A stretch of 64,000 nucleotides of DNA, taken from positions 32,001 to 96,000 of the IMG/VR virus record IMGVR_UViG_3300047476_000597, one strand, 5' to 3'. Positions 1 to 64,000 of the stretch are shown here, piece by piece. The DNA comes from a virus. Each line of letters begins with the position of its first letter. Positions within the stretch are counted from its first letter, which is position 1. Position numbers and translations under genes: made by a program. The notes under the pieces are model-generated. The model saw nothing but the letters and a program-made list of their open reading frames with translations. It was not told where the DNA came from and searched no databases.

Positions 1-164
1 CCTTCATATACCAGTTCCTTAGCATCTTCTTTTGGTGTATATCCCTGCAGTTCTGCTAGTTCTGTTAGTGTTGGGTTGATTGCTACTACTGTACCTTCAA
101 AGAACCCGGTATAGACATCTCTACTACCATAATCTACTACCTGTTTTGCTTTTCCTAGTTTCAT
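1..164 (-). CDS. Partial ORF running off the window edge; crAss-like ssDNA-binding protein candidate
   Basis: My translation MKLGKAKQVVDYGSRDVYTGFFEGTVVAINPTLTELAELQG resembles the N-terminus of crAss-like SSB-type proteins; it lies next to the AAA ATPase. Confidence 0.45.
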   Translation of the reverse strand, partial: MKLGKAKQVVDYGSRDVYTGFFEGTVVAINPTLTELAELQGYTPKEDAKELVYE

Positions 165-197
165 TTTTTGTTTGTTTTTAGTTGTTTGTTTAATTTA

Positions 198-923
198 TTA
201 TATTGTATAGTATTTCTCAATAGAGTTGAATATAAACATAGCATCGTTTGGTATTTCTAGAGGGGTTTCTCCATAACCATCTTTAGAGAACATACCTTCT
301 GGTACTTTTGTAGAAGTATCTTCTTCAAACGTCCTAAGAAAATACTGAGGCTTATTGTCTTTTATTCTTGTATCTGTATACAGTATTACAGAGTAGTGTT
401 GCTCTATCTTGCCTTCAAACTCCTTACCATGAGTAGACATTCTTCTTACCTTGTCTCCTTCGTTGAGTTTTATTAGTTCATCGTGAGATATTACTATGAT
501 GTCTTTCTGTATATTTTTTATCAGTTCAAGATACTCATATACTTGTCTGTTGTAGTTTTTATATACATCAAAACCAGTAAAAGAGGTTCCCATTTCTCTT
601 ATCAACACATTAAACGCCATAGTTTGACTATCTATGATAATAGTTTTTACAGCTGGATTGTTACCGTAATCTTCTAGATTCTTCTTAAACCCTATCCATG
701 TTTTGGGCTGTCCTATGAATGTGAATGGAGTTTCTTGTCTGTATGGAAGGGGTTTTCTTTCCATATTGATGTAACCAGTAGTAAGATGGTCAGCTGTCTT
801 AGATAGATAGCTCTTACCAGTACCAGATTGACCAACAATAGCTACTTTACAATAAAAGTTTCTTGTTGTCTCTTTTTGTTTTTCTTGTGGCAGTATTACA
901 CTGTCTGTTTTTTGTTCTGACAT
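198..923 (-). CDS. AAA-family ATPase (AAA_24/Sak4-like)
   Basis: Walker A GQSGTGKS, Walker B IIIDS, and a SHD motif; located in the replication module. Confidence 0.8.
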   Translation of the reverse strand: MSEQKTDSVILPQEKQKETTRNFYCKVAIVGQSGTGKSYLSKTADHLTTGYINMERKPLPYRQETPFTFIGQPKTWIGFKKNLEDYGNNPAVKTIIIDSQTMAFNVLIREMGTSFTGFDVYKNYNRQVYEYLELIKNIQKDIIVISHDELIKLNEGDKVRRMSTHGKEFEGKIEQHYSVILYTDTRIKDNKPQYFLRTFEEDTSTKVPEGMFSKDGYGETPLEIPNDAMFIFNSIEKYYTI

Positions 924-948
924 ATTGTTTATTTTTTGTTTTTAGTTT

Positions 949-1230
949 TTATACAAAACAAGCTAGATAAGAAGCATCTTCTATCATCCAGTTTAGTTTT
1001 CTTAGTTTTATTACATCTTCTTCTGTTATACCAGCTGCTATCAGATCGTCTATATCTGGGCCATATATTATATCATGACCAGCTGCTTGTAGTATCTCGT
1101 TTTCTGTAGGATCAATGTATTTAGCTATTATCTACATACCTTGAAAGGCGTTATCACCACTCCATTCTGCTTTATATAGCTCTTCATCATCGTGTAGTAT
1201 CTCTATTACTCTTTCTTCTGTTAGTTGCAT
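949..1230 (-). pseudogene. 93-codon phage ORF interrupted by one in-frame TAG at 1132-1134
   Basis: Reads MQLTEERVIEILHDDEELYKAEWSGDNAFQGM*IIAKYIDPTENEILQAAGHDIIYGPDIDDLIAAGITEEDVIKLRKLNWMIEDASYLACFV and fills the intergenic gap exactly. Confidence 0.65.
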
Positions 1231-1240
1231 ATTGTTTGTT

Positions 1241-1459
1241 TTATTCGTTTTCTTTATTTTGTTTTAAACCCTCTTGTAGTTGTTTTATAAGAGTTTCAGT
1301 TTGTTCTGTTGTTAGAAACCAATCATGCCAATTATCTTCTCCAGTTCTTGCTAGAGACAACATAATATCCCTATTATGACGTACACAACCTTGTACTTTT
1401 TTGTTGTAAACTACTAGATGTTCAACAACATCGTCTACATGTTTTACTTGTCTTTCCAT
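1241..1459 (-). CDS. Hypothetical protein
   Basis: ORF in a tightly packed operon with an A-rich leader. Confidence 0.65.
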   Translation of the reverse strand: MERQVKHVDDVVEHLVVYNKKVQGCVRHNRDIMLSLARTGEDNWHDWFLTTEQTETLIKQLQEGLKQNKENE

Positions 1460-1478
1460 TGTTTGTATTTTATTGTTT

Positions 1479-1760
1479 TTATAGTATTCCTGCTATTTTT
1501 AGAGCCTTTTCAGCTACTAGCTCTACTTCCTCATCTCTCCATGTATCTTCTTCATTTTTATCTTTATTGAGGTTGTCCATTGTTTGATAGAGTTCCTGCC
1601 ACTTCATACCATCTTCTATTAGTTGTTTGTAGTGTTCTGTGCAATCTTTCCAACCATTGTTGTATCCATTGTAGTCGTTGTTTATAGCTCCATCTATACT
1701 TCCACACTCAGTTGCATATTGACTAGCTCTTACTCTTATCTGTTCATTTGTTAGTATCAT
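1479..1760 (-). CDS. Hypothetical protein
   Basis: ORF in operon. Confidence 0.65.
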   Translation of the reverse strand: MILTNEQIRVRASQYATECGSIDGAINNDYNGYNNGWKDCTEHYKQLIEDGMKWQELYQTMDNLNKDKNEEDTWRDEEVELVAEKALKIAGIL

Positions 1761-1763
1761 AAC

Positions 1764-2027
1764 CTACTGTTTTATCTTGAATATTACCTTCTCTCCACCT
1801 AGTATTATACGATCTACTACCCACTCAGTACTAGGTATTTTACTACCTACTGATATATACGGACCACCACTAGGATCTATAGCTGTAGGATTCTCTATGT
1901 GTCCATTGATTACTTCTCCTCCTGTTATTCCCATGTAGTGAAGAGTACCTGTCATCTCTACTGTGTCTGGTTCTATTTGTGTGAATAGGATAATATCACC
2001 GTCTCTATTTTTGTACTCTGTTTTCAT
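1764..2027 (-). CDS. Conserved phage hypothetical protein
   Basis: IDPSGGPYISVG motif, which I recall from Bacteroidota-phage proteins; coupled to the upstream gene. Confidence 0.7.
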   Translation of the reverse strand: MKTEYKNRDGDIILFTQIEPDTVEMTGTLHYMGITGGEVINGHIENPTAIDPSGGPYISVGSKIPSTEWVVDRIILGGEKVIFKIKQ

Positions 2028-3529
2028 TATTTTATTGAGTTTTTTATTCTGTTTCTTATTTCTTCTAGTGTTGTTTCTGTTATTACACCATCTTTTAGTA
2101 ATGTTTTTAGTTCACAGTTGTTGACTTCTTTCCATGATACCCGGTCTATTAACATAAAACCACCTATTGGATCTTTATAAACAGCTATCAGTCCTTTTGC
2201 TGATTTTTTAGAGCCACTATCTGTTATCGGGTCTTTGTATATTTCCCTTGGTTGACCAGCTACCTCGCAATATGTGGCTTTTATTGCGCAACCTTGACTA
2301 TCTCTAGTAGCATATCCTAGAGAGTATGAACCAACACCAAACACAACATTAGTAGATGCAAACCCTTTACTTTTGAGTCTTTTACATATTTCCTCTGCTC
2401 TGTCTAGTGTAATAGAATCCCCATATATACAGCCTATGTGAGAATCTAGTACTTTATACCCTTGTTCATTAACTGTACCACCAAAAACATCCCACAGTAG
2501 TTCTACAACACCTTTTTCTTTAGGTAACATTTGTACTTCATTCCAGTTATCTCCTTTATACTCTGAGTGATTAGATACTCTTAAACGTTCTCCGCATATA
2601 ATATCAACAGGATCACCGCTGTCAGGCCGTATTACTATTTTACCATTTCTATTCAGTATTTCATCTTTCAACTGGCAAAGATAGTCAGTACAAACTTTCC
2701 AAAGATCAAAACTATCACTAACAATAGATAGTATACCAGTAGGAAACTGTTTCATTAGTCTTCTGAAACCTTCTATTTCACTTTCTTTTCCATAAGCTGT
2801 CATTACTGCATGTTCACTAGCCGGTACACTAACACCAGCTGAGTATGGTTCATTGTAATAGTACCTAGCAGCTGCAAGAGTAGGTACGGTATCTGTACCA
2901 AAAGAAGAGGTTAAAAACCCAAGACCTGAACTAATAGCAGACTCTGGATGTTGCATACCCCTAAAAGAAAAATCGTGTAGTTGGTAATCTACAAACCACA
3001 TATTGTTACTATCCGTTTCTTTAGCTTCTTTTACTAGTAGTTTTTTGTAGGCATAAACTAAAGAGGCACTATGAAGAGGTTTCCATAATAGACTACTAAT
3101 CAGAGTTTCTAAAAAATTAGTCAACCAAAAAAACTCTGGTAGGGTATTGTGTACTGTTACTATTGGTATTTTTTCTTGCACTACACTACCTTCTGCTAAT
3201 GCCTTTATCTCTATAGGAAGATAGCCTAGGTCATGTAATGCTTCAAAATGACTAACATCATACTCAGAACCAAGATAAGCACTGAGATATTGTCTGGCTT
3301 CTTGACATACTAGATCCTTTGGTTTACTAAAAAACTCTTTGTTATACAAATCTACTATGTATTTTATAGTATACTGAACACCAAAAACCACAATAGCTTT
3401 AGCTTTTTCTGGCATAAAACCAGTGCTTCTAGGAGTAAAATTAGAAAACACTAGTTCTGTATTTTCTGGGTACATAAGATGATGAGATGTTTTATAACCA
3501 TCTGTCATCAATAATGGGTTGTTATTCAT
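2027..3529 (-). CDS. Nicotinamide phosphoribosyltransferase-like protein (Nampt/Namat)
   Basis: Motifs TDGYKTSH, LHDFSFRG, PASEHAVMT, SIVSDS, VIRPDSGDP, IYGDSIT, KKSAKG. Confidence 0.93.
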   Translation of the reverse strand: MNNNPLLMTDGYKTSHHLMYPENTELVFSNFTPRSTGFMPEKAKAIVVFGVQYTIKYIVDLYNKEFFSKPKDLVCQEARQYLSAYLGSEYDVSHFEALHDLGYLPIEIKALAEGSVVQEKIPIVTVHNTLPEFFWLTNFLETLISSLLWKPLHSASLVYAYKKLLVKEAKETDSNNMWFVDYQLHDFSFRGMQHPESAISSGLGFLTSSFGTDTVPTLAAARYYYNEPYSAGVSVPASEHAVMTAYGKESEIEGFRRLMKQFPTGILSIVSDSFDLWKVCTDYLCQLKDEILNRNGKIVIRPDSGDPVDIICGERLRVSNHSEYKGDNWNEVQMLPKEKGVVELLWDVFGGTVNEQGYKVLDSHIGCIYGDSITLDRAEEICKRLKSKGFASTNVVFGVGSYSLGYATRDSQGCAIKATYCEVAGQPREIYKDPITDSGSKKSAKGLIAVYKDPIGGFMLIDRVSWKEVNNCELKTLLKDGVITETTLEEIRNRIKNSIK

Positions 3530-3539
3530 GTTTTTATAT

Positions 3540-3974
3540 TTAAAACTCTACAGTTTGTTCATTTATATTTTTTCTTTTGCTTCTTACTGAGTATGCAGCA
3601 AACTCCAGAATCTCAAGAGCCTCTTCTAGACCAGCTCTATCATCTACGAATATATTAGCGTATATTTTATTCTGATTACCATAAGGAAGATCTATAGGAT
3701 TATTATTGATAGTATCTATTAACAGGCCTTTTTCTTCACAAAACTGCATAATCTCAGGATGCCTTTCTTCTTTACAAGCAGTGAATACTACTATATAGGC
3801 ACCTACTTCCCTGGCTAGTTTTATTTTTTCTATAGTTTCATCACACTGTGCTTGTGTTTGTAATCTCCAAGAGCTTATAGTATCATCATAGTCCACAGCT
3901 ATAATAATCTTACCATGCATCATCCATTCATCTACTAGACGTAAAACGTATTTATTTTCTTTTAGGTTTCTCAT
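3540..3974 (-). CDS. HAD-superfamily hydrolase (cap-less)
   Basis: AVDYDDTI (DxDxT), FTA, KIYANIFVDDR. Confidence 0.75.
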   Translation of the reverse strand: MRNLKENKYVLRLVDEWMMHGKIIIAVDYDDTISSWRLQTQAQCDETIEKIKLAREVGAYIVVFTACKEERHPEIMQFCEEKGLLIDTINNNPIDLPYGNQNKIYANIFVDDRAGLEEALEILEFAAYSVRSKRKNINEQTVEF

Positions 3975-4795
3975 ATTACTTTATATTGTTTTACTATACT
4001 ATTATCAATGTCTGAGTAGCTGTTAGTGCAGTGTACAGTAGATATATACTCTTTTATAGTATTAAAACCACTGCTGAATATACCATGAGTAACGGCTAAC
4101 ACTATCTCTGGGCAATCTAGCTGTGATAGTTTTTTTGCTATTTCTATGAATGTTCTACCACCATCACATATATCATCTATAATAAGGGCTTTTTTGCCCT
4201 TCATAGACACTAGGTTGCCTACAGAGGTAGTTGTAATATTACCATGTACATCTCTTGTTTTAGAGCATACAATGGGTATTTTATCTATGTGCAGCTGTTT
4301 TAATAGTGAGTATATCTTTTTACTAGCCCCCTCATCTGGGCACACTATCTCATAGTCAGACAGCTGGTCTATTACATGGGCTATAAAAACAGCGTTAGAC
4401 TCTACTACAAGATTGTTTATACAAGCATCTGTAACAGCTTCATTATGAGGATCTAATACAGATACATAAGAGTAGTTCTGACTGTTTATAATAGGAGCTA
4501 TTATATCTTTTAGATAAGATGTTCCTCCCTTTTTAAACTGTCTATCACTCCTTCCACCTAGTAGATAAGGAATAAATACTCCTATATCTTTACACCCTAT
4601 TCTTTTTAGTGCAGCTGTAATACATAACAGTATCTCAATATCTTGAAAAGAATTTATTCTGTGTTGTATTTCTATTTTATCATCTTTTTCTATTTTAATA
4701 GGATCAACCCAAGCATCTTGTTGACTATCAGGAAACCATGTTATAAACACAGTGTCATTGTATATGTTAACACTCTTTCTTTGTTGCATTCTCAT
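3971..4795 (-). CDS. PRPP-synthetase-like protein (candidate ADPR-PP synthetase, Adps)
   Basis: PYLLGGRSDR, LDPH, CPDEGA, IIDDICDGGRTF, VTHGIFS. Confidence 0.88.
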   Translation of the reverse strand: MRMQQRKSVNIYNDTVFITWFPDSQQDAWVDPIKIEKDDKIEIQHRINSFQDIEILLCITAALKRIGCKDIGVFIPYLLGGRSDRQFKKGGTSYLKDIIAPIINSQNYSYVSVLDPHNEAVTDACINNLVVESNAVFIAHVIDQLSDYEIVCPDEGASKKIYSLLKQLHIDKIPIVCSKTRDVHGNITTTSVGNLVSMKGKKALIIDDICDGGRTFIEIAKKLSQLDCPEIVLAVTHGIFSSGFNTIKEYISTVHCTNSYSDIDNSIVKQYKVI

Positions 4796-4997
4796 ATGTT
4801 TTTATTAGTTCCTCATATATACTCTTGTAATCACTATGCTGCCCTACATTCATATCAGGAAACATCTCTCGTTTCATATGGAGGGCATCAAAGATAATCT
4901 GTTTTACTTTTTCATCTTGCATTAATAACAGTTTTTCTTCTGCATCTGTCTTTTTTGGTGGTGGCCATACCATGTCATACATTGAGTCGTCTTTCAT
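4767..4997 (-). CDS. Hypothetical protein
   Basis: ORF coupled to both neighbours. Confidence 0.6.
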   Translation of the reverse strand: MKDDSMYDMVWPPPKKTDAEEKLLLMQDEKVKQIIFDALHMKREMFPDMNVGQHSDYKSIYEELIKTYENATKKEC

Positions 4998-6169
4998 TAC
5001 GTTGCTTTATTTAGTATTAACGATTTCTTTGGTGGTTCTATTGATGCCTGTGGTGTTTTGAACCACTCACCGGATGTTACCTCTTTGTACAGATACTCTG
5101 GTGGTGGATTATCTGGTGCTGTTCTTGGCAATATTTTCAATGTACCATATTGAGGATGTATACCTAGTGGGTACCCTATGTTAGCTGCACCAAAATTGTT
5201 CTTAATAATATGCATTGATCTAAAATACTCTAACCCTTCTTCATCTTTCATTTTATGAAGATCATAACCAAGATAGTGATGTCCTGACTCTTTAGTTATG
5301 TGTACGTTGGGATTCAATAGAGCTATTACTATATCTGCTGCTTTTTGTGTTTGTGATGTATCTGCAAAATCACTGAGTTTAGGTACCAGATCTCCTAATC
5401 TCTGTCTTTGTGTACTAGATATATCTCTATTTAGGTGTTGTACTATTACTGGTGACATACCATACACATCTCTTGCGTGTACCATAGTTCTATTGAATTT
5501 GTTTACTAATCCTCTTTCATCTAACCCTTGTTCCTGGTCTAGTACAGATGCATTATCGCCTATTACCAGCACTATGTGATTAGGATGATTAGGCTCGTAT
5601 GTATCTGCAGCCAGTATATTATCATAGCTTTTATCCTCTTTATTCTTTTTGTGTATTGTACCATGTCTTTTAGCAAATGCTTCTATGAACATACTGATAC
5701 CACTAGGATTCTTACTACCATTGATACATACTAGCAGATCATCTTTCTCCCAATCATCTAACAGTTTATACCAGCTGCTTACTAGTTCGTACTGACCTTT
5801 AGTTAGCTTAGTTGTATCTCTACCCAATATTCTTTTAGCTGTTATCTCTTCGCCTACACTCTCATATATCTTTCTTGAGACCCATCGAGCTGTGTATTCT
5901 ACCTGTTTTCTTTCCATCAGGAATGAGATTATAGATAGTCTCACACCTTTTGGTTGATTCTGTAGGTACCAGTCTATAGGGTCTGTTATAAACGTTGTCT
6001 GTACCATGGTTGATTTACCAGCTGTAGGTTCACCGCCTATTAGAATCAACCTATTCTTGGTTATCTCTACATGTTTATTGACTCTTTCTAGATTGACTGG
6101 TATACTGATAGTAACATCTGGATTCATTCCCAGTTTGACCGCTTCATCTAGATCTTTTGCTAAACTCAT
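4997..6169 (-). CDS. dnaB: DnaB-like (SF4) replicative helicase
   Basis: Walker A GGEPTAGKST, VQHLNR, PKLSDFADTSQTQKAADIVI, IIKNNFG. Confidence 0.82.
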   Translation of the reverse strand: MSLAKDLDEAVKLGMNPDVTISIPVNLERVNKHVEITKNRLILIGGEPTAGKSTMVQTTFITDPIDWYLQNQPKGVRLSIISFLMERKQVEYTARWVSRKIYESVGEEITAKRILGRDTTKLTKGQYELVSSWYKLLDDWEKDDLLVCINGSKNPSGISMFIEAFAKRHGTIHKKNKEDKSYDNILAADTYEPNHPNHIVLVIGDNASVLDQEQGLDERGLVNKFNRTMVHARDVYGMSPVIVQHLNRDISSTQRQRLGDLVPKLSDFADTSQTQKAADIVIALLNPNVHITKESGHHYLGYDLHKMKDEEGLEYFRSMHIIKNNFGAANIGYPLGIHPQYGTLKILPRTAPDNPPPEYLYKEVTSGEWFKTPQASIEPPKKSLILNKAT

Positions 6170-6180
6170 TCTATTATTTT

Positions 6181-6666
6181 TTATCCACAGTTAAACTCTT
6201 CAAACTCTTGTACTTCCGGCAAAGATACATTCAACCAGTTTCTCCATTGTTTTTGATTTAACCAGGGTTCCATACCAGAGACATACTCCATTTCATTCCT
6301 ACCTTTTCTATAGCTGTCTTCCATTGTATTAGTAAGAAACACCTTAGCTGCTTTTAGTAGCTGGTCTGCAGTTACTTCTCCACTGTCTATTATTCTGTTG
6401 TATTTTTCTCTTAACAGTTCCTCATTCTTTTTGAATGGTTTATTGCAAACAAAACGCTGTTCTTTATACTCAAAAGACCTCATTGATGGCCATTGATTCC
6501 AAAACGCATCCCATTCTTCAGCTAGATGACCGGCTGGTTTAGTTCTTTTTTTACTTTTCTTGTTAACACTCTTCCAGTGCTCATAGGTACACTCTGTTTG
6601 CATACCCAGCTGGAACTGTTTACCATAGAGTAGTATACTCTCAAACTCTTTCTCTGTAACAGCCAT
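6181..6666 (-). CDS. Replication-associated protein (initiator/helicase-loader-like C-terminus)
   Basis: FWNQWP and PWLNQKQW motifs typical of phage replication-protein C-termini; adjacent to the helicase. Confidence 0.55.
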   Translation of the reverse strand: MAVTEKEFESILLYGKQFQLGMQTECTYEHWKSVNKKSKKRTKPAGHLAEEWDAFWNQWPSMRSFEYKEQRFVCNKPFKKNEELLREKYNRIIDSGEVTADQLLKAAKVFLTNTMEDSYRKGRNEMEYVSGMEPWLNQKQWRNWLNVSLPEVQEFEEFNCG

Positions 6667-6677
6667 AGTCGTGTGTT

Positions 6678-7382
6678 TTAATCTTCATACGCTTCTTTTG
6701 TTGCCTCATATTCAGCATCATCTTCATCTATCTCTATAGTACAACTGTTCATCCATAGTGATGCTAACCATGCTTCTATACTGTGATTGTATATCTTTGT
6801 TTTTCTAGAATCTACTACATCTTCTTTATACCAGACATTACTTATTATATTAGTTTTTTTGTCTATTATCATTTTTATATCATAGCTTTGGTTACTAGAA
6901 TATCTGCTGGTAGATTCTTGTTTCTCTCCTATATTAACCCAGGTATGCCCATAATCAGTTAGTTTTATCTGTAACACTAGCTCCGGGTTTTCATACAGCT
7001 GTCCTCTGTATTTGTTTACTATCTCAGACAGTTTCCAGTTCTGTTTTTCTGGTACAGCCAGTATACTACTGATAGTATCCTTCATCTTTTGTTTGTGTAC
7101 CTCTAGTATACCAACAGCTGACTCCTCTATGACACGTACCATCATTGTTGAGTATGATGACAGCTGAAGAGCATCTAGATTGATCTCTAATTTCTCTTTC
7201 ATTATTTTCTTAACAGAGTCTGCTATATCTTCATATGATGACAGTGCGTTTTCTATTACACCACTCATCATCTTTGTCAGCTGTGTTTCTACCATTTTCT
7301 CTATGGCACCAGACTGTATTTGTTCTTCTATTTTACTTTCGATTATACTCTGTATATCGAGTCCTGTTTTTGTTGTGTTCAT
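6678..7382 (-). CDS. Hypothetical phage protein
   Basis: 234-aa ORF. Confidence 0.7.
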   Translation of the reverse strand: MNTTKTGLDIQSIIESKIEEQIQSGAIEKMVETQLTKMMSGVIENALSSYEDIADSVKKIMKEKLEINLDALQLSSYSTMMVRVIEESAVGILEVHKQKMKDTISSILAVPEKQNWKLSEIVNKYRGQLYENPELVLQIKLTDYGHTWVNIGEKQESTSRYSSNQSYDIKMIIDKKTNIISNVWYKEDVVDSRKTKIYNHSIEAWLASLWMNSCTIEIDEDDAEYEATKEAYED

Positions 7383-7557
7383 TGTTTGTTTTTTATCTTG
7401 TTTAATTTCCGTATAACATTACTCTTTAACCGTATTTCTTCAGCAGCTGTATCAGCTATTGGTCCACTCCATGGATGTTTTACTACCATCTCCCAGTAAT
7501 CCAGTCCTACCTGATGGTGTTTTATTCTTTTATCTATCTCTCTAGTTCTACACCACA

Positions 7558-7782
7558 TTACAGAGAGTTTAAGAGTTCTTCTTTTGTGTGAAACAGCTGC
7601 GATTCTGTATACTTTCCAACACCCATACTTTCCAGCTGGTACACTATTTCTAACAGCTGTTTGCTGTCTACTGGATGTAATTTTTCAGTAATAGTTAGTT
7701 CTCTTACTATAGCTGTCTTAACCTTATCTTGGCTTATTAGCCACACTAGATCTCCTGCTTGGTATTTTGTTTCTATTGTCAT
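7558..7782 (-). CDS. Small SH3-like hypothetical protein
   Basis: MTIETKYQAGDLVW...LFHTKEELLNSL, a pattern common in Bacteroidota phages. Confidence 0.65.
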   Translation of the reverse strand: MTIETKYQAGDLVWLISQDKVKTAIVRELTITEKLHPVDSKQLLEIVYQLESMGVGKYTESQLFHTKEELLNSL

Positions 7783-7793
7783 GTTTTTTGTTT

Positions 7794-8087
7794 TTACTTT
7801 TTGTAGAATATGTGATAGGATTCTTCCAGTTTTATAGTTACCGTACTTAAAAAGGCATACTGATCTTGGATAACATTTGGTATTCCTTGATTATCTTGTA
7901 GTACATAGAATCTTCTTGGTTCTAGTAGTTTTCTTTCAGTGTTATACTCATAAAACTGGTACTCTTTAGCCCATACTACTATATTACCCATCTCTGTACC
8001 GCAAGACAGTATTTCTGCATCTACTATCATTAGTACACTATTTTCACCTTTGTATGGTAGCTGGTACTTTGTTATTTGTGCTGACAT
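7794..8087 (-). CDS. Hypothetical protein
   Basis: ORF in operon. Confidence 0.6.
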   Translation of the reverse strand: MSAQITKYQLPYKGENSVLMIVDAEILSCGTEMGNIVVWAKEYQFYEYNTERKLLEPRRFYVLQDNQGIPNVIQDQYAFLSTVTIKLEESYHIFYKK

Positions 8088-8100
8088 GCTTTTTGTATTA

Positions 8101-10311
8101 CTAATGATTCCAATATGTTGTTAATACTCCTTCTGCGTCCATCTTTACTTTACTACAGTACATCTGAGCTCCTACTTTCATTAGAGTTTCTATCAGCTGT
8201 CTGCCTTGTTCTCCGTACTCTTCTTTTACTTCTGCAAGACTCTCATCGTGTATTAGGTTAATGAGCCATATCTTATCACGTAGATTATTCTCTATTTGAT
8301 ATTTTCTGAACAGAACACCAAACGTCTTAGTTTGACTACCGGCCTGGCCCTGAATACGGTAATTTTGGGCGCACCTTTTGAGGGATCCTTCTATTATTGC
8401 ATACAGTTTTACTAGATTACTGAACCCTGGGTGTTTATTCTCAGCCTCTTCTTTAGCTGCTTGTTTATCATGGTATTTCATATTTTGGTAGTTACTAGGC
8501 AATATTTCCGCTATTTTATTTTTAGCTTCTAGCATACGTTCATAGTCCGGTTCCCAGTATCTTCTACCAGTTATTGAATCTATATCTATGTATCCATGCT
8601 CCAGTGCTTCTCTATGACTGTCATCAAAATACTGTTTGAGGCCAGGAAAGGCTTCTAGGTAGCTGTCTATAAACTTCTGAGCAGTATCTTTATCCACATT
8701 AAGATCATCTTTTAATGTGAATGCGCTTCCACCATATATAATCTTGAATGACAAACTCTTAGCATCATTACGTTCTTTTGGGTGTGTACTCTTACTAATG
8801 AGTAGATTAGGGTCACTACGCAGTACTCTGAATAGTTTAGTAGCTGTCATACTGTGATAGTCTTTACCATGAATAGGATCTCCTTCATTAAAAAACCGTA
8901 ACATAGTAGGGTCTCCAGATACATCAGCTACTATTCGAGCTTCTTGTGATGAATAGTCACAATTTACTATTTTACAACCAGCTGCAGCTGTAAAGGCTTT
9001 TCTGTAATCAGAATCTGAAGGTACGTTTTGAAGATTTGGCCCCCTAGAACTCATCCTTCCCGTATTAAGAATTTGCTTATATGATGTGTGTACACGGCCT
9101 GTTATAGGGTGTATATATTTCAACCAGTCTTTACCGAATGTAGTTACACACTGTTCTGATACCTTGAATAACAGATAGTTGAGTATTAGATCTTTCTCTT
9201 CTACGATGTCTGTCTCTTTATCATCATTGTATCGTTCTTTATACGGCCCATCTAGTAGCTTAGTAAGACTCTTAGCACCAGCTGTATACTCCATTTTGCC
9301 TGTCTGTTTACTCTTTTCCATAGGACAGAATCCTAGGTGCCGAAACAGCTCAATAACCTGCTTACTACTGGTCCATTGTATGCTACATGTATACTCAGCT
9401 CGGAACATATCAGGGGGTGCACAGAATGACCTATGATTAGCTACTACCCAGTCATCTAGTTTCTTCTTACGATGATTGTATATCAGTAGATTCTTCTCAT
9501 AGGTACGTAGCCATTGCTCTTTATCAAACTCCATACCCTTCAGTTCTATATCAGCCAGCACTAAACAGAACTCATTCTCTAGCTGGTGTACAACAACCGG
9601 ATTATACCCTCTAAAACCCTTCAGCTGTTTATCTCTGATATACAGAGGATAGATGATGTCATCAGCACCATATAGTATCTGAGATTCTGTGAATGGAGTA
9701 TCTCTGATTGTCAGGAACCCTTTACGTATTCTCTTATCTATATACAGCTGTTCAGTATCTTCTTCTCCTGTATCTTCTGTGAATAGGTCTCTCTCTTGTA
9801 CAGCTGCAACACCTAGGTATCTGTTAGCCATTGCTTCCAGAGAATAGCTGAATCCTTTCGGGTTGGTTTTACTCTTACCTAGGCCGTTTGTAAGATTTTG
9901 CTCTACTAACATGACGTCCCATATATACCAGAATAGAATACCGTAGTTGTGTAATAGATGTTTAGCCTCGAACCGAATATTAGCACCTACCCACAACCGG
10001 CTCTTATCAGAAAACAGAGGTTTCAATGGTTCTATATCAACAGTACGAGTGTCTATAACATAGACACGTTCTTTAGTGCCTATCTGGAGCATGACCACAG
10101 CTGACAGGTATGGGTCTAGTCCTGGCTGATACACATTTTCATTACGGTATGTATTCAGTCTATAACGTCTTGTAGTTTCAATATCAATCGCCAGTATACT
10201 ATGTTGAGAACAGTACTCATAACACTCATCTATTGTTGCATATACTATCTTCCTAGAGTACTGTTCATTCTTAGGACCAATGAACCTAATCTCTGCTTCT
10301 GGTATTTTCAT
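8101..10311 (-). CDS. polA: DNA polymerase family A with 3'-5' exonuclease domain
   Basis: Exo I AIDIETT, Exo III YGADD, TGRMSSRGPNLQNVP, motif A DYSSQEARI, motif B RNDAKSLSFKIIYG, motif C IHDE. Confidence 0.95.
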   Translation of the reverse strand: MKIPEAEIRFIGPKNEQYSRKIVYATIDECYEYCSQHSILAIDIETTRRYRLNTYRNENVYQPGLDPYLSAVVMLQIGTKERVYVIDTRTVDIEPLKPLFSDKSRLWVGANIRFEAKHLLHNYGILFWYIWDVMLVEQNLTNGLGKSKTNPKGFSYSLEAMANRYLGVAAVQERDLFTEDTGEEDTEQLYIDKRIRKGFLTIRDTPFTESQILYGADDIIYPLYIRDKQLKGFRGYNPVVVHQLENEFCLVLADIELKGMEFDKEQWLRTYEKNLLIYNHRKKKLDDWVVANHRSFCAPPDMFRAEYTCSIQWTSSKQVIELFRHLGFCPMEKSKQTGKMEYTAGAKSLTKLLDGPYKERYNDDKETDIVEEKDLILNYLLFKVSEQCVTTFGKDWLKYIHPITGRVHTSYKQILNTGRMSSRGPNLQNVPSDSDYRKAFTAAAGCKIVNCDYSSQEARIVADVSGDPTMLRFFNEGDPIHGKDYHSMTATKLFRVLRSDPNLLISKSTHPKERNDAKSLSFKIIYGGSAFTLKDDLNVDKDTAQKFIDSYLEAFPGLKQYFDDSHREALEHGYIDIDSITGRRYWEPDYERMLEAKNKIAEILPSNYQNMKYHDKQAAKEEAENKHPGFSNLVKLYAIIEGSLKRCAQNYRIQGQAGSQTKTFGVLFRKYQIENNLRDKIWLINLIHDESLAEVKEEYGEQGRQLIETLMKVGAQMYCSKVKMDAEGVLTTYWNH

Positions 10312-10322
10312 GTTTTTGTTTA

Positions 10323-11233
10323 TTAGTCCATTATATAGTCAGCTGGTGTATTATCTACCTGTTCTGCTTGGTCTATTTTTTCTTGTACTATTTTGTTTAA
10401 AAGATCATAATACAGGTCTAACCATTTAACAGTCTCAGCTCTACATCTTTCTATTTCTTTTTCATAGTCTTTTATTATGTGATTATGTGCTATATTACAC
10501 ACTATTAAAACTACTATTGCTGTTATTGTTGCTGCAAACATTTCCATATTATTGTTCTTTTTTGTTGTATCTACTAGAAAGATATTCTCTCATGTACTTT
10601 TGTTGTTCTGGTGATAGATTAGACAGATCTATTATAGGCTCTAACATGTTCTTCAGCTGGTCTATTTGTTGCTCTAAAGTATCTATTAGCTTATCTGCAT
10701 TCTTTTCTAGATTCTTGTAGGACTGTATTTGTTCTTCGTAGTCAGTCACCATCTTATTATAGCTGATTATAAACATAGCTACAACCCAACCAAAACCTGT
10801 TACTAAAATTCCTAATATTATTGTCTCTACTGTATTCATGATTTTTCTTTTTTATTGATTACCTCTATTTCAGCAAAAAGAAAAGAGCCAGCTATTAGTG
10901 CGAACAAACATAAGAACCTTGGAAACTCTCCCCATGTCCTAGGATCAAAAGACCAAAACAAAAAAGATGCTGCTGGATATATAATAGCTGCTATTATTAC
11001 TAAGAGTACTATTATCCTTTTTATTGTTATTGATTGCATAGTTGTTCTTTTCTTTTGTTAAAAATTACTGTAGTATCTACTAGCTGTTTGTCTAACAGCT
11101 GTAGGGTTTTGTGTTGTACTATTGTTACCCCTTCAGGGTTAGAGAAAAGCTGATCTAGTTGTAGTTTTTCTATCTCATTCTCTGGAGTAAGAGCTATCTG
11201 GGTGATTCCATTACTTAATATATGTACTTTCAT
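10323..11233 (-). CDS. Four small ORFs (10323-10547, 10549-10839, 10836-11039, 11027-11233); three are predicted membrane-anchored
   Basis: Hydrophobic N-terminal helices followed by coiled coils; starts and stops abut or overlap. Confidence 0.6.
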
Positions 11234-11254
11234 ATTGTTTTCTTTTGTAGTTAA

Positions 11255-11295
11255 AAAAGAACACTAGGAGAGTAGTTATCTCTCAATAGTGTATT
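11255..11295 (-). terminator. Probable intrinsic terminator
   Basis: Imperfect stem acacta-gagag/ctctc-tagtgt next to an A-tract (U-tract on the minus strand). Confidence 0.5.
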
Positions 11296-11297
11296 AG

Positions 11298-11669
11298 TTA
11301 TGCTTGTTCTGGTATTGTTACTATACGATAGTTGTCATCTGTTAGCAGCTTTTCAGTTTGTCTTATAGTCATAGCTGTTATGGTAGCTGTTGCCAATTTT
11401 TCACACATCATAGCTAGTTCATGTTGCTTACGTAGTTGTTCACGTAATTGACGGATCTCAGTCAGCAGCCTCTTACTTTCTTGCTGTGCAGCTGTTCTAA
11501 TAGCTTTTTTCCTCTTATCACTAGCATAGGGACTGGCTATACCATTACGAATATACGTAGATTCTATAAACTCTCTACTAGGAGCTGGTTTAGGAGTTGG
11601 TGTGTATGCCATATTACCTATTGCGAATATGGTACCTGAGAATACGAGTACTGCTTTTGTGTTTTTCAT
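11298..11669 (-). CDS. Hypothetical protein
   Basis: 123-aa ORF. Confidence 0.6.
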   Translation of the reverse strand: MKNTKAVLVFSGTIFAIGNMAYTPTPKPAPSREFIESTYIRNGIASPYASDKRKKAIRTAAQQESKRLLTEIRQLREQLRKQHELAMMCEKLATATITAMTIRQTEKLLTDDNYRIVTIPEQA

Positions 11670-11775
11670 TTTGTTTCTGTTTTTAGTTTGTTAATCAATG
11701 AATACCCAAGATGGGACATCTAGCTCTATTGCTAGTACTGATATTACTTCTTGTATACTACTCATAGTTTTGTTT

Positions 11776-12525
11776 TTAGAGATTCTTTTTAATCTTTTCA
11801 ATGCAACCCATATATCCAGCGCAATCTACTAGACTGTCTACATGATTACCGTTATCTTTGTTAGCCCTACATATCTTTAACCATGCCATCATTAAACATA
11901 CCTGCTCTGGTGTGACAGCTGTATGTACTATTGTAGACCAACCAGTAGCTATATCTGCAAAATTCTCTGATGCACTACCATACTCTTTTTCCCGGTCTCC
12001 ATATATAAGACCTTTAGCTGTATCTAAAATAGTATGACCAGCTGCAGTACTGTTTATTGAGTCTGTTTTTGTTGTTTTTTGTCTATCAGCTGCTCTTTCT
12101 ATTACTTCTAGTATTTGTGGTCTGTACCAGTACCAGTCTGTTTTATCAGGCAACCACAGCTGAACATCTCCATGAGTACCTATTATTTTTACTTCTTGTG
12201 GCTGTCCCATGCATAGTTCCATTGCACCATTCCAACCATGAATACCATTATCCTTGCTTATTACTCTTACTATATCACCCGGTTGTAGCTGTAACCTATC
12301 TGGTGCTTCTTGGTTTGTTTCTTCTAGGAGTATACACTGTGGTTTGCTATGTTTAGGCCAGAAAGGAATAGCCTTTACTCCATTATCCATTTTTACTAAC
12401 CATACAGCTCCATCATCATCTAGTACTGTTCCTTCATTAATACCACCTCTTACGTATTTTGGATTATCATCTATATACTCATCTGTCAGTTTTACTTTTC
12501 TACCTATGTAGCTTGTTGTGCTCAT
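11776..12525 (-). CDS. SH3/KOW-like modules fused to a C-terminal DUF6378-like helical domain
   Basis: C-terminus ILDTAKGLIYGDREKEYGSASENFADIA...MMAWLKICRA...DSLVDCAGY; N-terminus IGRKVKL and QPGDIVRVI. Confidence 0.65.
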   Translation of the reverse strand: MSTTSYIGRKVKLTDEYIDDNPKYVRGGINEGTVLDDDGAVWLVKMDNGVKAIPFWPKHSKPQCILLEETNQEAPDRLQLQPGDIVRVISKDNGIHGWNGAMELCMGQPQEVKIIGTHGDVQLWLPDKTDWYWYRPQILEVIERAADRQKTTKTDSINSTAAGHTILDTAKGLIYGDREKEYGSASENFADIATGWSTIVHTAVTPEQVCLMMAWLKICRANKDNGNHVDSLVDCAGYMGCIEKIKKNL

Positions 12526-12537
12526 TGTTTTATGTTT

Positions 12538-12867
12538 TTAGTTGTTTACTTCATAGATTCCTAACCATATGTCTCCATTATCAGCTACATAGCTGCCTGC
12601 TATAGAGAACACCGGTTTTCTTGTTTGTTGTTTCAGCTGCACTAATCCCCAATCTACCAATAGCTGGTTGTTACATAGCCAGTTGTAGTACCATTCTTCA
12701 TGCTTGATTATATACCTGAATGTTTTCCCTGAGAACTTGCCATATGGTAGGACTGCATCTAGGTTATACTCATGTATCCTGTGGTCCATTGGAGTACCTT
12801 TCTTATACTGTACTGGTTGTGTACTCGTATTTGTATTGACAGCTGCTGGTTTTTTGGGTAGTTTCAT
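12538..12867 (-). CDS. Protein with a PFGK(Y/F)xG domain (ExoX C-terminal/DUF3820-like)
   Basis: LPYGKFSGKTFRYII...YYNWL. Confidence 0.6.
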   Translation of the reverse strand: MKLPKKPAAVNTNTSTQPVQYKKGTPMDHRIHEYNLDAVLPYGKFSGKTFRYIIKHEEWYYNWLCNNQLLVDWGLVQLKQQTRKPVFSIAGSYVADNGDIWLGIYEVNN

Positions 12868-13120
12868 AGTACTCTTTTATTTTGTAGTATGTACGCAATA
12901 TTTCTATTCTGTCATCTGTTACTGCTTTATGCATATGCTCTATTGAGTTATACTTTATCATTACAGCTGTGTATCGTTCTCTTATATCAGTTCTTGCTTT
13001 GTGTATTTCTTCTTGTATACCAGCTATCTGTCCTGTCTTATTAGCTACATACATTGCCATACAACCATTTAATATTGTTACAATTGCTGATATTATTAGC
13101 ACTGCTATTTCTATTGTCAT
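12803..13120 (-). CDS. Membrane-anchored hypothetical protein
   Basis: N-terminal transmembrane helix. Confidence 0.5.
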   Translation of the reverse strand: MTIEIAVLIISAIVTILNGCMAMYVANKTGQIAGIQEEIHKARTDIRERYTAVMIKYNSIEHMHKAVTDDRIEILRTYYKIKEYYETTQKTSSCQYKYEYTTSTV

Positions 13121-13285
13121 TATGTTGTGTTTTTGTTGTTATTTTTTTCTTTATACCCTACACTTAAACATACAACGAGTAACAGGCTACCTGTTATCCA
13201 GTGATTATTCATATACAGAGCTGTTGAGCATATTATATCTACTACTACGATTGTTCATATTAGTATTTTCATTATATTGTGTTTT

Positions 13286-13324
13286 AAAAAAGACTCCTGC
13301 TACCATATAGATAACAGGAGTCTA
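13286..13324 (-). terminator. Intrinsic terminator
   Basis: agactcctg...caggagtct stem beside an A-tract, downstream of the gene ending at 13340. Confidence 0.65.
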
Positions 13325-13339
13325 TTGCTGAATATACTA

Positions 13340-13711
13340 TTAGTCTTGTACCCTCATTGCTTTCCAGTTTGGAAACAGTTGGTTTCTATACTCTTTCAGA
13401 CGAGCCAGACCTTTTTCATAACCTTCTATTTCTTGGTCTTTTTTAGCCAGTTCTGACCAATCTACACTAGTAGTATCTAACATGGTCTCACGGAATCTAC
13501 GAGTTTTGTCCAGTTGTCTAGCAGTTTTTTCGATACTATCTGACAATGTACTCAGGTTGTCCACACAGGCATACTGCAGCTGTTGTTCTTCTCTCTCCTG
13601 GGCAGATTGTTTCAGGATCTGTTCGTAGGTTAACACTGGTGCCGTAGCTACTACTGTTTTCGATGTTGCTGATACAGCTGTCTTGTTGCGGTTGTTGTTT
13701 GTTGTTGCCAT
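13340..13711 (-). CDS. Coiled-coil hypothetical protein
   Basis: A-rich leader; overlaps the upstream gene by 176 nt. Confidence 0.7.
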   Translation of the reverse strand: MATTNNNRNKTAVSATSKTVVATAPVLTYEQILKQSAQEREEQQLQYACVDNLSTLSDSIEKTARQLDKTRRFRETMLDTTSVDWSELAKKDQEIEGYEKGLARLKEYRNQLFPNWKAMRVQD

Positions 13712-15203
13712 TGTTTGTTGTTTGGTTTTTTGTTTTGTTATTAGTTGTATTATCGTCTTTTTCTTTACTGCTTTTTGGCCACGATCTGTGGTCTGGTACC
13801 CAGTGACCAGAGTTTATGTATTCATCTATTTCTTTTGCTGTGTAGTCCCAATCAGTGAGACCTTTTGCTGTTTCTACTTTGTATAGATTGTTTGAGTGTT
13901 CTCTTATATACCAACCACCAGAGTTATCCCCTGGTATACAGTACTTATCACTTACTTTCCATTTTCTATTAGCTGTCTCTTTCTGCTTACTAATATATTC
14001 TTCAGCAGCTTCAAAGGTACTGAACAGCAGTTTATTATGGTCTTTATGGTTCTCTTTATCTGTATGCAGTACTTTATTACCATTTTCATTACCATACCAG
14101 CTACCGTCTGGATTCAGCCACCATACTATATCCCCTTCATACACTCTAACACCATCAGTAGTAACAATAAACCATTTCTCTACAGCTGGTTCTTCTGTGT
14201 AGTGTACTATATCAACACCGGTACCATTTTCTCCACTAAACATAGCTGTTCTATCTCCACTATCAAGATTTACCCAGTAAAGAGAATCAGTAGTAAAAGC
14301 CATATTGTCTACAGTTCCTATACATCCTTCGTAAGCACCTCTTACAACCTTTACTCTATCACCTTCCTTGAACATCCTTTTTTTTACAGCTGCTTGCTCT
14401 GCTTGGTTGTCTGGTGCTGTGAGGATCTGTTTCCAGAGTTCGTAGGGTACTATTGGTAGTTCTGTATTAGCATTACTATAGTTATGAGAGTCTATACGTT
14501 TTGAGTTTTTTACATGGTACCATTTATGAGCACCAGATATACCATTACGCTTTCTCATACTATTAAAAAACTCAACAAACTCTGTATTATCTTCACCTGG
14601 CCACGGATTCTCTACATAATACTCATCTGGTAGTACATCACCATCCCATATGTATGATTCTGGTTTACCAAGAGCTACAGGCTTATCTTGTGTAACAGAT
14701 GCTATTTCTTCAGGAGTAGCTGGTCTTAGGTTTTTTGCTGTGTAGTTTATCCTATATTTATTAGGAGATATTGGGACTTCTGCTCCATTATTTAAAGCTG
14801 TTACTATACATCCTCCAGTTTCTTTATCTACTGGTATTTGTACTATATATCCTACAGCTTCTTGTTTACGACTCCAATCAGTAGTTAATATATGCTCTGT
14901 TACTACCACCCAATCACCTATTTCATACTCTATTGTTCCTTGATACTGTTGTAAGAACTGAGCAGCTGTTAGTGTATCAGATTGGTACTTACTACCTCTC
15001 AACAGTGTTTTATTGTTTTCTGTAATCACTACAGGTAGAATATCCTCCTCTGCATACTCTTTTACAGTTTCAGTAGGAGTACTGCCACTACCCCACATCC
15101 ATCCAGCATCTTCAAACACCTGCATTACATCTTTCCATTCTTGTTCCCCATTGAGGGTTATCCTTAATCCTTCAGGAATAGGAGGAGCGTTTGTTCTTTT
15201 CAT
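13536..15203 (-). CDS. Multi-module protein with KOW/SH3-like repeats
   Basis: YEIGDWVVV, FKEGDRVKVVRGAYEGCIGTV, YEGDIVWW, LRPATPEEI. Confidence 0.75.
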   Translation of the reverse strand: MKRTNAPPIPEGLRITLNGEQEWKDVMQVFEDAGWMWGSGSTPTETVKEYAEEDILPVVITENNKTLLRGSKYQSDTLTAAQFLQQYQGTIEYEIGDWVVVTEHILTTDWSRKQEAVGYIVQIPVDKETGGCIVTALNNGAEVPISPNKYRINYTAKNLRPATPEEIASVTQDKPVALGKPESYIWDGDVLPDEYYVENPWPGEDNTEFVEFFNSMRKRNGISGAHKWYHVKNSKRIDSHNYSNANTELPIVPYELWKQILTAPDNQAEQAAVKKRMFKEGDRVKVVRGAYEGCIGTVDNMAFTTDSLYWVNLDSGDRTAMFSGENGTGVDIVHYTEEPAVEKWFIVTTDGVRVYEGDIVWWLNPDGSWYGNENGNKVLHTDKENHKDHNKLLFSTFEAAEEYISKQKETANRKWKVSDKYCIPGDNSGGWYIREHSNNLYKVETAKGLTDWDYTAKEIDEYINSGHWVPDHRSWPKSSKEKDDNTTNNKTKNQTTNNGNNKQQPQQDSCISNIENSSSYGTSVNLRTDPETICPGERRTTAAVCLCGQPEYIVR

Positions 15204-15420
15204 ATTGGTTGTTTTTATTCGTTAACAATAGTATTACTATCTTGTTCTGTGTCTAGCACATACCCTCAGCGCATATAACTATCAGCAGCAGTTGCAGGAT
15301 GTATTTGCTCATTTTCTCTACTGTATTTTTTACCTATTGACCAACCAGAACCATAACCGTCGTCATAACCAGCTCTATAGGCTTCTCTTATTAGATTGTA
15401 CACATCTTTGCTTACAGCTG

Positions 15421-15828
15421 TCATATCGTTTGGTTTTGTTTTTTCTGTTCAATATACGTAATAACATCTTCTATATCCTCATCAGAGAGATACGTAATAT
15501 TCTCTAGTATAACATGGATACTGTTGATGTAGTCTTCAGCCAGATCTTTTGCTATAGTGTTCCAGGTGCCGGGTTCAATAACCTTCATCATCTTAGGTAT
15601 CATACTGTCCAGCTGTCTCATAGTGTCTGCAGCTACTACAGTGAGATCTACGAATCCTGTAGCTTTGTTCTTTTTAGCCTGTTCTCTGTAGAATAACAAG
15701 GTCTCACTAGTGCGTATGTCATCCAGAGTCTTTCTGAACAGCTGTCTTTCTATGAACAGTCTCTTATAAGAGTCAGCTAGTATCTTTCGTCTGGTCTCAG
15801 TAATCTGTGAGTAGTCCGTTATCTTCAT
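15421..15828 (-). CDS. Hypothetical protein
   Basis: 135-aa ORF. Confidence 0.65.
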   Translation of the reverse strand: MKITDYSQITETRRKILADSYKRLFIERQLFRKTLDDIRTSETLLFYREQAKKNKATGFVDLTVVAADTMRQLDSMIPKMMKVIEPGTWNTIAKDLAEDYINSIHVILENITYLSDEDIEDVITYIEQKKQNQTI

Positions 15829-15957
15829 TGTCTGTTTTCTTTGTGTATTTTAATAAGAGCCCATAATAGTACAGCTAACAGTAAAAAAGCAGCTGCACCC
15901 ACTGTCTGTATTATTGTGTTTTTATCTACGTATTGTATTGTGATATATAGTGTCATG

Positions 15958-17002
15958 TTATTTGTTTTTAACCAGTTTCCATATACAATACAGCTGGTGT
16001 GTTGTTAATTCTGTATATGTTCCTTGTCTACCAAGATAATCATCTGATGCTTCTCCATTAACCCACATAGGGGGACTACTAGACCATCCATTTTCACATA
16101 GCCAATCAGCAAACTCAATAGCATTATTAGCTTCTTTTTGTTCTTGCCACTTTACTCCTTTGTGGAAAGATTCTGATGCAACTATTTGATTATCTGGAAA
16201 AGCATAATATTTTTTCCATTTATCTGCAGCTGCTTCTATTGTCTCTTTATTCATATCCTAGATCTTTTAGTGCTTGTTTGTAACCTTCTTCATAACCACA
16301 ACAATAATCTTGCTTGGCCCATTCTTCTTTTTGCTCATCATGTAGCTCTGTATTAAAACTACCAGCTAACCATTCTGTAGCCGATTCTTCTGCTTTCTTT
16401 TCTATCTCTTCATCAGTAGGAATAGATGGTTTGTCAATACTCTTGTGTATCAGTTTACTATTTCGAGGTTTGATTGGTTCAAAATCAACACCATCATATG
16501 CAGATATAGGAAACTCTAATAGTAGATTACCTTGACGATCAACATCAGGTTCTGTATTATCGCTACAATTACAATGTGTTTGTTTTTCGCACCCTGATAA
16601 AGAGTCGCCATTCTTACACCAATAAAGCATATCAACACTACCTTCTCCAGGTGTACCAGCATCTATCCAAGCTTGTATTGTTTCTTTAGAGATTGGTAGA
16701 GTACCTTCTATCTGTGGATAACTAGCTATTATTTTCTTTACCCAACATCTAGGTATACAGCCACCAGACCTACTGATTATAGCTTTATCAAAGCCTTCAG
16801 TAATATCTTTCTCTAAAAAAGAATCTCCTGATTGTATCTCATCATCACTAAGAACTAGCAGCTGTTGTGCTTGCCAATCTACATCTATGCAGCTTTTTAT
16901 TGCTATAGAATACTCTTTGTTTGTATTATCAAACAATAGATCACCCTCACTCCAACGTTTCTTATTCAGTGGAATAGTTACTATCTGTACTGTCTTTTTC
17001 AT
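15958..17002 (-). CDS. Two hypothetical proteins (15958-16254 and 16247-17002)
   Basis: Coupled ORFs with EEIEKKAEE...GYKQA and FxxGxKW patterns common in Bacteroidota phages. Confidence 0.65.
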
Positions 17003-17039
17003 GTTTATTGTTTTTTAGTGTAAAGATATAATAAGAATA

Positions 17040-17076
17040 AAAAAGAGAGTAGTGATCGAACAACACTGCTCTCTTA
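17040..17076 (-). terminator. Terminator downstream of the tmRNA
   Basis: aagagagtagtg...cactgctctctt stem with an A-tract. Confidence 0.6.
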
Positions 17077-17142
17077 GTTTGTCGGCATACGTTTGTCAGG
17101 AGACAACACTCATGTATACCTGTATAGCCATGGCAGCTATTG

Positions 17143-17519
17143 TGGAACCGACGGGAGTCGAACCCGTGTCCAAACGATTTTCCTCTCAAAAAAGTTACGA
17201 CTATGACTTGTTTTTACTCTGCTGTCTTCAGAGATGCTTGTGTAGCTGTTATGTTATTCGGACAACTGCTACTGTACTTTTCCTTCCCTGTGAGTTATAC
17301 ACTCAGGTATGTGTTTTGAATTAGGCTGCTACTGCAAACTCACCATACATTACTGGAGCATTTGCAAAAGCAAGATTAATTAGTCTTGCACCTTCTTCTT
17401 GACGAGCAACTTTTTTGTTGTTTGCATCTATTGTTTGAATCTATTTATTTAAAGGACTACATCCTTGTCCTTAGTCGCCTTTTCTACTATACTAGTCGCT
17501 GTCAAAACCAAACGGCCCC
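17143..17519 (-). ncRNA. ssrA: tmRNA
   Basis: 5' end GGGGCCGUUUGGUUUUGACAG; 3' end GGACACGGGUUCGACUCCCGUCGGUUCCA (T-arm, G3-U70 alanine identity pair); tag ORF 17425-17321 ANNKKVARQEEGARLINLAFANAPVMYGEFAVAA* preceded by AAUAGAU. Confidence 0.92.
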
Positions 17520-17545
17520 ATATTGTTTTACTAGTTTAATGAAAA

Positions 17546-17553
17546 CAAAGATA
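17546..17553 (-). promoter_or_regulatory. Bacteroidota -7 promoter box upstream of the tmRNA
   Basis: TATCTTTG matches TAnnTTTG and lies 26 nt upstream of the mature 5' end. Confidence 0.6.
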
Positions 17554-17690
17554 CGCTAATTCCTGTAGCTGTCACAATATATACCATTTCATACAGCTGA
17601 TCATCTTCTGAGAATGGTATCAGGTAGCTGTCTATGTTGTATATGCACCAGATATTAAGGTATCTTTGTTTAGTTGTCATATTGTTTATA

Positions 17691-18253
17691 TTAATCTACA
17701 TTAAAAGAAATTACAGTTGTCCCTGTTAGTGGTGTGAAACAATCTTTTGCCCAGGCATTAATATACTCTCCTATTTGTGGATCACCAGACATAGTATCTA
17801 CTAATAATGTTCCACTAAACTCTTCTTTACTATGTTTTCCATTTGTCAGTACTATTTTTTCTCCATTTGTAGTTTTGAATCTTACTAACATAACTTTATC
17901 CCAATTTATGTTCTCTTTCTTGTTTGTTATTAGTTCTGTTGTCATTTTGTTGTTTTTATTATTGATTGTTGTTATACATATGCACTATAGCGAAAGATTC
18001 ACGCTTTTTACCTATATAGAGGGTCACTGTGAGATGGTAGAAACACTGTTGCTTCGGTGGTTATACCATTGCTGCTGAACGTATCTATCAGTATTGTTTG
18101 ACCTTCCTCTTCTACATAAGATAGTAGCTCTATTAGAGTACTTTTCTTACAGCTGCCTGCTATTTTGATGATTGCTTTTCTCCTGCCTAGATATACTACA
18201 TCTATTAGAGTAATGTATTTACTCAGTGTGTTGAGTGTTGATGTTTGTTTCAT
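17691..18253 (-). CDS. Two small hypothetical proteins (17691-17945 and 18008-18253)
   Basis: ORFs in operon. Confidence 0.55.
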
Positions 18254-18256
18254 ATA

Positions 18257-18643
18257 CTACTGTATTTTTATAATGTTACGATACTCTGTTATAAAACTCT
18301 TTCCCCAACCACATACAGTTAGTGTGTATGTTTTACCGGTATCCAGTGACATGAACAGCTCACTGTTGTTATAGGCACCGTTGATGAGACTGTTCTCTAT
18401 TACGAATAGCTCTTTATCTGTTTTTACTAGATACCGGTATTCAGTTGTTATATCTCCACCGGCACCAGACATTCTTGTTTGTACCTGTTTACTCCTGATA
18501 GTACAGCTGATGGTTTCTCTTTTTGTGTCACCTATTACTGTTCTTATAGAATATACTAGGATTATTAGAACTATTATACCAGCTACTATGTATGTTCTGT
18601 TACGCATTGTTTTGTATTTTTTGTGTATGCTCATTGTTATCAT
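18257..18643 (-). CDS. Membrane-anchored DUF1523-like protein
   Basis: N-terminal TM helix; YLVKTD...NSELF...GKTYTLTVCGW...YRNIIKI. Confidence 0.6.
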   Translation of the reverse strand: MITMSIHKKYKTMRNRTYIVAGIIVLIILVYSIRTVIGDTKRETISCTIRSKQVQTRMSGAGGDITTEYRYLVKTDKELFVIENSLINGAYNNSELFMSLDTGKTYTLTVCGWGKSFITEYRNIIKIQ

Positions 18644-18646
18644 AGT

Positions 18647-19208
18647 TTACTCTGGATTATTTACTGTTTCGACTACATTGTACTCTTTTTCTGTAAGAGC
18701 TACCCACTGATTACTATTCCTATCTGTAGGGATATGTCTCAGATTGAGTATATACACTATCTTACTATCATCGTCTGGTTCTCTGAGCTGTATACGAGTC
18801 TCATATTCTTCAGTAGCTACTAGGCCGTAACATTTTAGTCTACCTATTGCTTTTTCTTTTATTGTTATTACTGATGGTTGTTCCATTGTTATTGTTGTTT
18901 TTTGTTTGTTTTTAGAAAAGAGATAGGATTTATAGGTATACGTATGAATATTATTAGTCTATTATTTCTGGTATTACATAGATAGAAGATACTATATAGT
19001 TTTTAAAATACTCTGGATTAGTTGATTTGTGATTGACAAAATACACAAAGTTGTGTAGTATTACCTGAGATTGTATTATTGTATCCTCTTCTGTTGTTAT
19101 AGTATATACCTTAGCATGTTTTATATCCTCAGACATATCACACATTGTACTACAGTGATAACCAATAAACTCTCCATCTTTACTGGTGTATTTGAATACT
19201 TTTTTCAT
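18647..19208 (-). CDS. Two small hypothetical proteins (18647-18886 and 18954-19208)
   Basis: ORFs in operon. Confidence 0.55.
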
Positions 19209-19235
19209 GTTTGTTGTTTTTATTGATTAATAATA

Positions 19236-19727
19236 CTAATGAGCATAGTCGTATCTAGACAGAGGATTAGTATCTCTCCAAGCTACAGGATGTAATATCA
19301 TGTTTTTATGCTGCGCTTTTTTAACAGCATTAGGTTGAGTGAGTCCTGGTCTATTGTGGTCTTCTGCTAGTGCTAATCTACTACTATTGAATGCGATGAG
19401 CTCATTAAACTTGACAGCTGGTATGTATGGTACTATTACTACAGCTTCTTGGTTTCCTAATCTCTGTAGCTGTTGACTATTAGCATACCGGATAGCTAGT
19501 TGCAGACCTAGTTTTGTTGTAGCTGGTCGTATCTTAGTTTTCTTATTAATAGCCTTATTGACAGCTTTACTCACACTCTCAGGACACATGTCTTCACCTA
19601 GTAGGTATTTTACTAATGCTGATCGTTCTTTGAATATAGCTATACACTCTGGTACAGCTGTATTGTATATAGCTATTGGTGCCATGTTAGATAATGCTTC
19701 TTGGATACTGTGTGTTGTGTTTTTCAT
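19236..19727 (-). CDS. Possible NUMOD1-like DNA-binding protein
   Basis: PIAIYN...IAIFKERSALVKYL followed by a helix. Confidence 0.45.
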   Translation of the reverse strand: MKNTTHSIQEALSNMAPIAIYNTAVPECIAIFKERSALVKYLLGEDMCPESVSKAVNKAINKKTKIRPATTKLGLQLAIRYANSQQLQRLGNQEAVVIVPYIPAVKFNELIAFNSSRLALAEDHNRPGLTQPNAVKKAQHKNMILHPVAWRDTNPLSRYDYAH

Positions 19728-19739
19728 ACGTTGTTTGTT

Positions 19740-22700
19740 TTATTTTTTGTAACGCTTTAGTGTATAGTTGTCTTTTACCCACTGCATAAACTCTTTCCAG
19801 CAATTCTCTGATATGTAATTAGCTATTTTATTGTGGTGCTCATATCTATTAAGGACTTCTTCACCATAACGTAATACTAATCTATCATAACATGTTATAC
19901 CACAATAGTTTTTACCTAGATTACACAGCCACTGATTTTTCAACCAGCTGTAAACACCTATATAACCCTTATCTTTTTGGTATCCTTTCTCTCCACCCCA
20001 CTTTTTCTCTTTTTTAGGCTCAGATACTATTATATCATCTAGCTCATCTTCTATAGCCCAGTCTGCATATTCTCCCATGATTAGTTATTTATTGGATTAG
20101 AAATAGATTGGTCATTAGCTTCTAGTCCCCATTTTGATACTATAACAATACCACCATTGTTTAAAACAGCATATACTATAGGATCTTTGTTTATTGGGTT
20201 TTCTTGGAACATATCTTGTGGTGCTAATATAAACAAACAGCTAGAAGCAGGAGTACCGTCTTCATAAAATGCTTTACATACAGCATTTTTGATATTGTCT
20301 TTCAGTACCTGTTCTGTTTTTACTTTTTCTAGGAATCCTTTTATCTCTCTTAGATTTTTCATAGGTACATCTCCTATATACCTATCTATTGTTCCTTCTA
20401 TTAGGTTGTATTTTCTCGCTACCCTGTTTAAAGAAACACGTTCTACTACATTGTAACCTAAAGATCTTATATTGTTTACAAGATTATTCTTTTCTGTTAT
20501 TTTGGTATTACGTACATATTTTTTTACATCTGGATGACCATAAAAACCCGTTTGTAACATTAGTTGAGCTTTTTCTTCTGTTATAAACAGTGGTTCAGTA
20601 ATACCCAACGTAAAAGATTCTGACAGAGCTGTATGTATTTCTTGTATTTCTGTTCTAGTGAGTACCATGTTTTTGTTTGTTTTTGATTATTAAACGAATA
20701 TACTAAAAACCTGCTGCAATCATGTCAGTAAGAAGATGCATAACCCTGTCTTTTGGTGTTTCTTCTGTGTAGATAGCTATATCCTTAGCATCATTTACTG
20801 ATGCTAATAGATCAAAAGATTCTTTTATATTATGTTGTTTTTCAAAAAACATCTTTATTGCTGCTGATAAACTACTATTGTAACCCCATCCTCTAATACT
20901 TATATCTATAGGATAATCATTAGGATTAAGAGCATTTAGTCTATTAAGATGGCCTATTGCACAATAAGAGTTTTTTCCATTACTATACATATTAGTACAC
21001 CACTGTTCAGCTGGTATAGGATATAATAACCTGTATGCTTTTTGTGCTATTGTTTCATTCTCTGGTATTTGTGTTTCTGTGTTCATGTTGTTTGTTTTTT
21101 ATGATTGTTGTTTACTATACTCTTTACATGTAGTAGTGTTGTAGTACATTGTACGCTCATATTTTAGCTAGATTACAACAACTACTACAGCAAAGAGCAA
21201 TGTTATTCATTCTTAGGCCATACATTCTTTTCATACCAGCTGCAGAATGCTACTGGATCTTTCATCATATCAGCTAGTGTTTGATCTTTAGCTGGGGATA
21301 CCCTATACACCATTGGTTTTTGTGGGAACTTTATATACGTACCCTGAGTAACATCTGTATATGTCATTGTGAGACCTAACAATGTACCAACCTCTAAACA
21401 TACTAGACAGCCATTGTCCTCACTGACTACTGGTACATACCTGTCTGCTGGTTGATACTTAGATCTGAATAGACCTATTGTTCTTGATTGTGCTTCTTCT
21501 AGCACTTCTTGTAATGATTTGCTTTCTGTTGTCATTGTTGTGTTTTTGATTGTTAACTACTGAATGATACTAGATACCCTTGTCTTTGATAGTTTGCTAC
21601 TATACTAGCTATAGAATCTGATGAACAGCTGCCACCTGCTACATAATGTCCTTGATTGTGTATACTGAATATGTTATCATCTTGTATGTAGTTTATGTGG
21701 GTGAACTTTTGATTGTTGGTTGCCTTCAGCTGTTATAGGAGTGGTAGGTATTTCTACCCATGTTTCAGATATTTCCATTTTGACCAGCTGAATACCTCTA
21801 CGTTCTAGTATACCAGCTATCAGATCATCTTGTTCTTGTTCTGTGAGTGTGATAGCACTAGTAGTATTGAACAGATCATCAGATATAATCATCATTATTT
21901 TGTTATTGTCTTCTACTGCTAATAGGTCTATTATACTACCTTTTTCTTGCAGCTGTTGTGAATAATAATGATTAGTCATTGTTTTCGTTTTTGAATGTTT
22001 TTAGAATATTTACTCTAGTTTGTAAAGCTGTTATGATGTCTGGAATAGTTTCACACATTGCAGGAACATTTGTAATATAATCAGAGTTTATTATTACAAA
22101 CTTTGACTTCTCAAGAAGCCATTGACAACCATATACTGCTTCATCAAAAACAATATTAGCACAATAACATACCCCACGTTCTACAGAGTATTCTTTACAT
22201 ATTGCTTTTGCACCTTCAAGAGTATAAAAGAGTTGAACATCTTTTATGCATTTCTCATAGTGTTTTATCAGCTGTTTAGCCAGCTGTTCTGTCATTAGTA
22301 TTGCCATGATTGTTGTTTTTATGTTGTTAATAATTAGATATATCTCCAGTGAGTTGGTGTATAATACACATACATACTACCGTCAGCTAACCACCATAGG
22401 TTGCCTTTACGTTTTAGGTATTGTACATTTCTTTCGCCAGATGCATCGACTATTCTTGTTTCTACTATTAGATTATCTGGTGGCAACATGTTATTTACTG
22501 ATGTCCAGTTCATTGTGCTGTGTTTTATATTGTGATTAATAGCATTGTTGATAAAACTCTACGACAGCTGCAATAGGATGTATAACAGCTTCATCTATAT
22601 TATGTGGTTTTGTCACAGTTTTGTGTACAGCTGCTATAAAAACAGTTCCTACAAATGCAGCTGTTATATATTCTTCTACAGTTTCTACTTCATTATCAGG

Positions 22701-22790
22701 ATCAATGTCTTTAGTACCTTTGATAATAGCATACAAAAAATATTCTTTTGTTGTGTAATAACGATTGTTTATTGTTTTTATGACTAGCAT
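19740..22790 (-). CDS. Array of small accessory ORFs (19740-20078, 20081-20668, 20703-21086, 21203-21535, 21677-21979, 21972-22307, 22536-22790)
   Basis: Co-oriented, tightly packed, A-rich leaders; no family recognised. Confidence 0.6.
22334..22513 (-). CDS. DUF551-like small protein (59 aa, absent from the ORF track)
   Basis: MNWTSVNNMLPP...PTHWRYI. Confidence 0.65.
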   Translation of the reverse strand: MNWTSVNNMLPPDNLIVETRIVDASGERNVQYLKRKGNLWWLADGSMYVYYTPTHWRYI

Positions 22791-22881
22791 TGTGTTTGTG
22801 TTTTTTATGATTAATATTATTACACCAGCTACATAGTAATAATGATATAGTTGTATCTATCATTATTACCAACTAGCTGTG

Positions 22882-23100
22882 TTAGTTGCCGATGTCACTC
22901 ATAAACTGAGTATCTATATCTTGGTTATCTGAACTATGCATTGCTTTTAGTTTTAACAATGCAGCATCTGCTATTAATGCTATTCTATGTTCTGTAGATA
23001 GATACTTACAGGTATCTATGTATTGTTCTACGAACTCAATATCTCTGTCTAGGTTTTGCATATCTGTGTATGCTGTACCTCTTGCTTTATATTCTGTCAT
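22882..23100 (-). CDS. Hypothetical protein (probable start MTEYK at 23100)
   Basis: A-rich leader before 23100; the longer track ORF extends through a structured RNA. Confidence 0.55.
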   Translation of the reverse strand: MTEYKARGTAYTDMQNLDRDIEFVEQYIDTCKYLSTEHRIALIADAALLKLKAMHSSDNQDIDTQFMSDIGN

Positions 23101-23130
23101 TTTATTTTGTTTTAGTTTGTTATAAAAATA

Positions 23131-23254
23131 CCTATAGATGAGTATGGGGTATGGTCCATTGGGCTTCGACTCTCGTATGAGTCCCTGCTGAACGTATCCA
23201 ACATAGGGCTTAGGCCGTAACGGCACCTGTGACCATCTCATACCCACCTACAGG
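23131..23254 (-). ncRNA. Candidate structured RNA (long stem closing three hairpins)
   Basis: Locally GC-rich; about 24-bp outer stem with G-U pairs on the minus strand; three inner hairpins, one with a UACG loop. Confidence 0.55.
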
Positions 23255-23263
23255 CATTGATTG

Positions 23264-24038
23264 TTATTCAACTGGTTCAACCAACCTAATGTTCAATGGA
23301 TTACAGTATATTATCTGACCATCATCACATATAACTGCTATAGGCATAGTTATCTCAACATTACTCCATATTCTTCTTATACCAGTAGTCTGCATACTAT
23401 CTGTCTTTACTATACGGCCTTGTCTATGAGTATAATCATTAAGAGATGTACCAGCTGGATACATAGCAGTCCATTCATCATCTCTGAGTCCTATAGTATT
23501 AATATGACAATCACGTAGACCACTGTTATCTACGAATACCACTCTACCACCTATAGATGCTTCTATAGTATGACATTCTCTAGAGGTTTCTTTGTTGTTA
23601 TCATTGTATCTTATCCAATATCCTGTTATTGTGTTCATGTTTGTGTGTTTTAAATTGTTAGTATTGTTACTGATTAGACAGCTATCTGATATTAGACTCA
23701 GGATAATAACCATAAGATAGACCACCTGTATCAGCTGGTAATATATCTACAGGTAGTTTATCCAGATCGTAATAGTATACGGTATCTGTTTTACCATCTA
23801 ACCAATCTTGTAACAGCTGCTGCCCTATCTTCAGTCTTTCTATAGTATCCTTCACATTAGCCTTGAACCTGTCATCATTTACGAATGTATCTGACCACAC
23901 TTTATTCCTTCTAGGCTGGTACTGATCCGCTTGTACTGATTCATTTGTTACTGAGCCCCTTATCTGTAACATAAAATTCATTGACCCAAAAACAGTTAGG
24001 TTGTCTTTATTGATGTCTGATTGCTTTATTGATTGCAT
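23264..24038 (-). CDS. Two hypothetical proteins (23264-23638 and 23682-24038)
   Basis: ORFs; starts re-chosen at ATGs that have A-rich leaders. Confidence 0.55.
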
Positions 24039-24396
24039 AATACGATAGCCACTATAGTAGGCACACACTGTTATGAATGATTGTTGTTGTCGTTATTGTT
24101 TGTATTAGAGAATGTTGTATGTGCGTATATATAGCAGAAAAGAAAAAGAATGAAAGAAAGGACAAAAGGAATAGTCACCCTCCCTCACTCTCACCAACTC
24201 ACAATATTTTTTCCACCAACACATATTAAAAGCGCTATTAATACGTTACAGCTGTAACAATCTACTAGCTGTCGTTAGTATTCTAGCTGGTATCTGATGT
24301 TATGCTCCGTTAGTTATTGTACTCATATCTACTAGGTAATAAGAATAAGGGAATCGGCTACAATCGTTACTGGTGGCTGCTTTCAATATTGGAAAC

Positions 24397-24487
24397 TATC
24401 CCAAAAAGGATACTTTTTCCGGGAATACTATCCTTTTTTGGATACTTTTCCTTTAATATTGTTGACATTAGTATCCTTTTTTGGATA
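24397..24487. repeat. Three TATCC-N6-GGATA boxes (24397-24412, 24429-24444, 24472-24487); operator/iteron-like
   Basis: TATCCTTTTTTGGATA occurs twice, plus one inverted near-copy, just upstream of a TATCTTTG box at 24496-24503. Confidence 0.8.
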
Positions 24488-24518
24488 GAATAAACTATCT
24501 TTGTACAAAAGAAACAAT

Positions 24519-25028
24519 ATGCAAAAGACAGTATTCCACAGCACAAACAACAGTATAAGAGGTGACGAGTATGAAAACCCTTTAACAGGAGCTACACTGC
24601 ATGATGATGTTGAAGGTGATAGAGTATATCATAAGAAGCAGACTGGAACATTTCATATTGATAGTAATAACTACGTAATATTTGATGATGCTGCAGCAGC
24701 TTATCTATGTAGAGAGTTATCTGATCCAGACTATGCTCGTGTTGTTAAGATAGGTAGTATGCTATACTCAGATTGTTCTGTGGTGTATAACAGAGAGAAA
24801 AGAACAGCACACTCATCTGAAACACTGAGTACAGCTCTTAACATGGATCTTAATAAGTTCTATGTTATGGTACGTAAGCTGGTTAAGAAGAACATACTGT
24901 CGTATTGTGTATGTGCTCCATCAGGCTATGTGCAGAAGATATACATGCTTAATCCGTACATTATACGTAAGACTAAGAACCTAAACTGCGAACTACACTC
25001 ATTCTTCAGAGACGTAACACAAGAATAA
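24519..25028 (+). CDS. RepL-like winged-helix protein
   Basis: HTH SSETLSTALNMDLNKFYVMVRKLVKKNIL with wing IYMLNPYI; has its own promoter and runs opposite to its neighbours. Confidence 0.65.
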   Translation: MQKTVFHSTNNSIRGDEYENPLTGATLHDDVEGDRVYHKKQTGTFHIDSNNYVIFDDAAAAYLCRELSDPDYARVVKIGSMLYSDCSVVYNREKRTAHSSETLSTALNMDLNKFYVMVRKLVKKNILSYCVCAPSGYVQKIYMLNPYIIRKTKNLNCELHSFFRDVTQE

Positions 25029-25030
25029 CT

Positions 25031-25183
25031 ATGAGCAACTACTATCTAGTATGGGACGGAAAAGAACCTGACAGTCAGCTAATGATTGCGTATGATTACC
25101 AAAGAGCAATAAAATATGCTAGAGAACACAGCAGCTATGTCAAGGACTACAACGGGAATATGTTATGTGATTACAGGCATTGA
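25031..25183 (+). CDS. 50-aa hypothetical protein (absent from the ORF track)
   Basis: MSNYYLVWDGKEPDSQLMIAYDYQRAIKYAREHSSYVKDYNGNMLCDYRH starts directly after the RepL-like gene. Confidence 0.5.
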   Translation: MSNYYLVWDGKEPDSQLMIAYDYQRAIKYAREHSSYVKDYNGNMLCDYRH

Positions 25184-25220
25184 TAACCCGAAATCGAGTA
25201 TACAGATTACAGACTAATAA

Positions 25221-25260
25221 AGAACAGCCTACTACCAGTTACGGTAATAGGCTGCTTTGT
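25221..25260. terminator. Hairpin between convergent genes
   Basis: cagcctactacc...ggtaataggctg. Confidence 0.55.
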
Positions 25261-25265
25261 TTGTA

Positions 25266-25868
25266 CTATTTGGTTGTACCAGCTAACATGTTAGCAGCTG
25301 CATTCTGTATAGCACCAGTGTTTGCTTTACCAGATTGTGCAGTGAATGCCTCTAGTTCTTGCTGATTAGTATGCTCTATACGTACATCATGAGCTGTACC
25401 AGTTGGTTCCCAATAACGGATGTTATAGATAGGTTGGTCATTCACCTTCATAGGTATACCAGCTGTACGTAATGCCTCACTACCAAACTTCAGGTCTTGT
25501 AGAGGATTAGCTGGATTAGGCGGTGTTAATGTATCTTCCGATACTATCTTACCACCGATGTTCATTCCAGCCTTGTATTGAGCTTGTAATGAGGTCACAC
25601 GCCCTCTTTGGAGACATGCACGTACTACATCATACTGCACACCCTTCTGAAACTCTGTAGTTGCACTATACAGCTGTATGTAACCAAAGCCCTTATCACC
25701 ACGAGCTGTTACAAAATCTCCTGGTAGCTGGTGTACACTACCGTCTTCATCTTCCATGAATTCAGGCATTACTATTACTGCACCTGGTTTTCCTTGTTTT
25801 GCATACTCCAGACTCATTTTCTCTGCGTATGTTCTTTTTGCGTCTCTTACTTTCTGCGAATTTGCCAT
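25266..25868 (-). CDS. Conserved early protein of unknown function
   Basis: 200-aa ORF with FGYIQL, GKIV and QPIY motifs that I recall from related phages. Confidence 0.7.
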   Translation of the reverse strand: MANSQKVRDAKRTYAEKMSLEYAKQGKPGAVIVMPEFMEDEDGSVHQLPGDFVTARGDKGFGYIQLYSATTEFQKGVQYDVVRACLQRGRVTSLQAQYKAGMNIGGKIVSEDTLTPPNPANPLQDLKFGSEALRTAGIPMKVNDQPIYNIRYWEPTGTAHDVRIEHTNQQELEAFTAQSGKANTGAIQNAAANMLAGTTK

Positions 25869-26078
25869 AATACTTCTGTTTTTGTATTGGATTGTTATAA
25901 AAATGGTTAAGACACATTAGTGTTTCGGCTATTAAAGCCATAGTATTACTACTATCTGGATAATACCAGTCATCAGTTAACCTTTATTGAAAGACCCATT
26001 ATTAACTATTAGTTAGTAGAGGTGTGGTTCTCATAGGAGACAAAACCTGTTTAACTTTCAGTTAATAATGGGTAGATA

Positions 26079-26835
26079 TTATGTAGTAACAGGTGTTAGC
26101 TCTTCTATTGTAGGGAGTTGTCCTTCTTCTAGTACTACTTGTTCGCCTATAGTACAGTATATGTTTTCAAATACACCAGCACGTACCTCTAAGATGTAAT
26201 TAGCTGCTTCAACAGCTGCCTCTCTATTAGAGTATACAAACTCTCTTGTAGTATACGTCTTATTGTGGTGTACGTGAACAGTAACCAGATATACTTTATT
26301 CATTGTTATAGATTGAGAGATTAATAAAAACCAGCTGACTGCATTACACAACCAGCTGGATAAACACAACACATAATCACACTATCGGAACTTGTTCTCA
26401 ATAAGAGCACAACAAGCTGCAAGACACAAGAAAACACCAGCATACAGGAACGTAATCCCATTACCAGTATACATACTACTCATCATTGCAGCAGCAGCTG
26501 TAACAGTGAGTAATACAACAAATAACATAATCACTATAGAACGTATAGTCATAACACAATAGATTAAGAGAGTGAGAGAATGAGAATATATAACAATAAC
26601 CAAACACTAGGGATTAACCTAGTGCTTGGAGTTTAGCAATGAGAACAGGTAATTCAGCCTCGTATTGGGCTGATATACCAGCATTACGTACACGTTGTGC
26701 AAGATATTGCTCACGTAACTCAATAGAGTCCATGAGATATTCTTTACGACATATGTTCGTAAAATGAGTAAGAGTCTGCTCATCAACATGAGGAGCTAGA
26801 AGATGCAGGATACGTGACACTGTATTACTGTCCAT
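26079..26835 (-). CDS. Three small ORFs at the start of the minus-strand arm (ending 26079, 26382, 26614)
   Basis: Co-oriented ORFs; the middle one has two TM helices. Confidence 0.55.
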
Positions 26836-27116
26836 GAGTTGTGCGATTTTAGAGTGGATAAAACATTTCGATACGGGGTACCGAGGCTAATGGATTGAAG
26901 GGGAGTCGGATTTGGCATAGTCCTACCCACAGACATTTCCATTAGGTTTTTATAAAAAATTTTCTACTACTCCCAGTCACAGCTATCTTTATGTTTTTAT
27001 TTTTAAAAAAAATTTCAAAATATCCGATAGTTGTAGTACCCTTGTTTTATCCTATACTATTCCTACCTTTGTTATTCACTAGCATCTACCGGTGTAAAGA
27101 CGAACCGGATTATACA

Positions 27117-27815
27117 ATGACTAATACACAGAGTTTTGCTGCAAGAGAGTTAGACATACTCTCTAAGACATGGGATAAGAATAACCCAGATGAGGAACCA
27201 GTTATCCTAGAGTTTACTCCTGAGATACTAGCACTATGTGAGAGGTTTGGTAATAGTGGACAGAGTGGAGGATCTGCACCTTATGTAGCTGGTGCTATAT
27301 GTAATGCACTGAAGAAGCTGCTGTTACAAGAACCTATTGCACCTATAACAGGAGTAGAGGATGAGTGGTTCAGTGTCTATGGTATGAACCCTAAAAAACC
27401 AGAAGGTTATCAAAACAGTCGCTGTAGTTCATTGTTCAAGGATGCTAATATACAAGACGGTAATCCTTATTATCTAGATGCTATAGTGTGGAAAGGCGAT
27501 ACAGAAGGAGAGTCTGGTACTGATTGGGAAACATTCTCCGGTACTGTAGCTGGTATAACTAGTAGGCAGTTCATTAAAGGGTTTCCATTCATTCCTAAAA
27601 CATTCTACATAGATGTTACTAGAGAATATCTACCAGCTGACCATACAGAGGAACCATTCTATGAGTTTGATTACTATGATCAAAAGATATACGAGGCAAC
27701 TGGTGTTAGAGAGTGGGTAAAAGAAAAATACCGATATAAGATAAAGGACCCTAAGCAGCTAGAAAAGGTTTGGAAATACTATAAACAACCAAAACAGCAA
27801 CATGACAACATCTGA
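27117..27815 (+). CDS. Conserved phage hypothetical protein (probable start MTNTQ)
   Basis: SGQSGGSAPY, PITGVEDEW and QNSRCSSLFK motifs; TACCTTTG box at 27064-27071. Confidence 0.7.
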   Translation: MTNTQSFAARELDILSKTWDKNNPDEEPVILEFTPEILALCERFGNSGQSGGSAPYVAGAICNALKKLLLQEPIAPITGVEDEWFSVYGMNPKKPEGYQNSRCSSLFKDANIQDGNPYYLDAIVWKGDTEGESGTDWETFSGTVAGITSRQFIKGFPFIPKTFYIDVTREYLPADHTEEPFYEFDYYDQKIYEATGVREWVKEKYRYKIKDPKQLEKVWKYYKQPKQQHDNI

Positions 27816-28179
27816 GATACGCATACCACTCCCACTAACAGACCTATCTGATAGAAGAGTACTATCAGTAAAAGAGTGTAGTATGGTATTATACCCACAA
27901 CACATAGAGTATAAGGTCATTACTAAATACGAGCAGATGGACAAGTCTACCGGTATATGGGAAGAGGTTTCTGCTAACTACCGGTGGACTAGAAAAAGAT
28001 CTAGTATGGCTGAGGTTAATATGCTGTATTGTAATAAAGAAAAGATGTATGTTGTAGGTATTGATGTGTTAGGAGCTGATAGTAACTGCTGGCACTGGGC
28101 TGATCCAAAAGCTGCACTAACTATATACAACCAGCTGCGAGATTATATGTTAGGTAAAACCTTGTTTGTTTCAGAATAA
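27802..28179 (+). CDS. Hypothetical protein
   Basis: Coupled ORF. Confidence 0.65.
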   Translation: MTTSEIRIPLPLTDLSDRRVLSVKECSMVLYPQHIEYKVITKYEQMDKSTGIWEEVSANYRWTRKRSSMAEVNMLYCNKEKMYVVGIDVLGADSNCWHWADPKAALTIYNQLRDYMLGKTLFVSE

Positions 28180-28344
28180 TTACTACCTTTGTTATGTATT
28201 CATAGAATTGATTTTCCCTGGCTTGGTCTCAAGCTGGGGTTTTCTTGTTAATTTCTTAATATACTATTACCAACCTTTTTATTATTATTCTCTGTACATT
28301 TGCAACATCACATCTTTATTATAGTTTCATACTAAACACATAAC

Positions 28345-29580
28345 ATGTCTAAGACATTGTACGCAAAGTATTTAACAGACACAGTTTTACCGAATGTAAA
28401 ACTAGCATACGAGACACAAGCACCTGGTACTCGTGTAATAGCAAAGAATAACGAGATCAGTGAGACTACTGTACTAAAATGGGCAAAAGAGTTTGGGTGG
28501 AAAAGATACCAGGCACCTGTCATAATAAAAGAACCACCAGTAGTAAAAAAGAAAGAAGAGCCGGCCCCATTCATCCCGAAAGAGGCTATTAAGAATAAAA
28601 ATACAGAAGAAGCTCTCAACAGACACAGAAAAGAAAAAGAAGAAGTACTCAAAGAACTAGAAGAGCTGTACATGGCACATGATATAGCTCTAGGTCTAAC
28701 TAAACCAATCAACTATACTATACCAGAAATACTATTTAACGAACATGAAAAAAGTCAGGGTATAGGTATTATACAATACTCTGACTGGCACGTAGAAGAA
28801 AGAGTAGAAAAAAAGACTACACACGGCCTCAATGAATATAACCCAGATATAGCTAGACGAAGAGTAGACAAGCTGACCGAGAATACAATCAAACTAATAA
28901 GAAAAGAACGTCAGGATATTAACCTAGACAAGCTGCTAATAGTACTAGGTGGTGACATGATTAACAGTTTCCTACACGATCATGATGTGCAACAAAACTA
29001 CATGGCACCAATAGAAGCCTGTGAGTTTGCTAAAGAACTAATATGTCGGTCTCTAGCCACTATAGCTGAATATGCAAATGTCCAGAGTATAGACGTTATG
29101 TGTATCAGAGGCAATCACCCACGCTTAACAAAAAAGATGTCCAGCAGCACAGATTATAAAATGAACCTAGAGGCTCTTATATATAACTCTGTAAAACAGG
29201 ATGAGAAGATGAAGAGTGACCTATTCAAATGGCATATTCCTGAGTCACAGTTTGGTTATATAAAGATAGGTAACAAGACTGTAAGAGCTATGCATGGTCA
29301 CGAGATTAACTACAAAGGTGGTATAGGTGGTATCACAATCCCTCTAGTAAAAGCTGTTATGCGATTGAATGATACAATAAAAGCAGACTACACATGTATG
29401 CACCACTACCATACACTGGATATGATAGGAGCTTGTAACACATCTATCAACGGTAGCCTAGTAGGGTATAACAGTTATGCAATGGCTATACAAGCAAAAT
29501 ATGATGCACCCAAACAAGCATTCCAGCTGTTAGATATGGAAAGGGGTTTTACTACCCGGATACCAATATTCTGTGAGTAG
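28345..29580 (+). CDS. Calcineurin-like metallophosphoesterase with N-terminal HTH
   Basis: SDWH, GGDM, RGNH, MHGH, HHYH; N-terminal IAKNNEISETTVLKWAKEFGW; TACATTTG box at 28295. Confidence 0.85.
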   Translation: MSKTLYAKYLTDTVLPNVKLAYETQAPGTRVIAKNNEISETTVLKWAKEFGWKRYQAPVIIKEPPVVKKKEEPAPFIPKEAIKNKNTEEALNRHRKEKEEVLKELEELYMAHDIALGLTKPINYTIPEILFNEHEKSQGIGIIQYSDWHVEERVEKKTTHGLNEYNPDIARRRVDKLTENTIKLIRKERQDINLDKLLIVLGGDMINSFLHDHDVQQNYMAPIEACEFAKELICRSLATIAEYANVQSIDVMCIRGNHPRLTKKMSSSTDYKMNLEALIYNSVKQDEKMKSDLFKWHIPESQFGYIKIGNKTVRAMHGHEINYKGGIGGITIPLVKAVMRLNDTIKADYTCMHHYHTLDMIGACNTSINGSLVGYNSYAMAIQAKYDAPKQAFQLLDMERGFTTRIPIFCE

Positions 29581-29585
29581 TACAG

Positions 29586-30212
29586 CTACAGACGTTCTAT
29601 CTTATACTCTAGCATCAGTTTCTCTATTACAGCTGGCATTCTATAGAAATGAGTACGGTCATATCGTATCATACGTAAACCAGCTGTACTACAGAATCTA
29701 TTCTTAGCTGCATCAGCTTTTTTTCTCTTCTCAGTAGCGTGAGAACTAACACCATCATATTCTATAACCAGGCCCAGAGTAGGTAGATAAAAATCGTACC
29801 GGTAATAACCATAGTCACTACTCTTATTATCCGCAAACTCTACCTCTCGGTACCACTCCACATTATACAACGACAGCTGGTTAATAATCTGCCATTCTGC
29901 AGCTGATGGTTGTGGTAGGTCTTTTCTAGGACATTGCCTATACGCTAGTTTCTTCTTCTCTTTCACTGCTACTGGTTTGCGTACAGCTGCCTGCCTCACA
30001 GGAGTAGCTACTACAGCTGGTGCAACAATCTTCTCTTCCTTCCTACCATATTCCGCACATACTAGTTTCCAAAAAAGATCATCTCTCCTCTTAAACTCTT
30101 CTTGTGTAATACCTTGCTCATACAGATAATACTCATGTGATCTCTTATTGTGTTGTAAGCTGTATAAAAACAGGTCTACTCTTCTCCATAGTTTTTCTAT
30201 AATATTCTTCAT
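29586..30212 (-). CDS. Vsr/DUF559-like endonuclease
   Basis: RYDFYLPTLGLVIEYDGVSSH...D..KN...LRMIRY; own TACCTTTG box at 30219-30226. Confidence 0.75.
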   Translation of the reverse strand: MKNIIEKLWRRVDLFLYSLQHNKRSHEYYLYEQGITQEEFKRRDDLFWKLVCAEYGRKEEKIVAPAVVATPVRQAAVRKPVAVKEKKKLAYRQCPRKDLPQPSAAEWQIINQLSLYNVEWYREVEFADNKSSDYGYYRYDFYLPTLGLVIEYDGVSSHATEKRKKADAAKNRFCSTAGLRMIRYDRTHFYRMPAVIEKLMLEYKIERL

Positions 30213-30289
30213 GTACAACAAAGGTAGAAAAATATTTTTGGTTTATAACAAACAACATTATACATTTGCTTTATTATAAAACTAAAACA

Positions 30290-30899
30290 ATGGCAACAAT
30301 AGATTTTAAAAAAACATTTGCTGAAAAAGCAGCTAGTGGAGAGGAGTTAACACCTGAAGAACTAGCGGAATTAAGAAAACGTCTAGATGAAGAAACTAGT
30401 CGTATGAGAGAAAAACTAGATGAGCTTACTGTACGTAAACAATATTTTGAAATAGCTGCTCTTATGGGTATTATTAAGGTAGAAGAGGTGCCAGGGTTAT
30501 TAGGACTAGAGATGCAAAAAAGAAAGATAGAAGCTATATGGGTACTCACACAGTTTGAACAAGGACAAGCTGCTGCTAGAAAAGAACTAGAAGAGCAGCA
30601 GAGCAGAAAAGAATCTCCTATAATCACAGACGGACAAACAAAATAGTATGGCACAGCTAACCAAAAAGATTCAAGAGATACAAAAAGATGAAGTGTTTAC
30701 AATACCAGAACAAGAAGGAGAGTATTGTAGAAAAGGTATGGTATATAGTAAAACCTATAGCTACTATGTAGCAGCTGACATAGCAGCACTAGTACTACCT
30801 AAGTTCTTGAACGAAGATACTATTGTAATACCAACAGGGCAGTACTTTAATACAGATCCCTCTTTTCCTGAAACAAAAGAAACTGAATACAAACAATAA
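30290..30899 (+). CDS. Two hypothetical proteins (30290-30646 and 30648-30899)
   Basis: ORFs following a TACATTTG box at 30261. Confidence 0.6.
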
Positions 30900-31261
30900 T
30901 GGCACAGGTCAATGTATGGAACCAAATAGTGAGGATGGAACTGGATGAGATAATCCGGTTCCAACTCTCTATGCACTGTACATTCAATAGTGTACACATA
31001 ACAGAAGGGGAGCTAGACGTATTGCTAGACATAACAAAAGCCGGTGATAGAGAGCTCAACATACTGTGCAAAGAGATGATAAAAACAGGTAGGTTTGCAT
31101 CACAGCAGTCTATCAGGAATACCATAGACTCTCTAGTAGCTAAGAAGCTGATAGTAAAAGCTAGGAATAACGGCAGTAGAAAAAGGGTATCACTAGCTAA
31201 GAACGTTGTTATTAATACTCAGGCACCTATACTAGTAGATATTAAGGTACTATGCAACTAA
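30899..31261 (+). CDS. Winged-helix DNA-binding protein
   Basis: SQQSIRNTIDSLVAKKLIVK. Confidence 0.6.
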   Translation: MAQVNVWNQIVRMELDEIIRFQLSMHCTFNSVHITEGELDVLLDITKAGDRELNILCKEMIKTGRFASQQSIRNTIDSLVAKKLIVKARNNGSRKRVSLAKNVVINTQAPILVDIKVLCN

Positions 31262-31650
31262 AAGAGCTTGTTAAACAATATGCTGCAGATAACAACATAC
31301 CAGAAGAAGATGCTCTGAGTATTGTGATAGGGATGTACAACAGTATCAAGATCTCTATGAACCGGTTAGAACACATCAGAATCAAGGTGCCAGGATTAGG
31401 AGTATTCTCTATGAAACACTGGAAGGCGCAGAAGGAGCTAGAGTCACTGATAAAAAGACGCAATAAGGTAGGGCCGGAACACAAACACTGGTACAATAAA
31501 GGGATAGAACTCATGAAACGTGCATCTGTTCTATCTACTAAAGAGGCTGAAAAAAAACAAGCATTCAAACTAAAGAAAAAACAATACAAAGATGAGCAAC
31601 TGGATACAGAAGCTGCAAACGGCCTGGAGATTGAGAAAAGAAATAGCTGA
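31252..31650 (+). CDS. HU/IHF-like DNA-binding protein
   Basis: LVKQYAADNNIPEEDA...IKVPGLGVFSMK. Confidence 0.65.
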   Translation: MQLKELVKQYAADNNIPEEDALSIVIGMYNSIKISMNRLEHIRIKVPGLGVFSMKHWKAQKELESLIKRRNKVGPEHKHWYNKGIELMKRASVLSTKEAEKKQAFKLKKKQYKDEQLDTEAANGLEIEKRNS

Positions 31651-31951
31651 GGGCTTTCTTAATGTATACACATCGCATAGTGAAGATATACAAAAGACTA
31701 TAGACGAGAGGGTAGCTATATGTGAGAGTAATCAATGTGGTTATTACGATGCAGCTGGTACTGGAGATAACGTATTCCTAAAAGGACAGCCGGCATGTGG
31801 GTTATGTGGCTGTAATGTACCAGCTAAACCATCGTGCTTGTCCTGCACATGCACACTCAGAGACATAGGTAAGCTGCCTCTGTGGGAAGCAGTACTAACA
31901 CCAGAACAAGAAAAAGAACTAGATAACGCACAAAAAAATACTAATGGTTAG
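31592..31951 (+). CDS. Cys-rich (Zn-binding) protein
   Basis: CESNQC...CGLCGC...CLSCTC...W. Confidence 0.65.
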   Translation: MSNWIQKLQTAWRLRKEIAEGFLNVYTSHSEDIQKTIDERVAICESNQCGYYDAAGTGDNVFLKGQPACGLCGCNVPAKPSCLSCTCTLRDIGKLPLWEAVLTPEQEKELDNAQKNTNG

Positions 31952-32738
31952 GTTCATAGAAGAAGGTCATAGCTATCTAGACAAAGACAACAACAAACTC
32001 ATTAGTGCTACTACTATAATACATGCACTACATGAGGAGTTTGATAAAGAGTCTACAGCTAAGAAGAGTAGTAAGAATGCAAAGAGTAAGTGGTATGGTA
32101 TGCCACCAGAGGACATTATTACTGCATGGCATAATGAGTCAGAAAGAGCAGCGTCTCTAGGAACATGGTACCACGCACTCAGAGAACAGAACCTATATAC
32201 TCTACCCAATGTTGTTATGCCTAACATAGTAGATGGTGTAAAACACGCTCTGTCTCAGAAACTAGAAAACGGCAAGATATACCCTGAGTTCTTATGCTAC
32301 CTGTTGTCAGCTGGTATATGTGGTCAGATAGACTACCTAGAGGTACGTGATAACAAGGTTATCATCAGAGACTATAAGACCAGTAAAAAGATAGACATGC
32401 ATGGTTACACTAACTGGGAGGGTATTACTAAGATGATGTTGGGACCAGTAGCACACCTAGATGACTGTGAGTTCTCTAAATACTCCATACAGCTGTCACT
32501 ATACATGTACATTATACTACGTCACAACCCTATGTTAGAACCAGGAGACATGACAATAGAACATGTGTCTTTTGTACAGGCCGGTGAAGACCAACATGGT
32601 TATCCTGTATATGCTACTAACGAGTTTGGAGACTACATAGTAAAAGAGATAAAGGAGATACCAGTACCATATCTAAAGACTGAGGTTATGAATATACTCA
32701 CCTGGATGAAGAACAACACGAAAAAACTGAAAAAATGA
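31944..32738 (+). CDS. PD-(D/E)XK (Cas4-like) exonuclease
   Basis: SATT, GTWYH, PE, GQID, DYKT, YSIQLSLY. Confidence 0.85.
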   Translation: MVRFIEEGHSYLDKDNNKLISATTIIHALHEEFDKESTAKKSSKNAKSKWYGMPPEDIITAWHNESERAASLGTWYHALREQNLYTLPNVVMPNIVDGVKHALSQKLENGKIYPEFLCYLLSAGICGQIDYLEVRDNKVIIRDYKTSKKIDMHGYTNWEGITKMMLGPVAHLDDCEFSKYSIQLSLYMYIILRHNPMLEPGDMTIEHVSFVQAGEDQHGYPVYATNEFGDYIVKEIKEIPVPYLKTEVMNILTWMKNNTKKLKK

Positions 32739-33817
32739 AGATACAGTTTGTAATACGCAAGAACCAAGGAACCAGCTACCATCGTCTAGTCAATCCTTTC
32801 AGCTACTATCTAATAGAAGAAGGTGACACTATACAGATGCTGGAGTACCAAAAAGACGAACCATTCATAGATGCTGACATACTGGTATTCAATAACTGCA
32901 TAGATACTCCTATGGCTGTATTAAAGAGCTATCAGAAAAAAGGAATGAAGATAGTAGTGGATATAGATGACATGTGGGATATACCTGCATCACACCCATC
33001 GTATGCTATACTCAAAAAATACAACCACACTGAAAGAGTACTGGCCAGTATCAAACTAGCAGATGTTGTTATCTGTGCTTCTATGCGTATACAAGATGCT
33101 GTTAGGCAACATAACAAAAACACTGTGGTTATACCTAACGCATTCCCATATGGCCAGGAGAACTACACCCACACTAACTGGACAGCTGGTTATAAGACTC
33201 GGTTTCTGTATGCTGGTGGTGTGTCCCATCTAAAAGATGTAGAACTAATGTCTACTGCTTTTGATAAGATAGGAACTACTGCAGCTGTTAAGAATGATGC
33301 AAGATTCCTAATAGCCGGCTATACACCACCTATGAGGAAACAGTTCTTCAGTCCTATGGACATGAAGCTGGACAACAATAACTACCGAGTAGTACAAGGT
33401 GGTGTAGGAGAATGGGATAAGATGGTATCAGTATTTAACAGGACTCAATGTGCAGAGGTGTTACCATCTAGAGACCTAGTAGACTATATAGATTTCTATG
33501 ACTATGCTGACGTATCTTTGGTGCCACTAAGAGACCATTCATGGAACCGATTGAAGAGTGTGTTGAAACTAGCAGAAGCAGCTACACGTAATCTACCTGT
33601 CATATGCTCTAGAGTACCACCATATTCTGATATAGAAGATGTACCGGGTATATATTGGGTAGACAATAACAACTGGCTACAGAACATCAAACAGTGTATG
33701 CAAGAACCTACAGAGAGAATAGACAGAGGACTAGCACTAGGAGAGTACGCTAGGAAGAACTGGGAACTTCAGGAATGGAACAAGGTACGTAAACAGGTAT
33801 TCACATCATTAATATAA
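32735..33817 (+). CDS. Glycosyltransferase, GT-B fold (GT4-like)
   Basis: VVDIDDMW, VIPNA, DVSLVPL...KSVLKLAEAA...PVICS. Confidence 0.85.
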   Translation: MKIQFVIRKNQGTSYHRLVNPFSYYLIEEGDTIQMLEYQKDEPFIDADILVFNNCIDTPMAVLKSYQKKGMKIVVDIDDMWDIPASHPSYAILKKYNHTERVLASIKLADVVICASMRIQDAVRQHNKNTVVIPNAFPYGQENYTHTNWTAGYKTRFLYAGGVSHLKDVELMSTAFDKIGTTAAVKNDARFLIAGYTPPMRKQFFSPMDMKLDNNNYRVVQGGVGEWDKMVSVFNRTQCAEVLPSRDLVDYIDFYDYADVSLVPLRDHSWNRLKSVLKLAEAATRNLPVICSRVPPYSDIEDVPGIYWVDNNNWLQNIKQCMQEPTERIDRGLALGEYARKNWELQEWNKVRKQVFTSLI

Positions 33818-33822
33818 ACAAC

Positions 33823-34587
33823 ATGGATAGCAATCTAGTACAAGAGGCAATACCTCAAAAGAAAACAAAAAAACAAATAAAATGGTGGTATCCGGCAAAA
33901 AGAGGATACACAGGAGAGAGTAGAAAGACTGGGTGGGAGTTGTCTACCTACTATAGAAAATTTCTGAGGCCTACAATATCATTCAGAATATCGCCAGCTA
34001 GTTACTTTGATAATAGACTAATGATACGCCTGGATCTATTGTGGGTTAGCTGGTATCTTCATCTTCCTGTATATAGCAATATAGATGAGTGTGATTATCC
34101 TGAGTTTGGATTCTATTACCATATGGATTCATTAGTGCTATGTTGGGGTATGAAGAAAAAGTTCATACACATGCCATGGACATATGAGTGGGTAAGAACT
34201 AGCAGACTCCTCAAAGATGGTAGCTGGTTACATGAAACTAAAGGTAAGAGAAGATCTTGGAAAGAAGAAGACTATAACTGGGAGAAAGAAAATACATGGC
34301 AAGAAACACACCCTTACATCTACGTAACAGACAGACAAGAAATACAAGATGATATACAGGCTACCATAAGAGTAACAGAACGTGAGTGGAGACAGAAATG
34401 GTTAATGTGGACAAAACTAGGAGCTAAGGTACACAAAGACATAGATGTAGAATTTAGTAAAGAAGTGGGTAGTGAGAGAGGTAGCTGGAAAGGGGGTGTA
34501 CTAGGAACAGGACACAAGATGAAGCCTAATGAAACACCATTACAAACACTAAGAAGAATGCAAAGAGAAAGGTCATTCTGCAGATAA
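33823..34587 (+). CDS. Trp-rich conserved phage protein
   Basis: DVEFSKEVGSERGSWKGG. Confidence 0.7.
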   Translation: MDSNLVQEAIPQKKTKKQIKWWYPAKRGYTGESRKTGWELSTYYRKFLRPTISFRISPASYFDNRLMIRLDLLWVSWYLHLPVYSNIDECDYPEFGFYYHMDSLVLCWGMKKKFIHMPWTYEWVRTSRLLKDGSWLHETKGKRRSWKEEDYNWEKENTWQETHPYIYVTDRQEIQDDIQATIRVTEREWRQKWLMWTKLGAKVHKDIDVEFSKEVGSERGSWKGGVLGTGHKMKPNETPLQTLRRMQRERSFCR

Positions 34588-34597
34588 TACCAACACT

Positions 34598-35179
34598 ATG
34601 ATAAACATATTTGATATGGTCAATGGTAAACCAGTACCATCTGCCCACTGTTTCTTTATAAAGGCATTCAAGGACATAATGGAAGAGTATCCAGAGGACT
34701 ATCTTCAGATATTTGCCTATGTGCTCTATACGACCTGTATGGACCCATCACTCAACCCATACATGCTGCATGAAGAAACTACCAGAGAAGAGGTTGTTAT
34801 AGCAGACATTGGTCCATTACGATTCTCACTAGAAGATGAGCTAGTACTAGCAGCTGTAAAAAAGAGTAAGGAGATGTATCAGACACCAGTAGACAGATTC
34901 TATCTAGCTGCTAAGGTTATGCTAGACAAGATGGCTGAGGACATGATTACTACAGAGCTCACCTATGGTAAAGACGGTAATGCTACTATCATGAAAGCAT
35001 TCCTAAAAGATGCAGATGATTTGTGGGCATCATATAAGAGCCTCACAGTACAGCTGCTAGGAGAACAAAGTAAAGCAAGAGGAAACATCAAACGTGCGTA
35101 TGACCAGTTACCAGGATATAAGAACCCACTAGAAGGAGAAAAAACAGAAGATAAAGATCATGAACAAGATGCACTATAA
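34598..35179 (+). CDS. Conserved crAss-like protein usually found near the terminase (possible small subunit)
   Basis: AYVLY...NPY...YQTP..R...A pattern and position. Confidence 0.5.
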   Translation: MINIFDMVNGKPVPSAHCFFIKAFKDIMEEYPEDYLQIFAYVLYTTCMDPSLNPYMLHEETTREEVVIADIGPLRFSLEDELVLAAVKKSKEMYQTPVDRFYLAAKVMLDKMAEDMITTELTYGKDGNATIMKAFLKDADDLWASYKSLTVQLLGEQSKARGNIKRAYDQLPGYKNPLEGEKTEDKDHEQDAL

Positions 35180-35477
35180 TAATACTAAAAAAACAAAAAA
35201 GATGATAACAAAAGAACAAATAACTGCTTTTATAAAAAAGATGGAAAATGATGGTTACATACTGGAAAAAACCTTCGGGTTTATTCCTGGTGTAGATTTT
35301 CCTTTTAATGATTTAATATCATCTGACACACTTAGTAAATTTTGGTACAAAAAAGATACAAACAATGAAGAGACAAAAACATTTACACCTTGGTTAGCCT
35401 CTTTTATAGAAAGTAATGTAAAACTAACATTAGACATAATAGTAACTCTTCCTAATACAGAACAAGATGCATTATAA
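35160..35477 (+). CDS. AT-rich inserted ORF flanked by 18-bp direct repeats
   Basis: GAACAAGATGCAYTATAA at 35162-35179 and 35460-35477. Confidence 0.6.
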   Translation: MNKMHYNNTKKTKKMITKEQITAFIKKMENDGYILEKTFGFIPGVDFPFNDLISSDTLSKFWYKKDTNNEETKTFTPWLASFIESNVKLTLDIIVTLPNTEQDAL

Positions 35478-36126
35478 CATACCGATATACATTAACAACC
35501 GAGACAGGTTGACTACTACTAGAAACCTAGTAGAACATCTATTGGAGTTGGGTTATACCAACATACATATCATAGATAATGCCAGTACATATGAACCACT
35601 ATTGGACTGGTATGATACAGCTAAGAAGCTAGTGACTATTCACCGATGTATAGAAAACTACGGACAGGCAGCACTGTGGATCTCTGGAATACACAAACAG
35701 CTGTCAGGAGAATATGTAGTCTATACAGATAGTGATATAGAGCTCAACAAGAACACTCCTAGTGGGTTCGTAGGTACTCTAATAGAGGTTATGAATACTC
35801 ACAATGTAGACAAGGTAGGATTAGCTATTGAATATAAGGATCTACCAGCTATAGATGCTAACAAGAAGAATATAGCAATAGAGAAACGCTACTGGGAAAA
35901 ACCTATCAAGAATAAGGCGGGACTGCAGCTGTATAATGCACCAATAGATACTACCTTTGCAGTACTAAGAACCGGTATGCCTTACACATGGAGATTGAGA
36001 GCTATTCGTGTAGCTGGTGAGTATACCTCTAGACACATACCATGGTACGGCATAGAGAGTGAAGAAGAACAGTACTACCTAGAACACGCAGATAAAAGAT
36101 TTTGTTCATTAAAAACATTGTTATAA
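35467..36126 (+). CDS. Glycosyltransferase family 2 (GT-A)
   Basis: IIDNASTY, YVVYTDSDI (DxD), IDTTFA. Confidence 0.85.
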   Translation: MHYNIPIYINNRDRLTTTRNLVEHLLELGYTNIHIIDNASTYEPLLDWYDTAKKLVTIHRCIENYGQAALWISGIHKQLSGEYVVYTDSDIELNKNTPSGFVGTLIEVMNTHNVDKVGLAIEYKDLPAIDANKKNIAIEKRYWEKPIKNKAGLQLYNAPIDTTFAVLRTGMPYTWRLRAIRVAGEYTSRHIPWYGIESEEEQYYLEHADKRFCSLKTLL

Positions 36127-36127
36127 T

Positions 36128-36844
36128 ATGAAGATTAGTATAATACACCCATCTAGGAATAGACCTAAGATGGCATTTGACACTATTAAAGAGTGGTTAG
36201 GTAGGGCCAAGAACCCAGAGAATATACAATATATTCTGTCTTTGGATGAAGATGAGTCTATGAAAGACCAGTATGTATCTTACCTGGTACCATTCAAAGA
36301 GACAGTAAAGATATGTGAATCTACTAACAGGAGTGCTATTGATGCTATCAACAATGGAGCATTGTGGTGTGAACACGATCTCTTTGTAGTAGTATCTGAC
36401 GATTTTGAATGCCCACAACATTGGGATGAGCAGCTGTCACAACTACTGGACGGTAAAGAAGACTACGTAGTAAAAACACAAGACGGTACCCAACCCTGGA
36501 TAATAACACTGCCAATAATGGACCGCACATACTACAACCGGTTTGGTTACATATATTACCCAGAGTACCGACATATGTTTTGCGATACTGAAATGTCACA
36601 TGTAGGAGCACTATTAGGTAGAACAATAACTAGCAATATAGTATTCCCACATAGGCACTACACAACAGGCGCCATGAAGAGAGATGCTGTTAATGTACGT
36701 AATGACAGTACTTGGATACAGGGAGAACAGTTGTACCTAGAACGTTTAAAAGTCAACTTTGGTATAGAAAATCCATTACCTATTCAACTACCTGAACACC
36801 ACAAAAACTGGTTAAAAGCAAAAAATATCTTAGCACATGGATAA
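36128..36844 (+). CDS. Glycosyltransferase family 2 (GT-A)
   Basis: ISIIHPSRNR, VVSDDF, MFCDTE. Confidence 0.85.
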   Translation: MKISIIHPSRNRPKMAFDTIKEWLGRAKNPENIQYILSLDEDESMKDQYVSYLVPFKETVKICESTNRSAIDAINNGALWCEHDLFVVVSDDFECPQHWDEQLSQLLDGKEDYVVKTQDGTQPWIITLPIMDRTYYNRFGYIYYPEYRHMFCDTEMSHVGALLGRTITSNIVFPHRHYTTGAMKRDAVNVRNDSTWIQGEQLYLERLKVNFGIENPLPIQLPEHHKNWLKAKNILAHG

Positions 36845-37421
36845 GCTGCTGTCTATATGTATTCCTACAATAGTAGGGAGAGAAAAACAATACAACCAGC
36901 TGTATTCTTTTATTGCTGAACAATGTACTAATGATGTAGAGATAGTTACATTAAAGGACAACAGGGAACTTAGTATAGGTAAGAAAAGACAGAGTATGTA
37001 TGAGATGTGTACAGGACAATATGCTGTGCAGATAGATGATGATGACACTATTCCTGCCGATTATATTTCTACGGTATTAAAACTTTTAGCTGTTAATCCA
37101 GATTGTGTTGGATACCTAGAAAGAGTAGAGGACAGGGGAGTACACCTACTAGCTTGTCACTCTAACAGATACACTGACTGGGGCAACAATAAGGATGGTT
37201 ATAGCTATGTAAGAACTATATTCTACAAGGATGTTATTAAAACAGAAATAGCAAAAGCTGTAGGAGTAAAAGACATGAGGTATGGAGAAGATCATGATTT
37301 TGCTAGAAGACTAAAAGCATCAGGATTATTAAAGACAGAAGTGTTTATAGAAAAAATAATGTATTTTTACGCTGCCCCTGTATTAACTGCAGCTACAACA
37401 AAAGAGCGATATGGAATATAA
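36837..37421 (+). CDS. Glycosyltransferase family 2 (GT-A)
   Basis: LSICIPT, IGKKR, QIDDDD, YGEDHDF. Confidence 0.85.
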   Translation: MDKLLSICIPTIVGREKQYNQLYSFIAEQCTNDVEIVTLKDNRELSIGKKRQSMYEMCTGQYAVQIDDDDTIPADYISTVLKLLAVNPDCVGYLERVEDRGVHLLACHSNRYTDWGNNKDGYSYVRTIFYKDVIKTEIAKAVGVKDMRYGEDHDFARRLKASGLLKTEVFIEKIMYFYAAPVLTAATTKERYGI

Positions 37422-38277
37422 AGATATAATAGACTACCAATACACTGTTATTAATAAGTATACATGGCACCCAGAACAATACAATAAAAAGATGAAGATT
37501 CTAAAAACTATACACAATGCCGGGTTTTTTAGTTGTTGTTCTATCAGACTACTAGACATTATGGTTTATTTTAACCAGAACAGCGGATTACCTGATATGG
37601 TAGACAGCACAGAGCAATTTGGTCTGTATAAAGGATACTCACAGCAAAACCTTATTCCATTCTATTTTATGGAAAAAGATGATTATACTATTCCTTATTC
37701 ACGCAGAGTAGAAATGACATACGCAAAAGAAGAACCACAGTTTTCTGACTATAAGCAGATATGTTTTACAGATACTCAGCCTTTTATTGAGAAGTATTTT
37801 ACTCCTTCTTATAATGTAGGTGATTTTGCTTATATGTTAGGAGAAAAATACGAGCTGGATTATAATAATGTTTGTGCTGTTTTTTATAGAGGTAATGACA
37901 AAAATAGAGAAACTACTATAGCATCATACAGTGTCTTTATAGACAAAGCAAGAGAGATTAAACAGCACAATCCCTCAGTAAAATTTCTAGTGCAGCCGGA
38001 CGAAACAGAGTTCCTTATAGAGTTTTGTAAAGCGTTTCCAGAAGATACTATATGGTTTACAGAAACACCGCACATGCCCAAGAAAGACAGCTGTATGTTC
38101 TTTGAATTACCACAAGTAGAAAGGGCCGAGTATGGTGCTAAATATTTTGGTGCTGTTTTAGTATTAGCAAAGTGCAAGCATATGATAATACATTCTGGTA
38201 ATGGGGCTTTTTGGTCTGTGCTATATAGAGGTAATACAAATAATGTACATCAGTTCTTAGACAATAAATGGTTATAG
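37411..38277 (+). CDS. Fucosyltransferase-like glycosyltransferase (NodZ/GT11/GT23-type)
   Basis: AGFFS, VFYRGNDK (HxRxxD-like), LAKCKHMIIHSGN. Confidence 0.7.
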   Translation: MEYKDIIDYQYTVINKYTWHPEQYNKKMKILKTIHNAGFFSCCSIRLLDIMVYFNQNSGLPDMVDSTEQFGLYKGYSQQNLIPFYFMEKDDYTIPYSRRVEMTYAKEEPQFSDYKQICFTDTQPFIEKYFTPSYNVGDFAYMLGEKYELDYNNVCAVFYRGNDKNRETTIASYSVFIDKAREIKQHNPSVKFLVQPDETEFLIEFCKAFPEDTIWFTETPHMPKKDSCMFFELPQVERAEYGAKYFGAVLVLAKCKHMIIHSGNGAFWSVLYRGNTNNVHQFLDNKWL

Positions 38278-38870
38278 TTATGTATACACAAAACGATGAA
38301 GAGTTTTACATCTTAGGGTATTTTAAAGATTTTGTAGGAACCTGTTGTGAGATAGGAGCCAATGATGGAAAATACATAAGTAATACAGCTGCTTTAATAG
38401 ATAGAGGATGGAAGAGTTTTATGGTTGAGCCATCTAAGGCTTTTAATAAACTAAAAGATAACTATGCTGATAATCCTAATGTAGTATGTGTAAACGCTGG
38501 TATTAGTACAAAAGATGAAGATGTTGTGTTTTATGAAGGTAGTGATTCATTATTATCTACTACACAAGAAAAACTAGTAGAGTTTTGGAAAGAGTGTACT
38601 TTTACTCCTACTACTGTAAAGATGCTCACATGGAAAACTTTCTGTGATACATACAATGCAGGTCCTTTTGATTTTATATCACTAGATGCCGAGGGAATGG
38701 ACTGGGATATTTTACAACAGATAGATCTTTCTAATACTAGCATGATATGTATGGAATATACAGCTGGTAATATACAATCCTTTGAGTCTTATTGTAAAAA
38801 ATATGGTATGGTTAAATTAACGCATAATGGCGAAAACCTTATAATGATAAGACCCAAAAAGAATGAATAA
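38268..38870 (+). CDS. FkbM-family SAM methyltransferase
   Basis: EIGANDG, MVEP, SLDAEGMD, ICME. Confidence 0.85.
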   Translation: MVIVMYTQNDEEFYILGYFKDFVGTCCEIGANDGKYISNTAALIDRGWKSFMVEPSKAFNKLKDNYADNPNVVCVNAGISTKDEDVVFYEGSDSLLSTTQEKLVEFWKECTFTPTTVKMLTWKTFCDTYNAGPFDFISLDAEGMDWDILQQIDLSNTSMICMEYTAGNIQSFESYCKKYGMVKLTHNGENLIMIRPKKNE

Positions 38871-41800
38871 AAAACCCTATATAAAAATACCTACTAACAC
38901 TAACGGAGTATGGAGTTATACAGAGTTTCTTTCAAGAGACTCTTTTCGTGTTTTTGTTAAGAACTGTTTTAAAGAGCCTGGTACCTGTGGTTTTAATGAG
39001 GTATCTAAACGATTCAATGAACAAGCTAAGGTGTTTAGTAAGAAAGGGCTGTACTGTGAAGCACCTGAAGGTAGTAGGGACTATATAACATATTGGGATA
39101 CTGAGAAAGAGAAATGTCGTAAAGGTGTTATATTCTCCGATGGTAGTAACAGCTGGTACCTACCTAGAGACTTGTATTTCTGGTGGAACTTTTTGAAGAT
39201 AGCGGATAAAGAGAAAAAGACTGAGGCTTTTCCAGAGGTATGGGATGTTCACTACTACATGGCACTATATAACATACTAGCACAGCTGTATGACAAACAT
39301 AGTGGTATACTGAAAAAGAGGCAGATAGGTAGCTCATTGTATCATATGGCTAAACTCATCAACCTATTGTGGTTTGAAAAATCCCAGATATTAAAGATGG
39401 GAGCATCTGCTAAGGATTATATCAACAACGATAAGGGCAGCTGGTTGATTCTTGATTATTATAGAGATTTTCTAAACAAACACACTGGTTGGTATAGACC
39501 AATGAGCCCGGATAAGAGTGCATCTATGTCCTGGCAACAGAGGTTGGAGGTTAAAGAAAACGGTAGGATTAGTTATGAGGGTAATAGTTCAAAAATTACT
39601 GGTACTTCCTTTGAAAAAAATGCTACTGCTGGTGTTGGTGGTCCCTGCTTATTAAAAGATTCTTTAATATTAATGGCAGATGCTTCCTATAAAAAAGTAC
39701 AAGATATTCTACTAGGAGATCTTATCTGTGGAGCAGATGGTCTACCAAAAAAAGTAGTAGAACTATATAGTGGTGTAGACACTATATATGAGATAAAACA
39801 AACAAGAGGGGCAACCTATTATACTACAGCAGATCACTCACTGTACCTATGGAATCATTATAAAAGCTCTTTTGTAAAAATACTAGCTAAAAATTTTAAT
39901 AATCTATCTATATATAAAAGAACAAAAAAGTTAAGTGGAATAAAGTTTTCAGGTATAAAAGGACAAAAAAAAGAGCTACCTATAGACCCATATTATCTTG
40001 GATTATTTTTAGGTGATGGAACAAGAGGAGATTATAGAATATTAGTAAATGAAACAAAAGACCCTGAAATAGCTGAGTATATAACACAGCTAGCAGAAAC
40101 TGAGATTGGGTATAGACTAACTAAAAGATTTCGTAATCTTACTAGACCTGAATATAATGACACAATGACTGACTATGGAATAGTTAAAAAAGCAAGAGGG
40201 GTTAACTCAAAGTATTCTTTTACTTTTGATGAGTTAGGTCTAGAAAAAAAGCATATACCTAATATATATTATACTAGTTCTAAAGAACAAAGACTAGAAC
40301 TATTAGCTGGTTTAATAGATACAGACGGCTATCTTAACAAAGAAAAAAAGAGATATGAAATATCTATAACTGATAAGGTATTAGCAGACGACATTGTAAA
40401 ATTAAGTATTCAACTAGGTTTTAATACCCAAAGATGTGTTATTGAAAATAGCGGTATAAAATCTACTGTATATAATAAACCTACTAAAAGCCATAGAATA
40501 AATATTACAGGAAATATCTCTATCATACCCTGTAAAGTAAAAAGAAAAATAGCTACAGATGTTTCAACTATGGCTACTAACAATTACAGTAAACTACAAG
40601 TAACCAAGTGGGGAATAGATGAGTATTTTGGGTTTGCTTGTGAGGATAGTTTATTTGTACTGGAAGATGGTACTATTACACACAACTGTAGACTCTTCTT
40701 TCATGAAGAGGCTGGCATTGCCCCTAAGATGGGAGAGACCTTTGAGTTCATGAGGCCGGCTCTTAGTATGGGAGGAATACTCACTGGACAGTTTATTGCA
40801 GCTGGTTCTGTAGGTAATCTTGACCAATGTAAGCCACTAGAAAACATGATTAAGAATCCTCACGGTAATAGTATATATGCTGTAAAGAGTACACTAGTTA
40901 ATGAGAATGGAGATGAAGCCGATACAGGGCTATTCATACCAGAACAATGGGGTCGACCACCACATATAGATCAATACGGTAACTCTCTAGTACAAGAAGC
41001 CCTAGAGGCTATTAAGAAAGAAAGACACGTATGGGAACATGGTAATCCTGTTACCGGAGAAAAACCTATTGATAAAGAAAAACTACAGCTACGTATATCA
41101 CAACAGCCTATTAATATTGATGAGGCTTTTGCTATCCGAAAAACATCTCTATTCCCTAACCGGTATGTAAAACCACAGATACAGAGAATAGAGGATGGTG
41201 AATATAAGATGGAATACGTAGACCTAGAACGTAATGAATTAGGACAGGTTATTACAGTGCCATCTAAAAGACTGCCACTAGAGTATGGTTCCTCTATGAC
41301 ACTAGAGGATAAAAGGGCATGTGTTGTTATATACAAACATCCTATACAAGGTAAAATACCACTAAGAACATACCTAGGTTCTATTGACCCTGTAGCTGGT
41401 GATAAGAGTATTACCTCAGCATCATTAGCATGTATATACATATACGAAATGCCTATCTATCGTGTACATACTAACCCTGATGGAACAAAAGAAACTACTA
41501 CAGAAGGCGGTAGGTTAGTAGCATCTTGGACCGGTAGGTATGATGATGTTAATGAAACTAACGAACAGTTGTCTATGTTAGTTGAGTACTATCAGGCGTA
41601 TACAACGTGTGAGTATAATGTTGGTACCTGGGTACAGTACATGATTGCTAAAAAAAGAACCAGATATGTAGCTGTTAAAGAAGATATGATGTATGATAAA
41701 GAGTTAGGAATAACCCAATCATCTATGAATAACTATGGTTGGTACAACGTTGATAGAGTATGGAAAAAGATGTTACAAGATTCTATAGACTATATAGCTG

Positions 41801-42192
41801 AAGAAATACTAGTAATAAAAGGAGAGGACGGAGAAAAGAAAAAAGTAGAGTACGGAATAACACGTATTCCTGATATATGGTTATTAAGAGAGATGCAACA
41901 GTATCAAGAAAAGGATGGCCGAAACTATGACCGTATAATAGCTTTCTGTGCTCTTGTAGCTTTTGTTAATATACGTCTTAGTACATTACCTGGTCTGTAT
42001 ACTGATACACATGTTAACAGTAGCAGTGAGCAAACAGACAAAGATAAAAAGATGAGTAGTAATGATAATATACGTATCTTTAAAGAGAACACACAAACAT
42101 TTAGGAATCTTCTTGGAATGGACAGTAATACCAGTGTTACTAGCGATTACAGCAAATACAAAAGAAGATCTCCTTTCAAAAACCTAAGATAA
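38863..42192 (+). CDS. terL: Terminase large subunit (contains an intein)
   Basis: Walker A KKRQIGSS, Walker B FFHEEAG, nuclease GSIDPV, NYDRI; lies upstream of the portal. Confidence 0.92.
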   Translation: MNKKPYIKIPTNTNGVWSYTEFLSRDSFRVFVKNCFKEPGTCGFNEVSKRFNEQAKVFSKKGLYCEAPEGSRDYITYWDTEKEKCRKGVIFSDGSNSWYLPRDLYFWWNFLKIADKEKKTEAFPEVWDVHYYMALYNILAQLYDKHSGILKKRQIGSSLYHMAKLINLLWFEKSQILKMGASAKDYINNDKGSWLILDYYRDFLNKHTGWYRPMSPDKSASMSWQQRLEVKENGRISYEGNSSKITGTSFEKNATAGVGGPCLLKDSLILMADASYKKVQDILLGDLICGADGLPKKVVELYSGVDTIYEIKQTRGATYYTTADHSLYLWNHYKSSFVKILAKNFNNLSIYKRTKKLSGIKFSGIKGQKKELPIDPYYLGLFLGDGTRGDYRILVNETKDPEIAEYITQLAETEIGYRLTKRFRNLTRPEYNDTMTDYGIVKKARGVNSKYSFTFDELGLEKKHIPNIYYTSSKEQRLELLAGLIDTDGYLNKEKKRYEISITDKVLADDIVKLSIQLGFNTQRCVIENSGIKSTVYNKPTKSHRINITGNISIIPCKVKRKIATDVSTMATNNYSKLQVTKWGIDEYFGFACEDSLFVLEDGTITHNCRLFFHEEAGIAPKMGETFEFMRPALSMGGILTGQFIAAGSVGNLDQCKPLENMIKNPHGNSIYAVKSTLVNENGDEADTGLFIPEQWGRPPHIDQYGNSLVQEALEAIKKERHVWEHGNPVTGEKPIDKEKLQLRISQQPINIDEAFAIRKTSLFPNRYVKPQIQRIEDGEYKMEYVDLERNELGQVITVPSKRLPLEYGSSMTLEDKRACVVIYKHPIQGKIPLRTYLGSIDPVAGDKSITSASLACIYIYEMPIYRVHTNPDGTKETTTEGGRLVASWTGRYDDVNETNEQLSMLVEYYQAYTTCEYNVGTWVQYMIAKKRTRYVAVKEDMMYDKELGITQSSMNNYGWYNVDRVWKKMLQDSIDYIAEEILVIKGEDGEKKKVEYGITRIPDIWLLREMQQYQEKDGRNYDRIIAFCALVAFVNIRLSTLPGLYTDTHVNSSSEQTDKDKKMSSNDNIRIFKENTQTFRNLLGMDSNTSVTSDYSKYKRRSPFKNLR
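39646..40686 (+). mobile_element. Intein with LAGLIDADG homing endonuclease (347 aa)
   Basis: GGP/CLLKDSLILMAD ... ITHN/C junctions; TADH block B; LGLFLGDG and LAGLIDTDG. Confidence 0.93.
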
Positions 42193-44948
42193 TGGGAGTA
42201 GTTGATGCAGTACAATTAAAGAATGGTTATGTAGATAAACACAATGTTGCAAAAGGAATACTAATGCAACCATTGTCTTTTATACCTGATTCGCAAAAGG
42301 ATATAAACTGGTCTGCTCGGTATATGGATTATATTGAGTATGAAGGACTACGACAGATAAAAAGAAATGCTAGTAAGTTTATAAAAAACTATAACCTAGC
42401 TAATGGTACTATAGACCATACAGACTATGTAAGAACTGATGGGGAACATGCAGAGCTAATACAATCTTGCCTAAAAGAAGGAACTGGAACTAGTGCATTA
42501 CATTTTTATCCACTGGCAGATAACCTAGTAGAAGTTCTTACTAATGAGTTTTCTAAGAGGAATAGTAAGGTAACATTCGATCTCAGAGATGTGTATTCTC
42601 AGAATGAGTTGTTTGATGCTAAAACTGCAGAGGTAGAACAAACACTACTGCAGCAAGCTTATATTAAGCAACGACAGAAAATGGAGCAGTTAGGGTTTAC
42701 TGAAGACAGTGAAGAGGGTCAGCAGCTGGTAGGAAAAAATGCTATAAAGAGTTTACCAGAGATACAGCAGTTTTATAACACTGGCTATAAGAACCAGCTG
42801 ATCCACTGGGCTATGGACCGTATGCATAAAGACTCTGATAGATTTTATATGCCAGAATTAGAACGACTGCAGTTTAAAAACATGTTGATTGTGGATAGGG
42901 AGTTTTGGCATTTTAGAATGTTAGAAAACGACTATCAGGTAGAGATGTGGAACCCTTTACTCACATACTATAAAAAATCTCCTAGGACTAAATACATAGC
43001 AGATGGTCTTTTTGTCGGTACCTCAGAGTTATGGGCAATACCAGATGTAGTAGACCTTCTAGGGTGGATGATGACAGACGAGCAGCTGGAATCACTAGAC
43101 CGCATATACCCCTCTACTGGTCTTAACTATATACAAGAAGGAGTACAGAATGATGGAGCTATGTACGATAACACACAATCGTATGAGTGGAACTCGGAAG
43201 GGCCTGGTGTAGCTATGAGACAGTTTATGTCTATGAAACAGGCTATGGGTGATCCAAACTCTTTTAATGGTGACATTATATACAAAGTTCTTGGAGAAGC
43301 TGAAGATATGAAAGGTAACTATCGTCAGTTTTTTGCTAGGGTATCTACTATATACTGGAAGACATATAGAAAAGTAGGTAGACTGATTAAGATAGATGAA
43401 TATGGCAATCAGTTTCAAGAGTTTGTTACTGAGGACTATGTTATTATGGATAAACCACTATATGATACTACTATAATAAAAACCAAAACCGCAGAAAACC
43501 TTATATACGGAGAGCACATAGAATGGACATACAATACAGAGGTATGGGGTGGTGTTAAGGTAGGCCCTTGTTTACCAATGGGTTATACTGCTGCTAATCA
43601 AGGATTATTCAATCCTATCTATTTAGGATTGAATGACAAAAAACCAGGTAGACTCCCTTTTCAGTTTAAAGGTACCGATAATACATTCGGATGTAAGCTA
43701 CCTGTAGAAGGAGCAGTATTCCATGACTACAATGTGTCTAGCAGATCCTTTATAGATAGATTATATCCATGGCAGATAGGCTATAACATGATGATGAACA
43801 TGGTTATAGACCTCAACATAGATGAGTTAGGTAATATTCTTATACTAGACCAGAATGTATTACCAAAACACTCTCTAGGAGAAGAATGGGGAGAAGGCAA
43901 TTTCTTTAAAGCACTAGGACTAGCTAGAGACCTTTCTTTATTGCCAGTAGATACTACTCGTACTAATACTCAACAGGCTATACATCAAGGGTTTGCTCAG
44001 AAACTAGACATGAGTCAAACTGAGAGAATATTGGCAAAAGCCAACCTTGCCATGTTCTTTAAACAAGGAGCTCTTAGTTCAGTGGGTTTCACACCAGAAA
44101 GAATGGGTACACCTATAGACAGAGAGGTAACAGCTACACAGATCAACCAAGGAGTAGCTTCTTCATTTGCTCAGACTGAACAATATTTCATAGACCACTG
44201 TGATGGTCTTATGCCTAGAGTACACCAACAACGTACAGAACTAGCACAATACTATACAGCTAAGAATCCTTCAGTACGTATTCAATATAGTACAGACAGC
44301 CTTAGTCAGGTAGTACTAGAAATGACTAGTGATAATCTGTTACTACGTGATTTTGGTGTTTATGCCAAAACAGATATTAACAGCAGACATATACTAGAGC
44401 AGGTTAAGCAGCTGGTAGTAGCTAACAACACATCAGGAGCTTCTATATTCGACCTAGTAAGAACATTGAAAATAGACAATACTGCTGATATGGATACCCT
44501 TATGAACAGTATAGAAAAAAGAACACAGCAAGAACAACAAGCACAAGCACAACAAGCACAGGAGCAGTTTGAAAAAGAGCAAGAACAGCTGTGGGCTATA
44601 CACGAAGATACTCAAGCACATCAGATGGAAGCTCTTAATATGAAACTAGCTAATGACCGATATGTAGCAGAGGTTAAGGCAGCTGGTATGTCAGGTTCAG
44701 TAGACCTAGATGCTAATAAGCAGAATGATTACATGGACAACCTAAAGATGATACAAGGGCAAGAACAGCATAATGATAAGATGTCTTTTGATAGAGAGAA
44801 GGAGGTAACTAGAAATGCACTAGAGAATAAAAAACTACAACTAAGACAAGAGGAGATTCAAGCACAGAATATGAGGACACGCCAGGAAATACAGGTAGCA
44901 AAGATCAATAACAAGGTAAAAGAAAAAGAAAAGAGTAAGAAAAAATAG
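42192..44948 (+). CDS. Portal protein (crAss-like)
   Basis: 918 aa following TerL; GFTPERMG motif; coiled-coil C-terminus. Confidence 0.85.
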   Translation: MGVVDAVQLKNGYVDKHNVAKGILMQPLSFIPDSQKDINWSARYMDYIEYEGLRQIKRNASKFIKNYNLANGTIDHTDYVRTDGEHAELIQSCLKEGTGTSALHFYPLADNLVEVLTNEFSKRNSKVTFDLRDVYSQNELFDAKTAEVEQTLLQQAYIKQRQKMEQLGFTEDSEEGQQLVGKNAIKSLPEIQQFYNTGYKNQLIHWAMDRMHKDSDRFYMPELERLQFKNMLIVDREFWHFRMLENDYQVEMWNPLLTYYKKSPRTKYIADGLFVGTSELWAIPDVVDLLGWMMTDEQLESLDRIYPSTGLNYIQEGVQNDGAMYDNTQSYEWNSEGPGVAMRQFMSMKQAMGDPNSFNGDIIYKVLGEAEDMKGNYRQFFARVSTIYWKTYRKVGRLIKIDEYGNQFQEFVTEDYVIMDKPLYDTTIIKTKTAENLIYGEHIEWTYNTEVWGGVKVGPCLPMGYTAANQGLFNPIYLGLNDKKPGRLPFQFKGTDNTFGCKLPVEGAVFHDYNVSSRSFIDRLYPWQIGYNMMMNMVIDLNIDELGNILILDQNVLPKHSLGEEWGEGNFFKALGLARDLSLLPVDTTRTNTQQAIHQGFAQKLDMSQTERILAKANLAMFFKQGALSSVGFTPERMGTPIDREVTATQINQGVASSFAQTEQYFIDHCDGLMPRVHQQRTELAQYYTAKNPSVRIQYSTDSLSQVVLEMTSDNLLLRDFGVYAKTDINSRHILEQVKQLVVANNTSGASIFDLVRTLKIDNTADMDTLMNSIEKRTQQEQQAQAQQAQEQFEKEQEQLWAIHEDTQAHQMEALNMKLANDRYVAEVKAAGMSGSVDLDANKQNDYMDNLKMIQGQEQHNDKMSFDREKEVTRNALENKKLQLRQEEIQAQNMRTRQEIQVAKINNKVKEKEKSKKK

Positions 44949-45017
44949 AAATAGCTATAAATCACATTACTGGCTTTTCTGTTTACATATTATTGATGTA
45001 ATAACGGACAAACAATA

Positions 45018-45026
45018 TATCTTTAA
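45018..45026 (+). promoter_or_regulatory. TATCTTTAA candidate late-promoter box (also at 51569, 55805, 57258, 62071)
   Basis: Identical 9-mer in intergenic gaps before structural genes; a variant of TAnnTTTG. Confidence 0.6.
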
Positions 45027-45049
45027 CATAGGAACCAAAATAATAAACA

Positions 45050-46291
45050 ATGGAAACATTACAAACAGTAGTAACACCACAAGAAATAGACCTCTCAGTT
45101 TTTGGGTTTAGAGATACTGTAGGTACGCCTATAGACACAACTAGTGACCAAACATTTCCTGGTGTATTAGGCAATACAGAGCCTTTTTCACTACAACCAT
45201 TAGTAGGTAATGAACCAGCTGCTACAACTAGTAGCACTGAAGAGCCTTTTTCTTTTTCTAAAGAAGATGTAGCACAGACAGAAACTACTACAGATGATGT
45301 AGATTCTACTGTAGGCAGAAAAAAGATAGGTAAAGATGCTCTAGTTGAGTATCTGGCTGCTAAGGTGAATGATGGAGTATATGCTGTATGGGAAGATTAT
45401 AAAGACGATGTACCTGTTACTGATTATTTATCTTCTTTACCAGCTAAAAAACTACAAGAGCTGTTAGATGAGAATATAACCAATAGTAGAGAGGCAGCCC
45501 TTAAAGAAAAAGAAGATGTTTATACACAAGAGATATTAGCTGCATTACCAGAGCAGTTTCAAGCAGCTTATGAATATGCTCGTAATGGTGGACAAGACTG
45601 GGATAGTTTCTATGCAGCAATGGGAGCTGCTAACAGAACGGCTCAATTAGACCCTAACAATGAAGACCATCAGGTAGAGATTGCTAGAGAATATTTGTAT
45701 GCTACTAATTTTGGGGATGCTGCTCTTATAGAAGACCAGCTGGCAGAGTGGAAAACATCTGGTAGATTAGCTGATAGGGTGCAACAGTTTAAACCAGCTC
45801 TTGATAATATGAGAGCGCAAGAACTAGAAGCATACAATAGACAGCAACAAGAGCAGAATAGGCTACAGGAAGAAGCTGCAAAACAGTTTATCAGCAATGT
45901 AGCTACAACAATAAAAACAGGAGACATAGCTGGAATAAAACTAGATATTAAAAAACAGAAAGATGTCTATAAGGCTCTTACTATAGCAGACCAACCATCT
46001 ATATTTGGTGCAACTACTACATCATTAGGAGCTAAGATAGAAAACCTAATGTATGTTAATCCAGACCCGGCAAAACTAGCATTAGTAGAACTATTACTAT
46101 CAGACCAAGAAGCATTTTTTAAAGCAGTAGGACAACCCTTCAAGAACGAACAGGTAGCTGAGGACTTTAAGAAACTCAAAATGGTTAACCAAGCTGGTAA
46201 TGCTAGTACTGGTGGGGCACCACAGAATCAAGAACCTAAACCAAAAATAAAGAAAATACAAACTAACTCTTTTTCAGATCTTCTTAAATAA
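45050..46291 (+). CDS. Acidic scaffold-like protein
   Basis: Lies between portal and capsid; acidic and helical. Confidence 0.6.
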   Translation: METLQTVVTPQEIDLSVFGFRDTVGTPIDTTSDQTFPGVLGNTEPFSLQPLVGNEPAATTSSTEEPFSFSKEDVAQTETTTDDVDSTVGRKKIGKDALVEYLAAKVNDGVYAVWEDYKDDVPVTDYLSSLPAKKLQELLDENITNSREAALKEKEDVYTQEILAALPEQFQAAYEYARNGGQDWDSFYAAMGAANRTAQLDPNNEDHQVEIAREYLYATNFGDAALIEDQLAEWKTSGRLADRVQQFKPALDNMRAQELEAYNRQQQEQNRLQEEAAKQFISNVATTIKTGDIAGIKLDIKKQKDVYKALTIADQPSIFGATTTSLGAKIENLMYVNPDPAKLALVELLLSDQEAFFKAVGQPFKNEQVAEDFKKLKMVNQAGNASTGGAPQNQEPKPKIKKIQTNSFSDLLK

Positions 46292-46314
46292 CAAACAATA
46301 AAACCAACAATAAC

Positions 46315-47952
46315 ATGACACCAAGTTTTAACAATGGGATTTTTCTCCGACAGACTAACATAGAGTTCGGCTCTGACTGGAACATGCAGCATATGATGGC
46401 TATGTCCAAAAACCAACAACCTACGGATTTGGGTCCGGTTGAGTTTTGGATGCAGTTGAAAAAGATATGGGCACCTCTGTACTCTATGACTGCTTTTACT
46501 AGTAGCCAAAAAATACCAGTTACCGATATGGCTGGTAGGTATTCTTGGCAGGTACCAGAGCTTAATGATATGCCACGTATAGTGCGTGATGTTGAGCCTA
46601 CTAACACACAAAAAGGTCGTGGTGGTACACTGTTCAAAATAGCCCTTAACAGGAAGGCGTATGGTCTTAATGCTATTCTTACCTATGACAAGTTCAGTGG
46701 TATGGAGTTTATCGTAACAGATATTCAAGACTACTCTGACAATGAGTTTATCTATATCTGTCGTTTGGTTAACGGTAATAGCGATCTGTTTCTTCCTAAT
46801 GATGTTCTTATACCACAGACACCTATATTCAGAATGGGTTCTGCTAAAGGTGAGTATAGCGAGAACTACGACTCTATTAATACAAAAGCTAGTTACCGTG
46901 AGTATTATAACTATACTGCAACTGCAGAGGCTAACTTTGAGATGAGCATATCTGATAGGGCTCAGTACATAATGCACTCAAAAGCAGCAGCTGGTACTAA
47001 AGGTTTACCTATCCAAGAAGTTTGGAAATTTGACCCTGAAACATCTAAGGATGTATCTACCTATGGTGTAGACCCTATTCTGAATAAATTAGGTTCTACT
47101 GAGGTTATGAAGCGTATACAAGACGGTACTATATGGTACGGTTTCTGTACTCAACTAGAGTTGCAAGGACAAAAGAAAATAGCTGCTGATATTGAGAACT
47201 ACGGCATGTGGGGTAAAGGTGGTAAAATATCTATGCCTGATGGTCGTGATGATGCTCGTTTGCCTGTAGGTATATGGAGACAGCTGGACAATGCATACAA
47301 ACGTGCTTATAACGTAGGTGTGTCTATATTGCCTATTCTAGAAAACCAGATCAAAAACTTCTTTAATGGTCGTGTTGATTTTGTAGGACCTGACCCAGAA
47401 AGAAAATTGATTATACAGACTGGTATGGGTGGTATGCAACAGGCCATGGCAGAGATTAAGAAAATGGCTAACAGCTCTGGTCTTGTACAAAATGCTTCTG
47501 AGATAGGTGCAATTAGTGGAAAGGCCATGAGTCTTGATTTTGGGTATGCATTCCAGAGCTATGTTATACCGTTCTTGGCTAATGTTAAGTTCCAACTAAA
47601 CCCGGCTCTTGATGCTGTAGAAGCTAATGAACGTGAGAATCCAATGTTGAACGGTTACAGATTGTCTTCTTATGCTTACATCATAATGGATGTAACTAAC
47701 AACCTTTCTGATAACATATTCCAGCTAGAAAACACTAACCTGAATCCAGCATTCAAATGGAGATATGTTAATGGTACAGCTGACTATATGATGAGAACAT
47801 CTGGTTTCCAATCATCTGGCAACTTCTCAGGTTTCAAACTGTATATGACTCAGTTGATGAAGACCTTCTGGATTAAAGATCCGACTAAGGTTCTGAAAGT
47901 GGTACCAATCAACCCAATTACAAAACTACCTTTTGGTTCTTTTTCATACTAA
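46315..47952 (+). CDS. Major capsid protein (crAss-like)
   Basis: Position, size, QTGMGGM and IKDPTK motifs; followed by a terminator. Confidence 0.85.
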   Translation: MTPSFNNGIFLRQTNIEFGSDWNMQHMMAMSKNQQPTDLGPVEFWMQLKKIWAPLYSMTAFTSSQKIPVTDMAGRYSWQVPELNDMPRIVRDVEPTNTQKGRGGTLFKIALNRKAYGLNAILTYDKFSGMEFIVTDIQDYSDNEFIYICRLVNGNSDLFLPNDVLIPQTPIFRMGSAKGEYSENYDSINTKASYREYYNYTATAEANFEMSISDRAQYIMHSKAAAGTKGLPIQEVWKFDPETSKDVSTYGVDPILNKLGSTEVMKRIQDGTIWYGFCTQLELQGQKKIAADIENYGMWGKGGKISMPDGRDDARLPVGIWRQLDNAYKRAYNVGVSILPILENQIKNFFNGRVDFVGPDPERKLIIQTGMGGMQQAMAEIKKMANSSGLVQNASEIGAISGKAMSLDFGYAFQSYVIPFLANVKFQLNPALDAVEANERENPMLNGYRLSSYAYIIMDVTNNLSDNIFQLENTNLNPAFKWRYVNGTADYMMRTSGFQSSGNFSGFKLYMTQLMKTFWIKDPTKVLKVVPINPITKLPFGSFSY

Positions 47953-47970
47953 GAGGTACAAAAATAAAAG

Positions 47971-48004
47971 AAATAAGAGAGCTAATAACTCTCTTATTTT
48001 TTTT
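47971..48004 (+). terminator. Intrinsic terminator after the capsid gene
   Basis: aataagagag...ctctcttatt followed by a T-run. Confidence 0.75.
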
Positions 48005-48047
48005 ATTGTATACTATTACATATCTTTGAGTCACAAAAAGAACTAAA

Positions 48048-49097
48048 ATGGAAAAAATACAAAAACAGAGTTACAGCATCTCTCCTTTTATTCCTGCTGC
48101 ATTTGACATAGGACAGAAAAAATACGGACAGGTTCTATATGAAGGAGCCAAACAGGTGACATCTCCTACAGCTATCTATGAGAACAAAACTGTTACCTAT
48201 ATAACAGGACTCAATGAGACCGGACCAGAAGTAATGTCACTACCAGCAGAGGACAGACCTAAGAAGATTCTAGAGATTAGAAAATTTATAGCCCTCTGTG
48301 AAAACGAGCTAACTGGTAACTACGATGTTTCTCCTGATAATGTTGAAGACAAGGCATCGTTTTACAAAAATGTAAAAACATTCAAAAGCGTCATCCCTAT
48401 AGAAAAAGACGAATATGGATATAATGCTACTACTATCTGGGATTCTTTTGAGTTAGAGCTTACTAACTACTCTCACATACTAATGAGTGATAACCTAAAA
48501 GACCGCATCATAGCTTACATAGCAGCAGCTGGTGGGTATTCTATGGTTGCAAGTTCTCTATCAGTAGCACAGACTACCGGCAAATACCTATTCTATTTTG
48601 ATAGTACTGAAGAGTCTGCTAGTGATAGAATATCCCTGTCTAGAGAACGTAATAAAGCAGGTGCTTTGTTAGAGCTAATGTTAGATAAGAATACTAATAA
48701 GCTGTTCTATGTTACTAAACTGATTAGTAAGAATCCATTGCAATGGAGAACTGGTACCAATGCATCACCTGTTAATCTTATGTATGAAGCATGTGAACGT
48801 TTTATAGAAGGTGAAGGCAAGATAACTAGTAAAAAAGATGCTATTGAGAAATTTTTATCATTGGCATCTCCTAAAAAAGACCAAGATGATCTTCGTATAG
48901 AATGCTATATACAGGACGGTTTCTTGTTAGGACAGCTGCTAGTACAAACAGATGGTACTGTAGTACATGTTCCAACGCACACACCACTAGGAAAAGGAGG
49001 AGACAATTTGTTTGCTTATCTAAAAGCAGGGGGTGAATCAGAACCAGTCTATAAAGCATTAGCAGCAGCTGTTGAAAAAGAATGGAAAGGTGAGTAA
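48048..49097 (+). CDS. Conserved crAss-like protein following the MCP
   Basis: YITGL motif and synteny; TATCTTTG at 48021. Confidence 0.65.
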   Translation: MEKIQKQSYSISPFIPAAFDIGQKKYGQVLYEGAKQVTSPTAIYENKTVTYITGLNETGPEVMSLPAEDRPKKILEIRKFIALCENELTGNYDVSPDNVEDKASFYKNVKTFKSVIPIEKDEYGYNATTIWDSFELELTNYSHILMSDNLKDRIIAYIAAAGGYSMVASSLSVAQTTGKYLFYFDSTEESASDRISLSRERNKAGALLELMLDKNTNKLFYVTKLISKNPLQWRTGTNASPVNLMYEACERFIEGEGKITSKKDAIEKFLSLASPKKDQDDLRIECYIQDGFLLGQLLVQTDGTVVHVPTHTPLGKGGDNLFAYLKAGGESEPVYKALAAAVEKEWKGE

Positions 49098-49114
49098 TCT
49101 AATAACTACTACTG

Positions 49115-49819
49115 ATGAATAACAGTACTATACAGATTAAGATAAAAGAACGGCTTAATAAGGGAGATTCTGGTGACTATCCAGATCTCCCTTGTTGGGT
49201 TATAGCCGAGGCTTTTAATAAAGAACAATCAGCTTGGACTAGAGAACAGCTGCAGGGTATTAATGGTCTACGTGCTGGTGCCGAAGGTTCTATTAGACGT
49301 ATAGATGATTTAGAGCGACTATTAACTACCTGGGATATTCCTATGACTGACATGGGTATATACTATGAGTCTACAGTAGGTGTACCAGCTGACTATCTTC
49401 AGTATAGTAGGGTGTCTGTTAGTGCTGTTTGTCCTAGCTGCCCACCTCGACCTATGGTAGTCTATCTAAAACCAGTATCTGATGTAGACATATTGCTGAC
49501 TAGTCAAACTGAGCGACCTAGTTATGAGTGGAGAGAAACATTCTGTACTATGGCTGGTAACAATATCAGGATATATACCAATAACGAGTTTGGTCTTACT
49601 ACGCCCTATCTTATATACTATAGACAACCTAGGAATATAGAGATACTCGGATGTGTAGACCCATACACCGGCAATCCTGTTACTGTGGATGTAGAATCAG
49701 AACTACCAGACTCAGTAATAGAGATTATCATTGATCGGGCAGCTGGTCTAGTAGGTGGGGACATAGAGAACAGTTTTCAGGTTCAACGCAATAATCAAGA
49801 TGCTCAACAATCTACCTAA
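49115..49819 (+). CDS. Tail ring/adaptor protein (crAss-like)
   Basis: RIDDL, YYRQP, ELP...EIIDRA. Confidence 0.7.
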   Translation: MNNSTIQIKIKERLNKGDSGDYPDLPCWVIAEAFNKEQSAWTREQLQGINGLRAGAEGSIRRIDDLERLLTTWDIPMTDMGIYYESTVGVPADYLQYSRVSVSAVCPSCPPRPMVVYLKPVSDVDILLTSQTERPSYEWRETFCTMAGNNIRIYTNNEFGLTTPYLIYYRQPRNIEILGCVDPYTGNPVTVDVESELPDSVIEIIIDRAAGLVGGDIENSFQVQRNNQDAQQST

Positions 49820-51294
49820 TGGTATCAGGTCTAGTATTTAAAGGAAAATGGAATGCATATAGTAACATAGCCACATTAACCAACAATGTTAATGTGGTTA
49901 ATGCTTTACAGGACGGTGTAGGAACATTAGGAGATGCTTATATTGTATATGCACTCAATAATGCCACATCGTATAATATATGGGACAGAGACCTTGGTTC
50001 TGGTTCTAAGAGCTGGATAGCACTATCTTACATATACTACGATGGGTCACAATGGAATCCATTAGAGTACTCTGGTGGAGGAGGCTCAGGCACTGTTAGT
50101 AATGTAGCCACATCTGCTCCTATAACAGGAGGTCCTATTACTACTACAGGAACAATAGGGATAACAAAAGCTAATACTAGTACAGATGGTTATCTAGACA
50201 AGGTAGATTGGAATACCTTTAATAATAAGGCAGATCTACCTATAGACCTTGCATCTGATGTTACTGGCAATCTTCCTGTTGCTAATCTTAATAATGGTAC
50301 TGGTGCCGGCAGTACTACATTCTGGAGAGGAGATGCTACATGGGCCACACCAGCTGGTACTAGTCCTGGTGGTTCTAATACTCAGGTACAGTATAATAAC
50401 GCTGGTTCTTTTGGTGGAGCTGCTAATGTTAATATAGATACTGATGGTAGATTATTATTACCAGTGTCTACTGCCCTACCTACAGTGTCAGCTGGCGGTA
50501 AACCTTACGCTGATACTAATAGTGGATTAGCACAATTAAGATGGTTACCACAATTAGGTATAGATGCTCCTTTGCAAAGAAAATTAGGATATGGTACAAT
50601 AGGTATAGCTACACCTGCAGCTACTGGTACATTGTTTGCTGAGGGGCACTTTGCTGGTGCAGCTTTACAAAATACTGCTGGTACTACTACTAATAAAACA
50701 TATAGTAATACAAGCGTTCTTAGTTGCAAAACAAGATATATAATGGCTGCTTCTACAGCTGCTAACCAGGTAGTAACCGTTAGAATGGGTAATACAGCTC
50801 CTAGTGGGCTTATTATAAATGACAGTGCTTATGGAGGCGGTACTCTTCTTACCATGACAATAGGTTTTCCTGTTTATAGTTCTGGCCAAAGGATATTTAT
50901 GGGTTATCAGACACTTACTTCTAATATTAGTGGTACAGTAGATATCTCTACTTTGGTCAACATGTTTGGTATAGGAAAAGATGTTGCTGACAGTACTTTA
51001 CAATGGATGCACAATGATGCTACTGGTACAGCCACAAAATCATCCACAGGAGTAACAGTTAATACTAATAATATCTATATAATAGAGATTTTTGTTCCTT
51101 CTAATAGTACTACAATATATGGAGTTTTGTATGAAATGACTAATGCTTCGTGTACAGTAGTTAGTTCTTATAGCACAAGTTCCAATATACCAGCTGTTGG
51201 TACTAGATTATATTTTCAGCAGTTTATAGGGAATGCAACCACTGGTGTTGCAACCTCCCTAGCAGTTATAACAACAGTAGAAGAAAATTATTAA
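49819..51294 (+). CDS. Fibre/decoration protein
   Basis: Gly/Thr-rich; FKGKWNA, GTVSNV...PITGGPITTTGTI, FWRGDATW, PGGSNTQVQYN. Confidence 0.75.
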   Translation: MVSGLVFKGKWNAYSNIATLTNNVNVVNALQDGVGTLGDAYIVYALNNATSYNIWDRDLGSGSKSWIALSYIYYDGSQWNPLEYSGGGGSGTVSNVATSAPITGGPITTTGTIGITKANTSTDGYLDKVDWNTFNNKADLPIDLASDVTGNLPVANLNNGTGAGSTTFWRGDATWATPAGTSPGGSNTQVQYNNAGSFGGAANVNIDTDGRLLLPVSTALPTVSAGGKPYADTNSGLAQLRWLPQLGIDAPLQRKLGYGTIGIATPAATGTLFAEGHFAGAALQNTAGTTTNKTYSNTSVLSCKTRYIMAASTAANQVVTVRMGNTAPSGLIINDSAYGGGTLLTMTIGFPVYSSGQRIFMGYQTLTSNISGTVDISTLVNMFGIGKDVADSTLQWMHNDATGTATKSSTGVTVNTNNIYIIEIFVPSNSTTIYGVLYEMTNASCTVVSSYSTSSNIPAVGTRLYFQQFIGNATTGVATSLAVITTVEENY

Positions 51295-51296
51295 TT

Positions 51297-51563
51297 ATGA
51301 ATAAACTGATAGAGCCAAAGTTAATAAATGACCAATGGGCAACTTCCATAGAAATTTGGCAGACTTTTAATAGTATGGAACTTAATGTAGATATTGGAGG
51401 TCATGCTCTTATACAGTACACTATCTTAACTTCTTTAGGAAGTTCTATTACTAGTGGTCATATTAGATTAGACGGTGAGACATATACAATATGGACAGGA
51501 GATTATCAATATGCAGCTGATTATATAGCTGCAGAGTTAGATATTGCTTTTTTATCAGAATAA
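51297..51563 (+). CDS. Small fibre-associated protein
   Basis: Follows the fibre gene. Confidence 0.55.
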   Translation: MNKLIEPKLINDQWATSIEIWQTFNSMELNVDIGGHALIQYTILTSLGSSITSGHIRLDGETYTIWTGDYQYAADYIAAELDIAFLSE

Positions 51564-51580
51564 AACACTATCTTTAACAT

Positions 51581-53020
51581 ATGGCACTAAGAGATCAGAA
51601 TCCTAAAAACCTAGCATTTGCTTCCAAAGTAGATTGGAGTGTTGCTTGGATTGAGATATTAAAAGGACAGGTATGGGGACTAGAACAAAATGGTGGAGGT
51701 GGTTCTCTACAGGTTAACTCTGATTGGGATGCTACTAGTGGTGTAGCTGCGATACTCAATAAACCTAATGTAGTTGAGAATCCTTTTACAGAAGATATTA
51801 GTGCTGGTAGTTTTAAAATAACTAGTTTAGCTACACCTACAGCAGGTATGGACGCTGTTAATAAAGCGTATGTAGATACTTTTGTGCAAGGTCTATCGCC
51901 TAAAACAGCAGTTAGAGTGGCTACTACAGTAACATTGGTTGGTACATATAACAATGGTGCCGGTACTTTTACCATGACTGCTACAGGTGTACTTACTGTA
52001 GATGGGATTAATCTTTTGCTGGGAGATAGGGTACTTATAAAAGATCAGGTAGATCAGTCACAGAATGGTATATACAGTGTTACAACAGAAGGAATTATAG
52101 GAATAGCTACAGTATTTACTAGAACTACAGATGCTGATACAGGAACAGAATTAGTATCTGCTTATGTACAAACAGGTTCAGAGGGATCTACACAAGCTAA
52201 CAAAGGTTACACACAAGCTACTCCTAGTCCTATAACAATAGGTACATCTCCTATTGTATGGAATCTTTTTAATAGTAATACATATGGAGATGGTACTGGT
52301 ATCACTATTGGTTCTGGTAATCTAATAAATTCCAATTTGTCTACAGGGGTACCCGGTCCTGGTAATACAGGACAGCCTGTTAGGGGAGGTACTACATCTG
52401 AAGGTGCTCTTACTATAGTAGGTTCTATATCTACTGATCCACGTACTACTACAGCACCGGCTGTTATTGTTAGTAGTGCTGGCCCTTTAGGAGATGACAA
52501 TACTGCTCAGGTACATATGTCAATACCTGTTACAGTTGCCCAAACTAGTACTGCTGGATATACTGGTCTTAAACTAGCTGTTACTGAAACATCGTTGGGT
52601 AGTGGTACTAAGAATCTTATGGAACTACTAGCTGGTGCAGCTGGTACTTCTTCTAGGTTTGCAGTAGCTAATACGGGTACAATTACCGTAGTCTCTGGTG
52701 CTAATAGATTCGCTTTTAATACTAGAGAGGTAACAGCAGCTACTGATACATTTGTAATAGGAGATAATGAAGGTACTATTTTTGGTAATAGAGCTACTGC
52801 TCAGACCTTTACAGTTCCTCTTAATAGTTCTGTAGCTTTTCCTATAGGAGCTCGTATAGATATTATACAAAAAGGAGCTGGTAAGATTACTATAGCTGGA
52901 CCTGGTGTTACAATAAACTCACAAGGTGGGTTTTTGTCTGTAGGTGCTCAATATGTAGGAGTGACTCTTATTAAAGAAGCTATAAATACATGGTACTTAA
53001 TCGGCAATTTAATCACATAA
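51581..53020 (+). CDS. Tail-fibre-like protein
   Basis: QVNSDW...ILNKP, DAVNKAYVD, GDRVLIKDQ...NGIY, SVAFPIG...WYLIGNL. Confidence 0.8.
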   Translation: MALRDQNPKNLAFASKVDWSVAWIEILKGQVWGLEQNGGGGSLQVNSDWDATSGVAAILNKPNVVENPFTEDISAGSFKITSLATPTAGMDAVNKAYVDTFVQGLSPKTAVRVATTVTLVGTYNNGAGTFTMTATGVLTVDGINLLLGDRVLIKDQVDQSQNGIYSVTTEGIIGIATVFTRTTDADTGTELVSAYVQTGSEGSTQANKGYTQATPSPITIGTSPIVWNLFNSNTYGDGTGITIGSGNLINSNLSTGVPGPGNTGQPVRGGTTSEGALTIVGSISTDPRTTTAPAVIVSSAGPLGDDNTAQVHMSIPVTVAQTSTAGYTGLKLAVTETSLGSGTKNLMELLAGAAGTSSRFAVANTGTITVVSGANRFAFNTREVTAATDTFVIGDNEGTIFGNRATAQTFTVPLNSSVAFPIGARIDIIQKGAGKITIAGPGVTINSQGGFLSVGAQYVGVTLIKEAINTWYLIGNLIT

Positions 53021-53021
53021 T

Positions 53022-53675
53022 ATGGCGTTCTCTATAGGAATATTATCGGCAGCTAGTTCATCTAGGGTATATGCTACACTAGACCCAGTAAGAAAAAGCC
53101 CTAATGTTACTGTTACTGGCAGTAATCTTACTGGTAATGGCACCACTACTGCTGTAGGTGTTGGTATAGCTACTATAGGAAAAAGTAGTGGCAAATGGTA
53201 TTGGGAGGCTACTGTTAATAACTGTAATCAGACTACCTATGGAAAGATTGGTGTAACTAATATACTAATGGTGCCTCCTTATAATTTACCTAATTCGTTA
53301 GGTGGAGGAGGTACTAGTGGCACTGGAACAGTTGGTTATTGGGGTAGTGGGGCAGCTAATGGAACAACAAAGGCAAGCTATAATTTTGCAGGTTCTTCTG
53401 TTTTAGTTAATGGAAATGGGGGACAAATAGTTAATGGAGATGTGTTAAGTGTGGCACTTGACCTATCTACTAACAATGTTAGTTTTTACAGAAATGGCAC
53501 ATTAGCCTGTACTATAGCATTGTCAGCTTCTACTTGGTATCCAGCTTTTGCAACTACGGCTATTAACCCAGTAACATCAGTTACATTTAATTTTGGTCAG
53601 AATGCTTGGAGTGCTACTACAGCTGGAATAAGAGCTACATTATTTGCTAGTGGATATACAATAGGATTATACTAA
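53022..53675 (+). CDS. SPRY/concanavalin-like domain protein
   Basis: SGKWYWE, GDVLSVALDL, FYRNG, NFGQ. Confidence 0.8.
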   Translation: MAFSIGILSAASSSRVYATLDPVRKSPNVTVTGSNLTGNGTTTAVGVGIATIGKSSGKWYWEATVNNCNQTTYGKIGVTNILMVPPYNLPNSLGGGGTSGTGTVGYWGSGAANGTTKASYNFAGSSVLVNGNGGQIVNGDVLSVALDLSTNNVSFYRNGTLACTIALSASTWYPAFATTAINPVTSVTFNFGQNAWSATTAGIRATLFASGYTIGLY

Positions 53676-53687
53676 ACTACATAACAT

Positions 53688-54002
53688 ATGAACATTTCAC
53701 AAAATTTTTACGATCTTGTAGACATTGCAACAGACACTATAGATGCTATAGGTCCACTAGTTATTACCCCTACTAATGCTTATGCATTATCTCAACAGAT
53801 GCCAGGGCTATTTTCTATAGAAAAAAATCCTAACGGAAAAGACAAACTATGTGTGCCTAAGATAGATGGAGAGCCATTAGACTTGTCTGTTAATATTAAC
53901 ACGACAGATGCCTATATAGCGTCTCCTGAGCCGTTTATACCGGTATATGTAATAGGCCCACACCCAGTTCGTATTTTTACATTGAAACCAGGAGGCAAAT
54001 AA
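53688..54002 (+). CDS. Hypothetical protein
   Basis: ORF. Confidence 0.6.
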   Translation: MNISQNFYDLVDIATDTIDAIGPLVITPTNAYALSQQMPGLFSIEKNPNGKDKLCVPKIDGEPLDLSVNINTTDAYIASPEPFIPVYVIGPHPVRIFTLKPGGK

Positions 54003-55059
54003 TGAAAAAACTAGCTATAGGAATAAAAGAACAGTTTTGGTCCTTTATAATATACTATGGTCAAGAGATAAAAAGAGTACAGTGGTATGATAAACTAATC
54101 ATACTGCTGTTCTTTTTACGTCCTATTAGTATTCCTTATGGTAGTGAGGTGATACCACAGCTACAGGAGTATGAGTACACATATCAGGAGTTCTGGTATT
54201 ATTTTTCTTCTCGTCTTTTGGAGGTTTGTTTTATTTGGTCTATCTTTAAGAAAACAACACATAATATTGTTTTTCTAAGTTTCCTTTTACTAGGCATTGG
54301 AGCAGTAATAAAAGAGTTTACTGCTACTACTTTTAGTTGGAACACCGAACAGTTTGTGTGGTTGTTTTCAGTGTTTTTATATACTTACGTCTATCATGTA
54401 ATATCAGAAAAAAGATTAGATAAAAAAGAAAAACAACTAACAATGGATAATAAAAACTTGTTTGATTTTTGGTGGTCTGATGTGTGGGCCGTTATACTAA
54501 AACATCTCTCTATTATTGGACTACTATTGTTAGGATTAGTAGGAAAATTCTCTTACGATTTTCTGCAAAATAAGAAATTTACAATAGGTTACATACTAGC
54601 CAATAGTGGTATATCTATTTTTGGAGGTTGGTTAGCTTCAGGGGTTATTGATAGGTTCTCTCCTGAAAACAGGAATGTTCTTATTCCTATAGCTACTATG
54701 TTAGCCTATAACTTTGTATCAGCCCTTATGAGTGTAAACTGGGAGGCTGTTGCTAACAGGGAATGGAGAAAAGCATTTGATATACTACTAAAAAAGAAAG
54801 ACTAATGGCTGTTTCTAGTAACAATGGTGGTATGGATCCCACTAGAATATTTTGGTTTATAGCAGGTTCTTGTGGGTTTGTATTTTTGTACATAACAGCA
54901 ATTACTTTTATTCCTATACCAGAGAGTAACATACGTTTTGTAGATATTGCTTTATCATTTCTAATGGGTACCGTATTAGGTAACTCTAACGGTTATTTAC
55001 TAGGTGGATCTCCTGAAAAGAAAAAAGAAGACAAAAAAGATGAAAACACTAATAACTGA
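54002..55059 (+). CDS. Two membrane proteins (54002-54805 and 54805-55059); holin candidates
   Basis: Multiple TM helices; the second has two TMs and a charged tail. Confidence 0.55.
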
Positions 55060-55736
55060 TAATCGTTTTATAGCCTTTCTTTTAGTGTTGCTAATAATAG
55101 CTGTGTATCTACTATCTACAAAAGAAAAAACTACATATAGTACTGGTTATCAACAGCTGCTCGATTCTATTAATACCATACAGCTAGGATATGATAGAAG
55201 GTTGCAAGAACTACAACAACAGTATACGGATGATAGTGAACGTGCAGCTGTATTACAGACTATAGTTCCTACATACACTACAGCTGCTACTAACATAAAA
55301 ACAAAGCACAATGAGATACGTCATTCTTACAACAATCTTCCTACTGATAGTCAGCTGGTCTTTTTCTCAAACTGGCTATCCAAAGAAGCTAGTACTAGAT
55401 AACGGAGATACGGTTATTGCTATTACTATTCAGCAGATGAATACATCATCTCTTGTGTATTTGCAGTATAAAGAATACAAAGAGCTCAACGATAGTCTAC
55501 TACTGTATATGGACAGCTGTACTGCTTTGGTTAGCATACTCAACAGAATGAACAGCAACCTTAATCAGCAGCTGGTTGTTACTGATAGCCTTGTAGCTGG
55601 TAAGAATCATATAATAACAGAGGCTACTAAGACTATAAAAAAGCAAGATAGGAGTATACGTAAACTACATATTGGTAACAGAGTATTGTATGGTATAGTA
55701 GCCGGATTATCACTAGCTGTATTACTACTATTGTGA
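55020..55736 (+). CDS. Overlapping spanin-like pair (55020-55402 and 55311-55736)
   Basis: First ORF has an N-terminal TM plus coiled coil; second has a signal peptide, coiled coil and C-terminal TM. Confidence 0.5.
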
Positions 55737-55847
55737 TTTATAGCTATTTCTTTCTCTTACTGCAAAAACATTATTATGTTGCAGTTTAGCTAATGTTTTC
55801 TTTATATCTTTAATCCGAGGGATTGTCCTCACTAAAATTTTGTAAAA

Positions 55848-57170
55848 ATGACTAATGCACATGTTTTTAAGATGGAGTTTCTTGCTTCCACTACAGGAGG
55901 AGTAATTAACCTAGCACCATCTGGTACTAATTTTTATGACCTGAGTAACGTACCTGGTCAGGTAGGTGTGTTTCCTACAGATTCCTACGGTATCTACAGT
56001 GTAGCTACTACAACAGCTACTGCACAAGATATTGTAATAGCAGCTGGTAGTTATATGACTACTGATATGATAACTCCGTATCTAGGAGGCTATCAAGAAA
56101 CACCTGCATCTAAAAGGATTCAGTTGAATCTAGTTACAAGGTTTGTTCATGATATTGCACATACTGGTCAACAGCAGAAGGTAGCTATTGGTTGGGATAT
56201 GTCAGTAACCGGTGATACTGCAGATATAGGCCCACGTTTCTTCTGTGGTCAGACCTATACTATCTTTGTACAGGTATTAGGAGATCCTGCTTTCCAGACG
56301 TTCTTGAAAGCAATGTATAATGAGTTTGAGGCTTGGGGTGGATGTTGCACTACAGGTTGTGCTACTGGTTGTACGTCAGATTATACAGATCCTGTGTGCA
56401 TCATGCTTCAGTGGAAAGACCGTATGTATCAAACACCAATGTGGTGTCCTATTACTGGTAGATGGGCTGGTTTTATATTACCAAAGGTCTATTGGAATAA
56501 TAGCGGAGTGAAAACAGAAGCATTCTCTGCTCTTGATGTTCAAGAAGGTCGTGCTGGAGTTAACACCGAGTATCTATGTGATACTACCAACCCAGAAACG
56601 ATTGTAGCTGGTATGGAGATTACTGTAGCTTATCTTGATACAACCTTTGGTACATGTACATGGTCTTATACAGATTCTTACAACATATCACCTGCATACA
56701 TACAAGCTACACTGAAAACACAGGATTTTGACCCCTGTGCTATCAATACCACTATCAATACCTCAGTACCTAATATGTTTACAGAGCTACAAGCTCCTAG
56801 ACAAGCTAAAGGTGTAGGTAACACTGTTATCAAAGGGTTGATAGAATCTGGTAACTACAGACAAGAGCTGTTTGCTGATGGTAACTGGACTATGAGTCTA
56901 CGTATGAGAGAGATAGAAGGTAACAACCCTGTATCTGATGTTACAACTGCTTCTGGTCTTGCTAACGGTAATGCTGGTCTTTTTGATAAGGTAGTACTAG
57001 AACATCAGGTACCTCGTAAAAGAAACGCAACAAGTGTTTATGATGTAGACTATTATATCATAATCATGCATGTACCTAATGGTACGAATGTTGATCCTTA
57101 TACTAACCTTATATCAGCGTGTTTGTCAGCAGCTGGTAGTAATGTTACACTGGAAACACAACAACTATAA
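55848..57170 (+). CDS. Structural protein (auxiliary capsid-like)
   Basis: Has its own promoter box and terminator; Cys cluster CCTTGCATGC. Confidence 0.6.
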   Translation: MTNAHVFKMEFLASTTGGVINLAPSGTNFYDLSNVPGQVGVFPTDSYGIYSVATTTATAQDIVIAAGSYMTTDMITPYLGGYQETPASKRIQLNLVTRFVHDIAHTGQQQKVAIGWDMSVTGDTADIGPRFFCGQTYTIFVQVLGDPAFQTFLKAMYNEFEAWGGCCTTGCATGCTSDYTDPVCIMLQWKDRMYQTPMWCPITGRWAGFILPKVYWNNSGVKTEAFSALDVQEGRAGVNTEYLCDTTNPETIVAGMEITVAYLDTTFGTCTWSYTDSYNISPAYIQATLKTQDFDPCAINTTINTSVPNMFTELQAPRQAKGVGNTVIKGLIESGNYRQELFADGNWTMSLRMREIEGNNPVSDVTTASGLANGNAGLFDKVVLEHQVPRKRNATSVYDVDYYIIIMHVPNGTNVDPYTNLISACLSAAGSNVTLETQQL

Positions 57171-57192
57171 TAACACTGCGTATCATCACAAT

Positions 57193-57225
57193 AAAGGGGA
57201 GTACTACAATACTCCCCTTTTTTTC
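57193..57225 (+). terminator. Intrinsic terminator
   Basis: aaaggggagta...tactccccttt followed by a T-run. Confidence 0.8.
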
Positions 57226-57272
57226 TTAAAAACTTTTTTCTTATTCTGTTATTGTTGTATCTTTAATCTGTC

Positions 57273-57824
57273 ATGGGAAAACACATTCTTGCTCTCAACG
57301 TACCTACTATCTATAATCCAGGTATACTGGTTGTAGAAGACATATCTGTGTACGACAGTATACTACCTGTTTCATGTGAAACATTGCAGATAGTATACCC
57401 AGGTGGTTCAAGAGCTGTTCAGATTTCTGTTACTAAGGAGTTTAGGTCGGTACTCAATGCCTGTACACTAGGCTATACAATATCTACAGCATGTACTACC
57501 AGCTGTCCAGAAATACCGGATGGTATATACAACATACAGTACAGTGTATCTCCTAATGACAAGGTGTTTGTAGAGTATAACCATCTACGTACAACAGCTG
57601 TTCTTAATAGGTGGAATAACATGCTGTGTAGGTTAGATATGAAAGCATGTCTACCGGGTAAAGAAGAAGAGTACCAGTTGCAACAGTTGTACATGATAAA
57701 AGGATTCATAGATAGTGCAAAAGCAGCTGTAGAGGTTTGTCATAGGAACGAGGATGGTATTAACCTACTCAGATATGCAGAACATCTAATGGATAAGATG
57801 AGTTTTAAAAACCCAATATGTTAA
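57273..57824 (+). CDS. Virion structural protein
   Basis: IPDGIYNIQYSVSP motif that I recall from crAss-like tail proteins. Confidence 0.6.
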   Translation: MGKHILALNVPTIYNPGILVVEDISVYDSILPVSCETLQIVYPGGSRAVQISVTKEFRSVLNACTLGYTISTACTTSCPEIPDGIYNIQYSVSPNDKVFVEYNHLRTTAVLNRWNNMLCRLDMKACLPGKEEEYQLQQLYMIKGFIDSAKAAVEVCHRNEDGINLLRYAEHLMDKMSFKNPIC

Positions 57825-57825
57825 T

Positions 57826-57993
57826 ATGAAATGCCAAAACTGTAATACCACATTGTCCTGTAGCTGTCAGGTTAAGGTAGCATCAGATGGAAAAAGATGC
57901 TGCGGTAGTTGTATAGGGTCATACGAAAAAAAGAAACAAAATGCACAAAACAACGTACAGGTGTCCTTGCATAACCAGTTGCCCAGACCTTAG
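57826..57993 (+). CDS. 55-aa Cys-rich peptide (absent from the ORF track)
   Basis: MKCQNCNTTLSCSCQVKVASDGKRCCGSCIGSYEKKK... Confidence 0.6.
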   Translation: MKCQNCNTTLSCSCQVKVASDGKRCCGSCIGSYEKKKQNAQNNVQVSLHNQLPRP

Positions 57994-58802
57994 AGATAAG
58001 GAGTGTGAAGTAGCAGAAGACTATGTTAATACGTTCTATGCTGTTTACATAGAGGCATACTGGGGAATAGAACAGGCTAATAAAACAGTACCAATAAAAC
58101 AGGCTAGTAAACAGTATGATATATTACAATGGCAACTAGCTAACGATTGTGGTACATTATGTATAGAATCAAGAGTATAATATTATGATAGCAGTTAATA
58201 GTAACACAAAAAGCAAGAAGTGCTCTCACGTAATGAGTAGCAGCTGTATAACCTGGGATGGTTGTAGGGTAGAGGGTCTGTGTGAACCTGTGTCATTGAA
58301 TGATGTTATATGCAAGCTAAAAGAAGATACAGTATCTACATTCCCTTGTTATACAGGTTCTTGGGTTAGTTTGGTGCCTACTATACCAGCTACTGGTACG
58401 GCTGGTGCTACTACTTGGACACTCAGTAATTTTGGTATATCACAAGAGTTTTCTTTGTCTGTTGACACAGAAGATGTGCCAGGATATAGATGGACTAAAG
58501 ATGGTAATATACAGTTAAGAGGAACATCTGATTTTACTTTTGTTGGTTTTGTTGGTACTGAGGTATTTTCTATCCCATTAGGAACTGTCTCCACAACTTG
58601 CTTACCAGCTGGTATGAAGGCTCAGTCACATATTATATCAGTAGATCTTGTAGATGCTGACCAACGGTTTGTAATATTTTGTAAAGCCTATATACGTATT
58701 ACTAGTTCTGGTACACTAGAGTTGTTAATATCTATTCGTTCACTAGCTCCTTTTACTGGTAGATATGTACTAGGATTAGGAGGCGTAACATTCAATCTAT
58801 AA
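57941..58802 (+). CDS. Two Cys-containing virion-module proteins (57941-58180 and 58185-58802)
   Basis: CSHVMSSSCITWDG N-terminal motif; IQLRG receptor-binding-like C-terminus. Confidence 0.6.
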
Positions 58803-58805
58803 TAT

Positions 58806-60008
58806 ATGCCACCACCTCCAACATACGTACTCAACAAGAAGCAGTCGGTAGCTGCTAATCTTCGTTTTAAAGATAGTAATGGTATTCTTGTTACTGAGAT
58901 GTACCCGGTAAACTCAATAGAAGGACAACCAGATACACCAGAGACAGGTTATATTATGCATATAGGAGCTAGGTTATCAGCTTCTATAGACACTATTAAC
59001 GCTATTAATACTATTATAGAATCTTATTCTACTCGACTAGATAATCTAGAAGCTGAGGTATCTCAGATATTAGCATCAGGTGCCACTACTATACCTCTTG
59101 TTAATGGAGGATGCTTGAATAGTAACACAGTAGATGAGGTACAAAATGTAGTAGGGTTACTAGTAGAAAATAGCTGTGACTATAACGAGGTATTGGGTTC
59201 TATTAGCCAACTTAATACAGCTATACTATCTCAATGTGCTAACCTTAATACAGAAAATGCTTATAGTCAGAATACTGACATGGCCGGACTATCTGGTTGG
59301 TTTACTACACCAACTACAATAGGACAATCATTGAGTAATCTGTGGCGTTCCTATTGTGATATGAGAACAGGAGTAACACAAGCACTGTCACAATCTAATA
59401 TAACCTGTGCTAGTATAACAATGACTATATCAGGGTACTATAACCCTAGTACTAGAGAGCTTACAGTATATACTGGTGGTAGTCACTTACCATCAAATTT
59501 CTCAGAAACAGGTAGTTCAGAGTTAGTAGTAAAAGATAGTTATGGTAATGAGACATCAATAACTATGGACATAGAGTCTGTATTGGCAGCTGGTTTTGTT
59601 ACTATAGATCTAACATCTTCTGGACTATCACAAACCTCTAACTATTCAGTATTTTTTACATGGGATGTTGAAAGTACTACTCCGGCTCTTGGTTGTAATG
59701 GTACTAGGGTAATTACTGTTACCAATACTGTAGTAGTATGTACACCAGTCAGTATAACACCTGGGTCTACTACTGTTCAGTTTTCTTTTACTCCATATAT
59801 AACTAGCAACGTCATATACACCTTACAGCTGTTAAGTGCTTCTGGTACCGTAGTAGAGGCTACTAACACATATGTAAACCCAACTATTAGTGTATCTGGC
59901 TCTTTTACTGGCCTTAGTACATCTACTACATACTATATACAGTTAACTGTTAGTGTAGGCGGTGTAGAAACTATATGCCCATTGTACACCTTTAATACGA
60001 CCTCATAA
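58806..60008 (+). CDS. Structural protein with a coiled coil and C-terminal FN3 domain
   Basis: FTGLSTSTTYYIQL. Confidence 0.7.
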   Translation: MPPPPTYVLNKKQSVAANLRFKDSNGILVTEMYPVNSIEGQPDTPETGYIMHIGARLSASIDTINAINTIIESYSTRLDNLEAEVSQILASGATTIPLVNGGCLNSNTVDEVQNVVGLLVENSCDYNEVLGSISQLNTAILSQCANLNTENAYSQNTDMAGLSGWFTTPTTIGQSLSNLWRSYCDMRTGVTQALSQSNITCASITMTISGYYNPSTRELTVYTGGSHLPSNFSETGSSELVVKDSYGNETSITMDIESVLAAGFVTIDLTSSGLSQTSNYSVFFTWDVESTTPALGCNGTRVITVTNTVVVCTPVSITPGSTTVQFSFTPYITSNVIYTLQLLSASGTVVEATNTYVNPTISVSGSFTGLSTSTTYYIQLTVSVGGVETICPLYTFNTTS

Positions 60009-60475
60009 TGTGTAACTGTTCTAATACTACTACATGCAACAGATGTCAGAACAACCAATCGTGTGGTTGCCCTCCTGACTATTCTGTTCCATTGTTACCA
60101 GTAACTCCTTGTGAGTGCTGTCCTCCTGGGTACTATCCATTGGGTAATGGATACTGTTGTGCTGATGGTACTACTTGTAATGTAGCATCTCCTACTAATG
60201 TGCCTACTATACCTTGTACTCCCTGTGAAGATAGTGTAACTACTGACTGTGTTTTTGTAGCAAAAAACATAGATTGTTTAGGATTCAAGGAAGGTGTTAC
60301 AATGACACAGGCTTTAGAGTTTCTATGTAAACCAGCTTTTACAGAGATCTTACTATCTAACATTAGTAATACACAACGACTATTAAACATTTTCTGTAAC
60401 ATAGTAGCCTCTTGTGGGCCTGCACCTGGTTCTAGCACACCAATTCCAGGTCCTATTGATTGGACTATACCATAA
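60008..60475 (+). CDS. Very Cys-rich protein
   Basis: About 19 Cys in 155 aa. Confidence 0.7.
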   Translation: MCNCSNTTTCNRCQNNQSCGCPPDYSVPLLPVTPCECCPPGYYPLGNGYCCADGTTCNVASPTNVPTIPCTPCEDSVTTDCVFVAKNIDCLGFKEGVTMTQALEFLCKPAFTEILLSNISNTQRLLNIFCNIVASCGPAPGSSTPIPGPIDWTIP

Positions 60476-60484
60476 TATTATAAT

Positions 60485-61039
60485 ATGAGCACTACAACAA
60501 CTGCATCTTTCCCTTGGACATGTGATAATACAACAGGTACTACCGCATTTAAGATAAGATATAGACTATCAGGTACATCAGTATGGACACAAAAAACAGT
60601 GGCACCTTCTGGTACTACTGTGTCTATATCTGGTCTGGACATTAACAGATTATATGATTTCCAGATAGTTAATGTTAATGGCGCTGAGAATCCAGCGTCT
60701 GTTGTTTTTCAGGGTATTAGTTTCACAGACCCTGAACCAGAGTTTTACCCTACTAATATACAGATAGGAGTAGAGTTTGCTAATCTATCAGAGGATATAG
60801 ATACCTATACATTAACAATAGCAAAACTCTCAACACCTGGTACTATTATAGAAACTAGAGTACTAACACCAGCTGATCCTAATACATATACACTAGAGGG
60901 TTTAACACCAGCTACTCAGTATGTTATTACTATAACACCAGCTGCTAACCAGTTTACAAAAACATTCTCTTACTTTGTTACTACTGAAGCACTGGCTACC
61001 TGTCCGGCTCCTAATAATGTAACAGCAACCTTGGCATAA
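60485..61039 (+). CDS. Tandem FN3-domain protein
   Basis: ISGLDINRLYDFQI and LEGLTPATQYVITI. Confidence 0.75.
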   Translation: MSTTTTASFPWTCDNTTGTTAFKIRYRLSGTSVWTQKTVAPSGTTVSISGLDINRLYDFQIVNVNGAENPASVVFQGISFTDPEPEFYPTNIQIGVEFANLSEDIDTYTLTIAKLSTPGTIIETRVLTPADPNTYTLEGLTPATQYVITITPAANQFTKTFSYFVTTEALATCPAPNNVTATLA

Positions 61040-61040
61040 T

Positions 61041-61970
61041 ATGATACTATCAATAACATACGATACACCTACACCACCGGCTACCTGTGGTTTTAAGGCT
61101 CAATACAGAAAGAACACTGCAGCTGTTTATACAGAGATATTGGCAGAGGAATCTTCTACTGGTATGACTGCTACTATAGCTGCTCCTTGTTGTATAGAGG
61201 GTTATGTACAATCTGATTGCTGCGATGGTCTACTATCTGTTAACACTCCTTTTGGTATTAACAGCTACGTAGAGTTTGAAACAGAAGCAGGTAACAATAC
61301 AGAGATTCAACAGTTTACTATTACAGTAACATCAGAGTATGCTAACCCATACGATACTCTGGTAGCTGGTACACTATCTTATACAGTAACAGGAGATCCG
61401 TACACACTAGACTACGATGTTACACTACCAGCTGGTGAAACTACTATTACAGAGAATATAGGAGTAGCACCAACAGTTGCTATAATAACCAGTAATGTGG
61501 TCACTAGTTACTCTCCAATATTCTCATATGGTGGGGAGTTACAACAAACAGACCCATTGCGAACACCTGACTACTTTGCATTCATAGCATCTCCATCAGG
61601 CAGTGTATGGAATGGTTCTCCTACTAGCTTACCCTCATTTACACAAAATGCATTTATAGTAACAGAACAAGATGAGAGTGAGAATGTGACAGCTGGTAAT
61701 CTACTGGTATCATGGATATATGATAGTATCTACGAGGATGGGGTAACACCTTATGATAACGTTACATTTGAGGTATATGACAGCAATAGTGATCTTATAG
61801 GAACTAATATAGTATCTACTAGTACTAAAGGACTCAGGAATACTACAATAGCTCTTACTAAAAACAGTATACCACTGGTAGAAGATAACGAGTTTACAAT
61901 GATTACCCGATGGGACGATAACAGCGAGATTGTTTCTAAGGTCTTTTATCTACCACCAGCTACAGTATAA
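61041..61970 (+). CDS. Beta-rich structural protein
   Basis: Thr/Ser-rich ORF. Confidence 0.6.
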   Translation: MILSITYDTPTPPATCGFKAQYRKNTAAVYTEILAEESSTGMTATIAAPCCIEGYVQSDCCDGLLSVNTPFGINSYVEFETEAGNNTEIQQFTITVTSEYANPYDTLVAGTLSYTVTGDPYTLDYDVTLPAGETTITENIGVAPTVAIITSNVVTSYSPIFSYGGELQQTDPLRTPDYFAFIASPSGSVWNGSPTSLPSFTQNAFIVTEQDESENVTAGNLLVSWIYDSIYEDGVTPYDNVTFEVYDSNSDLIGTNIVSTSTKGLRNTTIALTKNSIPLVEDNEFTMITRWDDNSEIVSKVFYLPPATV

Positions 61971-62001
61971 CAGAGAGTGGTTCCCTCTGCTTTTGGCACA
62001 T

Positions 62002-62025
62002 ACCCTTCTCTACAGAAGGGTTTTG
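62002..62025 (+). terminator. Intrinsic terminator
   Basis: acccttct-ctac-agaagggt followed by ttt. Confidence 0.7.
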
Positions 62026-62082
62026 CTATTACATGTAAAATATTTATTTCTGTGTTGGAATAACATTAACTATCTTTAACCT

Positions 62083-62709
62083 ATGGAACCGGTGCAGTTA
62101 AAAAAACTAAGAACATATAATAAACCAGATCTTAATGCTCCTAGGTATAGAGAAGAATGTGCTAGAATGGATAGTAAACAACAGCTGCAGGAATTAAGAG
62201 AAAAATACCCTAATATAAAAAACTATACAGATTCACAGATAAAAAAGATATTTAAAGAGTTCAACAGTACAACATTAGCAGAGTATATAAGAACGGAAAG
62301 AGAACCAATAGAGTTTCCATTCTCAATGGGCCATATGTTCTTAGGTTCCTATGGAAAATGGTCTGATGGCCGAGTAGATAAGAAACTATCTACTAATATA
62401 GGACTAGAAGCACATCATAGGAATGGGGATAGCGATGGATATGGTCTTTATATTTTCTGGACTGCTTCAGGTGTGACTAGTAAAAAGGTGTTTGCTAATA
62501 ACCACATGTGGGGCTTTACTCCTTGTAGAAATCTTTTGAGAGGTGCTAATGCAGCAGTAAGAGCAGTAGATGGTATGTGGAAGACATTCATTCCTGTTCG
62601 TAATAGTAAGTTTCTTAGAAGAGATGTTATACTAGGAAAAACAGCAATAAACAACAAGATGTTTAACCAAGAAGAGATAGAAAAATACGATGAGTTTTCT
62701 TTTGATTAA
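62083..62709 (+). CDS. IHF-like protein of the crAss tail module
   Basis: IEFPFSMGHM...IFW...FTPCR. Confidence 0.55.
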   Translation: MEPVQLKKLRTYNKPDLNAPRYREECARMDSKQQLQELREKYPNIKNYTDSQIKKIFKEFNSTTLAEYIRTEREPIEFPFSMGHMFLGSYGKWSDGRVDKKLSTNIGLEAHHRNGDSDGYGLYIFWTASGVTSKKVFANNHMWGFTPCRNLLRGANAAVRAVDGMWKTFIPVRNSKFLRRDVILGKTAINNKMFNQEEIEKYDEFSFD

Positions 62710-62719
62710 TAGGTAGAAA

Positions 62720-63400
62720 ATGGCAGCAACAAAAATAGGAACAGTAACTAGTAGGTTAAGAGGAATGGTTAAGGCACATAAGCAAGATGCTCAGGTGACT
62801 GATCGTTTTCTGTATTCTATATGGAAAAAATATGCTAGTGTTGCTATTAAGAGGATGGATATACAAGGCAGACTATTACCATTCTCATCAGTTTTTGAGA
62901 CACTAGATATGGTAGAGTTAGAAGATGTTGATTTTGTAGAGGCAGCAGCTTGTGTACCTGTTAAAAGCTATAGAACACTAAAGAGAACTAAACTAGCTAT
63001 GCCTATGTTTACTGAGGGTGCATATGGTCCTTTAGTCCGTAGCATAACATCATTAGATGGCAGTGTATCATTTACTATAACTACTATGGACACATGGTAC
63101 CACATATCTAAGAGTAAGAACTACCGGTATGATAAGACAAAATATTGTTGGTTTATTAATGACCGGCTTTATTTTCCAGACACACTATTTCCAATGGTTA
63201 GAATAGAAGGAGTTTTTGAAGAAGATATATCTGCTTTTACCTGTTGTGGTGAAGATAGATGTAAACCAAGACAAGAGCAATCTCTTAATGTGCCTGATTA
63301 TCTTATGGCTGATATAGAGCAACTAGTATTGCGTGATCTAGGGATTATTATTCAGATACCTACTGATACTGTACAGGACAATGTTAATATAGCAAAATGA
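62720..63400 (+). CDS. Tail ring protein (crAss-like)
   Basis: RLYFP...IEGVFE...DNVN. Confidence 0.6.
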   Translation: MAATKIGTVTSRLRGMVKAHKQDAQVTDRFLYSIWKKYASVAIKRMDIQGRLLPFSSVFETLDMVELEDVDFVEAAACVPVKSYRTLKRTKLAMPMFTEGAYGPLVRSITSLDGSVSFTITTMDTWYHISKSKNYRYDKTKYCWFINDRLYFPDTLFPMVRIEGVFEEDISAFTCCGEDRCKPRQEQSLNVPDYLMADIEQLVLRDLGIIIQIPTDTVQDNVNIAK

Positions 63401-64000
63401 GCACAAGACTAAAAGAGTTAAAGTGGAGAACATTTGATGACCTTATGAATGAGGTAAACATTGACATGTACTCATTCTCACAGGATAGTAGTATACAGCC
63501 AGCTCAGTTAATAAAGATGGTACAGCTGTGTAACAAAGAGCTAGGTGTTAAGATTCAAAAGACTAAAGAGACTGTGCTAGATGTTTGTGATAAAGCAGCT
63601 AAACTACCAGCTGATTTTGACCTTGCCAATTTTGCGTTAGTAGCCCATCACTGGAAAAGGCATGAATGTACTGATCCAGGTTATCTTACTGGTTATAGTG
63701 TTACTGAACGTTCAATATATCCTGACCCAACATTGACTACATGCCCTTGTTGGACTGTTGTGTCTACTGGTGCCCAGACTACTGTTAAACAATGTGATGG
63801 CACAGAAGAATCCGTATTCTTTCCAGCTAATGATGATAGTTCTGCAAAGACTACTAAGGTGTGTGCTATGAGTATTACACCACATGCTAATCTAGTATTA
63901 ACAGAAGGCAGTGGTTGTTTTTATGATTATGCTACTACTAGTTACAGCTGTACAAAACCAGTTGTTTGTAAGGTGTGTGAAAGAGCCCAACGTTCTTGTG
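63397..64000 (+). CDS. Tail tubular/ring protein, partial
   Basis: MSTRLKELKWRTFDDL...AKLPADF; frame appears open to the window edge. Confidence 0.6.
   Translation, partial: MSTRLKELKWRTFDDLMNEVNIDMYSFSQDSSIQPAQLIKMVQLCNKELGVKIQKTKETVLDVCDKAAKLPADFDLANFALVAHHWKRHECTDPGYLTGYSVTERSIYPDPTLTTCPCWTVVSTGAQTTVKQCDGTEESVFFPANDDSSAKTTKVCAMSITPHANLVLTEGSGCFYDYATTSYSCTKPVVCKVCERAQRSC

Follow-up and report, generated by a model that had tools for sequence, protein, structure and literature searches.

The palindrome CAGCTG recurs throughout the genome of this phage, well beyond protein-, codon- and dinucleotide-preserving expectations, and is held there mostly through synonymous codon choice. The stretch analyzed (the window, 64,000 nt) corresponds to positions 32001-96000 of a 133,627-bp genome, which carries 324 copies in all, about one per 400-410 bp; the reversed word GTCGAC has 2 copies in the whole genome. 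Exact counting gave ~2.4 copies per kb in the window, on both gene arms, bearing out an earlier note, made from the sequence by eye, that the word continues through the plus-strand arm. That note had counted about 57 copies in positions 1-20,000, which is the exact number (57), and every position it named is occupied, including the abutting pair at 8979/8985. It had estimated ~35% GC and one chance occurrence per 10 kb; the measured GC of 36.5% gives an order-0 expectation of 7.2 copies in the window, or 1 per 8.9 kb. The copies and the features first needed are:

1..64000, unstranded: CAGCTG set of the window, 155 copies, assessed by exact counts, Markov nulls, and codon and dinucleotide shuffles
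8101-10311, minus strand: family A DNA polymerase gene (Pfam DNA_pol_A match)
8979..8990, unstranded: two abutting CAGCTG copies (CAGCTGCAGCTG; starts 8979 and 8985) inside the family A DNA polymerase gene
26331..26359, unstranded: paired CAGCTG copies (starts 26332 and 26353), 21 bases apart, in CCAGCTG(G) context

The copies at 26332 and 26353, which had been described as lying in non-coding hairpins, are both present, and 7-bp pairing is possible as read from the sequence, but they fall within the beginning of a called minus-strand ORF of 97 aa or immediately upstream of it, and the hairpin is putative. Placement of the word is random: gaps between copies are exponentially distributed (CV 1.00, KS p=0.52), the longest gap is 2399 versus about 2375 expected, and every 5-kb bin holds between 5 and 20 copies. 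The flanks did not reveal an extended motif, ACAGCTGT being found 36 times, whereas flank preferences acting independently, computed from the CAGCTG flank counts, would give about 47.

The excess was assayed against a series of null models. For the genome, Markov models of orders 0, 1, 2 and 3 predict 15.0, 30.5, 70.6 and 157 copies, so that the 324 observed are about 21-fold above the order-0 expectation. Within called CDS, 314 copies were observed, compared with 99.8 +/- 8.6 (maximum 125 in 300 shuffles) upon per-gene synonymous shuffling, which preserves the protein and its codon usage, and 53 +/- 7 upon codon permutation. Synonymous shuffles that also preserve dinucleotide counts gave 112.8 +/- 8.6 in the pooled version and 145.4 +/- 8.4 (maximum 163 in 200 shuffles) in the per-gene version. 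Under the synonymous shuffle, CAGCTG ranks first among all 4096 hexamers, with z about 28. The earlier note had offered codon-preserving shuffling and lower-order bias as possible ways to explain the enrichment away; since the excess survives shuffles that preserve protein, codons and dinucleotides (314 versus 100-145), neither does so.

The enrichment is likewise independent of reading frame. Copies in the frames CAG|CTG (95 versus 18.6 shuffled), nCA|GCT|Gnn (192 versus 78) and nnC|AGC|TGn (27 versus 3.2) are 2.5- to 8-fold over expectation despite different codon junctions, and the 6.3 kb outside called ORFs contain 9 copies versus an order-0 expectation of 0.47, about 19-fold. These observations agree with the earlier statement that one codon pair does not explain the pattern. 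The density is 1.4-1.8 per kb in non-coding and 2.4 per kb in coding DNA. Codon choice showed at Gln-Leu pairs, where CAG-CTG was used in 95 of 223 (15.6 expected), and at [STPA]-Ala-[VADEG] triplets, where the motif was present in 192 of 321 (74.6 expected). Overall, 314 of 640 synonymous opportunities for CAGCTG were used (49%), with 35-58% in each 10-kb bin.

Words differing from CAGCTG at the outermost positions were mildly enriched over the synonymous shuffle (CAGCTA 1.6x, TAGCTG 1.3x, TAGCTA 1.35x), as was CTAG (1.3x), and TAGCTG and CAGCTA have 163 and 128 copies in the genome. Inner-position variants have 2 to 74 copies and mostly fall below 1x, the transition neighbours CAACTG and CAGTTG standing at 0.42 and 0.62 times the mean of the shuffles. 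The suggestion that the variants are abundant thus applied, mildly (1.3-1.6x), to four of the words named, but GTAC showed no excess over the second-order Markov prediction for the genome. Avoidance of palindromes is a textbook trait of phage genomes and is strong in this one for other words: GAATTC, GATATC and CAATTG each occur once and CTTAAG and AAGCTT 4 times, versus order-0 expectations of 45 each, and the genome has 0 copies of CGCG (150 expected) and 149 of AATT (1344 expected). CAGCTG runs in the opposite direction, and its 324 copies, standing against the trend, imply a strong site-specific force, still unnamed.

We compared the phage with its relatives, for which the major capsid gene served as query, and with candidate hosts:

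46315..47952, plus strand: major capsid gene, crAss-like type (Pfam PF23898), with CAGCTG at 46988, 47281 and 47777
38863..42192, plus strand: terminase large subunit gene with intein, with CAGCTG at 39150, 39283, 39438 and 40799

The closest capsid relative is 68% identical. Across 17 related records, CAGCTG occurs at 0.02-0.67 per kb compared with 2.42 here, 80 related phage loci contain 420 copies versus 425.9 expected under the synonymous null, and Lbo-JY46, the nearest cultured phage, has 18 versus 10-14 expected. Where relatives have the same amino acids at the CAGCTG sites of this phage, the word was used in 48 of 661 cases; at the capsid site 47281, Gln-Leu is present in 156 of 160 aligned relatives, only 1 of which spells it CAGCTG. 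Among 401 Bacteroidota genomes, the typical density was about 0.2 per kb and the maximum 1.03, none approaching that of the phage, and stretches of four denser genomes showed no excess under the codon null. Comparison with relatives and candidate hosts, as the earlier note had proposed, therefore yielded no excess in the 80 loci or in the sampled Bacteroidota. Given that the same null leaves no excess in the relatives, the nearest cultured phage and the sampled Bacteroidota, the trait belongs to this phage lineage. A host-driven process has no support among the sampled Bacteroidota, although the phage's own host may lie outside this sample, which covered Bacteroidota only. The phage is from freshwater, and near relatives occur in public freshwater metagenomes.

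The terminase gene contains an intein with Pfam Hint, LAGLIDADG and Hom_end domains over residues 262-551. As the earlier note had stated, the intein lacks CAGCTG, but this absence is not significant: the interval between the copies at 39438 and 40799 spans the intein domains and is empty, where about 2.8 are expected, and 0 of 3 synonymous opportunities in the intein were used, compared with the genome average of 49%. The site at 40799 aligns with the terminases of relatives and is thus extein.

The earlier note had also pointed to a possible PvuII/AluI-type methyltransferase elsewhere in the genome. Searching the entire phage genome in six frames detected no C5 methylase (PF00145) and no Vsr (PF03852), with controls matching, and no N4/N6 PvuII-class methylase (PF01555) or D12/Dam methylase. 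No cognate methylase of the PvuII/AluI type was thus found in the phage, PF01555 and PF00145 giving no matches. The sole DNA methyltransferase found was:

Genome positions 14559-16565, minus strand, outside the window: DarB-like gamma-class N6-adenine DNA methyltransferase gene, 668 aa (N6_Mtase/Eco57I-type match, NPPY motif)

This gene is located in the early/replication arm, away from the structural genes, between an HNH nuclease gene, which overlaps it, and a SNF2 helicase gene two small ORFs downstream. By tblastn, its methyltransferase domain matches, with E 1e-13 to 1e-24, GenBank phage regions that carry a DarB-like antirestriction annotation, at 24-30% identity across about half of its length, and a 62%-identical copy is found on a 129,030-bp contig, the same length as the contig of the closest capsid relative. 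None of the 17 related records searched, which include one that is 100% complete, contained the gene, and three viral loci with distant homologues lack an iterated palindrome. The fold of the predicted model matches the DNA adenine methylases BpuSI, HsdM, M.BseCI and M.TaqI; the model has no large target-recognition domain, and residues 388-577 are predicted to be disordered. Only 35 of the 176 genes of this phage are common to the relatives, meaning that many genes other than the methyltransferase differ as well.

The word is six bases long, two-fold symmetric and enriched whatever the frame, strand or coding status, which points to a sequence-specific protein that recognises it in double-stranded DNA. 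The proposal that a site-specific process creates or selects CAGCTG thus holds in its core, given the shuffles, the frames and the non-coding copies, though not for the PvuII/AluI-type methylases named as candidates. Our main reading, to which we give a probability of roughly one in three, is that a methylase module of the phage has CAGCTG as its selected target, with the DarB-like methyltransferase as candidate reader. A phage-specified enzyme would act on the word, the sole DNA methyltransferase being the best candidate, and selection would favour many marked sites, as dense adenine methylation might tag or shield the phage DNA from host restriction or from the phage's own nuclease. If each extra site gave a small benefit, random spacing would result, together with a graded preference of CAGCTG over CAGCTA/TAGCTG and TAGCTA, and of these over other variants. 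That more methylated sites are beneficial is conjecture. The mildly enriched outer variants are a better fit to graded binding than to a repair drive that consumes precursors. Counted against the methyltransferase were the comparison of a single genome carrying trait and gene with relatives lacking both, the loci of distant homologues without an iterated palindrome, and the model without a large target-recognition domain. We know of no defined palindromic target for the DarB-like antirestriction family. A more specific proposal, which is tentative and on the unlikely side, is that the methylase-HNH-SNF2 module recognises CAGCTG and places N6-methyladenine on it, either as a self-identity code against host or rival DNA or to blunt restriction. 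Half of the permissive codons, along with some of the Gln-Leu dipeptides, would then have been rewritten in the lineage, so that a methyl mark might recur every few hundred bases of phage DNA.

Other explanations were weighed against selection for a methylase target. One is that the word is a by-product of composition, whether of codon usage, amino-acid content or dinucleotide bias or of the strong avoidance of AATT and of many restriction sites. A portion of the raw excess does arise in this way: protein sequence and codon usage alone bring the expected count from 15 up to about 100, the Gln-Leu spellings CAATTA and CAATTG include the avoided AATT, and the relatives stand at 2-4 times their Markov expectation (464 versus 126-232), a surplus that vanishes under the codon null. 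Such a by-product is highly improbable for this phage, however, as the most conservative null gives 113-145 copies in place of 314, with none of 200 shuffles above 163, the word is enriched in all three frames and in non-coding DNA, and CAG-CTG occurs at six times expectation while CAG-CTA, which has the favoured Leu codon, matches its expected number (39 versus 37.6).

We consider it fairly unlikely that the sites arose by mutational drive, a host or phage process in which methylation-linked or sequence-biased repair or gene conversion turns near-cognates into CAGCTG. A site-independent conversion rate would account for the exponential spacing and the uniform use of opportunities in all genes and on both arms, the coding and non-coding densities are similar, and HIP1 of cyanobacteria provides a precedent together with a proposed repair model, set out in Elhai, 2015 (PMC4390886). 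The known action of Vsr on Dcm sites is a second precedent. The phage encodes RecA, RuvC, a PD-(D/E)XK nuclease and a uracil-DNA glycosylase, and so handles its own recombination and part of repair, but without a C5 methylase and Vsr the known T:G repair route is not phage-encoded. Depletion of CAACTG and CAGTTG would fit consumption of precursors, yet it is partly automatic under this null because the shuffle redistributes the codons of the motif itself, and the transition neighbours at the outer positions, CAGCTA and TAGCTG, show enrichment, not consumption. The Bacteroidota genomes, as described, carry no host-wide signal. Distinctly unlikely, in our estimate, is that CAGCTG serves a host factor or a phage protein other than the methyltransferase, as a Chi-like signal that tames a host exonuclease, as a decoy that draws off a defence protein, or as the binding site of a phage protein of compaction, replication priming or recombination. 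A palindrome reads both ways, which suits a linear genome attacked at both ends, an additive, position-independent function agrees with the random spacing, and, with the majority of the 176 predicted genes outside any known family, a DNA-binding protein could easily have gone unrecognised. No candidate protein was found, the flanks add nothing to the word, and Chi sites and uptake sequences (USS/DUS), though also short, protein-machine-read words at high genome-wide density through selection or drive and sometimes picked up by phages, are asymmetric and enriched in the host genome, whereas CAGCTG is palindromic and not enriched in any sampled candidate host.

Among known systems, the pattern most resembles HIP1 (GCGATCGC) and the alternate iterated palindromes of cyanobacteria in form, as the earlier note had proposed for HIP1: a short palindrome in hundreds of copies, one per several hundred bases in coding and non-coding DNA, genome-wide and far above codon-aware expectation, with one-off variants biased to the outermost positions and a suspected, unproven link to a DNA methyltransferase. 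It is nonetheless not HIP1, as GCGATCGC and CGATCG each have 0 copies in the genome; the phage word is an AT-richer 6-mer, the PvuII site, in a 134-kb phage genome with a crAss-like capsid gene rather than a cyanobacterial chromosome, and the sole methylase, a candidate reader only, is an N6-adenine enzyme. HIP1 spacing has also been described in a recent paper as quasi-periodic (PMC13756078), in contrast to the random spacing here, and the available text of Elhai, 2015 (PMC4390886) does not contain CAGCTG. Vsr/Dcm repair at enterobacterial CCWGG similarly biases a short palindrome and its one-off neighbours through methylase-linked repair, but requires the C5 methylase and Vsr endonuclease that the phage lacks, and its effect in E. 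coli is modest, nowhere near tenfold. DarB of phage P1 combines methylase and helicase motifs, and packaging in the virion with action in cis on injected DNA is a trait of DarB-like antirestriction methylases; this phage shares the methylase domain match and has a helicase gene nearby, but as separate genes, in the early/replication arm and with the HNH gene overlapping the methylase. No iterated palindrome is known to us from a phage that bears DarB, and our searches of open-access text returned no report of CAGCTG-type palindrome enrichment in a phage.

To our knowledge, bacterial iterated palindromes, HIP1 above all, have been without a mechanism for three decades, partly because the candidate genes sit among thousands. 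The phase space is far smaller in this phage, with about 176 genes, a single DNA methyltransferase, and a comparison of trait-present and trait-absent genomes that is clean under a calibrated null; together with the near relatives, these features make the cause of the pattern testable. If the identity-code reading is true, CAGCTG would be without a known viral precedent as an iterated palindrome, and would also be the first case in which the possible causal gene set is small enough for a direct test, and it may inform the HIP1 question.

We counted 155 copies of CAGCTG in the window (GC content 36.5%), of which exactly 57 lie in positions 1-20,000, the number estimated by eye in an earlier note, and every position named in that note carries the word. 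Across the genome, which is one virus record, 133,627 bp long and rated complete, CAGCTG is present 324 times and the reversed word twice, compared with expectations of 15.0 from base composition and 30.5, 70.6 and 157 from first-, second- and third-order Markov models, respectively; in the higher-order models the signal is absorbed, as CAGCTG contributes to the pentamers on which they are built. The word is an outlier among all 64 palindromic hexamers. Near-absent from the same genome are GAATTC (1 copy), GATATC (1), CAATTG (1), CTTAAG (4), AAGCTT (4) and TGATCA (7), each expected 45 times at order 0, as well as TAATTA (11 compared with 135 at order 0) and CGCG (0). The phage is under heavy restriction pressure, against which the CAGCTG excess stands out all the more. 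The strongest depletion of any tetramer, about ninefold, is that of AATT (149 compared with 1344 at order 0; 139 compared with 673 under a synonymous shuffle, z = -32), and AAAT/ATTT and AAGT/ACTT also are strongly depleted. The AATT deficit is similar in several capsid relatives (for example, 10 compared with 66 at locus L074 and 13 compared with 81 at locus L019) and could come from a host enzyme that cuts AATT or from avoidance of A-tract-like DNA.

The gene set used for the codon-level analyses comprised 176 called ORFs covering 95% of the genome, which is laid out as a minus-strand and a plus-strand arm.

Minus-strand arm, inside the window: genes for a family A DNA polymerase, a DnaB-like helicase, NAPRTase and a PRPP-synthetase-like protein
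Window 2027-4795, minus strand (and locus L009, 16548-20757): NAPRTase and PRPP-synthetase-like genes, close together, as in Leptolyngbya phage Lbo-JY46
Window 17140-17519, minus strand: tmRNA gene (Rfam RF00023, 88.7 bits, E = 4e-33, full-length match to model positions 1-374 of 374)
Minus-strand arm, outside the window: genes for RecA, RuvC, a PD-(D/E)XK nuclease, ThyX, dCTP deaminase, uracil-DNA glycosylase and a DnaG-type primase
Plus-strand arm: structural genes, including an intein-split terminase, a crAss-like major capsid protein and huge proteins of up to 4557 aa
Window 38863-42192, plus strand: terminase large subunit, with an intein carrying Hint and LAGLIDADG homing-endonuclease domains (residues 262-551, Pfam)
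Genome 109852-123525, plus strand, outside the window: 4557-aa ORF with 44 CAGCTG copies, the genome-average density

Free-standing HNH and GIY-YIG endonuclease genes also are found in the genome, outside the window, and the tmRNA tag given by ARAGORN is unusually long, ending in ...YGEFAVAA. CAGCTG density is similar in both gene arms.

Codon usage does not explain the excess, and composition alone is excluded as its cause. The earlier note had named a codon- and dipeptide-preserving shuffle as a test of the enrichment, which persisted: 314 copies are observed in coding sequence, compared with 99.8 +/- 8.6 when synonymous codons were permuted within each gene, keeping protein and codon usage (maximum in 300 runs, 125), and 53 +/- 7 when codons were permuted regardless of amino acid. 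Swapping third bases among codons that share their first two bases and the following base, which keeps the protein, codon usage and all dinucleotide counts, gave 112.8 +/- 8.6 copies with all genes pooled and 145.4 +/- 8.4 with each gene shuffled separately (maximum in 200 shuffles, 163). These nulls are conservative, since CAGCTG's own codons inflate the codon usage that is preserved. Among all 4096 hexamers, CAGCTG is the most enriched under the synonymous null (z about 28), and the next few overlap it. The word occurs in different reading frames, as the earlier note said; it is enriched in all three (CAG CTG, 95 compared with 18.6; nCA GCT Gnn, 192 compared with 78; nnC AGC TGn, 27 compared with 3.2) and occurs in non-coding DNA, with nine copies in the 6.3 kb outside called ORFs, part of which may encode short proteins, compared with 0.47 expected by composition.

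The sites are mainly synonymous spellings of conserved residues. Gln-Leu dipeptides are spelled CAG-CTG in 95 of 223 cases, compared with 15.6 predicted from codon frequencies, while CAG-CTA, whose Leu codon is the favoured one, occurs as often as predicted (39 compared with 37.6); similarly, 192 of 321 [Ser/Thr/Pro/Ala]-Ala-[Val/Ala/Asp/Glu/Gly] tripeptides contain CAGCTG (74.6 expected). Overall, 314 of the 640 opportunities permitted by the proteins are used, at 35-58% per 10-kb bin and with no outlying gene. We dropped the possibility that sites arose mainly through amino-acid replacement, since at columns where the relatives agree motif residues deviate less often (11/49) than other residues (1106/2499; Fisher p=0.002), which is also the basis for viewing the spellings as synonymous. 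The Gln-Leu dipeptide is itself over-represented (223 compared with 146 expected; Leu-Gln, 158), which may reflect a small shift in the proteins themselves. The terminase intein does lack CAGCTG, as the earlier note stated, but with about 2.8 copies expected and 0/3 opportunities used this absence is not significant.

Gaps between sites are exponentially distributed (CV 1.00, KS p=0.52), the longest being 2399 bp, compared with about 2375 bp expected for 323 exponential gaps; we detected no periodicity in the spacing and no sign of a rule requiring at least one copy per given number of bases. A pattern of three copies within short gaps, designed as a probe for other motif-rich viruses, had no match in the window. 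The random spacing, together with the uniform use of opportunities, indicates that each site counts singly, and independent sites fit either additive selection or a constant rate of conversion. Flanking bases add little, with T before and A after CAGCTG disfavoured and the 36 occurrences of ACAGCTGT not above the prediction from independent flanks. One-off variants form a hierarchy: under the synonymous null, the outer-position variants said earlier to look abundant are mildly enriched (CAGCTA, 1.6x; TAGCTG, 1.3x; TAGCTA, 1.35x), and the ratio for most inner-position variants does not exceed 1 (CAACTG, 0.42; CTGCTG, 0.49; CAGTTG, 0.62). AAGCTT is almost absent. This null makes some depletion of neighbours automatic.

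Relatives of the capsid protein number in the thousands. The nearest are 68%, 65% and 63% identical, and a large clade, on contigs that reach about 150 kb, has about 48-50% identity. Scans of the viral collection with the window's capsid, with proteins P0004 and P0007, and with the methylase described below gave no matches; a metagenome scan recovered relatives about 48% identical among the matches listed. The DNA compared is that of the 48% capsid clade, as 80 viral and 80 metagenome loci. The 80 viral loci (1.21 Mb) together have 464 copies of CAGCTG compared with 126 (order 0) or 232 (order 1), which resembles a mild excess across the family. With synonymous shuffling, the comparison with related phages that the earlier note advised yielded 420 copies observed and 425.9 expected, with a top z in any locus of 3.8; the null is thus well calibrated and the mild Markov excess reflects codon usage. 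Whole records of 17 relatives have 0.02-0.67 CAGCTG per kb, compared with 2.42 in the phage studied here, and at 56 aligned sites relatives encode the same amino acids in 661 of 2834 cases, with the CAGCTG spelling in 48 of those 661. The nearest cultured phage, Lbo-JY46 (capsid 25.6% identical), has 18 copies, compared with 10-14 expected. Since neither these relatives nor Lbo-JY46 have the excess, the trait belongs to the lineage, not the family; it is lineage-specific.

A contrast of gene content with three near-complete capsid relatives was uninformative, as just 35 of the 176 genes are in common. One capsid relative (locus L012; record of 52,788 bp) shows the opposite trend, with a single CAGCTG in 52.8 kb; in its 21.6-kb locus, CAGCTG is found 0 times compared with 5.4 under the codon null, and the top-enriched palindrome is GCCGGC (8 compared with 1.2). 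This relative suggests that, within the family, the frequency of such sites follows differences in host or enzyme. Freshwater metagenome contigs of a second and a third study contain the strain studied here, as pieces that match it to at least 99%. Sequencing run X5, from a fourth freshwater study, contains a relative that is about 15-18% diverged (for example, 113 differences in 636 bases at window 61094-61729) and closer than any relative whose DNA was fetched; here the CAGCTG at 61120, the sole site in the stretch covered by 40 of the 823 differences, reads CAGCTA.

Six-frame profile searches of the whole genome, in which positive controls were detected, revealed no C5, N4/N6 beta-class (PvuII-type) or D12/Dam methylase and no Vsr, so that the PvuII/AluI-type methyltransferase suggested by the earlier note is absent. 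The genome encodes exactly one DNA methyltransferase, here termed the methylase, with a nuclease and a helicase gene nearby.

Genome 14559-16565, minus strand, 15 kb outside the window: methylase, 668 aa, with N6_Mtase and Eco57I-methylase domains and an NPPY motif
Genome 16537-17280: HNH nuclease gene, upstream of and overlapping the methylase gene
Genome 9983-13816: SNF2 helicase gene (1277 aa), two small ORFs downstream of the methylase gene

Residues 1-387 are confidently modeled as a gamma-class DNA adenine methylase, with fold matches to BpuSI, type I HsdM subunits, M.BseCI, CamA, M.TaqI and BREX PglX, whereas residues 388-577 are predicted to be disordered and a small beta domain is predicted at the end of the protein. 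The modeled fold confirms the enzyme class and is silent on the target. Matching regions of GenBank phages often are annotated as DarB-like antirestriction. The gene is absent from all 17 related viral records, one of them rated 100% complete, an association with the motif that has one positive genome. Protein searches found relatives on contigs of up to 149 kb, with identities of 53-68% for the capsid and 59-81% for the methylase, and contigs of 123-138 kb are among those with methylase homologues; a full-length methylase of 62% identity and the closest capsid relative are both on contigs of 129,030 bp, and the nearest relative therefore probably has the gene. A methylase profile scan of viral contigs recovered three loci (46%, 45% and 28% identity) with no CAGCTG excess and no other iterated palindrome; their C-terminal parts differ from the phage enzyme, so they are no test of its specificity.

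Cellular homologues of the methylase (80 kept of 237 confirmed) carry the domain fused to helicase-containing proteins, and all 80 have names that we take to be of Bacteroidota, mostly Chitinophagaceae. The nearest RecA structural clusters also are mostly Bacteroidota, and together these neighbours point to Bacteroidota as candidate hosts. The replication genes, by contrast, match cyanophage Lbo-JY46 and not the capsid relatives, and the RecA, NAPRTase, PRPP-synthetase-like, DnaB-like helicase and PolA genes match Lbo-JY46 and not the three near-complete capsid relatives; judged from such matches, the genome is a mosaic. When 401 Bacteroidota genomes were searched by BLAST with the tmRNA gene, its universal 5´ and 3´ ends alone had matches, giving no host clue. 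In these genomes, drawn evenly from the phylum, CAGCTG density peaks at 1.03 per kb and is mostly close to 0.2; five genomes with methylase homologues have 0.07-0.70 per kb. Stretches of four denser Bacteroidota genomes had no excess under the codon null (29 compared with 28.9, 19 with 23.5, 3 with 4.6 and 14 with 9.3), and the dense genomes are simply GC-rich.

A two-fold symmetric word enriched in any frame, on either strand and whatever the coding status is the signature of duplex DNA recognition by a sequence-specific protein. The earlier inference of a site-specific process is right in outline, and the mechanisms that follow are proposals. The sole sequence-reading DNA enzyme that we can name in the genome is the adenine methylase, which has nuclease and helicase genes nearby and is missing in relatives without the trait. 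We therefore put at about one in three the probability that CAGCTG is a selected target of this methylase module, forming a dense methyl mark that would protect the phage DNA or label it as the phage's own; the enzyme would recognize CAGCTG and modify the phage DNA there, and the phage would benefit from many sites. Recognition may be graded, with a core of AGCT, pyrimidine/purine flanks, and C and G best.

A drive by biased repair or conversion, linked to methylation or otherwise, as proposed for HIP1, the iterated palindrome of cyanobacteria (PMC4390886), would match the constant conversion rate that independent sites allow, but the mildly enriched outer-position variants fit graded recognition better than a repair process that consumes precursors, and Vsr-type shaping is not encoded in the phage genome; we consider such a drive unlikely. 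Slightly less probable still is that CAGCTG is bound by a factor of the host or by a phage protein that the annotation does not recognise; the Bacteroidota stretches sampled have no excess. The rest of the probability falls to causes outside those considered. The CAGCTG methylases that we found in the literature are plasmid-borne PvuII-type enzymes of Salmonella (PMC4393132), which are not relevant here.

Although like HIP1 in form, as the earlier note recognized, the CAGCTG pattern differs in the word itself and in the kind of genome, and so falls outside HIP1. It is the opposite of restriction-site avoidance, to which many other palindromes in the same genome conform; avoidance, not enrichment, is treated in the relevant passages of Rusinov, 2018 (PMC6286503). 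Chi and uptake sequences likewise are machine-read words at high density, but those are asymmetric and host-wide. Searches of open-access papers yielded no report in which CAGCTG, or any HIP-like palindrome, is over-represented in a phage. For a virus, such an iterated palindrome is unexpected, and it lends itself to direct testing.
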